A stretch of 64,000 nt of DNA, taken from NCBI GenBank assembly GCA_905178155.1, contig CAJINV010000004.1, forward strand, positions 3,063,014-3,127,013. The letters are read 5' to 3'. Position numbers and translations under genes: made by a program. Numbering within the stretch: position 1 is the stretch's first letter; each line of letters begins with the position of its first letter. This document shows positions 1-64,000 of this stretch, one piece after another. Source of the DNA: Amoebophrya sp. A120 (taxonomy: Eukaryota > Protista > Dinoflagellata). The notes under the pieces were generated by a model. That model did not search any database. It was given only the letters and a program-made list of their open reading frames with translations, and was not told where the DNA came from.

Positions 1-1715
1 CGGACTCCTTGATCACCAGCTTGGCGGCCGGCTTTCCGCTTGGAGACTATGCACCATAAATTTCCCGCACGTGTACGTCAAAGTGCATCACAAGTAAGAA
101 TGGCACCAAATCAAAAACAACTTGTTATTCAGAACCAGAAAAGTTTGTCGTGCGGAAAACTACACATTTGTACGTCGTCTGCAGGAAATTTACTGAGCAT
201 AGGGAGCCCTTACCCTCAATGGCCTTCACGACGTCCTGGCCTTCGAGAACCTCGCCGAAGACCACATGCTTGCCGTCCAACCACGGAGTTTTGACCTGAT
301 CAAAATCAAATCAGGAGAATGGGATATAACAATTTCTGCAACAAGGAAGTGCATGGCCACAGATCAGCCCTCTAAACTCAACCAGTATGTAGGAGTAGTA
401 GTAGACAAATTTTTGCATGACTGGTGAGAAGTGTGATCTTCCTGTATTCATTTCTGTAGTACGCTAATATAGTACCGCACGATGCCTGCACCTGCTTGCT
501 GCTTGTGCCTAGTAAGTATCTTCCTATGGAAAATATGCGTTTGCGTATCAAAAGCAATATTAAAACAGCTGCCGTATCTATAAAAGAAGTACTGTGGTGA
601 TGAAGAACTGGGAGCCGTTTGTCCCGGGTCCGGCGTTGGCCATGGAGAGCAAGTACGGCTTTTTGTGCTTGTGCTTGAAGTTCTCGTCCTCAAACTTCTC
701 TCCGTAGATAGACTCCCCGCCCGGGCTATGAAGGTACAAAAGAACCTCCACTCATTTGTATTTGGCATGAACAACGATACAAGCGTCAGCAAGGGTTGAG
801 GCTTTGCATCACAAATTTGCACATCAGAAGACCGTAATGCCATGTGTTTAGGCTCCTGCAAGAACTTGCCATGCAAACAGTGCCAAGAGGAAAGGCGTGC
901 ATTATAGGTGCCTTGCATGACAAATGAGGGGGGTTGCGTGCACTCTCATACGTCCCATCGCCGTTGGTGAAGTCCCCGCCCTGAAGCATAAACTGCGGGA
1001 TCACCCGATGAAACGTGCTGCCCTGGTAGTGCAGCGGCTTGCCCATCTTTCCTTCGCCCTTCTCACCTTGTTTATTTGGGGTACTACGTCTGCATGATCT
1101 CGTACTTCTTCGCGATATTCAAACGAAAAAGCAAGTAAGTTGTAGCCTAGAAGCCCTGGTCTGATTCATCATCTGCGCAACAGTACACTACTTGTGCTGC
1201 ACAAGGTACCGGATGAAGTCCAACAAAATATTCCACCACGCGCTCTCGTGCAGCACCAGGATAGGTGGTATCAATGTAAACAATTTTACCTGTGCACAAT
1301 GCCCTGAAGTTTTCTGCAGTTTTTGGAACGCTCTTGCCGTACAGACCCATCACTATCCGACCTCCATCCTCACCGCCAAGTGTTACGTCGAAGTATACCT
1401 GATATGCACAAAAACTACACAATGTGATACTCATACTTATACTTATAGATCATTCCGGAGTTTTTGCAATCAAACACATCAAGAGTACTACAGCTGTGCA
1501 GCATCAAATAACCGTGACGCTACAACTAGTTACACCTCCCATGCAAAGAAAAGAACTTGGAGTCTGCTCTCGTAAATAAGCGAGAAGAGCGCATCAATCC
1601 TGTTCAGAAATAGAAGTACCTTGCTGGTAATCTTTGGTCCCTTCTTTTTCTTCTCGTCCGCGGCTACTCCACTAGCGGCGCCCAGAAAGGCGAGCAACTT
1701 GATGACTTGCCTCAT
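1..1715 (-). CDS. Cyclophilin-type peptidyl-prolyl isomerase with signal peptide (cyclophilin B-like), multi-exon, 3' end runs off the window
   Basis: Spliced exons read [32 protein letters not shown]|[37 protein letters not shown]|[38 protein letters not shown]|[15 protein letters not shown]...[18 protein letters not shown]|[19 protein letters not shown]. Three GT-AG introns and two TAT..ATA element introns. Confidence 0.95.
48..201. mobile_element. Introner-like TIR element (family B, degenerate) in cyclophilin
   Basis: TIR tatgcaccataaatttcccgc / gcaggaaatttactgagcata; flanks gagac/gggag (degenerate); removing element+5 nt gives [17 protein letters not shown]. Confidence 0.8.
727..950. 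mobile_element. Degenerate introner-like element in cyclophilin
   Basis: Ends tatgaagg / ctctcata; flanks cgggc/cgtcc; internal gcatcacaaa and gcatgacaaa; removing element+5 nt restores the conserved GDGTGGESIYG. Confidence 0.75.
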
Positions 1716-2991
1716 TTTCTGATAAAAGACTTCCCTTGCGAAGGCGTACACAAACGAGCTTTCGAAGAAATTATCGCTAGAATGTGTCTTAGTATGTGTT
1801 GTAACCCTTTCAGATAGTACAAAACAAAGGTCGCGATGTCAGTGAATGCTTACAATTCTTTCGCCAAAAAAAGTGTTGCAGTTTTTGAGTCGGACTTTGT
1901 CGCTGCTATGAAATCGGAGCGCAAAAAAAAATGTACGCAAAAAACGAAGTACATGATCTATCGTTCGCTTTACAACTACAGCGGAACAGCACGGCGAGAA
2001 CGTGTCATTATAGAAAGCTCGTGAACCTGTTGTGAACCGAGGGTGATCTAGTTCTTGAAGATAGGTAAAGATGATAGCTTGCGTGAAATATTCAGTAGAT
2101 CTTCCGAACCGCAGCGATCTCGAAAAGTGTAGTTCGGATACCGAAACTGATCCACCTTGATCCAAATCAGGTTACAATCTGCTTCATCATCATGAGCAGA
2201 TCGACGAGTCTAATACACTATTGCAGCGACACCGTGGAAGACAAGAGCGCTGTCTTCTTCTTCTACCCGTGTCCGCTCGTTTATTCTTTCTTCCTCATGA
2301 TGAGGAACAGTACAACTCAACTACAAGCTACTGCTACGTCGATGAGTGCCAGCTTTTTGTTTTCTACTTATGATAATTTACTTGTTGGATCTGGTGCGTT
2401 ACAGATTTTTCACTTGAAGTGTAGTGACATCCGAACACCATCATGACCAGACCGCCGAGGCTGCACCTTGCGTAGTTTCGAGTCGTCTTGTTCTGCCAGC
2501 AAATAGGTTGTTGATCCCGACGTGCTGAAATCTCCATACCCGGCGCAACGTGCGTTTCCCTTTGCTGATGCCCCTACGACAGGCTCGACGAAATCCCGAG
2601 GAAAGAAACATCGAATCAAGGGCACTTCGCACATGCTGCTTTTGCTGAGAATGTATCTCTTGCAGGGATGAAGTAGTACCGGTGAAAGAGTAAAAATAAA
2701 ATCAAAGTTCTTCTAGATGAAATGCAGGGTTGGAAAAATTCGCAATGTTGTCAAACAAACTCAAACACTTGCACACACATGTTACTGTTAGTTCATAGCT
2801 ACTAGTACTACAAGTAAAAAAACTGAAGCAAAAATGCACCACAAGATATCTTCTTTACAATAAATATATCTCCTATCGTCCCTAAGTGGTAGAGTTAATG
2901 CTGTACGTATAAAAAATTGCTTTTCTATTTCTCCTGTAGATCTAGATCCTCATGAATGATCTCCCGTCAAGAATAAACTCCCAAAAGTCTT

Positions 2992-3798
2992 TTAGATCCG
3001 CACTTCCCGTCCGGCAATGAGCAGCTGGTTTTCGCCCCGGCGGCCCTCTTCGTCGGAAGCGACAGTGCTGGTGACTCCGCTGCAGCACTGCGCATCTTGT
3101 TCTGGGTACGGTTTGCTGTTGCAGCCCTGCAACAAATGACCGGCTGCCCGACCGATGATCATGTCCTCTCCGGCCGCACTGGCTTGTCCTGCGGCCAGCG
3201 GCGTGTTAATAGAAGTAGCTCCTTTGTAGTTGTTCCCCGGCGGAGGTGTCCACCAGGAGCCGCAACAGAACACCTGCCGCCACTTGTTGGTGTTGCAGGC
3301 GATCATGCACATGACCACGGGGACTAGGATGACCACGCAGGGGACAAGTAGCTTCAAAAAGAACAAAAGGCCCTCGCTCAGATCCACCTCCAGACCCGAA
3401 TCCTCGGGGTTCTGCACCTCGTACACTTTCTGCAGGCCGCGCTGAAAGACCTTCACCTCCTGCCCGTCAATGGTCTGCGTGGACTGCAGCGAAATCTGCG
3501 GCACTTGTTGTTGCGGGTCGACGTGCGGCCCAGCAGTCGGGACCGTAGCAGCTGCATTAGTCGTTGCAGAAGAACCCGTGGTTGTGGTCCCGGTCGCGAT
3601 TGCGGCAGTTTGTGCCGCTTGCTGTGCGGCTGCGGCGTTCACGGGCGCGACTTGCTGTGCGGCTGAGAGAGTCGTGGCAGAAAGAACTGCTTGTTGTGTC
3701 GCGGGAGTTGTGCCATCTGCAGACGCCGGTGGCGCTGCCGTCGATAAAAGTGGCCCCTGCAGGAGCTGGAGGAGCGTGCTCACAAGATGCTCCACCAT
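2992..3798 (-). CDS. Hypothetical Ala/Thr-rich membrane protein
   Basis: 268-aa ATG-started ORF, hydrophobic N-terminus, one TM-like segment GLLFFLKLLVPCVVILVPVVMCMIAC. Confidence 0.7.
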   Translation of the reverse strand: MVEHLVSTLLQLLQGPLLSTAAPPASADGTTPATQQAVLSATTLSAAQQVAPVNAAAAQQAAQTAAIATGTTTTGSSATTNAAATVPTAGPHVDPQQQVPQISLQSTQTIDGQEVKVFQRGLQKVYEVQNPEDSGLEVDLSEGLLFFLKLLVPCVVILVPVVMCMIACNTNKWRQVFCCGSWWTPPPGNNYKGATSINTPLAAGQASAAGEDMIIGRAAGHLLQGCNSKPYPEQDAQCCSGVTSTVASDEEGRRGENQLLIAGREVRI

Positions 3799-5177
3799 TT
3801 TGATATTTTTCTCGACGAAACGAGAATTATAGATGCCGTTTAAAACTACCTGAGTAAAAAGTCAGCCCGTTAAAAATCTTTTCAATCAGAACGAGGAATT
3901 AGAAGAAACGAAGAGTAGACTACAAATATAAGAGAGTACTTATTGTTTGCATCTTTTGGAGCCGGGGGGGCCAGACACCAATACAAGAAGGATTTTGGAT
4001 TTATTGCGGTAACATAAATAATGTATGTGGGGGGCGGGGGAACAGCTGAAGGAATAATTATAGGCGCCATGACGACCTCGTATGTTCTAAATCATTCATC
4101 TTCATGCCAAGGAGACTAGACGGTGTCACGGCAACAATCGTACCAACTAGCTACCGACCGGATGGACAAGATCATCAACAACCGAGATGGAATGAATTGC
4201 TAAACAAATGCAAACAAACGGAGCAAAAGGAAGGAGAACGAGAACCGATTCGAGCATAAGTGTCCAGCACTGGCACGAGAATACGCTTCGATCTTCTATC
4301 CGCACGATTCGGTTGTAAAAGCACGCGTTGTAAACCAGATGAACGACACCACTTCACGATGCCGGAGCTGGACCGATGGCAAATACTTACTCCTTCGCTT
4401 CATCTGCGCGGGGAGTTCTTCCACGTAGTCTCTCGAACCGATGCAAAGCTTTTGTATCTGCTATCTATTCCTCGCTACGATTGATATGTTGCTTTTTTTT
4501 TATTCTTTCACCATGTTTTGATTCAAAACGAAAACCGAATATCTTGATAGGTCATTGATCAACGCAGTAGCGAAAATGGAATACGAAAGCGAGAGGAACG
4601 ACGTGATTCGAGTCACAGGAGCTCGTGCCTTGTGAGCCATAATGAAATCGAGACGCGAATAAATAAAACACACCCCCAGCATTGATTGATCATGAAGAAC
4701 ATCAAGACACGGCAAGCGCGTGAAAAACGCAGCTCCATACGCAAATTTTCGCGCACAGGAGCTCTGTCGTCGACATTAATAGGTAATTTCTTCTCGCGAA
4801 ATCCTCTCCTGCGGCTGATAGATTCCATTTATTGAAAATTATGAAAGTCATAGTATAGTTGCTTGTTGTAGATAAGTACGCATGTGGGATGAAGATGTTG
4901 ATGGAAAGATCGCATTGATCAATCGCTGGAAATGAAGCCGTATCTTCGTACAAATATGTAAAAGCGAAAGCAAACAGGAGAATCTTCAGGAGGAAAAAGG
5001 ACTCTCATATATGGAATGAGATGAAGAAGTTGTTTGATCTTTACCCGTGGTCTCATTGACGCCATCAGCTGCTGGACCCCGCTAGCACGACGTGGCCTCC
5101 TCTTCACGTACATCCTCACAAGTTCGGCGTGAAACTGAAAAAGTACGTAAACGTAAAGATAAAATCCATCTCCGCTT

Positions 5178-6590
5178 CTACTCCATCTCCGCATTTTTCC
5201 CGGTCATCGTTTGCAAATAGGTCTGCATCTCGGCGTCGGTCATTTGCGCCGCCGCGTTCTTTACCTCTTTCAAACGCTGCAACAATCCCCCGCAACGGGT
5301 GTCATCCACATTGTCCCCGATCTGGAAGCCCGTCTGTCGCACCTGGATGCTCTTCCCGTTGCTCGTGTTCTCGCGGGTTTTGCTGTCAAACTCTTGGCGG
5401 ATGCGGTCGTCAGACAGGGTCTCCACCTTGCACCGGACGAAGCTGATCTTTCCGCACATTTGCAGCAGCCGGAAGACCGCCAACCGCCGGTTGTCCAGGG
5501 ACCGCCAGCTGCCAGTAGCGGGGTCTTTCACAATGCGGATCATGGGGATCTGCCGCTTGTGCAGTTCCTGGCCCGCGATGGCCTCCGCCGTGTCCTGCAG
5601 AGTGAGCGATTTGTTCATATTCAACATTCCGGGCCCGCCAAACTCAGCCTGCTTGAAGTGGTTGGAAATGGACTGCTGGGTGAAGAGGATCTTGAAGGGT
5701 TCCAGTTCCTTGAATCCGGTACTCGTCGCGAGTCCGGCGCCCGCCTGGTTCCGCCCGGTCGTGCCGAGGCCGACCACGAGCCGCGGCTTGGCGCCCTCCC
5801 ACTTCCGCCACGAGGGGCAGCAGAAGTGGTTGCAGCGGTGCTGGCTGGAGAAGGTTTCGATCCCCAGCGCGCCGAGGTCGGCGGCGCCGTACTGTTCCTG
5901 CTTGCTGTTGATCGCCACGTCCGAAAAGGTGTACTCGTGTTGGACCTTCCCGCCCTGCAGGTCGCACAAGACCTCCTCCCCGTTGGACGCGTGGTAGGAG
6001 TAGTGCGAGAGCGCCTGGGCGACCAGCGCCTCCGGGGCCGTCGCGCCCGTGTTGGAGTTGAACTTCATGAAGTTCTCGATGAAGGGCTCCACCAGGACCA
6101 CACTCCCGCCAAAGTTCTTCTCGACGCGCGTCCGGATGCGGCCCTTGGGGTCGTCGGCCCTGCCGCAGCACATCCAGACCTCCGGAATGTTCATCTTCAG
6201 TGCCATCTGATTTTTCATACTCGGGAACTTTTGCGCGAAGTACTTCTGGAAACCGGCCAGGTAGGTCTTCGCCTTCTCCGCCGCCTTCACGTCGCCGTCG
6301 AGGGTGGCTTTCTCGTGCCCCGCCTTCAGCACCTTCCCGACGCACACGCCTTTGCCCTCGTCGTAGGTCCCCTTGCGCACGGTCTTCATTTCGCCCTCGC
6401 CGAGCACCGGGTTGGCGCTGGTTTGCACATGGTACCCGTGCGTGAACTTGTTACGGTTGGCGAAGTTTTCCGGGTCGAACTCGTCCGCATTGCGCTGCTT
6501 CTTCCGACCTTCCTCAATCTCCTCCCAGTCGCGCTGCCGCTTGGCCACCCGGGCGGCGGTGGACAAAGACTTCTTCTTGTTCGCCGGCAT
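5178..6590 (-). CDS. Alpha-kinase (eEF2K/MHCK family) with C-terminal ParB/Sulfiredoxin-like domain; intronless
   Basis: Alpha-kinase motifs LVEPFIENFMKFNSNTG, QALSHYSY, VLCDLQG, YGAADLG, HRCNHFC; C-terminal FTQQSIS...IRIV...WRSLDNRRLAVF; ATG at 6590. Confidence 0.88.
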   Translation of the reverse strand: MPANKKKSLSTAARVAKRQRDWEEIEEGRKKQRNADEFDPENFANRNKFTHGYHVQTSANPVLGEGEMKTVRKGTYDEGKGVCVGKVLKAGHEKATLDGDVKAAEKAKTYLAGFQKYFAQKFPSMKNQMALKMNIPEVWMCCGRADDPKGRIRTRVEKNFGGSVVLVEPFIENFMKFNSNTGATAPEALVAQALSHYSYHASNGEEVLCDLQGGKVQHEYTFSDVAINSKQEQYGAADLGALGIETFSSQHRCNHFCCPSWRKWEGAKPRLVVGLGTTGRNQAGAGLATSTGFKELEPFKILFTQQSISNHFKQAEFGGPGMLNMNKSLTLQDTAEAIAGQELHKRQIPMIRIVKDPATGSWRSLDNRRLAVFRLLQMCGKISFVRCKVETLSDDRIRQEFDSKTRENTSNGKSIQVRQTGFQIGDNVDDTRCGGLLQRLKEVKNAAAQMTDAEMQTYLQTMTGKNAEME

Positions 6591-7810
6591 GTTGAGTCCG
6601 TTGATAACCAAAGACGGCGAAAGCAATAAGTCTCTCCTCGCTACTAAAAATCTGGGATTGAGATTGTTTTACTTACTTTCAAAACAATACACGCAACTTC
6701 AGGTGAAAAACTTTAGTTTTCGCTCACGTTTGGAATTGGCATTTATGAGTGTATCTTTACAACAACCCCCAGAAGTACTAGCATCGTTCCGTTAGGAGCC
6801 CGGCTGAAGACATCGCTCGTTCTCATCCTCCAGTGTGTCAAAAGAAAAAGAGAACCGGTTAGCTGCGGGAAGAAAAAAACATGATCTTGATCGAACAGAT
6901 CTAGATTGCTAGTACTACGGATTTTCGACTTAAGTACTTTGGCCGTGCCAACGGAACACAGTAGACCAACTCGTGCAATTTGAGAATGAGCGGAAGTTCC
7001 CAGATTGATGAGCTACTGAATTTTGAGTAGCACTAGCAGCAACATCAGAGCAGCAGATGAGACACTCTTCATTTAGTCGAAGAAGTAACCTCCGACAGGC
7101 CCCGTTACTAAGATCCTCCTTCTGTCCTCCGGGGAAAAATGAGCTTTGATATTCTTCATATTCACTTTCTGTACAGCACAACGAACAGTACGGTGTATTT
7201 ATGCCTTGTTGGTTCAACACTGTCGTCCATCCTCCAATCAAAGTAAGTACCCGCACTGACGTTTTATGTTCAACATCCATCATGGAACATGACAAAAGCT
7301 GCAGCATATGAACATACGTCAGAAAAAAAAGACGTGGTCCCCTGCGGCCCGTACCATTGTCACGCGCCTGATGAAGCTCCTGGTCTTTTCTCGACGCAGG
7401 TCCGGAGGAGCAAGAGGATGTTGTTTTTGATGCGGTCTATAGCTTTACCAACAGGAGCAACTTCTTTTCTGCTTCTTGCGTTGCTCCTCACGTCGTCCCG
7501 ATTCCACCGTCCTCAGCAAACCCAGCTGCCTAGTGAAAAACTCAAGTCGACGGTCACCAGCACCGTCTTCCCAGCGAGGAGCCACGATTATCCACCACGA
7601 CCACGGGGCGGCTCTTCTTACGCGTAAACCGCGAGGTTGCGGCCCGCTTGCACGACCTGTCTGCATCTATCAACCCTGCGGACCAGTTCTAACCGACCGA
7701 GGAAACATTCATTTCCTGTCGCTGCCCACCACGACGACGACGCACTGCGCAACCCGATCTTCAACCGTTCGTCCTCCGACGCCTCCGCCTATTATAGTAC
7801 AACTCCAGTT

Positions 7811-9306
7811 TCAGAAGAACCCGGGTATGTTCCCGTACCCGTTTAGCTGTTTGTTCGCGTCCGGGTCTTCATGCAGGGAACTCAGCCCCTTGACGTTGCT
7901 CCCGCCGTGCTGCCCAGCGTCCAGGTCCGGGGTTAGGTGCAACCGTGGGAGGAACTTGTCAGGTATCACAGGAACAAGTGTTAACATTAACGGCATTTGT
8001 GATGCAGTAATGCATCACAAAACGTGCCCAAATTTGTCATGCATAGCATGCATACTAGGCAAAAACAAAATCTGTCATGCATATCTGCAACCTATGAAAA
8101 CCATTAACGTTAACACTTTTTTGTTGGTGGATATCAGGTTGGTGGTGCGGGTTGGTGTCGTTCATGAGCGGAGGACCCTCGAACAGGAAGCGAACGGCTA
8201 TGGCGTCCTCAAACGTTACATTCATCTCCACTGTAGCTACAAGTATGTTGTAATGGTGCAAGATCCGCTTCCGCATCAGTGAACGGGGCAAGCTTGCATT
8301 GCAACTCTCGCATGGCAAATTTTTCACGGATTGAGGCGCTGTCTAGCCCCTCGGGGATTTGTCATACGAGGTAGCTTGATCTTCGTCTGGCTCTGGCGGC
8401 TCATAGGTATTTTGCATGAAGACACATCATGTAACAGCTGAGAATGTAACGTTTGAGAATCCCATAAAGGACCCCTTTCTTTCCTCGTCTCGGCGTTCCT
8501 TGATGTTTATGCCCCCGATGGCCACTATGCATTGCAAATATGTCTGGGTCTGGACTGGAAAAGCGCGGACTTTGTCATGGTGTTTTTGCATGGCCCAGAA
8601 GCTCTGGCATGCAAGCAATCGCACCACTGGTTTTGAAGAGCTTTTCAATGCCACCTATTCCGCATGGTAAAATCCAGACTTTGATGCTAAGCAATAGGCT
8701 ACTTTTGTCTTCCAGTATGCATGCCAGAATTTTGTCTGATCCGAAATGCGGCGCAACACAAGCTTCATCAATCTTCCAGACCCAGAGATATTTGCAGCAG
8801 TGGATAGCCGCCCTGCGCTGCCGGTCGATCTCAAGCTCGAAGTCCTCCAAGGTGTTCCACGCACGCTCGATGTTTTTTCCCTCTCCACCGGGGAAGCCGC
8901 GCTTCAGCGGCGCAACGTCGTGAATGCGGTGGTTCAGGTTGTGGATGTTGTAGTTGGCGATGTCCTCCTCACTCAAATAACCCTCCGGGATCTGCTGCAT
9001 TTTGGCCAGCCGCGCGATCGCCTTCACGTACCCCGTTTTCGCGATTCGCAACCCAAGTTTCGTCTGCTCGAGGTCCTGCATGGCGGTGAGCGCCTTTTCG
9101 CGCAGGTACTGCAACAGAAACAGTTGGTCGTTGCACGCCTTCTCACTGCCACAGGGCGGGAACGCCGAGCCTCCCGCCTGCGTCAGCATGCAGTTCGGCG
9201 GTCGCCGGGCCATGCGCTGGGCCCACTCGAGTGGGAGTGTGCGAATGAACTCGCTCGGAATCCATTCCGGGCGAGGCGGAGGTATCAGGTCGATCTTGCT
9301 GGACAT
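7811..9306 (-). CDS. Hypothetical protein, 4 exons separated by three TIR-element introns
   Basis: Removing the three elements (+5 nt each) gives one frame: ...EIDRQRRAA|IGGINIKERRDEERKGS|FRFLFEGPPLMNDTNPHHQP|DKFLPRLHLTPDL...GNIPGFF*. Confidence 0.8.
7964..8133. mobile_element. Introner-like TIR element (single-copy family)
   Basis: TAT..ATA ends, inner IR agtgttaacattaacgg / ccattaacgttaacact, perfect TSD tcagg. Confidence 0.9.
8199..8466. mobile_element. Introner-like TIR element family C
   Basis: TIR tatggcgtcctcaaacgttacattc / gaatgtaacgtttgagaatcccata; flanks acggc/aagga (imperfect). Confidence 0.88.
8526..8806. mobile_element. Introner-like TIR element family A
   Basis: IR core tgcaaatatgtctgggtctgga / tccagacccagagatatttgca; flanks gccac/gccgc. 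Confidence 0.88.
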
Positions 9307-10207
9307 ACCTAGCTGCAGGACTTAGCAGTGAAAAGTAGTTTATTTCATTTGTTTCTTAGCGCGCCGTCTAAGTCTATTCTTTAAGGAGGAACGACTTTTT
9401 GCGTCTCAGGGTCTAGTCTCATCTTGTTCACCCGATCACTTATATTTTGGTGTAAATCTAAATTGTCTTTTTCACGAGGATCTTCCTCGGATTCGGCTCG
9501 TTGTTCGCAGCGCGACTTCGTCAGACTGTGGCCCGAAGACGGCAGCGATTTAGTCACGACGACGTCGATGTTGCGAGCGTCGACTTTAGCGATGGCGATG
9601 GAGAGATGAAGATAACCATGAAGCCGCCGCCGGCGGCTTAGGCTTTACTTATTTTCTTCTACGCGATTTTATTTCGTGTATACTTTTTTTTTTTTTGAAA
9701 AGTTTTTCACTTCAAAAACAGAAAACGAAAAGTGTAAAGTTCGACTTTTAACACGAGGATTAGAAGCTCAACAACCACGATATCTACGATATTACGATTG
9801 ACGAGCAACATGGATCAGTCAAGGAACAAGTAGAAATAGGGACATCAATAGGGACATCAATATCGATGATCTGGTCTCCCTCCGCAGCAGTAGCAGTTCA
9901 TGTTTTTGTTTTTCGGCTTTCGTCTTCACGTGCACCATCACAGCACGCGGGGGATAAAGAAGAACAAGAACTTCTCGTTCTTCTTTATCCCCCATAAATG
10001 CGCATGCGGAGGTACACTTCCTCAAACTTCGACTGTAGCGCGGGTTCGGTTTGATATTTAATGGAGAAAGACCGCTGGGACTCCTAGCAGCTACAGCGAG
10101 TAAGTACGACCACGAGCAGCGAAGCGATACCGATTGTGGTGGAGACGAAAATTTTAAAATGAAATTCCCAGTCTTGTTGCAGTTCTTGTGACTCCTTCTT
10201 GTTCCAT

Positions 10208-13200
10208 CTATCGCGTTGTAAAAAGTAAGCCTGCGTCTCTGCCTTGCCCCCTCGCCGTGCGCGGAGCGTCGACGTCAGCGCTATTCACCAGCAGTCGCGC
10301 GGTGTGCAGCGGTCCTTTCGCGTCCGTTGCCTGACCTTGCATCAGTCCGCCCAAACGTAACTTTGGGACCAAGCCGGGCTGCTTTTTGGTTGCCGCACCG
10401 GCCGAAAACGCTGTCGTGGAGGAGGAAACAGCAACTGGTGGCGGAATAGAACGCGGAGTAGTACCGCGAGTAGCAAGCATACCCTGGTGATCCGCGGACG
10501 ACATCACGTCGACAGGGGCGGCGGTCGCGGTCTCATTCGTTTTCATCTTCATCGGCGTGTTGGCTTTCGCACCGTTTCTCGTCCTGGTGTTTGGGTCCTG
10601 GTTCATCTGATGCAGCAAGCCGAACAAGTTCAGCTCATCGCTGATATTTTGCACGGTCCACGACGAGCCATCGGCTGTTGTCGTTGTTCCTACTGCACCA
10701 GGACGTTGGACACCAGTTCGCTGCAGCTCAAGTTCGGGTGGAGCAGTGTTTTGTTCTTGATGCGACACCATCAAAATGTCCACGCTGGAACAAGTCGCGC
10801 GTCCTTTTTGCGGTGGGGTGAAGCAGGTCGTAGTGGTGGAGGAGGAAGTTTGAATGTAAGCGTCTCCCTGCCGAACAGAAGCATTGAGAAACCGCGAAAA
10901 CGCGGGTGGGTTGGGATGAACCAGCGGGCCCGGCATGGCAAGCGACGGCGGGAGCAGCGTCTGTATCTTCGATGGGGAACAAGTTGCGGGAGGGCGGGTC
11001 CTCGAGGTCCTGTGAAAGGTGTATTGTTATTTGTCATTCTGATTACAGCCTCCATCGGAGAGAGACGATGACATGAGCCTCCTGACTGATTTAGATTTGA
11101 AGCAACGAGGAAGATAGAAACTTTGTTTTGTTGGCGTGTTGAAACCTAACCCAAAGCTAAAGAGGAAAAATGATACCACAGAGCAGGACCCGGGAAACAA
11201 GGCTGCTGCTGCAGCTTCAACGAAGATGTCTCGACGGCTGTTGCTGTGTGGAAAGGACCCACCTCCGCTGGCGCTGCATGAGCATGCCTTTGTTCTTCCC
11301 CACACCTGCTCTGCTCCTGCTCCTTCCGCACGTAAACATCACTACAAGACTGCTCTCCAGCATAATCCCGCCGCGTCTCCTGCTGGCGCTGGGGCGAAGA
11401 CGATGAAGGGGAGTCGGTATAAGAGTCAGCAAAGGCCGGTCTTGCTTCACGACTTTCCGTCGTCAAGAGTGAACTCTCGCCCACTTGTTTCTCCTCGTCC
11501 CCCGCGTGTTGTTCCACCTGATACACAGATCTCTTTTTCACGACGCGCCGCGGTGTGAGGTTCAATTCCGGAGACTTCTGATGTCCATTTGCGTTCGTTC
11601 TGGGAGACGATGACGAGTTCCCCGGCGATATTATCGATCCTGGTGGTCCCTGGTGGCTCGATTTCAGTACCAGCACAGTGGGTGATGTTGACATCGGTTT
11701 TTTGTTCCTGATATTTGTTCGCCTGCTTTGTCCCATCTGCGTCTCATGTTTCTTTCGGTTCCGCGGTGACGGTGAGGCTTCGGTTTGGACGGAGACCGAC
11801 GCCGACTCGTCGGTCGCCGAGGAGAGATTGAGGGATCTCCGCAAGTTCCGCTTCGCCTTTTGGATCGTGTCCTGCGCTTGCCGCCGGGCGGCCTCGATGC
11901 GCGCACGGGCTGCGGGCAGCGAGCCTCGCAGTTCGATGATTTCAGGCGGTTCGTCACTGGCGGCAGATCCTCCACGACTTGGCGCGGCGATGGAGACCAG
12001 CGTTGTGGTGACAGGTTCCACTTCTGTTCGTCCAGGTGGAGCGTCGTGGGGCTGTACTTTTCGTGGTGCTTGCGGGAAGGTGTTGTGCTGTGGGCTTCTA
12101 CTTCGGTACACGTCCACGCCAAAGGCATACTCTTGCGGCCCGTTATCAGCTTCGGCAGGCGGAAAGGCTTTTTGCGACGGGAGTGTGTGGTTGATGCGTT
12201 GTTCTTGTAAAGACATCGCATTCACAAACTGGGGCCTGTAATTCATCTGCGCTCCTGTACTTGAAGCCGTGTTCTGGAACGTCGCCTGGAGGTCAGAGTC
12301 CAGTTGCCGCAGGCTGTTGTGGACTTCTATTGCTGTGTCACCTTCATCATCATCTTCACGACCTCCTGCTGCGTAGGACGACGGCAAGAATGTTGGAGCT
12401 GCAAGAACTGAGCCTTGCGCTCCTTTCAGCAGCCCTTGTTGCAGGAGGCGCGGTGAGGAGAAACCGCTTCTTGCCGCACTACTTGCATCCATTGTGAACG
12501 CCGGCTGATGTTGCTGGCCCGCAATGTGCAGCCGTGCGGAAAGCGGGGGCAGTTGTCGGGGCGTGCTGAGGCCAGAAAAACAACTCGCCCCACTGCCATA
12601 ACCAATTACTCCGGTCGGCGGCTGCAAACCCTGGTAATCGCTTACGGACGGAGCGACGAGGAGTCCTCGCCGCCGTGGGGTTGGGGTTGCTGCAGCTGAA
12701 GCTGCACCCGAAACACAACTCGTCGCACCACTTCTACTTCTACTAGTAGTGCTCGAAGCGGGGAGCTGCAGGGCGTTGCGCGCGTATTCGAAATCAGCAT
12801 TGTTCGCGGCCTCCTCAAATTCGGCCAACAGTTTTGCCTTTTCCTGCAGGAGGCTCGTGTCCAAGTCCAGGCACTGCCGCTCCACGTCGCGATCGAGTTC
12901 CGCGAAAAATTGCATTTTTTTCCGCACGTGCTCCCCCTTGAGAAAGGCCTTTTTCTCCGCTGCTTGCTGCGTCACGCTGTCCATCATAACCTGGGTGCGC
13001 TGGTCAATTTCGAGAAACTTCTGCATCACCGCGGACTGCACGGCCATGGATAAGGGCTTCTCCGATAGTACCAAGGTCGACGCCGGGGGCATGATCGTGG
13101 TTGTTGATGAAAGAGCTGCGCCTTGTTTATTTTGCAGCTGATGTAGTAGTCCTGCTTCTAGTTCCACCTGTTGCGAAGAAGATGAACACGAAGAAGTCCT

Positions 13201-14493
13201 CGCTGGACCATAAGAATAATTATTGCCGTCCTCCGGTCCGTGTCCTCGTGGCGTTTGGTAGGAGTGGTTGCTACTTTGAAGAATTTTTATTCGGGGCTCG
13301 GTTGTTCTACTCCGCGCCTGAAACGCGGAGGCTGTGGATACCGCCACAGCCGGTAGCACCATTCCTGTCAAGTCGACGCGCGGTAGGATTTGACTAGGAA
13401 TCAATGCACAAGCGCTTGTACGAGTTGCAGGTTGTTCATGTTCCTTTGGTCTCGCGCTCGCGCCGCCTTTAGAAGAAGAACTTATAATTGGGGCAGAAGT
13501 TGTTGAGCCTCCTGGTGGAACACTAGTATCAAGACGAGCAGTTGCAGTACTAGCTGTAGCTCTGCTACCAGTCAGCTTAGCATCGGCGGTGAAAAAGCCC
13601 ATGGGGTGCCCGTTCAGATCCCGCACTGCCTCTTATGAACTGCAAAAGTATCGTACTCGTATGAATGCATTACAAATTTACTCAGCATGAAAAATAAAAT
13701 TTGTAATGCTGATTTGCCTTCAGAAAAAAATTTGTGATGCAAGACTTGTATTATACGAATACGATACTTTTGCACTTGATACCTCTTGGTGGTTCGCGAT
13801 GTAGCCCCGGATCGCCTGACTCGTGGGGCTAGCTTGGTGATGCAAAGAATGTTTTTCGCCCCCTTGGGTTCGTGTTGAGTGAGACGTTTGAGAGGATGCT
13901 GAGCCTTGTCCTCCTGCGCCGTAGAACATGTAGTTGTACTTTGGCTGGCTTTGGGTTTGGAGCATGGTAAAAAACGGCGGATGAAGATCACCACTGCTTG
14001 TCCCGCCCCGACCTGCCTCCTGCTCGGACAACCTTCGAGGTTGTTCTTCATCAGCATCCCCTTCCGAAACCTTGTCCAGAGGAGCAGATAGCACCTCCTC
14101 GCCGTCCCCTAGCTTGGCCTTAATGCTCTCCAGTAACTCATCGAGGTCCGTGCCCAGCCGCTCGCGCGCATTTTCCGTAGAAATCGTTCGCCGGAAGAGG
14201 GTTTTGGGGGAAGGCGAGGGGGACGCTGAGCGCTTGCTCCGCCTATTGGCTCCGAGGAAAAGAGCACACGGCGATGAAAATAAAAAGGATGCGTCGGCTG
14301 GAAGACAAGCAGTGGGGGATGATGTAGTTGATGAGCCAGCTGCAATTATAGCAGGATCTTCGTGTTCGTGCGCCCCAGCTTGCTCTTGTTTCAACTTCTT
14401 CAGCTCGTCGTTCATACGCGCCAGGATCGAAGCTTGACTCGCACCCGACACCGCGGCACTCAAGATGGAGTGCCCGTGGTCCTGGGTGTTCAT
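10208..14493 (-). CDS. Large low-complexity (Ser/Gln/Ala/Thr-rich) protein with a coiled-coil segment, multi-exon
   Basis: ORFs 13720-14493 and 11146-13626 join in frame (IANHQE|AVRDLNG) across element 13634-13781. Joining to ORF 10208-10936 is probable, but that junction was not resolved. Confidence 0.65.
13634..13781. mobile_element. Introner-like TIR element family D (yields a GT-AG intron)
   Basis: TIR core tgcaaaagtatcgta / tacgatacttttgca; perfect TSD cctct. Confidence 0.92.
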
Positions 14494-15453
14494 GATGATC
14501 TTTATTTTACTTTATTCCCGGTGCTAATATGGTATTGTAAATGTAATTGCAGAACCCATACGCATACTGGAAACGTTCTACCTCGTTTTTTATCTCTTCT
14601 GTTGTGATGTTTTAGGACAACATTCGGACCACCAGGAACTCCAACGCCGACACAATTCCCTTCGAAAATTTTGGCACAGAAGTCAGACGTGCCGCAACTC
14701 AGAACTGAACTCAACTCTACTACGAAGATCGATGCATGTTGACGAAGACGATGCTGAAAATATTATAATCACGCCACATTTTCATGTATTGCAGCGACGA
14801 TGTTGACGATGAGATGACGATGTCGAACTTCAACTTGTTCATTTATATATGTTTGCAACACTGATGCAGGAGACGATTTTCGCATCAACGAGAGCGAAAT
14901 TCTCTAACGACGATGAAAACCCAATGATATTTCAACCCTTAAACATGATCATGCTCATGATGGCTAAGATCCCTGAGAAGAAGGTATAAATGCGACCACG
15001 GAGAGCGAATGCGAAGACGGGTCACGAGTCACGACGTCGGATTGAAATTGATCGAAGCCATAGTTTTTACCAACATCGTGCTCTTCGTCTTGTTCCGTCT
15101 GTAAAAATAGTCTGAACGCGACGGCAGTAAAAGCCTACTGCTCGCGACGTCGTGATTTGCCTTTCTTGAGGCGTCGACGTCGTCGACCTTGTTTTACGAT
15201 TTAGTACTTCTCTTAGAGCGCGACAATTCTGTCAGGATTGTTTATGATGATCGCATATCCACCATATCATAGCTCGGTCGGAGTTTGCACAGCTTTGTCT
15301 CTGCTCAGTTTCGGCAGCTTTCTCTGTCTCTACTCCACCTTCGAGAATTGCAACACTCGCATCCTCTCCTCTTCACGAAACAAATCTATTTGTCTTGCGC
15401 TGATCCTGATGGATGTTTGTGTGCACAGTACGCCGAGTGGTTTTCTGGTCGTC

Positions 15454-16293
15454 TCAGTGCAGCCGGTTTTTCAACAGCATCGTTTCCCAGGCGTTTAACT
15501 CTTCGACCTGTAAGCGTCCGAAGGCGCAGGCACTATTAAAGTAGCGGCTGTACCAGAGTTGCAAGGCGTCGGGTGCTTCCGCTTCCGCTTCCGCTTCCTC
15601 GGTGTCGGCAATATTTTCACCCACTAGAGAAGTCCACCTCCAGCTCGTGGCGCTGGGGTCGGCTGTGCGGCTCCATCTTCCAAAGGAGGTCAGCATCAAG
15701 TTAGTCTCATGTAGATGATCACTCCGCTTCATTTCTTCTACCAAAAATGCCGTATGGTTGCCGTCCACCACTGCTGACGAAGACCACTGCGCGTTGGCTT
15801 TCGCGCGTGGGTGTGGCGGCTGGTCGACGTTTTCTTGCATCTGGTCTAGCAAGAGCACCTGCACCGTTGGCGTTTTACTTTTACTTGTGGGAAGAAAGAG
15901 TAAGAGAGTGCAGCTCGAGCTCATGGTCCGGATGTTGTTCATATTGACCAAGACGTGCGCATGTGGAACAAGAGCGAGGAGAAGCTGAAGCGCACCTGTA
16001 AGAACCGCCTGGTTCCTACTGTTGTTGGAATCATGACCATCAAGATCGAAACGGTCCGCTTCCACCTCCACCTCCGGCAAAAACGTCTCGCCGCTCTTGA
16101 TTCGGGCACAAGCTGCGGCTGGCAAAGAAGTTCTAATAAACATCGTCGGTAGCTGCCGATCGTGTTCTTGTGCTCCACCGCGAGGAGCTGCTGGCAACCA
16201 ACAAGACGACCTGCTCGGCAGCACAACCGCCAGCACGACAAATTCGCGCTGTTTGTCCATTCTGTTCGCAGGAAGGAGTCGGCCTCCGCCCAA
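15454..16293 (-). CDS. Possible coding region, in frame with the upstream ORF beyond a single TAA
   Basis: 279-codon ORF with a non-ATG start and globular-looking composition; no family recognised. Confidence 0.4.
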   Translation of the reverse strand: MGGGRLLPANRMDKQREFVVLAVVLPSRSSCWLPAAPRGGAQEHDRQLPTMFIRTSLPAAACARIKSGETFLPEVEVEADRFDLDGHDSNNSRNQAVLTGALQLLLALVPHAHVLVNMNNIRTMSSSCTLLLFLPTSKSKTPTVQVLLLDQMQENVDQPPHPRAKANAQWSSSAVVDGNHTAFLVEEMKRSDHLHETNLMLTSFGRWSRTADPSATSWRWTSLVGENIADTEEAEAEAEAPDALQLWYSRYFNSACAFGRLQVEELNAWETMLLKNRLH

Positions 16294-16308
16294 GGTGCTC
16301 GTCGTGCT

Positions 16309-18180
16309 TTAGAAGAGGTCCTCGAGGTCCAACTCGAGGTCGTCGGGATTGCCGAGAGGCGTGCTGAGAATCTGCACATGATCCTCGTCCAGTTTGATCT
16401 TCACCACCGGCTGATGACTCGTCGTCGTGAACTGCGGTTGATGACGCAGCACTTGTTGTTGGGAAGAACAAGTACTACTAGAGCTGGTTGTACTACGCTC
16501 CTGTTGATGGTCGTTCGTTGTACTATCACCCGAAGTACAACGACCGCAAGTGTGAAGATCATTATTCGACGTGCTTCTTCTATTGTGCTGATTGACGTCG
16601 TGCATCTGTTGCACCATGCTATCACTGTGATCAGTTTCACCTTTCTTGCAGCTCACACTGGTTGGGTTCTTGTGGTTTTCACAGGTAGACGAAGTCGTGG
16701 AACAATCCGCGTTTCTGTTGTTCATCCCCGTCGCCGTGTCAGCACTACCAGCACAGCACGAAGAACTGGAACAGGTCGACGAGGCAGCCGCTGCTGTCCC
16801 CAAAGGAGCCGAGGACGGTGGAAAACTGTAAACCACCGACGGTGGATTCTTGTTCTTCGTCTTCCCGCAGTTGTGACCACCGCCCCCACCGGCTATCAAA
16901 GCTGTCCGGGGGCTGGTGTAGCAGGAGCTGGCCGGGGTGGTCGTGGAGATGGAATCCAAGAAATCGGACTCGGAATCCATAAAATCGGACTCGAAGGGAA
17001 GCAGCTGCTGCTCGAAGTTGTTATTTCTATTACTGTCGCTTGTAGTTGTTGCACTTAGACTTGTTTTGGTGGTCCCAGCAGAGGCGGCTGGTGCACCTCC
17101 GGGGAGTTCTTGGTGGTCGTTTTGCAAACGCGACGATGTACTAGTCGCCTTTTCGTCCTTCTCGCCGGTGAGATCGACGATAAACGAGTTGCTCATGGTG
17201 CTCTGCTTTGCAGAAATAGAAGAGGTTGAGTCAATTGCGTTGCTCCCCATCGGCTTGGGCATGTTATGAAAGAACGGATCGTCTTCGTCCTCTTCCGCCC
17301 AAACGTTGAAGTACCGGCGCTTTTCCTCCGCCTCTGACACCCATTTGACCTCGACCACGTCGTCCGCAGTCTCGCCGTTCTCCCCCGCCAGCGGGTAATT
17401 CTTCTTGGGAATCGGGGCAGTGGTTGACCTTGACGTTGTGGAAGATATATTTTTGTTTTTATCGTTGCTCGAGGTTGGGCTTGTTGCGCTCTTGTTGCTG
17501 TCCTCGAGATCATGGTCCTCCTCATCACCAATCGCCGACGCGGTGAAGAGCCCGACACTGCGCAACTGCTTCTCGACGAAGAACGTGCGTTCTTCATCAT
17601 GATCCCTGGTCGTTCTTTCGATGCAGCTCTTCGTATGACTGCTTGTCATTTCCTTCTCGTCGTGGGTGAAGTTTTCGTCGTCAAGAATGCGATTGGTACT
17701 GCTGCTGCTGCTGCTGCTCTCATTGTGGAAGGTCGTGCTCGGCGCAACTACGTTCATTTTCGAACTCGGCACGACTTCCACGCGGGCCGTATCGCTGTCA
17801 AAGTCATCCACGAGCAGATACTCGTCCTCCAAATCGAAGTCCTCCAAGGACGCGATATTACTGTCCGGCAGCTGGTGCACCAGCTGCTTTGTTTTTATTG
17901 CGGACTCCTGCAATTCATCCTGTAGTTTTGCTCCTTCGTTTGCCGCGGAATCGGATAATGGTTCATCAGCAGCCGAAGGAGCGGGAACAACTTTCTGTTT
18001 TTTCGTGCCGTTATTTTTGCGTCTATTTGATGTTCGACCAGCAGCGCGGTCAGCACGCTCCCCCCGTTTGTGGTAATTGTAATACGCCGCCACGAGGAAA
18101 GCGGTTGTGGTACCGGCGACCGCCAGGCCCCAGGTCCGGTGATGCGTGTCCGCGATTCGGTAAGAACTCAGCAAGGACAT
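16309..18180 (-). CDS. Hypothetical acidic/Ser-Thr-rich protein with N-terminal membrane anchor
   Basis: Long ORF; MSLLSSY...WGLAVAGTTTAFLVAAYYNY followed by basic, then acidic, low-complexity sequence. Confidence 0.7.
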   Translation of the reverse strand: MSLLSSYRIADTHHRTWGLAVAGTTTAFLVAAYYNYHKRGERADRAAGRTSNRRKNNGTKKQKVVPAPSAADEPLSDSAANEGAKLQDELQESAIKTKQLVHQLPDSNIASLEDFDLEDEYLLVDDFDSDTARVEVVPSSKMNVVAPSTTFHNESSSSSSSTNRILDDENFTHDEKEMTSSHTKSCIERTTRDHDEERTFFVEKQLRSVGLFTASAIGDEEDHDLEDSNKSATSPTSSNDKNKNISSTTSRSTTAPIPKKNYPLAGENGETADDVVEVKWVSEAEEKRRYFNVWAEEDEDDPFFHNMPKPMGSNAIDSTSSISAKQSTMSNSFIVDLTGEKDEKATSTSSRLQNDHQELPGGAPAASAGTTKTSLSATTTSDSNRNNNFEQQLLPFESDFMDSESDFLDSISTTTPASSCYTSPRTALIAGGGGGHNCGKTKNKNPPSVVYSFPPSSAPLGTAAAASSTCSSSSCCAGSADTATGMNNRNADCSTTSSTCENHKNPTSVSCKKGETDHSDSMVQQMHDVNQHNRRSTSNNDLHTCGRCTSGDSTTNDHQQERSTTSSSSTCSSQQQVLRHQPQFTTTSHQPVVKIKLDEDHVQILSTPLGNPDDLELDLEDLF

Positions 18181-19683
18181 GATGAAGATGGTGCGGCTGC
18201 GAGAGTCTTTTGATGCGATGGTGTTCTTGGTGAAACGGAGACGTTGTAAAACTCTTTTGTGTCGAGCCGACACGAAAAAACAACTATGATCGACGAGAAA
18301 AAGATCAGGCGATGCAGTTGTGAAAACAATTCAAATCCGTATGTATATGCAGTCCAAACGTACAAATCTGTATTTTGTTACTCGGAGGCCTACAGCTACA
18401 GGATGCGTCCTACTAATTTACAGAGCAGTGCTCGCTACCCAACTCAATAGACAAGCAATATGGATTCCTAAGGTCGCTGTGGGATGTAGAATTTGGATTC
18501 GGTGTTTCAATTTTTATTTTTGACGAGACAGAGATTGACTTACTTGTCTCGCAGAGTATTTGTATGTGGTATTTGTAAATTTGTATCTTTTTTTCTGACA
18601 TCATGTTTCTTTTGGTTGGTTTTTCCTGCACCTCAAGGAAATCTTCCGCAAGAGATGCGCGAATGCAATGGGGCTGTCAAGAATGGTGATCTGGTGGGGG
18701 ATGGAAAATTTGGATTGTATTTCGAGGTGGAAACACGAGCTTGTTGAAGGTGGCGTAGAATCGTTCCCCAGTTAAGTAGCTCTCCAAGAGGCAACAATCT
18801 CTTCTGTTAGCTATTACGAATTGCAGTTAAAAATCCGTATCCGTATGTGCATCTGGTCATTAATATTTTTTTTAGTTTGATGTACTTCTTCCCGCTGCTC
18901 TACCTCGTCTCTTGAGGACAACGCTCTTCGTGTAAGAACCTCGTCCTGCGCCGTGACCACTACGTTTATTTATTTTTCTCTCTTATTTGTCATTGAACGC
19001 AAGCGGCTACACGTACAACCGCTATTGCGCCGCACCCACTTTTTTATTTTTTGGGCTGTGCGGTTGATCGAGATAATGTTAATGCTTGATTTTTTCCTTG
19101 ATCTCGTCGTGGATCGTTTCATCTCTGTTGCGAGAAGCAAATGTCGAGTCCTCGTTCAATTCGTTCAATCGTATGTTTCTGTGAGCTGCAAGTGCTAGCC
19201 GAGGTAGACATACTCTTTATACCGGCATAAAGATATCTGAGCACGCATTTCGCTTAATTTTCTTATCCACACCTTTTTTCCTCACGTCGAGGACGTAGAC
19301 TCATTAATTTTGTACTTGGTTCAAGATTTTTTTGTTCACACGAATGAAAAAAGGTGACCTAGGTGAAAAAGAAGATTTTTCCAGAAGCGATCTTTGCAGA
19401 ATTAGTGTAAATCAGTTTGTGAAGTAATTTTTCCTTTCCTTGATGTGTAAGTGAAGATCTTGTTGCGCAGCGCTAATTTAGTTTGCGTGTTTTGTGCGAT
19501 AGAAATGGAGTTTGTTATATCATGATCTCACACTCGCTCTTCGCGAACGTCTTTGCCGGTGAACAAAGTGAAGAAGAACAATGGTGAAAATATAGGAAAG
19601 CAGCAGTAAATAGTGCAGCAAAGTTAAAGTCGCTGGAGCTGCAAAGAAAGCCAAGTTGAGCAAGCTCCTGCACGGATTACTTT

Positions 19684-22600
19684 CTAATTATATTTGTCAC
19701 TTCCCCCGACTCAGTATTTTTGGTTGAAAGCCTGCAGCGCTATTTTGCTGCAGGGTGGTCGGTGCCAGACTCCGGTACGGCTTGATTGATGACGGGGCCG
19801 CACTACCACCCGCAGCATATCGCAAGAAAAAACTGCTTCAATGTGAACTTGTGATGCAGTAGAGAACGAAGCACCAAAGTGTTTGTCTTGCTACACCTGC
19901 AAGACATTGGATTTCCTGGTGTGTCTTCCCTTGGGAAGCGCGCATAGCAAATTTTCCGTGTTTTGTGTAACAAACTTGTGATGCAGATCTTGCACTATCA
20001 CCACAGTGAAACAGTTTTTTCGTGGGATACACCAGGACGTTGCTGCAGTACCGCAGAGGAGGTCGAGGCCAGGGAATTTTGCGATCCGCGAGCTGTGTGC
20101 ACCTTCGGACCGACCGCGACGAAGTCACCTTTTTTCATCTTCGATGTGGCGCTCCGCGTTGTGCCTGGTAGATGTTGCTTTTGCAGATGCAGCCTTCACC
20201 CTCTTCACGAGTATTCGGATTCGAAGGATATATGCAAAGCCAATGGTAGCTGTACTTAAAAACTGAGTCTGCATAGAAAGCTACGGGCATAAAAAAACAG
20301 CAACAGTTTCTTTCTATACTTCTCCCTGTCCCCCCGGCAGGAACGGCCCCGGAGGACAGTAGCAACTCAGAGTCTTCGTCCGGGGCTTTCCAGCTGTCCA
20401 CCTTCGCAGCCGCCCGCCAGTGCACCGGCTTGGTGTTGACGGGAACCGCCTCGGAGGATCGTTTCAGGAACGGTTTTATCAAATGTAGAAGTGTCTGGGT
20501 CTGGAAGAATGCAACTTGTGATGCTGCGTTTCGATGACTCAAAAATTTGTGTTGCATGAGCAGGAAACAGAGTCTAAATTTTGCTATGCGGAGAGAGCAT
20601 TTGTCATGCGGAATGGGCATCAAGAATCCATCAAAAAACCTGTGATGCTAGGGCATGCATTACAGGCGTCATGGGTCATGAGAAATATGCATGACAAATC
20701 TTGCATTCTTCCAGACCACCCAGACACTTTTACATTTGATAGGTTTCTTTTCCCTGCGCTTATTCAGGGCGTCCTCGTTGTGCTGGGCACTCAGGCTGGA
20801 TCTCGTCCGGCTCATGGTCGTGCTGTTTGCGTAGCTGCTATGCAATACAAGTTTCCCGTACATGTACAGGATGCATCACAAATTAATAACTCCACCAATT
20901 TGGAGGGTAAGACTTGTCATGCTAAACTAGGATCGAAGCCAATTTTTGTCATGTAGAGACCACATTTGGACTTAAGTACGTGTACGGGAATTTTACTGTG
21001 GATAGCTGTAGTACGGATTTTTCTTGTTTCCCGTCCCCTTCGTGCCCTGCTTGAACCGGCCCGGAAACGCCCACCAGCCGGGGAACTTGTCAATTTTCGC
21101 GGTTTTTTTCGGCTTCCGGAACGTGCGGAACTTGGCGTTGTGCAGCGCTTTGGAAATGTCGCCGCACTGGCTGTGGAGCGTGGCATACAAGTGGTCGAGA
21201 AAACCCGGGTCCTCTGAAGCTGTGCCTTGCTCCATGTCCAAGATCATGTCGTAGACGTCGTGCGTTTGCTGGATCTGCGGCCACAGCCTTGCCAGCGCGT
21301 GGCGGGTGACGAAGCCGCGAATGAAGCCGGCAAAGAGCTGCATGTGTTCCGGCTTCAGGAGCCCGCGCAACTCGTTGTCCGTGCGGTAAATGTTTTCCTG
21401 GACGCTCAGGTTCGCCTGCCAGTTTTCCTGGTCGTACTGATTATTTTGGTTCGACTGGTTGTTGTAGAATTGCCCTTGACCTCCACCTGCCCCCCGCGTT
21501 GACAGGATCGGTGGTGGCATCGCGCCTGGCGCAGGGCGAACATTGTTCCCCCCGCCCGGGGGCGCACTTGCGTAGTACGGCGACGGGGCGAGCGCTGCTT
21601 CCTCCAGTGAAAGCGCGGAGTCGTTGGGGCGGTAGACGTTTTGCTGCGGGAAATTTGGCGGCTGGTGTTGCAGCTCCCCGGAAGACCCCCCAGTCTGGTG
21701 CGAAGCGACGCCTGAGGTTTTTTTTTTCAGAATAACTATTTTTTTTCCTACCAAAACAAATTCAGGCGATCGCTCTAGCGAAGCTGGTGCAGAATTCACA
21801 AGCGACGAGAGGGTGAAAAAGATAAAGTTGTGTCTGGGCTGCACGACCCAGTGTAGTGAACATGACGAGCATGACAGAGACAGCACGAAGAAGATAAGCA
21901 GTCAGGATTTTTGTTGCGTCTTGATCTTCATCGATAAGAAAGTCGAGATCATCATCTTCTGTACGGAAGACAGCTGCGTGCTGGATCGAGCGCGGCGTGT
22001 AGGTATTGGCTGATGGAGGTCCACCTCCGGGTGCCGGATACACGTTACTACTAGTACTTCCACGTGGCGGCGGCCCGTAGTGCTCACAGAAAGAACTTTG
22101 GTCACCAGCCAGCATGCCGGATGTGTTTGCACTCCCACCTCCTGGTCCGCCGAACGGTTGCTCTGGCACCAGAACCAACGACGATCCGACCACCGGGCCA
22201 GTTGTACCACCACGCGTTTGCCGCTGCTGCTGCTCGCTGAAGCTGGTCTCCATAACTGAGCGAGGGGTGTTGATAGACCGATCCAGAAAGCTTTCGCCGC
22301 TCACCCGCCCTTGCGGCATAGAAGTAGTATTTGCGCCACCGCTTCCAAACGCGAGCCCGGGAATATGACCTCCAGTTGTCCCGCCAGCTCCTGCTGTATT
22401 TGCCGCACTATTCGACGACGAAGCTGCACCAGCACCGGCAGCCCCGAACAGCCTGGAGGCAGCCGCACCCGCCGCAGAAGTTCCACCAGAATGAGGGTGA
22501 AGATTGTCCTGTTCACCGAGTGGCTTTGATCCGCGCCTGGACTCCGCAGGCGTGGTCGTCTGCGAGTTGGTCTCGGCCAGTTTGCTCTTGGTCTCCTGCA

Positions 22601-25600
22601 GGAACCGCTCGTGCTGCGAGACGGGCGGCACGTCGTTTTCCCCGTAGCCGTTTAACGAATTATCAAAAGTAAAAATGTCTGGGTCTGGAAACTTGTGATG
22701 CTGGGTGGCGTGTCATGATGAGGCTACAAATGCTGGCTCAGCATGACAAGTTTCGAAGCTCCTAGGTGTTGCCTATTCTGCATGACAAACTGCGGCTCTG
22801 CACCAGCACAGAAAGACGGAGCTCGTGGGTAACGTGCATGACAGATTTAAGAGTCATGCCAGACAAGCAAGACAAACATGAATTCTTCCAGACCCAGACA
22901 TTTTTACAGTTGATACGAATAAGCCCCGGACGATTTGATGGGCGCATCCTCCAAGTAGTGCCGTCGCGCGGTTTATGCAATACAAATTTCCCGTACATGT
23001 ACAAGATGCATCAGAAATTTCACCAATCTGGAGCGTGAAACTTGTCATGCTATACTAGGATCGAAGCCAAGTTTTGTCATGCATAGACCGCATTTGTACG
23101 TGTACGGGAAATTTACTGTGGATACGGTTTGGAGCTGCGACCCCAGCGTGGTGTCTGCCTCGCTGTCCCGGGCCTCCCAGATCGTCGGCTGCGTCTGCAG
23201 GTTCACAACGCCGGCTGCCTGCTGCGCCTGCGATTGCTGTGTAGGGACGAAAGGTGGTTGAAAAGACCCGGAAGTACTAGATGGAGGTGCCATCATTTTC
23301 CCTGGAGGTGGTTCCGGGGCATCGCCGTACCTTGGGGAAGGACGGTATCCGCTCCGGGCCGAACCGGGCGGAATCAGCTGAGCGTCGTCTTGCTCTTGCT
23401 GTCCGATCTTTTCGCTCCACGACAAGTTGTTCATTCCTGCTGCTGCTCGTGCGGCCCTACTCGAAGATGCTGCTGCCGTGGCTCCTGCCGCTGCCGAAGG
23501 TCCAGCGTTGCTGAAAGGAGTTGTGCCGGCATTGGGCTGCATCCCGCCGTAGAGTGGCGTTGCTCCCGGAATGAATGCACTACTTCCACCCCCACCGACA
23601 TAATCGCCGCGACTCCCCACGGCCGGGGAATCATAGCCGAGGTTGCTGCCGGGGTAGCTGTCAAACGAGCCAAGTCTGGCTCGGCTACTCCGGACGGAGG
23701 CCGGCGCCGCCGCTCCGCCGCCACCATACACCGCCGCGTAGGAAGGCGCAGGGACGTTCAGCTGCGGAATAGCGGTTCGGCTGGCAATACTAGGACCACC
23801 ACCACTCTGCTGCTGGTGGTTCTGCTCCACTTCTACGGAAATCAGCGGATCCTTGCCTGTTTTCGCCAGAGTTTGGATCCTGCTCTCCAGCGACGCTAAC
23901 TCCTCGGCTAGGTTTCGGTATCGACTGCGCTTCTGCTTCATCTTCTGCGCTTTTGCCGAGGACGCAGTTGTCGCTCCTGCTTTATTGCCGAATTTTTCCC
24001 TGCTGGACGCCATGGCGGTCGCGGCGTCGCACCGGTCGAGAAAAGCTCTGCGCGCCCGCTGCTCCTTCGTGTTCGGCGACAAATCTCGTTCTTCGGCAGC
24101 ATTTGTTCCGCCCGCTGGCGTTCCGCCAGCATTCTGCGGCTGAAAGAGCAGAAGTGGTTTGGCGAACATCGTCGGCGTGAGGTCGGATTCTTCCTCTAGC
24201 TTTTTGATCTTCCGTAACGTTTCCAGCGGCCCGTTTTTGCTTTTGTCCAGCAATCTGAACCACTTTCGCAGCGCCCGCGTTGTCCCGCGTCGAAACCGCC
24301 ACCAGGATTGCAACTTCGCAGCCCGCTGGTGCAGCTCGTGCAGGCGCTTCCGCCGTTTGGGCAGCACGACCTGCAGCCGCCACCACTTCTGGATCAGCCG
24401 CGCATTGCGGTCCCGAATCGCGCTAAGCTTCTGCTTATCCATTGCAAAAACATCGCACTCGTTGTACTAGAAATTGCAATTATTTTCAACGTGTACAGTG
24501 CCCATTTATTTTAAGTACTAGCTGAACTAGCATTACAAATTTCATTTTTCCTTCTAAGAAGTCTGAAAATGCAATAATTCCTCCAACTCCAACAAGAAGT
24601 ACGATACTGTTTTGCAAAAATGCATACTGCTGCAGCTGCTCCACTTTCTGTTTCTTTTTCAGCAGCTCCTTTTTCGTCATCCGCTTCTTTCTCGTGGTTG
24701 GGGGCGCAGGCAGTGGTGGCGCGGCGGTGGTGGTCGCAGCTGCGGCGGTTCCACCATTTCCAGATCCAGTGCCGCCGCCTCCGGTCGATGTCCTTCCCGT
24801 AGTTTTTGAAGATCGAGCTTGTGCTGGCGATTTATTTTGTAGCACCACCGGCACTTCATCAACATCATCCTGTCGACGAGCGGCTGCTGCAGTCGACGAT
24901 TGCGACCCGCCACTGGTGAAGGACCCGGGCGCCGGCTGCAGCGTTGATGTCGGTATTTGACCTGATTCCGCCTGCGTATCGACTTTCATCTTCGCCGATG
25001 AGGATCTACTGCCATTGGTCGGTGCGCTCACCAGCTCAACTGGCGAAGAGAGTTTATTCTGCTGACCCGCAGCGCGTCCTCCGGAGGGGCTACTTCCTGA
25101 AGCTCTGGCTCTTCCCCCGCGTTCTCCTTCGGTCTGAGATCGTAGTACCTCCTTGCCGCTAGGCACGATCTGAGAAAGTTCATCGTCGTCGTCGTGGTTT
25201 ACCTGGGGAGATGACGAGGAACCTCGTGGACCCCCTGGTTCACGACCGCCGCGAGATGATGAATTATAATTACTGCTATTTCTCCCTTGTTGCGCCGCTG
25301 GGCTTTCCACACGGGTCCCGTCGTGCTTGTTTATGTTAACCAGGCGCCGGGGACTGGAGACTTGGTGCGGGAGGTCGGCCGTGGAGACCAGGGCCGTGTC
25401 GGTGTGAATACGATCATCCTCAATCGCATACCCGTTTTCGTCGACAAAGGCTCCCGTGTCTGGGTCCACGAAGTAGCCGTCGCGGTCCACAAAACGGCCG
25501 TCTGAAGGTAATTATTCGTGAGATAATGTGATTATAGGAGTTTGATTTCGGTATTTCTATTTGTGCAGGCAGCAGCTTGATGTTCAGGATCAGGACCGGC

Positions 25601-28315
25601 ACCGGCTCGCCGTGAAGGTACCCGCGTACATACTGCGCAAGCGAAAGAAACAAAAATGCATTTATACATCTTCATCTTTAATATGATCCACAGAAGAAGC
25701 ACAGCCAGCTACGGTTATTCCTGACGAACAGGGCGAGGCAGATCATGAAACAAGAACATCAACAGCAACTCAAGCCTTCGCCTTATACTCGCATCAATGT
25801 AGTTCCCGGTTTTTTTGTCAATCAAGCGGCCCGTGGCGTCACAGGGAATGCCTGCCATGTCGACGAAGCTGCCGTCGGCCTGCTCGAAGATCTCCATGAT
25901 TTGCTCCTCCTCCCTCGGCCGCGTGAGGGAGATTACCGAGCTTTTCGACCCCCGGGCGCCACCTGGAGGACCTCCAGGCGACGACGACTTCGGCGAAGAG
26001 ACGTCTTCAATGCCGCCAGCACCAGATCTTCCTTTCGACGCGCTGCTTGAGGCGGGTACGGATGCCGGGAGGTAGGACACCTGGGGCTCGGGGACGTGGT
26101 AGTGTCCGTGTTTTACATTCGGCTTGTTCGCCGTCTATGCATTGCAAAAGGAATATCGCCCTGGTTCTATTATGAATTGCGTCACAAATCTTCTGAAGTA
26201 CAAAAATGCAATTAGTCATGCAAGTTCAGCTTCAGCTAGAGCGTTGGGTTTATTGTCATGCATGACGGCACTTACTTCGAGTTGTACGATACTTTTGCAG
26301 TGCATACCGTCTTCGAGGGACTCATGGAGGAGTTCTTCCGCGTGCTCGACGAGGACGACGCCCGCTCCTTCGGGGACCGGAGAAAAGCGTTGCCGGAGGG
26401 AGATTTTTTCAACGGAATGACCGTTCCGTCGTCCTCCAGAGTGTAGTAGCCTTCCTCGTCCTCGTAGATTTGGCTGACAATGCTGGTGTTTTCCCGACTC
26501 GCAACGTTGGATGTTGAGCTACGCCGTTTCTTGCTTGCAGAAGATGATGAACTGGTGGGTTCTTGTTGTGGTCCACCATCGTCCTGTTGGTCTTTCTCGG
26601 TATCGCCAACTTCCTCGTCCTCTGTGCAGGAAATTTCGGTGGAAATAAAGTGATCAATCTCATTCGAGATTATGTTGAAGAACCAGAATAATAAAAAGAA
26701 CCGGGTTATTAAACATAGGTCGACGACGACCTCAGCAATCAATCTTCAAAGAGGTGGATGCTGAGCAACTAGTACAAGATTAAGATAATATTAATAGGCT
26801 ATAACTCGTAGTTTGAGGACCATCATCATATTTCTGCCGCGAGCGTGCTGTCCTTTACATTATATCAAAATCAAATACGAACAATACCATCCTCCTGATC
26901 TTCTTGTTCCTCTAACAACGCTCCGTCCTCATCCACCAGTCGTCCATGTTCGTCGACCAGCCGGCCCTCCTCGTCCACAAACCGGCCATGCAGGTCCACA
27001 AAGTTTCCGTCTTCGTCAATGTAGCGGCCATCTTCGTCCACGTAGCGGCCCTCGGCGTCCACAAACCGACCCGTTTCGTCGATGAACCTTGATCGTTGGT
27101 AGATTGGTGTGTTGAGAAGTGGTCAGGTGGTCGAAGATACAGATACTCCTGATAGTACTAGTAGGTGTTAACACCGATGAGAAATCTGATTCTCGTGTTT
27201 GAAACAAGACGAAAGTAGTACGTGCTGGGTTCGTTCTTTCACGTGCTCGACAAGTATAATCATTTTCGTTCAAAGGTAAATCAAAAACCCTAACCCACCT
27301 CCCGTCGGCGTCGATGAATCTTCCTTCCGCGTCTATCAGCCGCCCATCGGCGTCCACCAGGTGTCCGTCGGCGTCCCGGAGGTGGCCGTCTTCGTGCTCA
27401 TAGATCTCCAACGGCCCGGCATCCTCGACTTCGTCGGGGTGTAGGTCTTCGCCCTCGGCACGGAGGACGGAGTCTACTTCCTCATCTCCGGCTGGAGCCC
27501 CTCCAGCTGGCGTACTAGTGCCGTCGTCGTCTTGTTCCTTTGTACTGTACAGAAACGCTTGCTTGTAATTGTAATTATGAACAATTTGACCACTTTGTTG
27601 AGCAGTATTGTTCATCTGCCGGTAGTTGTAGTTCTTCTTCTGCTGCTGTAATGCGGACTCGGCGGCCTTGCGGATCAGGGAATTCCTGGTCGTACCGTTT
27701 TTGCGGTTCCACTCGGGTGAGCTCGCGAGGTCGTCCGAGGTTTCCTCCTCCACAATGTCCAGGTGGTAGCTATTGATGGCCGTGGACGTCGGTGGAACAT
27801 TAAACGTCGCGGCGCCAACATTCAGTACCGTACTTTCTGTCCCCGCGGTCCCAGTGCTCGAAGATGACACAACACCTCCGGTTGGTCCTCCGGCGGGTAC
27901 AAAAAGCGTCCTGCTACTGTTCTTGTGCGTCGTCCCTGCAGGAACAGAGGAACTACTAGAAGTTTGCAGCTCTGCGGTGCCAAGTGAGGGTGCTGGAGGT
28001 GGCCTCGCGGAAGTTGTAGAAGAACTTGTGCCTGTGGTCGAGGATCCGCCGGCAGTTGCAGCTGCTCCTCCTGCGCTCAAACTTCCTAGTCGCTCCTCGA
28101 TCTTTCGCGACAACTTCTCCCGCCGCTCCTGCAGTTCGCGGAATCGTATCCAGGAAAAAACACCCATCCCCATCCAATTTGTCATGCAAAATATGCATAA
28201 ACTCCAGTGCTTGTCATGCAAAAAAATGGATGGGGACGCGTGTTTTCTCCTGGATAAACCGCTCGCTCAGGCTAGGCCGCTCCGGGGACACGGATTCAAC
28301 GCGCAGATGAGCCAT
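19684..28315 (-). CDS. Very large multi-exon protein with DxxGRx[VI] heptad repeats and IQ-like motifs
   Basis: Starts MAHLRVESVSPERPSLSER|FRELQ at 28315; exons join in frame across 8 TIR elements; repeats DADGRLIDAEGRFIDADGR; IQ-like LIQKWWR and KLQSWWR; ends ...LSRGSDKYN*. Some junctions (about 20150-20320, 21715-21850, 26640-26880) were not resolved exactly. Confidence 0.7.
19818..20029. mobile_element. Introner-like TIR element (family F-like)
   Basis: TIR tatcgcaagaaaaaactgcttcaatgtg / cacagtgaaacagttttttcgtgggata; flanks cagca/cacca. Confidence 0.87.
20477..20741. mobile_element. Introner-like TIR element family A
   Basis: TIR tatcaaatgtagaagtgtctgg / ccagacacttttacatttgata; perfect TSD ggttt; junction REKKP|FLKR. 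Confidence 0.93.
20839..21004. mobile_element. Introner-like TIR element family B
   Basis: IR ttcccgtacatgtac / gtacgtgtacgggaa; flanks gctgc/gctgt; close relative of 22974-23124; junction NPYYS|YANST. Confidence 0.92.
22661..22915. mobile_element. Introner-like TIR element family A
   Basis: TIR tatcaaaagtaaaaatgtctgggtctggaa / ttccagacccagacatttttacagttgata; perfect TSD cgaat. Confidence 0.93.
22974..23124. mobile_element. Introner-like TIR element family B
   Basis: IR aaatttcccgtacatgtacaa / ttgtacgtgtacgggaaattt; perfect TSD cggtt; junction QLQT|ARRHY. Confidence 0.93.
24436..24626. mobile_element. Introner-like TIR element family D
   Basis: TAT..ATA ends, perfect TSD ctgct; junction EQLQQ|KLSAIR. 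Confidence 0.9.
26136..26306. mobile_element. Introner-like TIR element family D
   Basis: tatgcattgcaaaag / cttttgcagtgcata; perfect TSD ccgtc; junction PSKT|ANKP. Confidence 0.92.
28147..28256. mobile_element. Introner-like TIR element family E
   Basis: tatccaggaaaaaacac..tccccatcc / ggatgggga..gtgttttctcctggata; flanks aatcg/aaccg. Confidence 0.9.
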
Positions 28316-29755
28316 CTTCAACTTCAACAACAGACGGCAAGGGCAGGAGCTGCTGCGCCTTGGCTGCTCTTATGTTCTTCTTGTCATGGTCAACATGAAC
28401 AACAAGAACAAGACACCAACATCACTACACGCTGCATAAGCAAGATGTACGCTTTATGATTGAAGAGCAACATCTCAGTGAGATTCAGGTTGCGACGAGA
28501 AAGCTACAAGGACTGTATGGCCGGATAATTCTTCATCTCGCGAACGGTCGAGCAGCTCGAGAACCTCCAAATGCGAGGACTACTACATTGCAAATAACCA
28601 GTGGAGCTACTACCACGTACGACGTCGTCGAAAAGCATAGCAAAACCGATTCTTTCGAAGGACAAGCGAGACGAGGGCTACTACGTACAACAACTTAAGT
28701 AGTGCGTTTACCGCAAGCTGGCGGGACTACTTTCAACAACCTGTATTTGCACTCGACGCAAAAATCCTCCTCTCGATGTCGCACAGCACGTGCTGATGCA
28801 GCTGTAAGGCGAGCAACAAAGCCGGAATCAACATGTGGTACCACAAGCTGCAACATCAGGAACATACCACGTATATAAAGTGTCGTGATTGGTACAGGGC
28901 AAAAATGGACCATACCTCATCAAGGATAGTGCAGCTCAAGGACCACTCTTTCATCCTCCTACGAGTTGTTTTATGTGTTTTTCCATTGTGTTATTTCCAA
29001 TGGTTCAATGTTGAAGATTTTCCTGCTCGTACAGCACGACGGCAGGCTGGAAGCGAGTACAACGGGGACCACACGGACGAGGTGCTCTAGTGGCGTCCTC
29101 CACGGGGTGAACATCGTCCGATTCTGACTTTTCTTTTGATCGCACTCGGACCACTCGGGTAGAAAGGAAAATTCGGAAATCAAGATGCACGTTCATGAAG
29201 TTCAGGTTGGAAAATTTCTCCTCAGCAGCGCTAGAAGTAGCGCAACCCCGACGCTAATTAATTGCAGTTGCACCTTCCACTTCCTGCGGACACCACAAAA
29301 TGCGCATCAAGTTGCTTCTGACGCTGACGTGACTCGCAGTCCTCACGCCCAGAAGTTCGCGACTGACATCGCAACCGTTTTCGTCGTGGCATGGAGCACT
29401 TTTTTCATCGCCTCTTGAGGAACCACTCTTCTCCGTCTCCCCGTTCTTTGCCTTGGGTGACCAGCTCGACGGGCGACTCGGTTTATTTCGGTCATCAAGA
29501 AGAAGTAGAAGTTGCTCGGTATATCAACCTCCCCTCACAGCTGCCGGCGCTGCAGCCGGGTCTGCTATCCGGCACACTGCTGAAAGCGCAGCGCAGGTAA
29601 GAAGTTCCTCAGAAGCGAAGCATACCTTCAGATTTCCGGAGTAGCCCGAGATCGCACTACAGAAGCTCGTTTTTCTATCTCACAAAGTTTCCGGCCCGGC
29701 GGTCTGAGAGCTATTCGAAAGCTTGGCTCTTGCCCTGCTCCCAGCGTGAAAGGGT

Positions 29756-30181
29756 TTATGAAGATGCGCGCGCGTTTTGCCGCCGATTTCTTGTCGCCCC
29801 CCCTGGTCCAGCACCCATAGCGATATCTGCGCCGAAAGAGCCAACATTTCCAGCCGTTCTGCTGGTTCTCTGCTTCGAGGAGTTCTTGTGCTGTTTGGGT
29901 TCCTTGTCCGAGAAAATTTCGCGCAAGATTGGAACTTTGCTCAACGACAGTTGCCATGCGAGCCACCAGACGAAGCTCAGAAAGCCGAAGAACAGCGCCA
30001 CCGCCAGGATAAAACCGGATAACGACGAAGAACTACCTGAGCTGGCGCCGAGGGCAGCGGCGGTGGCAGCTCCGCCGATGGAGCTTGGTGGGGAGGTGGA
30101 CGAGGAACCAGGACTCGCATTGTCTTCTTGTTGGGTGCCGTGAGCAGACGAGGAGACAGACGAGGGAGGCGGTTGCGGCAT
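29756..30181 (-). CDS. Small single-pass membrane protein
   Basis: 141-aa ATG ORF with TM segment GFILAVALFFGFLSFVWWLAWQL followed by SKVPILREIF. Confidence 0.6.
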   Translation of the reverse strand: MPQPPPSSVSSSAHGTQQEDNASPGSSSTSPPSSIGGAATAAALGASSGSSSSLSGFILAVALFFGFLSFVWWLAWQLSLSKVPILREIFSDKEPKQHKNSSKQRTSRTAGNVGSFGADIAMGAGPGGATRNRRQNARASS

Positions 30182-30373
30182 TTGGGTTTGGGTTCTTCTT
30201 CTTTATTCTTGTCGGGTGGTATGGAAGATGTCGAAAAAATTATCGAGTACTCATTTTTTCACTGATAGACATAGTTGAAGCTCTTGTCAGGGAGCCACAA
30301 CCACACGGATGATGTAAAAAGAATACTAAACGAGGCTCGTCTACTTACCTAAACCTAATATACGAGGCTCATC

Positions 30374-30544
30374 TACTTACATATCTTTTGCCACATCAGA
30401 AGCTGCGTTTTTGTATGACAAGAGAGGCAGCGACTCTTGTTGGTCATGCAACACAGATTTGGTTTTGGATTTCAGACGAATGCACGACCAACATTAAAAG
30501 TTCCGACTTTCAAAGAAACCCAGACATATTTTTTGCAATTGATA
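30374..30544. mobile_element. Truncated or degenerate family A element (one intact end)
   Basis: Right end cccagacatattttttgcaattgata followed by tcatc; tcatc also at 30369-30373; left TIR not recognisable. Confidence 0.5.
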
Positions 30545-31043
30545 TCATCTGTGCGCCTTCTCTCACGCAAGAAGCAACACAATGACGGGCCGAGGCCGAC
30601 GCAAAATGATGTAGTATCAGAGGCGAACACTCGACCAGCATTTTGTTCGCGTGGTGAATCAAGTGAATACAACCACAGCGGCTGCAACTCGAACGAGCTA
30701 CGACGGACAGGCGCTTTCGTTTTTTCCGTGAGTAGTTGGTTTTCCGTGAGTAGTTGATGATGATGCTCGCAGCTTTCTTCAAACGTAGACGTCGTGCGGT
30801 CTTTAGAAGCTGCACGTGGGAACTAATGCAACTGTACACAACAGATACAGATACAGATACAGAGCGAAGCAATAATCTGCGAAGACCAACCGGAGTGAAA
30901 ACTCTCGCTGTGCCTCTAAGAGTGCTAGAGCGATAGCTTAGCTCAGGTTCAAAGCTAGTACTGCAGGTCTCCTTTTTCTACTGACAGCGTACCTTTTCGC
31001 TTTGCCCATTGGAGGTCTTGGACTTGGAACGGTCATGGTCAAG

Positions 31044-31885
31044 CTTTAGCTTTAGATAGGTGGTGACTGGCGGGGCCTCTTACCTCAACCCTCGATAGAC
31101 AGACGCCGGCTTAGATCTTTTCGCGAACTGGCACACGACTAGGAGGAGGCAGTGTGGTCGCCTCTCTGATGTGAGCGCACGCCTTTACCGCCCTAAGCCC
31201 CGAGCTATAGACAAGTTTCTACAAAAATGACCTGTGACATTGTTTCTACCGACGCTACTATATACTTATGTAAAAACCCTAAACCCGTCTGTCTGCCCCC
31301 GAATTCGGGCTCAAAACTGAAGTCGCGCACTCGCAACTCTCCAGAACTTCTTTTAAAATATAAGTACTTCATTTGTTGAATCGTTCAAGTGTGTTGTTAA
31401 TCCGTTCCGTTGATAGATAACGTGGTCAGCTGCACGCGATTAAAAAAATGCAAATTCTGTTAACGGTTAATACTTTAGCTTTAGATAGGTGGCGATTGGC
31501 GTTGCCTCTTACCCCAACCCTCGATAGACAGACGCGGCCTGACATCTGTTCGCGAACTGGCACACGACTAGGAGGGGGCAGCGTGGTCGCCTCTCCGACG
31601 TGAGAGCACGTCTTTACCCTACACCCGGAGCTATATACAAGTTTGTTTCTACGAAAATGATCTGTAAAATTGTTTCTACCGACGCCACTACATATGTAAA
31701 AATCCTAAACCCGTCTGTCTGCCCCCACCCTATTTGGGCTCAAAACTGAAGTCGCGCACTCGCAACTCCCGACGAGAACTTCTTTTTACGTATAACTTCA
31801 CTTGTTGAATCTTTCAAGTGTCGTGTTAGTTCGTTGATAGATAACGTGGTCAGCTGCACGCGATTAAAAAAATACTAATTCTGTT
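31044..31885. repeat. Two-copy tandem direct repeat, period about 429 bp, non-coding
   Basis: Copies start ctttagctttagataggtgg at 31044 and 31473 and remain alignable through cagctgcacgcgattaaaaaaat...ttctgtt; no ORF of 60 aa or more. Confidence 0.92.
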
Positions 31886-32123
31886 CCCTATCGTACATCA
31901 TATGTGCACCTCATGGTCGGATGAAGAAAAAATAGGAGGATGAAGAAAAAAATCGAGCGAGGCGAGCGAAATCTCTCGGCGGCCTATGAAGGACATTCCA
32001 GTGGCCAGCCGAAGTCCAACACAGTAGGGCTTTTTTTTTATTTTCTGAAAAAAAATCGAAAAGTGCTGGTGAGTGTGCGTTTTCGGTTTTCATGTCCGCG
32101 TCCAAAAAATCAGGAGACGAGGT

Positions 32124-33608
32124 TTATTTTTCACAAGACGGGGCTTCGGATGGACTCCCACTCCACCATTGACCTTCTTGAAATGTACCCCCAGTTCCAG
32201 AACCATCTTCCGCCCCCACTTCCAGATCATTTCCGAAGCCTTCGACAAAGCTGGCCCTGGCCCTTGCCGCTGTATCACTCCCATTAACCCGAGTCCTCCA
32301 CCGGTTCTCTTCTGGGATGCGATGGATGGGCTCCCACGGGTCCCCCCGGTCTTCATACGCTCCGGGTCTTCCCGCTTCTTGCTGCGTCTGCCCATCTCCT
32401 GGACGGCCATGTCCTGCACGCGGCGCTTCAGGGCGTGGGAAGCATTTCTGTACTCTACGACGCATGATCAGAGCCTCGTCGCGGCTGTTTGCGACGGTAG
32501 CAGGCGGAGCATCAGCATGGGTATGGAGAGGCCGTTGCGGTGGCCCCCTGCGTTGCCGCAGCTGCGATCTGACGTCAGCAGGTGGCGCATCAACATGGAC
32601 AGGGCCACCCACCTCGCGGCCGACGAGACCTCCCAGACGAGACGACGAAGCAGCAGCAGCGCCCGGAGCCGGCATGTCAGAACGTTGCGACATGTCGTTA
32701 GCGTTTTGCTGCGCAGTTGTATCATGAACGGGCTTCGACGCTCCTTGCAGGGCCAGAGCATCTCCTTCCGGAGCAATTTCTTGCGACCGACCTCCGGGCG
32801 GACCTCCATCCTGGCCCTCGGTGGAGGCGGAGAGCTTCCGCTGCTCGATGCGTCGGCCATTCTCAAGCCAGGCTTCGACAGCCGCTTCGACAGCCTTGAG
32901 AAGCCGAGCTAAGACTTCAGGATCTTGTCGCCGAGCAGGTTCAAGTTGACGGACCATGTCCTCGAAAAAACCTTGGCAGAATGAGGACCTTTTCTTGACA
33001 CTGCCGCGGAGCAGCTGAGGTCGGATATCAGGATGTTGTCGCCCAGCAGCTTCAAGTTTGCGGACCATCTCCTCGCGCCAAAGCCGGCATAATGCAGCAT
33101 CGTGACGGCAGAATTCAGTATCTTGACGGCAGATTTCAGCATGTTGACGGGCCATCTCGTCGAATCGTCGGCCCATCTGCTCGTCGAAATGACGGCCGGA
33201 CTCGTCGAGCTTGCGACCTCCCCGAGATGACGAGGCAGCGCGCGGCGGCGCCGCCGTATCAGGCCGTTGCGGTGGCCCCCTGCGTTGCCGCAACTGCGAT
33301 CCGACGGCAGCAGGCCGCGGCGCACCAACATGGCTGTGGCTATACACCTCGCCGACGGCGAGACCTCCCAGACGAACCGACGAAGCAGCGGCAGCGTTAG
33401 CGCTTCCCTGGTGCGCAGCATAAGGAAGGGGCTGCGACAGTCCTTCTCCTTGCGGAGCTGGAGGAGCACCTCCTTCCGGAGCACCTTCTTGCGACCCGTC
33501 TCGTCCTGGCGGATCTCCATCCTCCTGGCGGTGGCGCAACATGAAGATAAAAAGCGCCCCACCCGCTAGCGCGACCTGCTCAGAAGACCACACGACCAGC
33601 GCTGACAC
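32124..33608 (-). CDS. Intronless hypothetical protein with internal duplications (true start possibly ATG 33542)
   Basis: 494-codon ORF; AAAASSxRLGGL...SQLRQRRGPPQRP occurs twice; EEMVRKLEAAGRQHPDI / EDMVRQLEPARRQDPEV in tandem. Confidence 0.6.
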   Translation of the reverse strand: MSALVVWSSEQVALAGGALFIFMLRHRQEDGDPPGRDGSQEGAPEGGAPPAPQGEGLSQPLPYAAHQGSANAAAASSVRLGGLAVGEVYSHSHVGAPRPAAVGSQLRQRRGPPQRPDTAAPPRAASSSRGGRKLDESGRHFDEQMGRRFDEMARQHAEICRQDTEFCRHDAALCRLWREEMVRKLEAAGRQHPDIRPQLLRGSVKKRSSFCQGFFEDMVRQLEPARRQDPEVLARLLKAVEAAVEAWLENGRRIEQRKLSASTEGQDGGPPGGRSQEIAPEGDALALQGASKPVHDTTAQQNANDMSQRSDMPAPGAAAASSSRLGGLVGREVGGPVHVDAPPADVRSQLRQRRGPPQRPLHTHADAPPATVANSRDEALIMRRRVQKCFPRPEAPRAGHGRPGDGQTQQEAGRPGAYEDRGDPWEPIHRIPEENRWRTRVNGSDTAARARASFVEGFGNDLEVGAEDGSGTGGTFQEGQWWSGSPSEAPSCEK

Positions 33609-35525
33609 TTGGCAAAAATTTGTGGCGTGTCACGAAGAAGTTTTTGCTGTATGATCTTTTTCCCAAAAAGAAGACAACACACGTCACATACACACACACA
33701 CACACTACTAAATCAATTGCAATAACATCACTTACATATTTTTTGGAATAACTACACTGTCCGGGTCGTGTGGGGCGCTTTTTAATATGATAGGACGACC
33801 ACCGCAACAACGGGCGATGCACGACCGCACAAATCCGGAACGTTGATCGTCGTGCCCTCGTCGCCGTGGTGAAAGTAGTTGTTGAGATCCAGCAGCAGCA
33901 GCCCCTGTCACACGACCCCCACTGGCGGCAAGAAGGCGGGAATTGGCGCTGTCGGCGAACAGCGCAGACACCAGGACCAACGGAAACCGAAACATTGGAT
34001 TGTAGTTGTACTTCCTCAATGTCATGGTGAGAATGTTGATGATCAAGAGTTGAAAATAATGATCGTATCTGTAATTATATAACAGGTGAAGATATAAATT
34101 CGCTTTGTTTCAAAAGTAGAACTTGTGGATTTTTTCAAAACTAGAACTTGTGGATGAAGCAGACGAAATTCGTTGCAAAACGTTGAAAAGTAGTAGCACT
34201 TTTTATCTTGTTGTACCTCTCGACGAGAGACAAGGCTGTAGTGATCATGAAACAAGGCGGAATAAAGTCTGATGGAGCCGGAGAGAGACCCTACTGTTTC
34301 TGTTGTTCCAAGAAATTGCTGACCGATCGTACCGATGAATCTTCGACAAAATATTCAAACATTCGTTTAAGTAGCATTGCACATGCCCTTCTCTCAGCGA
34401 TGTTGTTTCATTTTCAACCGCGAACGAGAGGCCAGGATCAATTTCAAGGATCAATATCGCGCGATTTCCAGATGATCTTTTGACGGCGCGACAATGCTAC
34501 AACACTCCCGTGGCTTCAACTGAAGTTACGGAGTGTTGGAAATGGAAAACAATTTGCTGCAGCTCCGTGAGTTCCGTCACCGATTCGATCAGATCGGGTT
34601 CTTACCATAGTTCAAAGCTCAATCTTCCCAGTTGTGGATTTTCGAACAATATTGATCTAAGGTCAAGACTTTATCAACCGAAATGCGCATATTTTTCCAG
34701 ATGGGTCGTGAGTTCTACTTCGAGTGATCCGACTATGATCCGTCTCAGACAACTACAACTTCTGCTTACACGGGAAGTCGAAGTAGTGGACAAGAAGGCC
34801 GTCGTCGAGGACTTCTCCTTGTCCCCCAGCAGCATATATGCTTGTTGAGCCAGCATAAAAATTACGATTGGTATACTAGAGACCACAAGTTGCGAACACC
34901 TGCGCGACTCAGCCGTACAACTTTGTTCCGGTTCGCCGAGCCTCATGCGTCCTGCAGGCGAGCTGCAGGCTCGCCGGAAATGGGAAAAAGATTCGCTGCC
35001 TCAATTCTGTTGTTCTTGATCTTGTATCATGTTGTCCTTGTCGTCATTAACATTATAAACCAGGAGGGCCTGCTGCTGCTGGTAGGGTGGGTGTAGTAGT
35101 AGAAGTTCCGGATCACGTCCTGAAAGAGCAATGGCGTCACTGTTCTTACAAGGAAATGGTGGACCAGTGCCAGCTTGTTCAGGCAGCGCCAGCCGTGATT
35201 ACAGGATGAACGAAATGGACCACAAGTGTGCGAGGACTCACTTCCCGCTTACATCTTCGGGAACAGCGCTCGGCTTCCCCGCAGGTCTTGCTCCGGTTAT
35301 TTTGTCACCATACCTTGTTGGTGTATAATGTTTCACTTCTTTGATAGTTTTTGACACTCATTTCAAAGGGACGAAAGAAAAAGACAATGTAATGCAAGCT
35401 TCTTAGACAAAACACGATTTGATTTGTCAAGACATCGACCACATGTTATATAAAGATAAACTACAAAGCGGAGAGATGCGAAGAAACGCCAAGGCTGCTG
35501 CAGCAAAACGCAAAATGAAAAGTCG

Positions 35526-35619
35526 CAAAAAAAAATACGCTTTCGGCGGCGCGAAGTGCTCCATGGCGACGGTGACTTTGGGCGCCACCGGCTTGTCGCC
35601 CCAGGCTTCGACCTTGACG
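35526..35619. repeat. Element-free duplicate (empty site) of the exon sequence at 36535-36574 + 36816-36868
   Basis: About 94 bp, identical except for A-run length; carries a single catgg where the other copy has catgg-element-catgg. Confidence 0.95.
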
Positions 35620-35804
35620 TTATTCACCACGCACGCGCCAGCCTGTGCTTCGGGCCCCCGGGCACAGAAAAACCCCGAACCACCCACGTCGCGCAGGAGG
35701 TGTCAATAAGCTCGGGCCATTCATCAATCTGGAGTCGATGGCGAAAGCTTCGCGCCAGCCAGGAAATAAACAACTCACACTCCCCCAAGAGGCAATCAAG
35801 CAGC

Positions 35805-36115
35805 GGTCCTTCCGCCAGGGAGAGACCTAAAAGAGGGCAAGGAAGGCGAAATGGCGGCCCCCGAGACACCTTCCGCAGGAAGGCAAAACGGAATCCCCCG
35901 AGACTGACACCATCCCCAGGAAGGCGAAATGGAAACGGAATCCCATGAGCAATGGGTCTCCCGAGAGGAGGCGAAGCGGGAATGTAACTCCGAGAGGGAC
36001 GGATGGATCTTCCGAGGGAAGGCGAAATGAAGACGGAATTCCCAGAGACACACCCCTTCCGAGGGAAGGAGACACAAATGGAATCCCTCCCTGGAACTTC
36101 GCAAGGCGAAAGCCT
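35805..36115. repeat. Degenerate tandem array of about 40-45 bp units
   Basis: Recurring ggaaggcgaaatg...cggaatccc..gagacac..cttccg, about 7 units. Confidence 0.7.
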
Positions 36116-36376
36116 CGAAAACTTTCGGCAAAGAGCCGTAAAACAAGACGGGCGCGCGAAGGTTAGCTATAACATTACTCGCCACGTCTCTATCGACCAG
36201 AGGAAGAAAAGCCAGACACCTTTGATGAACGTGGCCGCCTTTCAAAAAAAATAGCGGAGAACTTTAGGCGCGAGGGTGTGGAAGCCACAAAACACAAAAA
36301 GCGCAGCAGATAGATTCTTCCAAGGGGAGGCATTGCGAGGCGAAGGACTGATGGGGATGAAGTTGTCGTGGTGGTT

Positions 36377-36526
36377 TACTTGATTCCATTCCACCACTTG
36401 ATAGATTCCAGATAGTAACTTGATTCCATGTAACTTGATTCCGGGTTTAACTTGATTCCATATAACCTGATTCCAGGCCTAACTTGATTCCAGTTAACTT
36501 GATTCCATGACCTCAACTTGATTCCT
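36377..36526. repeat. Minisatellite, about 9 copies of AACTTGATTCC with 4-8 nt variable spacers
   Basis: Directly visible: taacttgattccatg taacttgattccgggt ttaacttgattccata... Confidence 0.9.
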
Positions 36527-36545
36527 TGTTTTACCAAAAAAAATA

Positions 36546-37265
36546 CGCTTTCGGCGGCGCGAAGTGCTCCATGGTATGGCGTTCTCAAAAGTTACATTCT
36601 CAAGTGTTACATGAATTTGTGATGCAAGAATGGCAAAACTGAAAGGGCGAAGACTGCGTCTCTTGCATGACAGATTTCGCGCAGATTCTCAGCCTGTTTG
36701 GGCCTTCCAGAATTTGTAATGCGCAGCAGCTTGATCGCGTCGAATCTGATTGGGGTTCTGTATGACAAATTCATGTAACAGTTGAGAATGTAACAATTGA
36801 GAACACCATACATGGCGACGGTGACTTTGGGCGCCACCGGCTTGTCGCCCCAGGCTTCGACCTTGACGCTGTTAAATTTGTGCGTGATCCACTCCTTGTG
36901 GGTATCCATAACAAAACAACCATCCCCATCCATTTTTTGCATGACAAATAGTGGCATTTATGCACATTTTGCATGACAAATTGGATGTGGATGGCTCTTT
37001 TCTTGTAGATACTAGGCGCACTCTTTGTACACCCGGTCCTGGATCACCGGCTGCTGGTATCCTGTGCAAAAGTATCGCACTCCCACTCGTAGTAATTATC
37101 GCAGTCATGCATTACAGATTTTTTTCTCAATGTAAATCCGCATTACAAATTCTATTTCTCATGCTGATGAAATTTGTCATGCGATTTGTACTACTAGAAG
37201 TAAGATGCTTTTGCATTTCATAGCTGGGCCTCTCGCGCAAAGTTGTCTCCCCCGCGCCGGGCCAT
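36546..37265 (-). CDS. 5' part of a hypothetical protein split by three TIR elements; 3' exons unresolved
   Basis: MARRGGDNFAREAQ|QPVIQDRVYKECA|YKEWITHKFNSVKVEAWGDKPVAPKVTVAM|EHFAPPKA after element removal. Confidence 0.65.
36575..36810. mobile_element. Introner-like TIR element family C with a nearby empty site
   Basis: About 45-bp TIR tatggcgttctcaaaagttacattctcaagtgttacatgaatttgt / acaaattcatgtaacagttgagaatgtaacaattgagaacaccata; perfect TSD catgg. Confidence 0.96.
36903..37011. mobile_element. Introner-like TIR element family E (opposite orientation to 28147)
   Basis: ccatccccatcc / ggatgtggatgg IR; TAT..ATA ends; flanks gtggg/ctagg (degenerate). Confidence 0.85.
37058..37222. mobile_element. 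Introner-like TIR element family D
   Basis: tatcctgtgcaaaagtatc / gatgcttttgcatttcata; perfect TSD gctgg; close relative of 56339-56495. Confidence 0.93.
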
Positions 37266-38148
37266 GTTGGGGGTAGCCGAGAAGGGTAAACTAGAGAAGA
37301 AAGGATAAGTTCCACCTAAAAGGAAATACGGTTTGGTTATTTTGCGCCGGCAGTTATGAAGATTCAGCGCTAAAAGATTTCCAGTCGTCCAGCACGCTAC
37401 ACCGATACAGCGAGTGCGAGCCGGTCGGTATCGCAACGGAAAGTTTGTTCATCGTAACGAACACGACCTGCAAACAAGCGCCCTCCACGACATTTTTCTC
37501 ATCCCTCAGCCCTACCACTGACTCTTGCTCCTGGTGCGCGAAAAAGAACGAACGAATGACCTCCTCGCCTCTGCTGCGACCCGCATCCGCCCGGGAGCGG
37601 CAAGTAGATCGTTGATGGAAAATCAATAAAAACTGCATGCGATCTCTCCAAGCCGAAGTAGAAGTTCAGAAGCGAAGTGCGAAATGACGAACCTTCTGTG
37701 GTCGCAGACAAGGCTGGTCATGGCTCCGCAGAACCTGCGGAGCTCGGTCCCGCACCAGGGCCGTCGATTTTTCTTAGAAACTGAAACACAAGAAAAAAAA
37801 TCCGAAATGAAAATGACATCACAACAGCTCCGGCCTATATTACTCCAACGCGTAATTCAGGCGGGAAGTAGATTAAGATTTTATCTTGTTGCTCTTGATG
37901 CTGCGCAAAATTCTCACTATATTTCAAAGTTCAGAATCTGTAAAAGAAGAAGAACTGTGGTCTGATTCGCAAAATACAACCAACAAGTTGTTCGAAACAA
38001 ATATCAAAAAGAGGCTGAGGTTCCGTATTATATCATCAACCTCCCACGCAGCAGCAGCACAGCTTCCGGGGGGTCAGCGTATGCGTGTCGCGGCTCCTTC
38101 TGAGGCGCCACCCAGGCAGGGGGGGTGGTCGCTGGTCAGCGTGTCATC

Positions 38149-39161
38149 CTAGAAGAATCCGATTCGCTCTCGCAAACACTTCTGCTCGTCCGGCGAAGTT
38201 GACACGCACAGTACATCGATCGCCTGCTCCCCTTCCTGATTACCTGTTGCGCGCCTTGTGTTCGATGTTCGTGAATGTGGTCGCATGAAGATGCCGAACG
38301 TTTCACCACACCGGCCCTCTCGCGAGGACGATTTGGAGGTCGAATCCCCTTCCAAAAGCTTGCTCATTCCCGCGGCACCACCAGCAAGCACGATCGCGAG
38401 CTCGTTCATGCTTTCGAGCGATGGAGAGCTGTGACCGTGGACCTGGGAGCATCATGGTGAGTTGTGGTGCGCTTGTACTATTTGTAAGACGCTGATGATG
38501 CAACATGGAGGTGCTACTAGTCGCTGTTGCAATATTTGAAATGTTCTTTCCATGAGTGTACGTATAATAGATACCACATATTTTCATCTGGATCTGTTAT
38601 TGTATGTAGGATGCACAGCCTCAATATCATCGCAGCTCGTCCTCCAGCGGAATTTGTAAAAGAAGTGCTAATCTAGCATCTTCATGATCATGCAATTAGA
38701 AAGCCCTATTCACAATAGAATACCTCCTGCATCGCCGGGCCATTGTACGGATCCGTGGCTTCCGAAATGTCTTCCCCCGGGGCGAGACTCGGTGTGGGCG
38801 CGTCCATGGTGTCCCCCAAATCGGGGTTCGCGTCGTCATCGTCGTCCTCCTCATCGTCCACAAAGGAAGAAAAAAGCTTCTTCGTCCGCGCTGTTGCAGC
38901 GGCGAGCCAGGAGGTGGTGGACGAGGCTCCTGGTGCTGCTAGCACTCCACCGCTAGTACTTTTCGCTTGTGATATCGAACTTCTGGTAGTACTGGCAGGC
39001 TGATGCGGGTGAAGATGAATGGGTGGCTGAAAAAGTGAAGCAGCGGTCTCCTGTGGTCCTCCAGTTGTTGGATCATGTAACCCGTTCCGGCTTGCGCTAC
39101 CTGACGAAGAGAAAAAGGAGCTCGACGCTGCAAGGTTTGGGTGGAGACGCCAAGCCAACAT
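38149..39161 (-). CDS. Hypothetical Ser/Asp-rich protein, at least 2 exons
   Basis: ORF 38706-39161 ends at a GT donor (AMQE|gtattc); ORF 38149-38409 continues after a cag acceptor near 38441. Confidence 0.45.
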
Positions 39162-39804
39162 GTTCGTCCTTTATTGTTACGATTTCCAAAACCAAGTTCA
39201 AAACGCAGCACAGAATAAACCAGTACGCCAAGGGTAAGATGAAAGCTACGGCTATGTATTTTTGTTTCCTTTACCTACAAAACTTTCCATCCTAAATGAC
39301 GAGGACGCTCCCTCGTGACGTTCATTCTACAGCACCACACAAAAAAAAGCTACGAACAACGCGAACGCAACTAAAAATCGACTGGTAATTCTCTCTTCTG
39401 TCTCAAATTCGATAAAGCGACTGACCCGACCGCACTGCCGCAGGGGCACTTCGCAATTTTAGTAGAAGAGCATGATGGACGACACAGAGACTGTAACTCA
39501 GTTTTGTTTTTAAAGTGGCACAGCATGATTAGCGAGTAACAACAACACTCAAATGCTAATCTCATCTCGCTGCCCGTGGACATATTCGACACGAAGACGA
39601 AAACTGAACACCTTCCAGCCACTGCATATTTGTTGGGTGTCGGCGCTCCTTTGATTAACCGATGGGAACACGACGACGACGAGTGAATTCATAGTCGTCG
39701 ATCTTCGTTATTTAGGATTTTTTGTGCGCGTACTTATGCAGCTTCCTCACCAGAAGTGGTCGGTATTGAAGATGAAATTTTGTCCCAGCATCTTCAAGAG
39801 GCAA

Positions 39805-40405
39805 CTAATGCCCCGCCCTCTGTGAAATGAAGTTCATTTGCTCTTGCGACATCTTCACTAGGTCTCTTTTCGCCTTTTTGTGCCATCTTCGAATCTTTTC
39901 CGTATCTTTGATGATCTGGTAGTGGCCGCTCTTGATTTCGTTTTCTGCCTTCCGTGCCTTCTTCGCGGCACGCTTCTTTGCGGCGGCGACCTGGGGATAG
40001 AATTAAAAATAGTTTTGTATTAGTATTTGTTTTTCATGAGCAATCAGATTGGGACTGCTCTTTCGGTTTTGGTTCGTGGTTGAACACGGAGTCAGCTTCT
40101 ACTTTGTTTTTTCATCAACATTATGCATGGCCTATATCTCATTCCCAGAACCTCAGCGTTCGTACTTATTCCTTTGTATTCCAGTTTGAGTGAAAGAAAA
40201 ATTAAAATAAAGTAAATACCCTCTTTGCTTTCCCGCTCTCCAGCAATGATTTCTCGAGATCCTTAATCGCTTGCAGGTCCCGTTTCTCCTTTTTCCTTTC
40301 CTCATGCGTTTTCACACTGACATTTCTGTTTTTGTTCGCGCTTGCCCGCTCGTGTGGTCGCAACAACTTCTTTTTTGTTGACAAGGCCCGCCCGAGACGA
40401 CCCAT
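39805..40405 (-). CDS. CCDC86/Cgr1-like basic nucleolar coiled-coil protein, 2 exons
   Basis: ...KTHEERKKEKRDLQAIKDLEKSLLESGKAKR|VAAAKKRAAKKARKAENEIKSGHYQIIKDTEKIRRWHKKAKRDL; GT-AG intron. Confidence 0.75.
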
Positions 40406-41391
40406 TTTTTGTCTTTTTTGTTCCGCTTTTGAAGAGTCCAACCAGGAAAATTTATGATGAAATACTCAAAGCGGCTTTCGGTTTTGCGTGTTTTCTACGT
40501 AAACGTTTCAGGAGAAAAAGTGATTGCCTAGTGATAAGTCCTCTTTTTCCAAATCTTGATCTAAACAAGTTCAACAAAAGTTGTAGAGCCTGGTGGTGGA
40601 TAGAGGTGCAATGAGTATCCAAATGGAATCGACTAGTGGCAGGGACAGTTCAACATCGATGTATGCAGGGAACAAGAAGTCGGAATATCCAACATCGCAG
40701 AGCATCAGGTAGAAGATCGGATCCATCGCTGATCAAGATCAAGTGAAGCTAAAGGAGATCCTCGTCGGATCTTCTGTCGTCGTAAATTGTTCCTAGTTGT
40801 TCTTCGCGTGATCTTTGCGTGAGCAAAAAGAAGTGAATCCGGCTCTAGAAATTCCTTGCGGATCTGATCGTTTGTCTTGATTTGTTGCTGACACAAGTAT
40901 TTGCTATTTGCGTAATAGTACGGCATTATCATTAACACTCTTATCGCCGTTTCTAAGCTTCTCGTGCTCAGCAATCGCACAGTAGCACGAAGTCAGTCTC
41001 AGACATGCCGAGGAGGCCTGCGACAACGTCTTCTTTCAGGAGTTCGTTGAGGCGCTTCTAGTAGTTGTACACAGGGAACTTTTACTTCAATACAACAGCG
41101 TCATCCACTTATTCCGCGATTCTCACGACAAGCTAAAGGCCGCTGTCCTGATTTCGCTTTTTTCGTGCCGCATTTCTGCTTCCGGTTCCGAAGGCAGAGG
41201 CACTGGCACAAGATGCAAAATAGTTGTTTGACGATGTCATTGTCTAAGACTAAGAGTACAGCGAACTACTGCTCAACTACTTCTCTACTACTACCAAGTA
41301 CTTCACTTACACAGCTAGCAGGTGAATCTTAACATCTGCAAACATCTTCATCTACTAGCACTTCCACTTCACGACAAGACGCTTCATTTTT

Positions 41392-44300
41392 TTATTTCTT
41401 TGTGATGTCGTCGAGCCCGGCTTGAAACATGGAAAACAGGTCATCGTCATCCACATCAAACAGTTTGTCTGTAGTCTTCGCGGCGGATGAAGATGATGTT
41501 GTCGCGGCTGCAGTTGGTGCAGCGGGAGGAGGTGGGACTGTGCTTGTAGATGCAACTACGGAAACCGTTCCGCTAGGTGGGGCTACAGGTCGTACAGCAG
41601 GAGCAGTACTACTACCACCCGACTGCGCCGCGGCCTTCGGACTCGTGGTCGGAGTGCCGATGCTGTGAAACTCCACCGGTTGTTGATTCCGCAAATCCAC
41701 GCTCTTTGGTGCCTCTAGCACGACCGTCTTGTCTGGAGAGGAGGAAGGTGTACCTCCTCCGACAGGGGCCATGTTGCCCGTCTGCAAAACGGGGACCGGC
41801 ACTGCTGGTGTTGTTGAAGCTGCTGGTAGTTTCGTCGAACTTGCTCCTGCTGTCGGCGCTTCTTTACTCGGCGGACTACTGGCGGGATTGCTGGAATTGT
41901 TGAAAAACAATTCGTTGATGTCCGAAGTGACCTGCGAAAGGGAAAAACTTGACGCGAAGCTCGATGCCGCGGATTGCGACGCAGATGAGGATGCCGAAGT
42001 AGTAGAGCCGGCGGATGAGTTAGTTGCAGGAGTCCCCGTCGTACCAGCGGAAGATAATTTACCGGCTGCAATTGTTCCCCCTGGAGGTCCTCCTCCGCTC
42101 ATGCTGGTCATCGTCGTTCCAGTACTCGGGATCGGCGGAAAATTTTCGTCCTTCAGCTTGGACAAAAATTGGCCCGCGGTACCGAGCAGCTTCTCGCCGC
42201 CGGTTGTGATCCCGCCGAGCAGATTCTTTCCCGCGGCCGCTGCAGAGGCGGGAAGCTGGTTTTGTTGATGCTGTTGTTGCAACATTAGTGCAGGACCACC
42301 AGGGCCTCCAGCACGTCCCGTTACAACCTCCCAGGCCGCTTGGATCACTGGTTCCTGCTTTTGTTTGTGTTGCGAGAAGTCCGCTTTTGTCTTCTGTATC
42401 TTCGCCGCACAAGCCTCGCCAGCCAAAAGTCTCTTCTCATACTTGCTCAAAAACCGCTCCAGCTCCTGCCAGCACCGGTCCCGGACCGCGATGGCCTTTT
42501 TCAAATCCAGCAGAAGTGCCTCCTTCGGTCGTGAGGGAGCCGGCGCGGGGGGGTGTTGTGGGGCCATAATTCCTGTCGCGGCGGCTTCAGAAGTCGACGT
42601 AGTTCCACCTGCTGATGGAGCTGCGAAAAGAGGGGGAGCATGCTGTCCACCACCACCAGCACCGCTCACCGCCGGCGCGGCTTCGTACACTGCCACGCAG
42701 CAAGTTTCGACCAGTGTCATGGCCGTTCGCAGGCGCGTGGCTTCCAGGTCCAAGTGTTTCTCCCCGGCGCTCAGCAAGCCGGTGTAAACTTCGCTCGCCG
42801 ACTTTTTACGCTCCTCAATGGCGAGGTGCAAGGTGTCGGCCTGAACAGTTTTGAATTGGAAGAAAACATCGCATCTTCTTCACGAGGGCAAGAATCGAAT
42901 GCATGTGCATCCAGATCCAACACCAGCAGCCACTGCGAAAATATGCTGATATCGATCCACCACGGCACTCCCAACATCACTTCGCCGCTTGATCTTGAAA
43001 TCCGGATGGTGCAGCATCAACATCAGCTTCAATGATGTTAGTTTGGAAAGCAAACAAAAAAAAATCGCCGAAACGAAAAAGGTCACTTTTGGAATCTGTA
43101 TATGCTTCAGGCTGGAGCGTAGTATAAATACAAAATCCGAAAGTAGAAAAAATGCATTTTATGTAAGTACCTGTGTTTTCCCCCCGCTGGCGCACATTTG
43201 CTTGATCGCGTGAAACAAGGCCTGGTCGCGGAGAAATTTCTCGTCCTGCAGTTTCAAACTCTGCAGGTTTTCTTCGTAAAAGACCAGTGCGTTCTCTGAC
43301 TCCTTCTTCAGTGCGTCCTCGCTGTGCTCTACCCGGGCGATCTGCTGCTTCAATTCGGATAGCTCCGTGACAACCGTTATCCTGAGTAAAAACGTCCACA
43401 CCCCAGAGTTGTCATGCAGATTTGCAATGGCAGGAAGATTTGTGATGCGTATCCCCATGATAGGCATTTTCGATCGTGTTTTAGAATTTGCAATGCGGTA
43501 AACAGGATTAGGATTAGCAGATTGATTTCTAATGCGGCTATCCTTGCCAACCTGCACTACACTACGGGCTGCAACGTGTCATGCGCGACGCCCAAAACGT
43601 CTCGCTTTGTGTTGCGAAGTCCCCATCTTGACTCTGGGGTGGGGACGTTTCTACTCAGGATAACCGTGCTCAGCTGCTTTTCCAGCTCCTCCTTTTGCTT
43701 CTCTAACTCCGCCACCCGGTCTTGCACCTCCTTCTTTCCGTCCGTCAACCCGCCGAGCTGCGTCCCGAGCTCTTCGCGCTGCGTTATGGCGCTCGCAACT
43801 GTTACATTCTCAACTCTTACATGAATTTGTGATGCAAGAATGGAAAAAGTGGACGAGGTGACCTTGCGCGTCTTGCGTGACAGATTTGGAACAGTTTCTC
43901 AGCCTGTTTGGCCCTTCAGGAATTTGTCATGCGAAGCAGCTTGACCGTGCCGATTCATTTCATTCTGATTGTAGTTTTGCATGACAAATCATGTAACAGT
44001 TGAGAATTTAACATTTGAGAACGCCATATGCGTCTTCTTCGCGTCCTGCAAAGATTCCTTGCGCTGCTGCATCTTCTTCCGCTGATCCTCCCCGTTTTGC
44101 AGGCTTGTGTCAATCCCCGCAAGAATACTGGACCACGAGCGCGCGTACGAGGTTGTAGTGGCGGAAGGGGAACATGTAGAAGTCGTGCCAGTCAGGGATG
44201 TTGTTGACGATCCCTCTGCTGTTACAACCGTGCTGGTCTGAGAGATGAAATTGGATCTTCTTTCGACTGTGTTGTACCATTTCCACCACTTGGTTGTGTG

Positions 44301-46251
44301 AACAAGATCTACTTCGAAAGAATCATTCTAATCCTGCTTGTAGATGGGAGATCATCTTCATCTTCCTCATCAAAAACGTAGTTTGTAAAACAAGCGACTT
44401 TTCACTTTAATTACATGATCACACCCTGATTACCTCCGCAAGCAGCGTGGTCCATCTTTGCACAATGTGCAGGTCGCAGTCATGCGCGTCGGTTAGAAGA
44501 TTCAGCAGCAGCAACGACTTGTTGGCATCCTTGTTTTGCTCGGACCACGTACCGAGGATCTGATTTGGCTTCAGCGATGGAATCGCTGAGACCGAGGCCC
44601 GGGCAGTTGTCCCTCCCGCAGCACCACCCCCTCCCGCGGTCAAGCTCTGCTGCACTTGTTGAACTTGGTCCTGGAGTTGTGTGCGCTCCACCAGGTAGAT
44701 GCTCGCCCGCCAGTCCTCTTTCAACCGGGACAACACGGCGAAAAAAGCGTCGGGAAGCGAATCGCTGCACGGGATTGCGCCCATCAAGGCAACGAGCTCC
44801 TTTACCAGGTCTTGACTGCCCGGGACGGTGACCTGTGTTGATTTTTGAATCGGTTGACTTTGAAGACTCCTGCTGGTGCTGCGCCGTCGTGCACAGTAGA
44901 AGAGAAGTCAGCAGGACTCGGCGTGTTGACGTTTCGATTTTGAGGACATCTGCACAACTGACATCATCAAAACATAACTCAGACTACGCCCGCAACCCTG
45001 TCCGAAGTCGGTTTTCCGATCTGCAAATGGAAAAATATCGTTCTTGTATCCATGGACGAGGTAAGTACCGCTTTTATGAGCTTCCAGAACTGTTGCGAAA
45101 ACAGGTCCGCTGCAGTTGCGCCGTTTGTTCCGGGTTGATCTCCGCCAGCCTCTGCACCACTCCCTCCCGCGGAGGATTGCTGCAGCGCCGTTTGCAACTC
45201 CGGTGTAGCATGAATCGCACGAAACGCGTACTCCAGCGCGCGGGACTTCAAGAAAATATGCCGGAACGTCACTTTCCGCCGGCGCTGCTCCTTGCCGCCG
45301 TTCGCAGACGCGTTCGCTGCCTGCGCCTGGCTTGTTCCGCCTGCAGAATTGCGCAGATTCGAGGAGCTCGAAGGCGTTGCTGCGGAGGAGGATGTGGGGA
45401 ACAGGGGGGCAGACTTGTTGGCCGCTACGCTCGGGCCACTTGGTAGTACTGATTCGACGTTCGGATCAAGAGCGACGCCAGAACTACTAGTACCTCCAGG
45501 AGCGCCGCCAGCAGATGACTTACTCGTCTGCTGTTCCGCATCACTGGGAAAAGAAGCGGATCCATCACTCTTTTTGCTGCTGGTGCTGGTGCCCAGCTGC
45601 TGTCTAGCGGCAGGACCCTCACCTTCAGATGAAAGAACTCCTCCTGCCCGTTTCGCGGGCGAAAAAGGCAGCTCCTCTTCGTCTAGGGCCATTTCGTCTT
45701 CGGTTTTGGATAAAAGGGTTAAGTTCGTCAGCCGCTCCTCGGAGATACTGCCGACGGTACGGTTCATCGACACGTTCCAATCATGCAGGATGGTGGTTGC
45801 GCTTTCCAGGTCACGCAACTGCAGCGCCTCTTCCTCCACCCGCCCCGTGTGGTTCACCTGGGTCATCTTGCGCAAGCTTTCACCTGACAAACATTTTTTG
45901 AATTTGAACCATGCAAATTATCTTCTGGAAAAGCCTTGAGTCAACTTATCCGTTTGTTTTGTGCAACTTCTGCATCTTCTCAGCATCATATCACCTGGGA
46001 GAAGCTTTACAGGAATGCAAGCGGACGCGAATGCTATGAATGTAATGTTTTTGGGCGTTAGCTGCACATGTGTAGCCTCTAAGACTGAATATCGTTTCTT
46101 CGTCTCACATTGTCGCCGTGTATCCAAAAAGTACTACAGCTGCCTGTAGCTTACCAAGCGTTCCCGCCTTGCTTGCGACATCCTCCGCCATGCTCGCCAC
46201 ATCCTGCGAAACCAGCTTTACGCTGTCCGTGAACGTTTTTAACCACGACAT
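41392..46251 (-). CDS. Large multi-exon coiled-coil protein with low-complexity C-terminus
   Basis: Starts MSWLKTFTDSVKLVSQDVAS; chain of minus-strand ORFs; in-frame joins DAKKT|QREEL and QLST|VVTELSEL across elements. Confidence 0.65.
43378..43662. mobile_element. Introner-like TIR element (single-copy family G)
   Basis: TIR tatcctgagtaaaaacgtccacaccccagagt / actctggggtggggacgtttctactcaggata; perfect TSD accgt. Confidence 0.94.
43785..44028. mobile_element. Introner-like TIR element family C
   Basis: tatggcgctcgcaactgttacattctcaac / gttgagaatttaacatttgagaacgccata; perfect TSD tgcgt. Confidence 0.93.
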
Positions 46252-46989
46252 TTTTTATTTTTTGTTTTTATTGAGAAAACTGAAAGACGAAGACGAAGCG
46301 CTTTTTCTTTTTGTTTTTCTTACATCTTGATCTTCTCGTTCTCTGGCTCATTGAGTACAAGAAATTTTTAGCGTGCTAACCGAAATCCTTGTGTCAAAAA
46401 GTACTCACCTCCTCCCTGACCTGAAAGCGAAAGGACTGGAGAACTTGAGTCATAAATAGGTAGTTGTCGTCCACCTTTTAGATGGAACGACATTCCTCAA
46501 ATTGATCCAACGAAAACTTCTAGAAGTGTGTGCATTCTACCCGTCGTGTGGCTTTTGCGCATCAGCCCGTCGGGCATTCATAATTTAGATCAGTTGTGAT
46601 GTCTGTGGATTAATAGGAGGTTTCTATTCCACCTGCTCCAGCATTCAATCGAAGCGGAACACGGTCTCCACACAATAAGCATGGTTGCAAGAACAATATC
46701 CACGAAATGGTGAAGTAGGATTGGTTTTATCAATCTTTATCTTCCGGTGAAAGAAAACGATTTACATCACATCAACGTAAACAACATGTGTCGTCCTCGT
46801 CTCAGAACGGAAACGTAGGGAAGGTTTCTCTGTGAAAGGGGTACGTGCTCCAGACCGTGGGGGTACAGACTGAGACTCAAGCGGTTTGCTGAATTATGGG
46901 CGCACGTCACAACGCTTCGCGTTGATTGGAGGTTCTTCATCTTCAGAGCGTGATGAAACACTTTTACCCATCACAACTTTCTTCGTCTC

Positions 46990-48453
46990 CTACTTCTTCT
47001 TCGCCTGCTTCTTTCTCTCCCCTTCGATGAGTTTCCGCACCTTTTTGTACTGGTTTTTGGTCAACTCCTCCCCGTTGACATCGTGTGTCGGAAACCCGTC
47101 GGCATCGATATCAAATGCAAAAATGTAGTCTGGGTCTGGAAGAATGCAAGACTTGTCATGCATATTTCTCATGACCCATGACGCCTGTAATGCATGACCT
47201 AGCCTCGCAGACTTCTGGAGGGCTTCCTGATGCACATTCCGCATGAGAAATGCCCTATCCGTGTAGCGCAAAGTGCACCCTTCTTGCTGGTCATGCAATA
47301 CAATTTTTTTTGGAGTCCAAAAACAGCATGACAAGTTGCAATCTTCCAGACCCAGACATTTTTGCATTTGATAATCGAATTTTGAGTACAACGCCGGGTC
47401 CTTCAAATCGACGGCGGAATTGTTGGCTGCCGTGGCGTCGGCTCCTGCAGGCGCGGCCGTAGTTGCGGCCTTGGCTGAGGCTGTACCCGGTGCTGCTGAT
47501 GTAGTAGTGCCAGCACCACTGCTGGACGCCTGCGCAGAGGCGGTTGTAGAGGTTGACGAAGATGAACCTGGGGTGATGAATAATAGAGTGGTAGAAGTCG
47601 GTCGATGGATAGTTCAAACGATAACGAGGTTTCGTGATCCTTCCACGACTCCTACGACCTAAAAAGAGCAAAAAAAAGGTTCTACCTTATCAAAACCAGA
47701 CATCTTCTGAAGGTCGTTTGCGCGGCTGTAGTCCATCATCATCTTTATGCATATTATCGTACTCTTCAGTGAAAAATCATACTTGTTAATACCCTCATGA
47801 AACGATCCGTCTGGGCGCACGATGTTTGCGGTTTCTGGTCTTCGAAAGTTCGGATTCACTGCCTGGATGCGGAAGCCATCGGGACGGGGGAGCGGCTGGT
47901 AGAAGTTAGGGTTGGTCGGCACATAGCGGTAGGCGATAGAACTGACACCGGAAGTAGAGTAGGTTGACGCTGAGGTGGTAGAAGTCGCTGGATTTTTTGC
48001 TGTCGCTGTCGTACTAGAGGCAGTACCGGTTGTGCGAGGGACGGGAACGAATGCTGCGGAGGATCGATGAATTATGGATTTGAAATTATCAATCTACCCC
48101 ACAGATGACGAGTCAGTGACAAACACAAACCAAAACCAAAATGCACTCAATTGCGGTGCAGTTGTGAATAGGGCTCCTGCAAGTGAATCTAGTACTAGTA
48201 CATGGTTAAAAAATAGAAATGGTAAATAGATACTGTGTGTTGTCCGATCACAGATACACGCAGCTGCAAAGATGAAACACAAGGCGAGTACAAGCAATAA
48301 ATAACGGATACCTGCACTACTGGCTCCCGCTGCTGCACTCGTAGGTTGTACCATCGCAACAAGTTTCGTGCCGGTTCCAGCCGAAGCTGCGACCCTCGAG
48401 GCTGGAATGACCACCCGATGGCCAAATAGTGACTTCACGTGGTTCAGATCCAT
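46990..48453 (-). CDS. Multi-exon hypothetical protein ending in a cysteinyl-tRNA-synthetase C-terminus-like segment; start uncertain
   Basis: [31 protein letters not shown] resembles the YSKFDENGLPTHD..GKELSK..KKL tail of eukaryotic CysRS; no HIGH/KMSKS catalytic domain visible. Confidence 0.55.
47109..47373. mobile_element. Introner-like TIR element family A (opposite orientation to 20477)
   Basis: tatcaaatgcaaaaatg / catttttgcatttgata; perfect TSD atcga. Confidence 0.94.
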
Positions 48454-49956
48454 TGCGTCGCGTTGTTGGAGTTGGAAATACCCGCGGCTTCGTCCTCGAC
48501 GTAGTAAGTTGTACGAGCAGCTGCCAGCTGGATTCCGTTACTTTCTGCTTCGTTGGTTGATGTCCTTTCGACGTCCGAGCAGGCGCACGCGCATACAAAG
48601 GTTTAAAACAATCTGCTTTAGCTAAGTGTCACTGGTAAACGAGGAGCTGTCGCTGTGGCTGCTACGCTATGAGCTACTGTGCTAGCAACCAAGAATCAGT
48701 GGTGGTATCAGGAGTTACACAATCATGAAGGGAGCGGATAAAATATGTCCTCTCATTGGAGGTACTAACTAGTATTGGGCGCGCATCTACAATTTCTACT
48801 CAAAAATAGCTGCAGGTATCGTTCTTGATCTTGTTGTGTTGCTTTTCGTTATGGTTGCAGGAGTGGTGCTAACAACAATGAGGAGAAAAATAATCAATAG
48901 TAAGCGAAGCTGTCCTTGTTCTTCACCGGATCTTTGCAAGACAAAATCGACATACAGTCACTGTGGTTTAGTTTCTGAATAGGATCTGGAAATGCCAGTG
49001 GCCGCGGGCGGGAGACCTTGTTTTATTTCAAACTTTTAGTTTCAATTCTACTTAATCTGCATCTTGTACATTCGATCTCCATGTCGATCTCGATGATCTG
49101 AAAAGCAGCGAAGAAACAGCAGCGCGACCTTGTCCTGCTTATCCTGGTGGTGCAGCACTTCGACAATCATCTTCACACCAGTGTCGTGCATGTGGGTGCT
49201 ATGAAATTGAAAGTGTGCTAACCTATTACATCGGAAAAGGAAAGACCAAGTGGCTGCGAGCTCGCGGGAATCAAGAATAGACGACCGCAAACAAAAAACA
49301 CCTCCGGACGAGGACTGGGTCATGTAGCTGAACGCGAAGAAAGCGGGCACAGCGACATTTCCCACAGCAGTTAGCCTAGGCGTGAAGCCATACGCTACAA
49401 CTTTGGCGAGGATTGTGTGAAGAGGAGCTCCTGTCTTGCTTTTGTACATGTTAATGTTAGTGCATGCTCAAGACCAACGTCTTCCCAGCCAAATAATCTA
49501 CAATGTACGCGGTGTCGATGTCGGGCTGATGGTGACGGCAATTCTCATTTCGTTCGACGCACCGCAACAACGGACCATGTCTCGTCCTGTGCAACCAAAT
49601 AAAACCCAGAAGATGCCAAAGTGTGTATAATCAAGATAAAGAGGGCCTTTGTCTGAAATCGCCCTCCTTTGTAATGTATGCTTTGTGTTTCTTCGAAAGT
49701 TCTTGTGCTTCAGATGAAAGAGTAAGAGTACAATCATGCGAAAGAGTAAAAACAAAATTTTTGTGATTTATTCATCGTGTGTAGTAATTGAGATACATCA
49801 TAGATCTGCTACTTAGAAGTGTAGGTGACATTCACATCATTTGCCATGAAAATCTAAACTTGTACTTGAGAAGCCATGTTGCAGCCATAGCCAGATTTTA
49901 TAAACCATAAAGAAACCCTAACCCTGATCAGATAAGGTGAGTCGTCATGTCCTACC

Positions 49957-52741
49957 TCACATTTCCGGCACGGAGGAATCCAAGCCGATTTGGCTCGCCA
50001 CCCCGCTGGCCATGCCCAGCTCCCGGATCAGCGCGTCCGCGTGCTTAAACACCGGATTATCCTCCTCCCCCAATTGGCTTTTGCTGTCGATCAGCTTTTG
50101 CATTGCCTGCAAAAACTGCAACTGGTACTCCGATTTCTGCTTCAGCGCGTTGCTCTTCAGCTCGGCGTTCTCGAGCTTCAGGGCGTCGCGCTCGTTCTCG
50201 ATGACCGCCAGTTTCTCCCGAATGACCAGTTCGTCCAGCACTGGCCCCGTTGTCTCACGCAGCTTGCTCGCATCCCCGCCGGCCCCGCCCGCGGTCTGCA
50301 GATCCGTGGCACCCTCCGACATCACACTGCTCATGCCCCGTAGGCCGCTAGACGATGTCGCACCCATCATCCGCAGCGCAAGCACCCGGTCTCGCTGCTT
50401 GGTCACCAGCTGCATCTTGGAGGTGAGCAAGTCGTTTTCCTGCAAGAGCCTGCGCGCATACGTCACCAACCGCTCCAGCCGAAACTCCATGCTCTGCTCC
50501 CGCGCATAGACAGGATTTTCCTGCGCCCGCTCGGCGGCATCGTAAACGCCTTCGACTGAACGCAGCTGCTGTGCCAGGCTGCCCCCACCGCTGCGCCCGC
50601 CCCGCGAGGCGGCGGCCTGTGCCTGTCGTGTGGATCATACATACCATTCTCCTGTTGTAGCAAGCGGGTGTGGATCGTACGAATTCATTGTGAAGTGGAA
50701 CGCAAGTGGAAAAACGAGAACAACATGATCACAAGTCGAACTACCAGATATAGATACCTCTTGCTGCGCGGCTTGAAACGCTTGCTTGAGCGACGACATT
50801 TGGTCTCGGTACGTGCGGAGGGTTTTCACCAGGATTCGCTCGTGGTGCCGCTGCATGTCCTCCATGTCGTCTAGGCAATCCTCCTATGGATTGCAAAAAT
50901 GTCTGGGTCTGGAAGATGTCATGCTTGTCTGGCATGACAAAAAAGTTTGTGATGCGTGTCCAAGAAGAGACCCTAGTTTTGCCTGTCATGCAAAAACGCA
51001 GTTTCTCATGCGAAAAACGCAACACAAAGAAGCGCAGATATTTCTCATGCTCGGCTGTGCATTACAGAGCGTTCACTATAATTACCAACACAGCATTACA
51101 AGTTTGAGTGTCCAGACCCAGACATTTTTGCACTTGATACCTCCACGCTCCCATAGCCGCCGTCCCCGATGACGTATCCGTTGTTTTCCTTGTATGGCGT
51201 TCTCAAACGTTACACTCTCAACTGTTACATGACTTTGTCATGGAAAATGACGACGAGCCACTAGACGACCAAGCTGCTTCGCATGACAAATTCGCTGAGA
51301 GCTAAATAGCACTAGAATCCGCACCAAATCTGTAATGCACGACGCGCAGGGTTCTCCCTCACGCTCACCTGTACTTTTCTCGCATTACAAATTCCTGTAA
51401 CAGTTGAGAATGTAACATTTGAGAATCCCATACCTTGTGCTGGTAGAAGTTCTTCGGCAGAATGGAGGAGATATTAAACGCGTTGTTGGTGCTCTGCAAG
51501 TCAGAGTTTTTGTACTTCTCCAGCCGTCCATTGCGCTGCCACTCCCGAAACGCGAGCTTCAGCAGGGTCGGCTTTTTGTGCTTCGCGACCTGATCACCGA
51601 CAAAGACGCCCGCACGCTTCCCCAAATCCTGCAGCTCCACGCGACGGTGGACGACGTTGAGCTGAGAGTGCGAATTTGAAGATAAGTACATAGAGTTTCA
51701 TAGCAGGTGCAAACGCGAGCGTTCTTTTTGTGCACTTGAACTTCATCTTCTCTAGCAACATTTCATCTGAACAATGTGACGAACAGATTTCCCTTTAATT
51801 TTGTTTCGGCACAATCTTCAAACACAAGCACAACTACATAGTACCCATGCGTGAAAGGTGATTTTTCTCCGGACGCGTTGGCTGAGTTGGTTCGAGATAG
51901 CCATCTCCACGACGGACTGGGCCTGTTCCATGCGCAGGTATGCATCGCAAAACAAGTATCGTACGTAGAAGTCGTTGTAGTTATATTTCGCAGCTCCTAG
52001 TCCTATGCATTACCATCATCTGCTCAATCAGCATGACAAAGTCCAACAATTTTTTTTTCTCATGCTGAGCAAATTTGTAATCCAGTTGCTCCTACTTAGT
52101 ACGATACTTTCATCACTGTGGATAGCAGAGCCACGTTCTCCACGATTTCTTCGATTTCACCCCGCATGGCGCCCACGCTGGTTTCCACGCGGGTTCGCAC
52201 CTCTTGCGTCACCGAGTTGTATAGTTCCTGGAGCTGGTTCATGGTCGGCCGGTTGGGCCCGTGGTGCTCCTTCGCCACCCACCAGGCGATGAAGGCCTTC
52301 TGCAGACACATCTTCCGTCCCTTGATCAGGTAAGGCACTTTCATGTCGATCAGGTGCGCTTCGTCAATCTCGTTCGCAGGAGCGTGGGTCCTGGTTGTAA
52401 ATAAATTACGATTACCATCCATCCACATCCACTATCACATCTGCATGTTCGAACAGTCGCGTTGCACACGATGCGAACTCGAAGGAACAATCTAGGGAGT
52501 TGTTGGAATCAACAGTAACACAGCCAAGAAAACCAGAAGGGTACTACGAGGACGAAAAAATCAAGCGAGGCCTTCATCGAAGCCACGAGTGTCATAACTT
52601 CATCACTTACCCGAGTTCCTGCACCAGGGTTCGCATGTCGGCAAGGAGGGCGCCTTGCTTCAGACTCTCCACGGGATTATTCATCGGCGCAGTCCCCTCA
52701 TCGGACGTGACCGCATCGACCACACGGGAAGCTGTCGCCAT
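49957..52741 (-). CDS. Multi-exon coiled-coil hypothetical protein
   Basis: Starts MATASRVVDAVTSDEG; in-frame joins NVAL|RMEQ, FYQHK|ENNGY, GSVE|DCLDD across three elements. Confidence 0.7.
50885..51139. mobile_element. Introner-like TIR element family A (yields GT-AG)
   Basis: tgcaaaaatgtctgggtctgga / tccagacccagacatttttgca; perfect TSD cctcc. Confidence 0.93.
51193..51432. mobile_element. Introner-like TIR element family C (yields GT-AG)
   Basis: tatggcgttctcaaacgttacactctcaactgttac / gtaacagttgagaatgtaacatttgagaatcccata; perfect TSD ccttg. Confidence 0.94.
51939..52124. mobile_element. Introner-like TIR element family D
   Basis: aagtatcgtac / gtacgatactt IR; TAT..ATA ends; flanks gcagg/gcaga. 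Confidence 0.87.
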
Positions 52742-53862
52742 TCTTTATGACTTGTTAGAGTTAAGTCTGAATGAAAGACAGCAGCTGCAACAGTGACTGA
52801 TACCAAGAAGAAGTTCTGTGTGAAACAAGAAACGGCTCCTCGATGCCAATATTCTTTACGAACTAGCTTCCTTTTCTTGATTTATTGGCATTCTTTTTTT
52901 CCCGATCCCGACTACATCTACAATGCCATCCCTTGTAATTGCACTTGCAGAAAAAAAAAGCAACTGTCGCAGACAGATCTTTTGCTCACGACGACCATGA
53001 ATCTTGAATTCTCCCTGCGTTGATGTCGCATGCGCACTACAGACGAAAAAATGGGAGGAGAAACATGATTCACGACCACGAATAAAACTTATTTAAGTAG
53101 ATTTACTTTTGGTTTGTTTCTCCTTTCATAATGATGGTTGACGAATGGCAAGCGGCCTACCGTTAGGACTATTCCGCGACATTATTCTTGTTGACGAAAA
53201 GCTGGGTGGCGATGACGAAAAGTAGCTAGATGTAGGAGACGATCTAGATGTGAGTGAAAAGGTAATAACGAGATGTTCACCTTCAACATGCGTGTGCGTC
53301 ACAGATGCAAAATTGCTGAAACGTTGTGCATCACGGAAACGACTTGACAACTAAACTCCGAAGGCTGGTACGGTAGCGCTTCCTCGTGAGAAAATTTTAT
53401 CAAGCATACAAGAATGAAATGATCAACAGCCTACGAGTTTTTACGACACGGCATCGAGTTGGGATGCATGGTGTCCACGAAGGTATCATAATCAACATTA
53501 ACGACCCACGACCAACGAAAACTTTACTACAATCGGCGAGGACTGACCTGCTGATCCTGATCCTGATGCTGGTACCTAGGCGGAAAGGAAAATGCTAATT
53601 GATATAGATATATGTTGTTTGCAGAACACGAGTACATTTGCTGTTAATATTCGTCCTTTTTGTTTGTTCACTCTTCTCAGATTGTGACTGTTATACATAG
53701 TTTCTAGGAAAACTACAGAGCAGCAGCTGCATTTCATCTTGCGTTCGTCACACAAGGAGCTGCAGAACGAAGTGAAGTTCGCAGGTGACCCCAAAGATGC
53801 CATCTGTCATCAACATCACCTCCTTGTCCTTGCGACGTTCATTATACTTCAGAACCTATCTA

Positions 53863-56559
53863 TCAGGAGTTAAATAGCCGCATTTCCAATCTTCCCCCGT
53901 GGCTGCTATAGCGGCAGGCCTTGTACGGTGTGTAACTGACCGACAACACATCGAGGCTGTCGAGGCGGATGCCGCTGGCTACCCAGCCACGCACGGTGTA
54001 GTCGATGCGCGCGACGGCTTTTTCCTCCCAGGGCACGTCCGGCTGGTTCTGCGCATTGCTGCTGTACCGCAGCACCGCCTTCAGGTGCAGTTTGGTCTCC
54101 AGGTTCCCGATCTCCAACACGAGCAGTCGGCCCTTCTCATCAAACCTGCCCACCATGCTGTCGTCGAAGTATGCATTGCAAAAGCATCGCACTACTGTAA
54201 ATTGCATGACAAACTATCTCAGCAAGACAAATGCAATTTGTAATGCTGTTTTACCTTGAGGAAAACATTTGTCATGCATATTTGCAATTACAATTAGTAC
54301 GAGTACAATACTTTTGCACGACAGGATACGAAGGTCACGCCGGCGATGGACTCGGGCACGCGAATCTCGATCTTGAACTGTTCCACTGCCACCTGGGAGG
54401 TTTTGTAATTGAAGCAAAATCAAAATAAAGAATCATCCTCAATGTCGAACTTCTCCTGATGTTTGTCTCTTCCATCATGATTTTTCGAGCATCTGATTTC
54501 TTGGCGGCACCGCCGGTCATCTTACCTTATTCTGCCTGGTGATCGATAGTCTGGGCGAGACCTCGATGTCGAGCAGACCCTTGTCGCTGTGATACACCAG
54601 CGAGCCACGAAAGTGGAAGGGCAGCTTTATGTTGCTGTCGTTGCGCCAGTAGCTGGCAAGCTGAAACTGCCCGTCGGGAGGCACAAATTGCAAAACCTTG
54701 TCGCGATCGAACCTAGAATGATGTTTTTGTTGATTTTGGTTGTCTGTGACGAGCTGGACGGCGCATAAAAGTTCCAATGCAGATGCTTCAAGTCGAAGTA
54801 ACTTTGCGGATGGAAAATCTGAAGATCTAGACCAACTGGGACTAAGACAGCGGTGTACTTTGGCAATTTGACGCAGGGGTGGAAGGACGCGTTTTCCAGC
54901 ACCTGGGGCTCTTTCAACGAGATTGCCACCTCCGGCTGCGCGCCGCTGAGCTATCACACAGAAAAAAGCAGGCAGGTCATATTTGTAATGCAAAGATAAA
55001 TTAATACACAGAACAATCTGCATTGCATATGCTAAGCAGCACGCTATGGGGCCGCCTATGACAGATTTTTCAGTGTATTTATTTTTGCATTACAAATCCG
55101 ACCTGCCTGCTTTTTTCTGTGGGATATGAGCTTCGAGGTGGCCAGCATCTCGCCCACGATGCCCCCCGCGATGATGAGTCCGTTCTCGTCCAGGATCATG
55201 TCCGCGCGCTCCACCGTGTCCACGTAGATTTCGTTGGTGGTGTAGATCGCATCGGCCTTTCGCCACCACACCTCGTCGGAGGGTCCGCCAATTTTTGCCG
55301 GTGTCTGCCCCAGCGCGGCCCCCAGCGTGCTGGAAAGCGTGTTCCAGGTGTCCGCGATATACCCGCTGCTGTCCGGACTGGAGCTCTTCTGCGCTTTCGG
55401 GTCCACGGTGTCGTTTCGAACCACATTCGGCTTGCCGCCGGCCACCACCTGCGTCACCTTCTTCAGCGTGGAGGGTGGATCGATGATGCTTTCCAGTGAA
55501 TTCAGCTCCAGGCTGAAGGGCGCGCCGGAGCTGTCGATCATTTCGTCGAGCAGCAGGTAGACGGAGGAGAAGTTCTGCCGCAGCAAATCATCGGTGAGAG
55601 TCTGCTCGGTAGAGGACGCGAAGCAGTAGCGACAAAGCACTTTGTGAATCCCGCCCAGAACCTCGATCACGGTGCTATTATTTTTTGTATTTCGATGATT
55701 TCCAAAAGAAGTAGGAGGTTATTTTGCCGAGGACATATAAACGGAAAGCAAAAAGAAAAAGTAAATGACGAAAGAAAATTATTTGCAACTGACGCTTGCA
55801 AATTGAGCTTCTTGGGGTTGGGGGAAAACAACAAGGGAAGGAACCGCTATTTACGCCATCAATCATCATATGTACAGTGGCGGCACTTCCTTCGTTACCA
55901 CGGCCAAGTAGACCAGTCTGTCCCTGCAGATGTGTATCAACGCCATTTTTTCGTTGTCTGCTCGTATTATTTTCGGAATCTGATGAAGGCTGCCTACCTG
56001 GAGTAGATGAAAAAGGTAAGGATTTTCATTACAATAGCCTGTTCCTGGTTATTTGTCAAGCCAGATGAATAGGAGCACGACGTGCACATCACATCAGAAT
56101 AAATCACGCCAATCGAAAACTCTTCTTATACATCAAAAATACGATCCTGCTTTCCGTTTTCGCGTTCACCCGTCTTCTTCTTTTTGACGGCGACCGCCCG
56201 TTGATGCTGTTCCCGCCGCTGGTGGCTAAGCTTCCCTTGGAAAACGATTTGCGCTTGTCGGGGCTGCGGTGGTTGTTTCGGATGGTCTCCAGGTACTCGA
56301 GAAAGGGCTCGCAGACCGACCGCGGCGCGGTCTGTTTGTATCCTGTGCAAAAGTATCGTAGTCGTACACTCGTACTAATCGCATTCATGCATTACAAGTT
56401 TCTTTCTCAAGTTGAATCCGCATTACAAATTCTATTCTCATGCTGAGGAGATTTGTCATGCGATTTATACTAGTACGATGCTTTTGCATTTCATAGTTTG
56501 TAGTGCTTCTCCACCACAAAGCTCCCCGTGGAGCTGATGATGAACAGAGAGTCGATCAT
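53863..56559 (-). CDS. AP3M: AP-3 adaptor complex medium (mu) subunit, multi-exon
   Basis: MIDSLFIISSTGSFVVEKHYK|QTAPRSVCEPF; EVPPLTVIEVL; NFSSVYLLLDEMID; WRKADAIYTTNEIYVDTVE; SFHPCV; FVPPDGQFQLASY; ASGIRLDSLDV..YTPYKACRY. Confidence 0.92.
54170..54328. mobile_element. Introner-like TIR element family D (reverse orientation)
   Basis: tatgcattgcaaaag / cttttgcacgacaggata; perfect TSD cgaag; junction AGVTF|DDSMV. Confidence 0.92.
54952..55126. mobile_element. Introner-like TIR element family F
   Basis: TIR tatcacacagaaaaaagcaggcaggtc / gacctgcctgcttttttctgtgggata; perfect TSD tgagc; junction TSKL|SGAQPEV. Confidence 0.94.
56339..56495. mobile_element. Introner-like TIR element family D
   Basis: tatcctgtgcaaaagtatcgta / tacgatgcttttgcatttcata; perfect TSD gtttg. 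Confidence 0.94.
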
Positions 56560-57582
56560 GGTGCTGCTCCGTGTCCCTCTTCTAGGGCAATGCAGCTGCT
56601 GCTGTCGAGCGGCCTCGTTGTCGTTCCACGTGGTCCTTCTCGTTCTCGGCTTTGTCACGCTTGCTCAGGAAACCGATCCCGAGGATCTTCTTCTCGACCG
56701 CAGTTTGACGACCTTGCGTTCTTATCGGCGCGGTTTTCACGCCAATTACATCTAAACGCCTCCACGCGGTGTTCGTTCCTGCAGCTTTCGTACCGGCAGG
56801 TACAGGCAGATGTGAAGATTTTATTTACGTGCGTCCAAGCCAAGCAGCCCCGAAAATGCCCCTTGGTCAGCAGAGCAAAGAGCCGTGGGTTGGAGCTACA
56901 TGGTCGACGTATTGCGCTCAGGCTTGCGCTTTACGTTGTCTCTTAAATAGAAGTTGTATTCACACGGCGTGCCTAGACATCGGAAAAAGCAGCGGTACGA
57001 AAAACTTACTGCAGTTGAGGGCTTACGGGTCGTCGGATTTTTGACTGGCGTCTAAACTCGTCGCTAACGATTTTCTATTTTTCAATTTTAATTATCATGA
57101 CGTGCAGTAGACACAAACAGAGTAGATCGTCCATAATTATCCTACTTGTACACGCTGGCGCTTCATCTAAAAAAGTGCACCACGACACTCAGGGGAGCCT
57201 AGCAGGGAAAAATATTGATGAAAGAACACTCACACGACATAGAAACAGCAACACAGTGGCTACCCGAGTTAACATTCTTTGACGCTTCGTTTTGCGCCGT
57301 AGCGGGGCTGAACAAGAGCAAAAAAGGTTTTTGCGAAACGAAGCGGAGCTTCATGCTCATCGTGCTGTAGTTGCTACCAACGTTAAGGGATTGGGATTGC
57401 CACGTGACCATCGCAACGTCGACGTTAACAACTAAAGGTAAAGCAGAGGACTTCAGTATCAGTTTTTGTTTTTTGGGTTGCTCAATACCGCGCATGGTAA
57501 ATACACCGATCGTCTGACACCGGTCCCCTGCTCCAACGCAATGATCAATCAACCTCCGCATCGCCACCAGTGGTTGTCCCGG

Positions 57583-58910
57583 TCAGGTAACATCGTCCAA
57601 ATTAGGCTCGGCCGCGGAGCTGCAGCTATCCTGTGCCCCGACGGAGGACAGGCCGTCGTTATGCTCGACCATGAGGCTCGACGTTGAGCAATTTTCGCCT
57701 GTAATTCCATCTTGTTCACCATCACCCCCCGGTTGCAGCGCTATGATTCTACCTGCCGCGTTTCGTGATCTTGCACCGCCCCTTGAATGCTGCTCACGCA
57801 ACTTGCTGCCAACTGTGGTTCCTCTTCCTCCATCTTCCGGCGGAAACAAGACGTCTGACCCACCTCCGTGTGCATGCAGTAGATGATCCTCGTTTTGTTC
57901 ATCCATGTCGTCACCGAACAGAAGCCGCTTGTGATCCTGCGCAACACGCACAAAATCCTCGTAATCGAGGGTGGCAAGTAGGTAGTCGGAGCACATTAGC
58001 GGGCACTCACCTAGAGGAATGGAGGAAGCATTATGATGTAGTTTGAAAGAACTGGAATTCAGCAAGAGCAACTTGAAATATTCTAACCCGGATTTGCTCT
58101 TGTGGTGTCTTAGTAGAGGCATGATCTGAAGTTGTTGTACGAGCAAAGTAGATGAGACAGGGCTTTTTTTCTTCTGCCCAAGTAAATACCCTCAAGCTGT
58201 CTGAGAAAGAGTTGGCAGACCAGTTCGAGCTCTTCCCCCGAGCAGGCATCAAAGGGCTCGAGCAGCGATTCCATGAGGAGGCAGTATTGTTGGTAGCAGG
58301 TGTACCAATCAAGCGGAAAGTCGTCCTCGCGGTCGTCGAACTTTCGTCCGTGCTGCAGGAATATGCCATGCAAAAGTATCGCAGTAGTATAAATCACAAT
58401 ACAAACTGGCTCAGCATTACAAATCAAATTTGTAATGCGGATTCACCTTAACAAGTAGAATTGTAATGCATAACTGCGATTACCACCAGTACGATGCTTT
58501 TGCACAGGATAAGGAAGTACTGCGTTACCGCCTCCGTAAACCCCGGCTCTGCGCAGAAGTCCTCCAGCTGCGTCAAGATCTCGATCCCCCGAGCGCGAAC
58601 TTCCGGCTGGACGAATATTGGACAAAAGGAATATGAATAAATATCTTATGTATTTATATTTTCTTCATAGTGATGCTAATAATTCGGCTACACATTCGCT
58701 GGGAACAGTTGACATAGAAGTGATGATAGCATCAGTCGCTATAGGAACACTTACTCGAAGAGCAAGATCCTCCAGAGACTCGTGCTCGTTCTGTAGTCGT
58801 CCCGTGGTGTCTTCAGTTTTGCCATCGCAGGCTGGTGGCGGTTCAGCGAGCATTGCACCGCCCTCGTTCATCTTCGCAGCCTCGCCTTGCTCCTCCTCGA
58901 GCGAGGCCAT
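57583..58910 (-). CDS. BART (ARL2/3-binding) domain protein, multi-exon
   Basis: TQYF|LQHGRKFDDREDDFPLDWYTCYQQYCLLMESLLEPF...YLLATLDYEDFVRVAQDHK matches the ARL2BP/CFAP36 BART pattern. Confidence 0.7.
58362..58511. mobile_element. Introner-like TIR element family D (reverse orientation)
   Basis: tgcaaaagtatcg / cgatgcttttgca; perfect TSD aggaa. Confidence 0.92.
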
Positions 58911-61058
58911 GCTGGTGGCTAAAGATCTTTGGCAAGAATAAGTAGGAGCGAGGCGGTTTGCCCGCCCAAAGTTGTCTGCTAGCAGCGCGGCATGTGCTGC
59001 CTTGTCCCGGTAGACTAAGACGACCAGGGAAATGCAGTTTTGCTTTTGGTGAAATCTGCTGGCTTTGAAGATAAGCAAGTATCTCCCCCGCTTTTTATTC
59101 CCTTCCGGACGCTGGTCGCCCGGGAGGAAAAATAAAATGTTGCGAAATCAAACGCATTCTGAAAGGAGAACAAGGACCACGTAAAGAACAAAAGGAACAG
59201 ATTACACAAGGAATGTCGAGGAAAATAACGATGGAAAAAAACTGACGAAAAAAACCCAAATACTTCAATACACGAGCCGACGAACCCAGCAACATCACGG
59301 TCGACACGGGGGCCTGAAAAGACATTTTTGCTTTTTGTCAGTGCACTTTCTTCTCGTCCTTCGTTTTTCAGCTTCACCTGGAAGCAATGAGTGTGATCAA
59401 GTCAAAGCGCAGTTGTGCATTCATGAAAGCAGCAGACTTCTCGTTCGTCATCATGACCATGTGGTGGAGTGCTGGTGTCGTGTGAAAGATACTTAGACTT
59501 ACATTGTACTTTTACGATTGATTGCATTCAGTTTCATATTAGCCACAGGTGCATGTGGGCAGTAATTCTCTTCAATGTGAGTTCGTAAATTTTGTAATCT
59601 TTATCTTTTCATCATTCGGTAGGAGCTTCGGTTTGCTGCAGCAAAATATGAAATGCGATTAGCTCCTGGAGGACGATGCAGAAGCAGATGAAGCGGAGGT
59701 TACTACCTCAACAACGCACCGGCTTTGGCCTCCTTTTTTGCCATACCATTACATTCATTTTCATCTTTCTTCTGTAGCAAGTGCTAGTGGAAAAATATTA
59801 CCATGGTAATACGTCTTTTTTTTCTCCGGCTACTATACAACTGTTTGTGCAAAAATAATGTTACACACTACAGTAGGATACGACGAGCCGCCAATGAATA
59901 TAAGGTCTAACGCCTTTCTTGCGCCTCGCTGATACGTTTAGGACGTTATCAGTTCGGCACGAACGTCGCAACTACTCACAGTCAATGAGATGAAAATTAG
60001 AATGTTAAAACCAAGAAAAAAGGCGGAAAAAGTGGTACAGTTTACATGATCTGCATATAATCAAGGTCGACGTCGGGGTTGGAGTCGTGAATCGCTTTCT
60101 TCGCGTCGATCGCATTTGTTACGTGATAGAGCTTGAGAAACTGACCATGACCACCGAGGTTCCAGCATCGATATCGGTTCTCCTGAGAACCATCCAGCCA
60201 CCTTCACAAATGCTTCATAGAGACTCAAATATGTGCATACGAGAAGGAAACCATGCTAAGAAGCGGAGTGGATTCTATGAACAATAAAAAACCAAGACAC
60301 TTCTGCCTTGAACAATAGCCCAATTGAGTTAGAGTTAGAAACAACGAACTACTTACTGTTACTTAAAAAATAGAGACACGCAGTACAGGTGCAGCTTCAT
60401 CTCGTCACACTCCGCGTGTCAACATGATGACGAAGCGATGCCGTTAGTGCGCAAACAAGTGATGCTTCAGACGCCGACGTCATCAAGGAGAAGACTTAAA
60501 ACATCCTAAGGACCACAACACTTTGAAAACAAAAGAAAGTCGAGATTTATGAAGACGCTGTGTGAAGACGACACGCCACAGCGCACCCAAACTGAAGACC
60601 CTGGTTTAGGTGAGCCGACACGCCCGTGTCTCCACCTCTAGCAGAAAATTATGACTTGGACTGTTTGGTTCTCTGATATGCTTCTGCTTGCATAAAAAAT
60701 GGACTCCTATCTTTGTACTGGTACTCTACCCTGGATAAAATTGCAAGTATTTCGCGTATTATAGCTGATTCTTCGTCGTGTGTACGATCTCTGTACCTGG
60801 TATGCTGTTCTTGTTCAACCCTTCGCCGGTTAAAATCAAATGAAAGCTCAAGACTCTTAGTACAGGTTTTGATGACTTCACTTTGTTCAGCTTATTTTCG
60901 GTGGTCTAATCCATAAATCTATTTGTATTTGCATCGAAACGACTTTAACTTTTACAACTACAACTTTGCAACATGTTGATGTTGTCGTTCTTGAAAAACG
61001 TCAACATGTGTAAATCAAATAAATTTCCATTCGTGGCCATACACTGCTGGTCCTACTT

Positions 61059-64000
61059 TCACGCGGATTGCAGTAAGGTTTTCTGCTGGTCCATTGCCGC
61101 CCCCAGCTGCTCCGCGTTCTGCAACAGTGCCTGCGACTGGGCCCGGGCCAGTTCCTTGCTCGAGATCTTGCCTCCGGCGGGCCCCCGGTGGTCCGCACCG
61201 CCTCCTCGCATGTGCAGCTGGTTGTACTGCTGGTCACTTATTCCCGTATTGCCGCCGCTCATACCACTCACGTATCAAGTCTTGCAGAAGTATCGTACTT
61301 CTAGTAGTTTTAGAGTGCATTTAAAAAGTTGGTCAGCATGACAAATTCCAGATTTAGTTCAGGAAGGATATATCCTTTGCCGTGCATGATTGCACTACTA
61401 CTACGTCGTCGAATGATCTCACGTACTAGTACAACGACCACGATATTTCTGCACAGGATATCGTGTCCACTCCCACGAGTGGTCCGACGCTGCTGCCTCG
61501 GACGAGATTCCTGGGGAGTTCGATTTGGTAGTACCAGGGGATGTGCGGGATGGCTTTCTTCTGGCGGAGGGCCTCGAGTCGCGCCGGCAAGTCGCGGTTC
61601 AGCGTGCGGTCCATCAAAGCCTGGCGCTTCACGCCCCGCTTCTGCGCTTCCAAAACCATACTCCCCGCAACTTTCCGGACCAACGTGTTGGACAGCCGGA
61701 AGGGCCCCGCATACTCGTGCTGGTCCGCCTGTTCCCCCGCGGGTCCCGCGCCCGCTCCCGCGCTCGCGCCGGGGTGCGTAATGTTGTGCACCACTCGCTC
61801 TAACGAGAAGCTTCCCCGGGTGGCCGCCTTCGGAGATGGGGCGGATTTATTGCTGTGTTGCTGGTCGTGATGCTGATGCAAGGACGCGAAGGCTGACGTA
61901 GTTGTGTTCGAATGATTGTTCTGGTGCTGAGAGGTGGAAGAGGAGTTTTTGGTTGTACCAGTATCGCCGGTTGCAACAGCAGCACCTGGTGCTGGGCGAT
62001 TTACATTTGCCATTTGGGCTGAAGAACCCCCGTGAAGATTATTCTCCTCATCGCCTTCTCGTTGTGTTCCCAACACATCAGCCCCGTCCTCCTTATGCAC
62101 CTGGTTGAGCACTTCCTGGTTGACATTCCCGATGGAACTCCGTACCTGAGACCCGGACGAGCCCCGGTCCTTCGAGCTCGACCGTTCCTTGGAGCTACCC
62201 CGCCCAGTGCTGCTCAAAATTAAGGAGCTGGTGCCGTGCCCAATGTTGCTGATGAAGTTTCCATATGAATTGCAAAAGTATCGCACTCGTAGTATTGCTG
62301 TTATGCATGACAAATGCTCGCTCCCAAGGTAAAACAGCATATACAAATTTCATTTGTAAAAATGCTAAGTCAATTTGTAATGCAATTCATACTAGTACGA
62401 TGCTTTTGCATCTGATATTCCAAGCCCAGTTTGCTTCTGGCTGTTCTGACTCCCGGTGCCGCCGGAAGAGGAGCTTGCGGACGTACTGTTAGCATTCGGC
62501 ACGAGCGGGACCGGCTCCACAATGTCCATTTCTACCAGCTGCGTCAAGGCCAAAAACTGCCGCAAAGCCTCAAACCGCGCTTGCCCGCTCCAGGGGGGAC
62601 AGGCAGAGGCAAGAATGTCAGCCATGGTCCACGCCGACCGAAAGACCGCAGCCATCTTCACAATCGAGGCGGGGAGAGGGTCCAGCGACTCGATGACTGC
62701 GAGCACGGACCCGATCATAAAGGTGTTTGGCCACCCGGCAACTTCCACCGTTTCGTCCAGATTCTCCTGGCAGGTCACGAATTTCCCGCTGGCGTTGGCG
62801 CTCTTGTCGTGCAGCTGCATGTGGCCGTAGAGCTGGAGCATGGCCATGGCCTCGCGAACGAATAACGCGTTGCCCAGCGTAATGTCGGAAATGTACTTTA
62901 CCTGATAGATCATGCACGATTTTTTGGATTTTCCTACATTTAGCATTTGTTCGCGTGGTACGCCCCCCTCATCAAGTTGTTCTTCGCAATCAATCACTAG
63001 TACCAGCAGTCATTCTCCTTCTCATGCAAAACCTAGCACCTAAATCAATGATGGCACCAATTGTCATGATGTCTGATGATCATCAACATCAACAAAAGCA
63101 CGATAAGTACTAGTGGCATTGGTATGTTTTCTTGGGGGCAGTTCAATTCGATGGACATGTATTCCCCGACAAGTTTCTCGCCAAATCCCTGCGTGTCCAG
63201 CCACACCCCCGTCTGCCTCGTTTCCTTGACGAAGTGCTGCATTACCCGCTCGTAGCCTGGGATCGTTTTTCGGTCGCGTACACACAGCACGATGGTCAAA
63301 TTGTGGCTTGGTTTGTTGTTGTTCGCGTTGTTTTTGAAATTCACCGTGTCGTTCTTTCCACCGCTGGACGCAAGTCCCGTGGAGTTGGTCCCGAAGTTGT
63401 AGTTCGTCGTAGCGGCGGCCCCTGCTCCACCTAAGGACCGCGGATTGCTCTTCACCCCACCGACTCCTGCATTAGCACCCCCGGCGCCCCCCGAACCCAC
63501 GTCGTACCGCTGCTCCCGTAATTCCTTGTACAGTTCGAGCAACGCGTATGACAGTTCACAACTCCACCTCCCCCTCATTTGTATTGCATGAACAGCAATA
63601 CAGACAGCCCCACCTGCGGAGCCTGCGCATGACAAGTTGATGCGCCTAGTGTAGTACTGTTTGGGCTTGCGGAATCTGTCATGTTGGAAGGCTAAGGGCT
63701 GGGCGTCCCCTCGTAAACTATTCTTACAAGCCGTAGCCTCATACTCGGTAAACTCTAGAAGAAATCTCTGGACAACGCGATTTCTATCGAAAGACAAACA
63801 CAACAGCGTCTGGGACGGCCGCGACGGAAGCTGTGTGAATATCTGGATAGAAATAGCCCTGAACAAAAACTTTTCCTAGCACCGAGGGATTAAAAGAAAA
63901 AGTAAGAAACGATGAAAACCGCTACTAAGACACAGTCCCCCCTACGTCGAAACAAAAACACCCTAAAGGTGGTAGCACCAGTAGTATCAGTAATGGTGTC
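61059..64000 (-). CDS. 3' part of a protein with a STAND/AAA-type region like that of ADCY10 / class III cyclase-associated NTPases; 5' end off the window
   Basis: ITLGNALFVREA (GNPLFVEE-like), SVLAVIESLDPLPASIVKMAAVFRSAWT (ARIDRL..LKVAAVIG-like), FRLSNTLVRKVAGSMVLEAQKR (F.H.LIRD.AY..LL...R-like). Confidence 0.6.
61273..61460. mobile_element. Introner-like TIR element family D (diverged)
   Basis: tgcagaagtatcgt / acgatatttctgca; flanks tcacg/tcgtg; junction GVDT|SGMSG. Confidence 0.85.
62264..62417. mobile_element. Introner-like TIR element family D
   Basis: tatgaattgcaaaagtatcg / cgatgcttttgcatctgata; perfect TSD ttcca; junction TGLG|NFISN. Confidence 0.93.

What the first reader, a model, noticed from the sequence alone, without database searches (positions are those of the whole stretch)
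20477..58511. The same element works as an intron in either orientation
Seen: all host genes are on the minus strand, yet family members are inverted relative to each other. In family A, 20477-20741 and 47109-47373 have reverse-complementary interiors (gcattacaggcgtcatgggtcatgagaaatatgcatgacaa). The same holds for family E (28147 vs 36903) and family D (37058/56339 vs 54170/58362). Established: spliceosomal branch points and pyrimidine tracts are strand-specific. Inference: excision depends on the symmetric ends or a TIR hairpin that juxtaposes the junctions, which suggests structure-guided or non-spliceosomal removal.
Basis: partly seen in the sequence, partly recalled or inferred. Interest (0 to 1): 0.7.

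Follow-up and report, generated by a model that had tools for sequence, protein, structure and literature searches.

The report
Reversible transposon introns in Amoebophrya
These are already published mini-transposon introns of the marine parasite Amoebophrya; copies facing either way sit in genes and are missing from likely-RNA contigs without the usual GT-AG signals, likely because the splicing machine reads their symmetric ends, which gives a testable rule for an unexplained kind of splicing.

Summary
Observation confirmed. 20477 and 47109 are 81% identical in opposite orientation (65% same way); families D and E are also inverted. The window is Amoebophrya sp. A120; the elements are its published introners (Farhat 2021): TAT…ATA ends, 5-nt target duplication. 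Likely-RNA contigs (one sample) skip them in minus-strand transcripts that also lose GT-AG introns. 47109 itself has no displayed joint, and the public protein reads through it. Among 206 family-assigned copies, mostly from a related assembly, orientation is unbiased. Flanks show no GT/AG preference, and no strand-specific branch-point motif appears. Seven mismatched duplications allow one common cut: one base before TAT, four after ATA. That does not show non-spliceosomal removal: introners in Polarella and Aureococcus also work both ways, and I found no G·U excess to show RNA-level selection on the stem. Best model: a relaxed spliceosome guided by the ends (0.55), against a hairpin nuclease/ligase (0.28). 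This scan already noted the same rule on other pieces of this genome. Known system, useful refinement.

The parts
20477..20741 (.). Family A introner, one orientation; perfect 5-nt TSD
   Evidence: Joint 20471>20742 in 4 of 4 likely-RNA runs; 3 stops if retained
47109..47373 (.). Family A introner, inverted relative to 20477; perfect TSD; 270 nt, in frame and stop-free if retained
   Evidence: 81% reverse identity; A25 ortholog P0044 lacks the 90 aa; contig arithmetic favours removal; annotated protein P0036 retains it
8526..8806 (.). Family A introner, same orientation as 47109; TSD 1 mismatch
   Evidence: Clusters with family A; skipped by P0037, a 100% identical database protein; allows cut offsets 0-3
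22661..22915 (.). Family A-prime introner
   Evidence: Joint 22654>22915 in 4 of 4 runs
50885..51139 (.). Family A-prime introner, inverted relative to 22661
   Evidence: removal restores a minus frame; no joint displayed
28147..28256 (.). Family E introner; TSD 1 mismatch
   Evidence: X3 contig piece stops at 28141 and the record goes on for 169 nt (joint itself not among displayed rows); removal gives the 1979-codon ORF
36903..37011 (.). Family E introner, inverted; TSD 2 mismatches
   Evidence: Joint 36898>37013, one contig of run X4 only, 40-nt side; offset 0 would create a stop codon
37058..37222 (.). Family D introner, orientation 1
   Evidence: Joint 37052>37223, one contig of run X4
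56339..56495 (.). Family D introner, orientation 1, in the AP-3 mu gene
   Evidence: P0001 skips it; the 313-nt gap in X1 record 4 equals the two exons exactly
54170..54328 (.). Family D introner, orientation 2, in the same AP-3 mu gene
   Evidence: P0001 skips it; A25 ortholog P0002 is continuous apart from a 2-residue gap beside the site; no joint displayed
58362..58511 (.). Family D introner, orientation 2
   Evidence: removal restores a minus frame; no joint displayed
13634..13781 (.). Family D introner, orientation 2
   Evidence: Removal joins 243 and 827 codons on minus
62264..62417 (.). Family D introner, orientation 1
   Evidence: X1 piece ends at 62258
24436..24626 (.). Diverged D-like introner (orientation 1, weak call)
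   Evidence: Joint 24430>24627 in 4 of 4 runs
26136..26306 (.). Diverged D-like introner (orientation 2)
   Evidence: 855-nt gap in X3 record 8 equals the three exons (198+315+342) without it
61273..61460 (.). Diverged D-like introner (orientation 2); TSD 2 mismatches
   Evidence: X1 record 6 joins 61267 to 61461, while a contig of run X5 runs through it unbroken, 58414-62292
51939..52124 (.). Diverged D-like introner; TSD 1 mismatch
8199..8466 (.). Family B introner; TSD 2 mismatches
   Evidence: P0037 and homolog P0038 fit only offsets 0-1
36575..36810 (.). Family B introner; an empty-site duplicate lies at about 35535-35620
   Evidence: the X4 contig has a single TSD here but cannot be told from the duplicate
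43785..44028 (.). Family B introner
51193..51432 (.). Family B introner, inverted relative to the other three
   Evidence: removal restores a minus frame
19818..20029 (.). Introner; TSD 1 mismatch
   Evidence: Joint 19812>20030 in 4 of 4 runs
20839..21004 (.). Family C introner; TSD 1 mismatch
   Evidence: Joint 20831>21003 in 4 of 4 runs
22974..23124 (.). Family C introner
   Evidence: Joint 22968>23125 in 4 of 4 runs
48..201 (.). Family C introner; TSD 2 mismatches
43378..43662 (.). Introner of a family with a strongly one-sided interior
54952..55126 (.). Introner in the AP-3 mu gene
   Evidence: P0001 skips it
7964..8133 (.). Introner found by the element finder
   Evidence: P0037 skips it
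19700..28369 (-). Host gene with 8 introners and 5 GT-AG introns; one stop-free frame of 1979 codons after joining
53863..56559 (-). AP-3 complex mu subunit gene holding family D copies in both orientations

Best explanation
These are non-autonomous TIR DNA transposons (the published A120 introners) that sit in exons in either orientation and are missing from likely-RNA contigs together with one 5-nt target duplication, likely cut by a relaxed U2-type spliceosome that reads the element's symmetric ends instead of GT-AG. Steps: (1) a transposase inserts the element with a 5-nt duplication, with no orientation bias (TSD and orientation counts shown; transposase inferred). (2) Because each end is the reverse complement of the other, either strand presents the same N-UAU start, the same U-rich…AUA end and a predicted terminal stem (sequence shown, fold predicted). 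(3) The cut falls one base before UAU and four bases after AUA, a distance rule that ignores the flanking bases (the only offset that fits 7 of 7 informative sites; assumed general). (4) Element plus 5 nt leaves, restoring the pre-insertion mRNA (shown). (5) The catalyst is the spliceosome, with the stem or an end-binding factor standing in for U1 and AG recognition (inferred, untested).
For: Removal: 6 introner joints in 4 of 4 runs, in the same contigs as GT-AG joints, plus 2 in run X4, one more, and exact gap arithmetic for 26136 and 56339. No orientation bias in 12 families, 206 copies (33:24, 24:14, 21:16, 11:11; summed majority 122, null mean 120.8, P=0.42). No flank constraint: G before TAT in 67 of 235 (flank G 0.33), AG at the 3' cut in 22 of 235 (flank 0.08). 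One common offset in 7 sites, chance 0.035 under independent uniform offsets. At that offset the intron starts N-TAT; 7 of 12 canonical introns examined start GTAT and 11 of 12 GTA. Farhat 2021 (sections 10, 16) found all but 6 of 89 spliceosomal proteins and U2, U4, U5, U6 in A120, with U1 undetected; a review reports that Fritillaria's spliceosome removes non-canonical transposon introns (PMC11282704, passages).
Against: No direct evidence for the spliceosome (no lariat or snRNA data). No G at +1, no terminal AG, and YTRAY within 56 nt of the end in only 30 of 235: every classical signal except U at +2 is missing. A YAG in the last 45 nt is present in 182 of 235 and is passed over in the joints seen, even where the start is GT (22661). 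The offset rests on 7 sites, two read from database proteins, one from a single contig in one run and one (28147) from a piece end. All likely-RNA runs are one sample; contigs hide rare forms. P0036 retains 47109.
Confidence: 0.55

Rival explanations
1. A second, non-spliceosomal system: a nuclease recognises the terminal RNA stem, cuts 1 nt 5' and 4 nt 3' of its base, and a ligase joins the exons, as proposed for Euglena nonconventional introns.
For: Ends are predicted to pair in both orientations (mean pairing 0.79 sense, 0.80 antisense; above 0.5 in about 99% of 235). Cuts are at a fixed distance from the stem with no base preference. Internal YAGs are passed over. In Euglena, mutagenesis supports a role for terminal inverted repeats, and circular excision products are cited (PMC12501133, discussion).
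Against: No G·U excess on the transcribed strand (133 G·U vs 149 A·C; isolated mismatches 74 vs 89), sense folds are no more stable than antisense (120 of 235), and the fourth pair is unpaired in 95 of 235. These tests have low power. The start matches the host's G-TAT at +2 to +4. No candidate enzyme was identified.
Confidence: 0.28
2. Ordinary splicing: each orientation carries its own conventional branch point and uses GT/AG recruited from the ends or target duplication, as in Aureococcus and Polarella.
For: Both-orientation intron creation is published for those species (bioRxiv 10.1101/2020.10.14.339549, parts 1-2). Three window copies (13634, 50885, 51193) can be read as GT-AG.
Against: GT/GC-AG is possible in any register in 17 of 235; contig joints at 19818, 20477, 22661, 22974, 24436, 36903 and 37058 have no such register on minus. 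The repeated interior motif lies on the sense strand in 11 of 11 copies of one orientation but 1 of 11 of the other in one family, and 4 of 4 vs 0 of 3 in family E. No sense-specific 4- or 5-mer passes correction for 246 and 462 tests.
Confidence: 0.05
3. A hybrid: the spliceosome catalyses, but a branch adenosine inside the terminal repeat (for example the invariant A seven bases before the 3' cut) and the stem do all the positioning, so there is a conventional branch point, only a symmetric one.
For: A at -5 and -7 and a T-run at -15 to -18 are shared by all families and both orientations (the terminal ATA was required by my finder, so its invariance is by construction). An unreviewed note of this scan raised the -7 A.
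Against: The bases around that A fit YURAY poorly (T at -9 in 44%), and it would be paired in the predicted stem. Overlaps with the best explanation, differing only in where the branch lies.
Confidence: 0.1
4. The elements are removed from DNA (somatic excision or empty alleles) and not from RNA.
For: The runs are only guessed to be RNA, and an empty-site duplicate of 36575 exists at about 35535-35620.
Against: The same contigs skip GT-AG introns and have zero depth at 32077-34424, whereas run X5 covers the stretch evenly at about 30, enters the ends of the elements and runs straight through 61273.
Confidence: 0.02

Closest known systems
Introner elements of Amoebophrya sp. A120 (Farhat et al. 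2021, PMC7789003; read: abstract, sections 10, 11, 12, 16, passages, supplement passages)
   Same: Same organism (P0001 and P0036 100% identical, source-named A120); inverted repeats starting TAT, then about seven variable bases, then AAA; 3-5 nt direct repeats; non-canonical boundaries; hairpin proposed; co-oriented gene blocks.
   Different: The paper calls splice positions variable or unknown (Fig. 3 legend). Its 4 uses of 'orientation' all concern genes, and 'strand', 'branch point' and 'lariat' have 0 hits in the main text. Here orientation is counted and a single 1+4 offset is derived.
Polarella glacialis ILE classes 1, 2, 3, 6, 7, 8, 10 and Aureococcus anophagefferens introners (Roy et al., bioRxiv 10.1101/2020.10.14.339549, parts 1-2 of 4 read; Huff 2016 not read)
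   Same: TIR/TSD transposons that create introns in either orientation.
   Different: Those recruit GT/GC/GA and AG from the ends or target duplication, and classes 6, 8 and 10 show a bias to one orientation; here there is no dinucleotide requirement and no detectable bias.
Euglena nonconventional introns (PMC12501133, discussion and passages; PMC11282704 passages)
   Same: MITE-like ends, direct repeats at junctions, terminal pairing set a few bases in from the cuts, coexistence with GT-AG introns.
   Different: Different end code (CAG/CTG), tested by mutagenesis, circular products cited; a distinct machinery is suggested there and untested here.
Fritillaria borealis non-canonical introns (PMC13326754 listing and passages; PMC11282704 passages)
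   Same: Transposon-derived introns escaping GT-AG, handled by an altered U2 spliceosome.
   Different: They keep preferred terminal dinucleotides (AG-AC, AG-AT); A120 introners show none.

Membership tests
Amoebophrya A120 introner elements | Located in Amoebophrya A120 genes | tested here: met
   P0001 and P0036, 100% identical and source-named A120
Amoebophrya A120 introner elements | Terminal inverted repeats starting TAT-N7-AAA | tested here: met
   End composition of 235 copies
Amoebophrya A120 introner elements | 3-5 nt direct repeat at the boundaries | tested here: met
   19 of 28 window copies perfect, 9 with 1-2 mismatches; empty site at about 35560
Amoebophrya A120 introner elements | Repeated, in families | tested here: met
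   12 families, 206 of 235 copies
Amoebophrya A120 introner elements | Removed from transcripts, mostly without GT-AG | tested here: met
   runs are guessed RNA, one sample
Aureococcus/Polarella-type both-orientation introners | Introns formed in either orientation | tested here: met
Aureococcus/Polarella-type both-orientation introners | Splice dinucleotides (GH and AG) recruited from element end or TSD | tested here: not met
   17 of 235 GT/GC-AG in any register; no G or AG enrichment at the 1+4 cuts
U2-type spliceosomal intron | GT/GC…AG ends | tested here: not met
U2-type spliceosomal intron | YURAY-like branch site near the 3' end | tested here: inconclusive
   30 of 235, but the host's 12 canonical introns examined show no obvious consensus by eye either
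U2-type spliceosomal intron | Excision as a lariat, dependent on U2/U6 | not testable with these tools
   Needs lariat sequencing or inhibition
Euglena-type nonconventional intron | Terminal pairing required for removal | tested here: inconclusive
   Stem predicted in both orientations, no G·U excess
Euglena-type nonconventional intron | CAG/CTG end code | tested here: not met
   Ends are TAT…ATA
MITE (non-autonomous TIR DNA transposon) | Cognate transposase elsewhere in the genome | not testable with these tools
   No whole genome held; no transposase Pfam hit among 30 window ORFs scanned

The most novel reading that the evidence does not exclude
Amoebophrya runs a second, spliceosome-independent mRNA splicing system that measures from the base of a transposon's terminal hairpin (1 nt 5', 4 nt 3'), so any TAT…ATA insertion in any exon, facing either way, is removed without a scar.
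Probability: 0.28. Interest if true: 0.85.

Novelty: already known. Interest (0 to 1): 0.42.

Why it matters
The elements and their odd boundaries are published, and both-orientation introners are known in other protists, so the headline is not new. What the window adds is a constraint on an open question, how A120 splices tens of thousands of GT-AG-free introns with no detected U1: the whole signal must fit in the symmetric ends, interiors and flanks are free, and the cut offset appears fixed at 1+4. That rule can be tested directly by lariat sequencing and reporter mutants, would correct gene models (P0036 likely carries a retained introner), and explains why these transposons can invade exons at little cost.

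Tried and rejected
No whole genome is held, so genome-wide counts were replaced by 134 loci from one metagenome scan (scan truncated, chosen by a family A end motif, organism not given). Of 332 elements found there, 330 could be scored, 212 got a confident strand call and 207 were kept after dropping minority-strand calls; with 28 window copies this gave 235. Candidate 63785-63849 was dropped (no target duplication). The plus-strand 436-codon ORF at 7443-9312 was considered as a plus-strand host and rejected: P0037 maps to minus. G enrichment before TAT: none (67 vs 58 antisense, P=0.40). The interior repeat as branch point: rejected. G·U test and sense/antisense fold stability: null. Stronger TIRs in coding than non-coding copies: no difference, but only 8 non-coding copies. 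Raw-read RNA runs X9 and X10 laid only on one element end and gave nothing on splicing; run X5 swamped the joint table, so real joints at 43300-63299 were not displayed. No listed holder is on record as RNA. Rfam: 0 matches. Pfam: 2 of 30 ORFs matched. Element 48-201 could not be used for the offset. Paper searches and term look-ups found no statement on introner orientation or a fixed offset in Amoebophrya; most subscription papers, the published Roy 2023 version, Huff 2016 and the figures of Farhat's supplement were not seen.
Full report
Observation. The window holds 28 elements of 109-285 nt with TAT…ATA ends, terminal inverted repeats and a 5-nt target duplication, perfect in 19; the finder gave no hit in 5 Markov controls. 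The inversions are real: 20477 vs 47109 81% reverse and 65% forward, 28147 vs 36903 82% vs 71%, family D pairs 72-76% vs 57-63%, and family B likewise. A duplicate of the 36575 flank at about 35535-35620 has one copy of the 5 bases and no element, an empty site.

Identity. An exon at 55128-55718 is 100% identical to an Amoebophrya sp. A120 protein, an AP-3 mu subunit by its homologs. The ends match the description of A120 introners in Farhat et al. 2021 (PMC7789003, section 11).

Strand and removal. Contigs of four runs (guessed RNA, one sample) show joints at 19818, 20477, 20839, 22661, 22974 and 24436 in all four, each skipping element plus 5 nt, in transcripts whose other joints are CT..AC, i.e. 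GT-AG on minus (15 of 19 joints displayed). Joints at 36903 and 37058 come from one contig of run X4. Gap arithmetic shows removal of 26136 (855 nt) and 56339 (313 nt); 61273 is joined directly while a contig of run X5 runs through it. Joining 19700-28369 gives one stop-free frame of 1979 codons on minus, against 35-59 stops in the other five frames. A codon model calls minus at 27 of 28 junctions.

Both orientations. Family D: 56339 and 54170 lie in the same gene facing opposite ways; annotated P0001 skips both and the A25 ortholog is continuous, with a 2-residue gap beside 54170. Family E: 36903 has a joint; at 28147 the contig leaves the DNA at the duplication border, joint not displayed. 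Family A: 20477 has a joint; its inverted relative 8526 is skipped by P0037. Against: the public protein P0036 reads through 47109, which is 270 nt and stop-free. The A25 ortholog lacks those 90 residues, and a retained 574-nt piece should have ranked among the displayed pieces and did not, so I infer removal, but no joint was seen. 58362, 13634, 50885, 51193 and 43785 rest on frame restoration only.

Larger sample. One scan gave 134 loci, 463 kb, with the same families. Of 332 elements, 207 with a confident, locus-consistent strand call were pooled with the 28 window copies; removing element plus 5 nt restored a coding-like frame in 133 of 203 isolated copies, against 47-58 for out-of-frame removals. 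In 12 families (206 copies) no orientation bias appears: 33:24, 24:14, 21:16, 11:11 and smaller; summed majority 122, null mean 120.8. These copies have no RNA evidence of their own.

Signals. GT/GC-AG is possible in any register in 17 of 235. G before TAT (67 of 235) and AG at the 3' cut (22 of 235) match flank composition. YTRAY occurs near the end in 30 of 235, and no sense-specific k-mer passes correction. The repeated interior motif is one-sided in two families, so it cannot be a required branch site. A YAG in the last 45 nt exists in 182 of 235 and is passed over in the joints seen.

Cut position. Where the two duplication copies differ, the retained base limits the offset k (duplication bases before TAT that belong to the intron): 19818, 28147, 61273 give 0-2, 36903 gives 1-2, 8199 gives 0-1, 8526 0-3, 20839 0-4. 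Only k=1 fits all seven; chance 0.035 under independent uniform offsets. The intron is then N-TAT…ATA-NNNN, in both family E orientations. Canonical introns here begin GTAT in 7 of 12 and GTA in 11 of 12. Farhat's Fig. 3 legend calls the border variable or unknown.

Hairpin. The ends are predicted to pair equally in both orientations (0.79 and 0.80), but G·U is not favoured over A·C on the transcribed strand (133 vs 149), and the fourth pair is open in 95 of 235. The stem is available but not shown to be selected at RNA level.

Mechanism. The signal must lie in the symmetric ends. I favour a relaxed spliceosome (0.55): a nearly complete one is reported with U1 undetected, the start mimics the host donor at +2 to +4, and Fritillaria is a precedent. 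A Euglena-like hairpin nuclease/ligase stays open (0.28).

Novelty. The system is published; both-orientation introners are published for Polarella and Aureococcus, where they recruit ordinary dinucleotides. My searches found no statement of orientation neutrality or a fixed offset for Amoebophrya, with the gaps listed under Tried and rejected. Unreviewed notes of this scan reached the same 1+4 rule and either-orientation removal on other pieces of this genome; I had derived both before reading them, and they are not independent support. Verdict: real, known system, a useful and testable refinement.

Noticed in passing
window 46990-48453 (-): Public protein P0036 contains the 47109 introner translated in frame (90 aa absent from the A25 ortholog): likely an annotation error, or real partial retention. 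The conserved C-terminal tail resembles that of cysteinyl-tRNA synthetases (recalled; no Pfam hit).
   Followed up: partly
window 35535-35620 vs 36543-36869: Duplicate of an exon without its family B introner, 1.2 kb downstream: a pre-insertion duplication or an intron-free copy.
   Followed up: partly
window 30387-30544: Decayed family A-like element with only one recognisable terminal repeat, lying where contig coverage of the neighbouring transcript ends: a possible example of decay outside exons.
   Followed up: partly
window 20476-21005 and 22526-23127: The pair of introners A + C recurs in the same order, about 2.1-2.2 kb apart in one gene; the two C copies are 83% identical although the exon peptides differ.
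   Followed up: no
window 8199-8872 and 50761-51444: An adjacent B + A-type pair occurs twice, inverted as a block (608-nt blastn hit), and again in locus L027.
   Followed up: no
window 5178-6668 (-): Intronless alpha-kinase ORF (PF02816, E 6e-35) with a 488-codon antisense shadow ORF.
   Followed up: no
window 31044-33629: Direct repeats (31044/31473, 32529/33261) and a 501-codon minus ORF with no Pfam hit and zero contig depth at 32077-34424 in four runs.
   Followed up: no
window 26901-27387: 21-nt tandem coding repeats giving an acidic 7-residue repeat in the 1979-codon protein.
   Followed up: no
window 36380-36525: Short tandem repeat of about 14-16 nt in a canonical intron.
   Followed up: no
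window 1-260 (-): The host of element 48-201 reads like a cyclophilin C-terminus (recalled, not tested).
   Followed up: no
12 canonical introns examined: 3' ends are A/C-rich with little pyrimidine tract and no obvious branch consensus, suggesting that ordinary splicing signals are also relaxed in this organism.
   Followed up: partly
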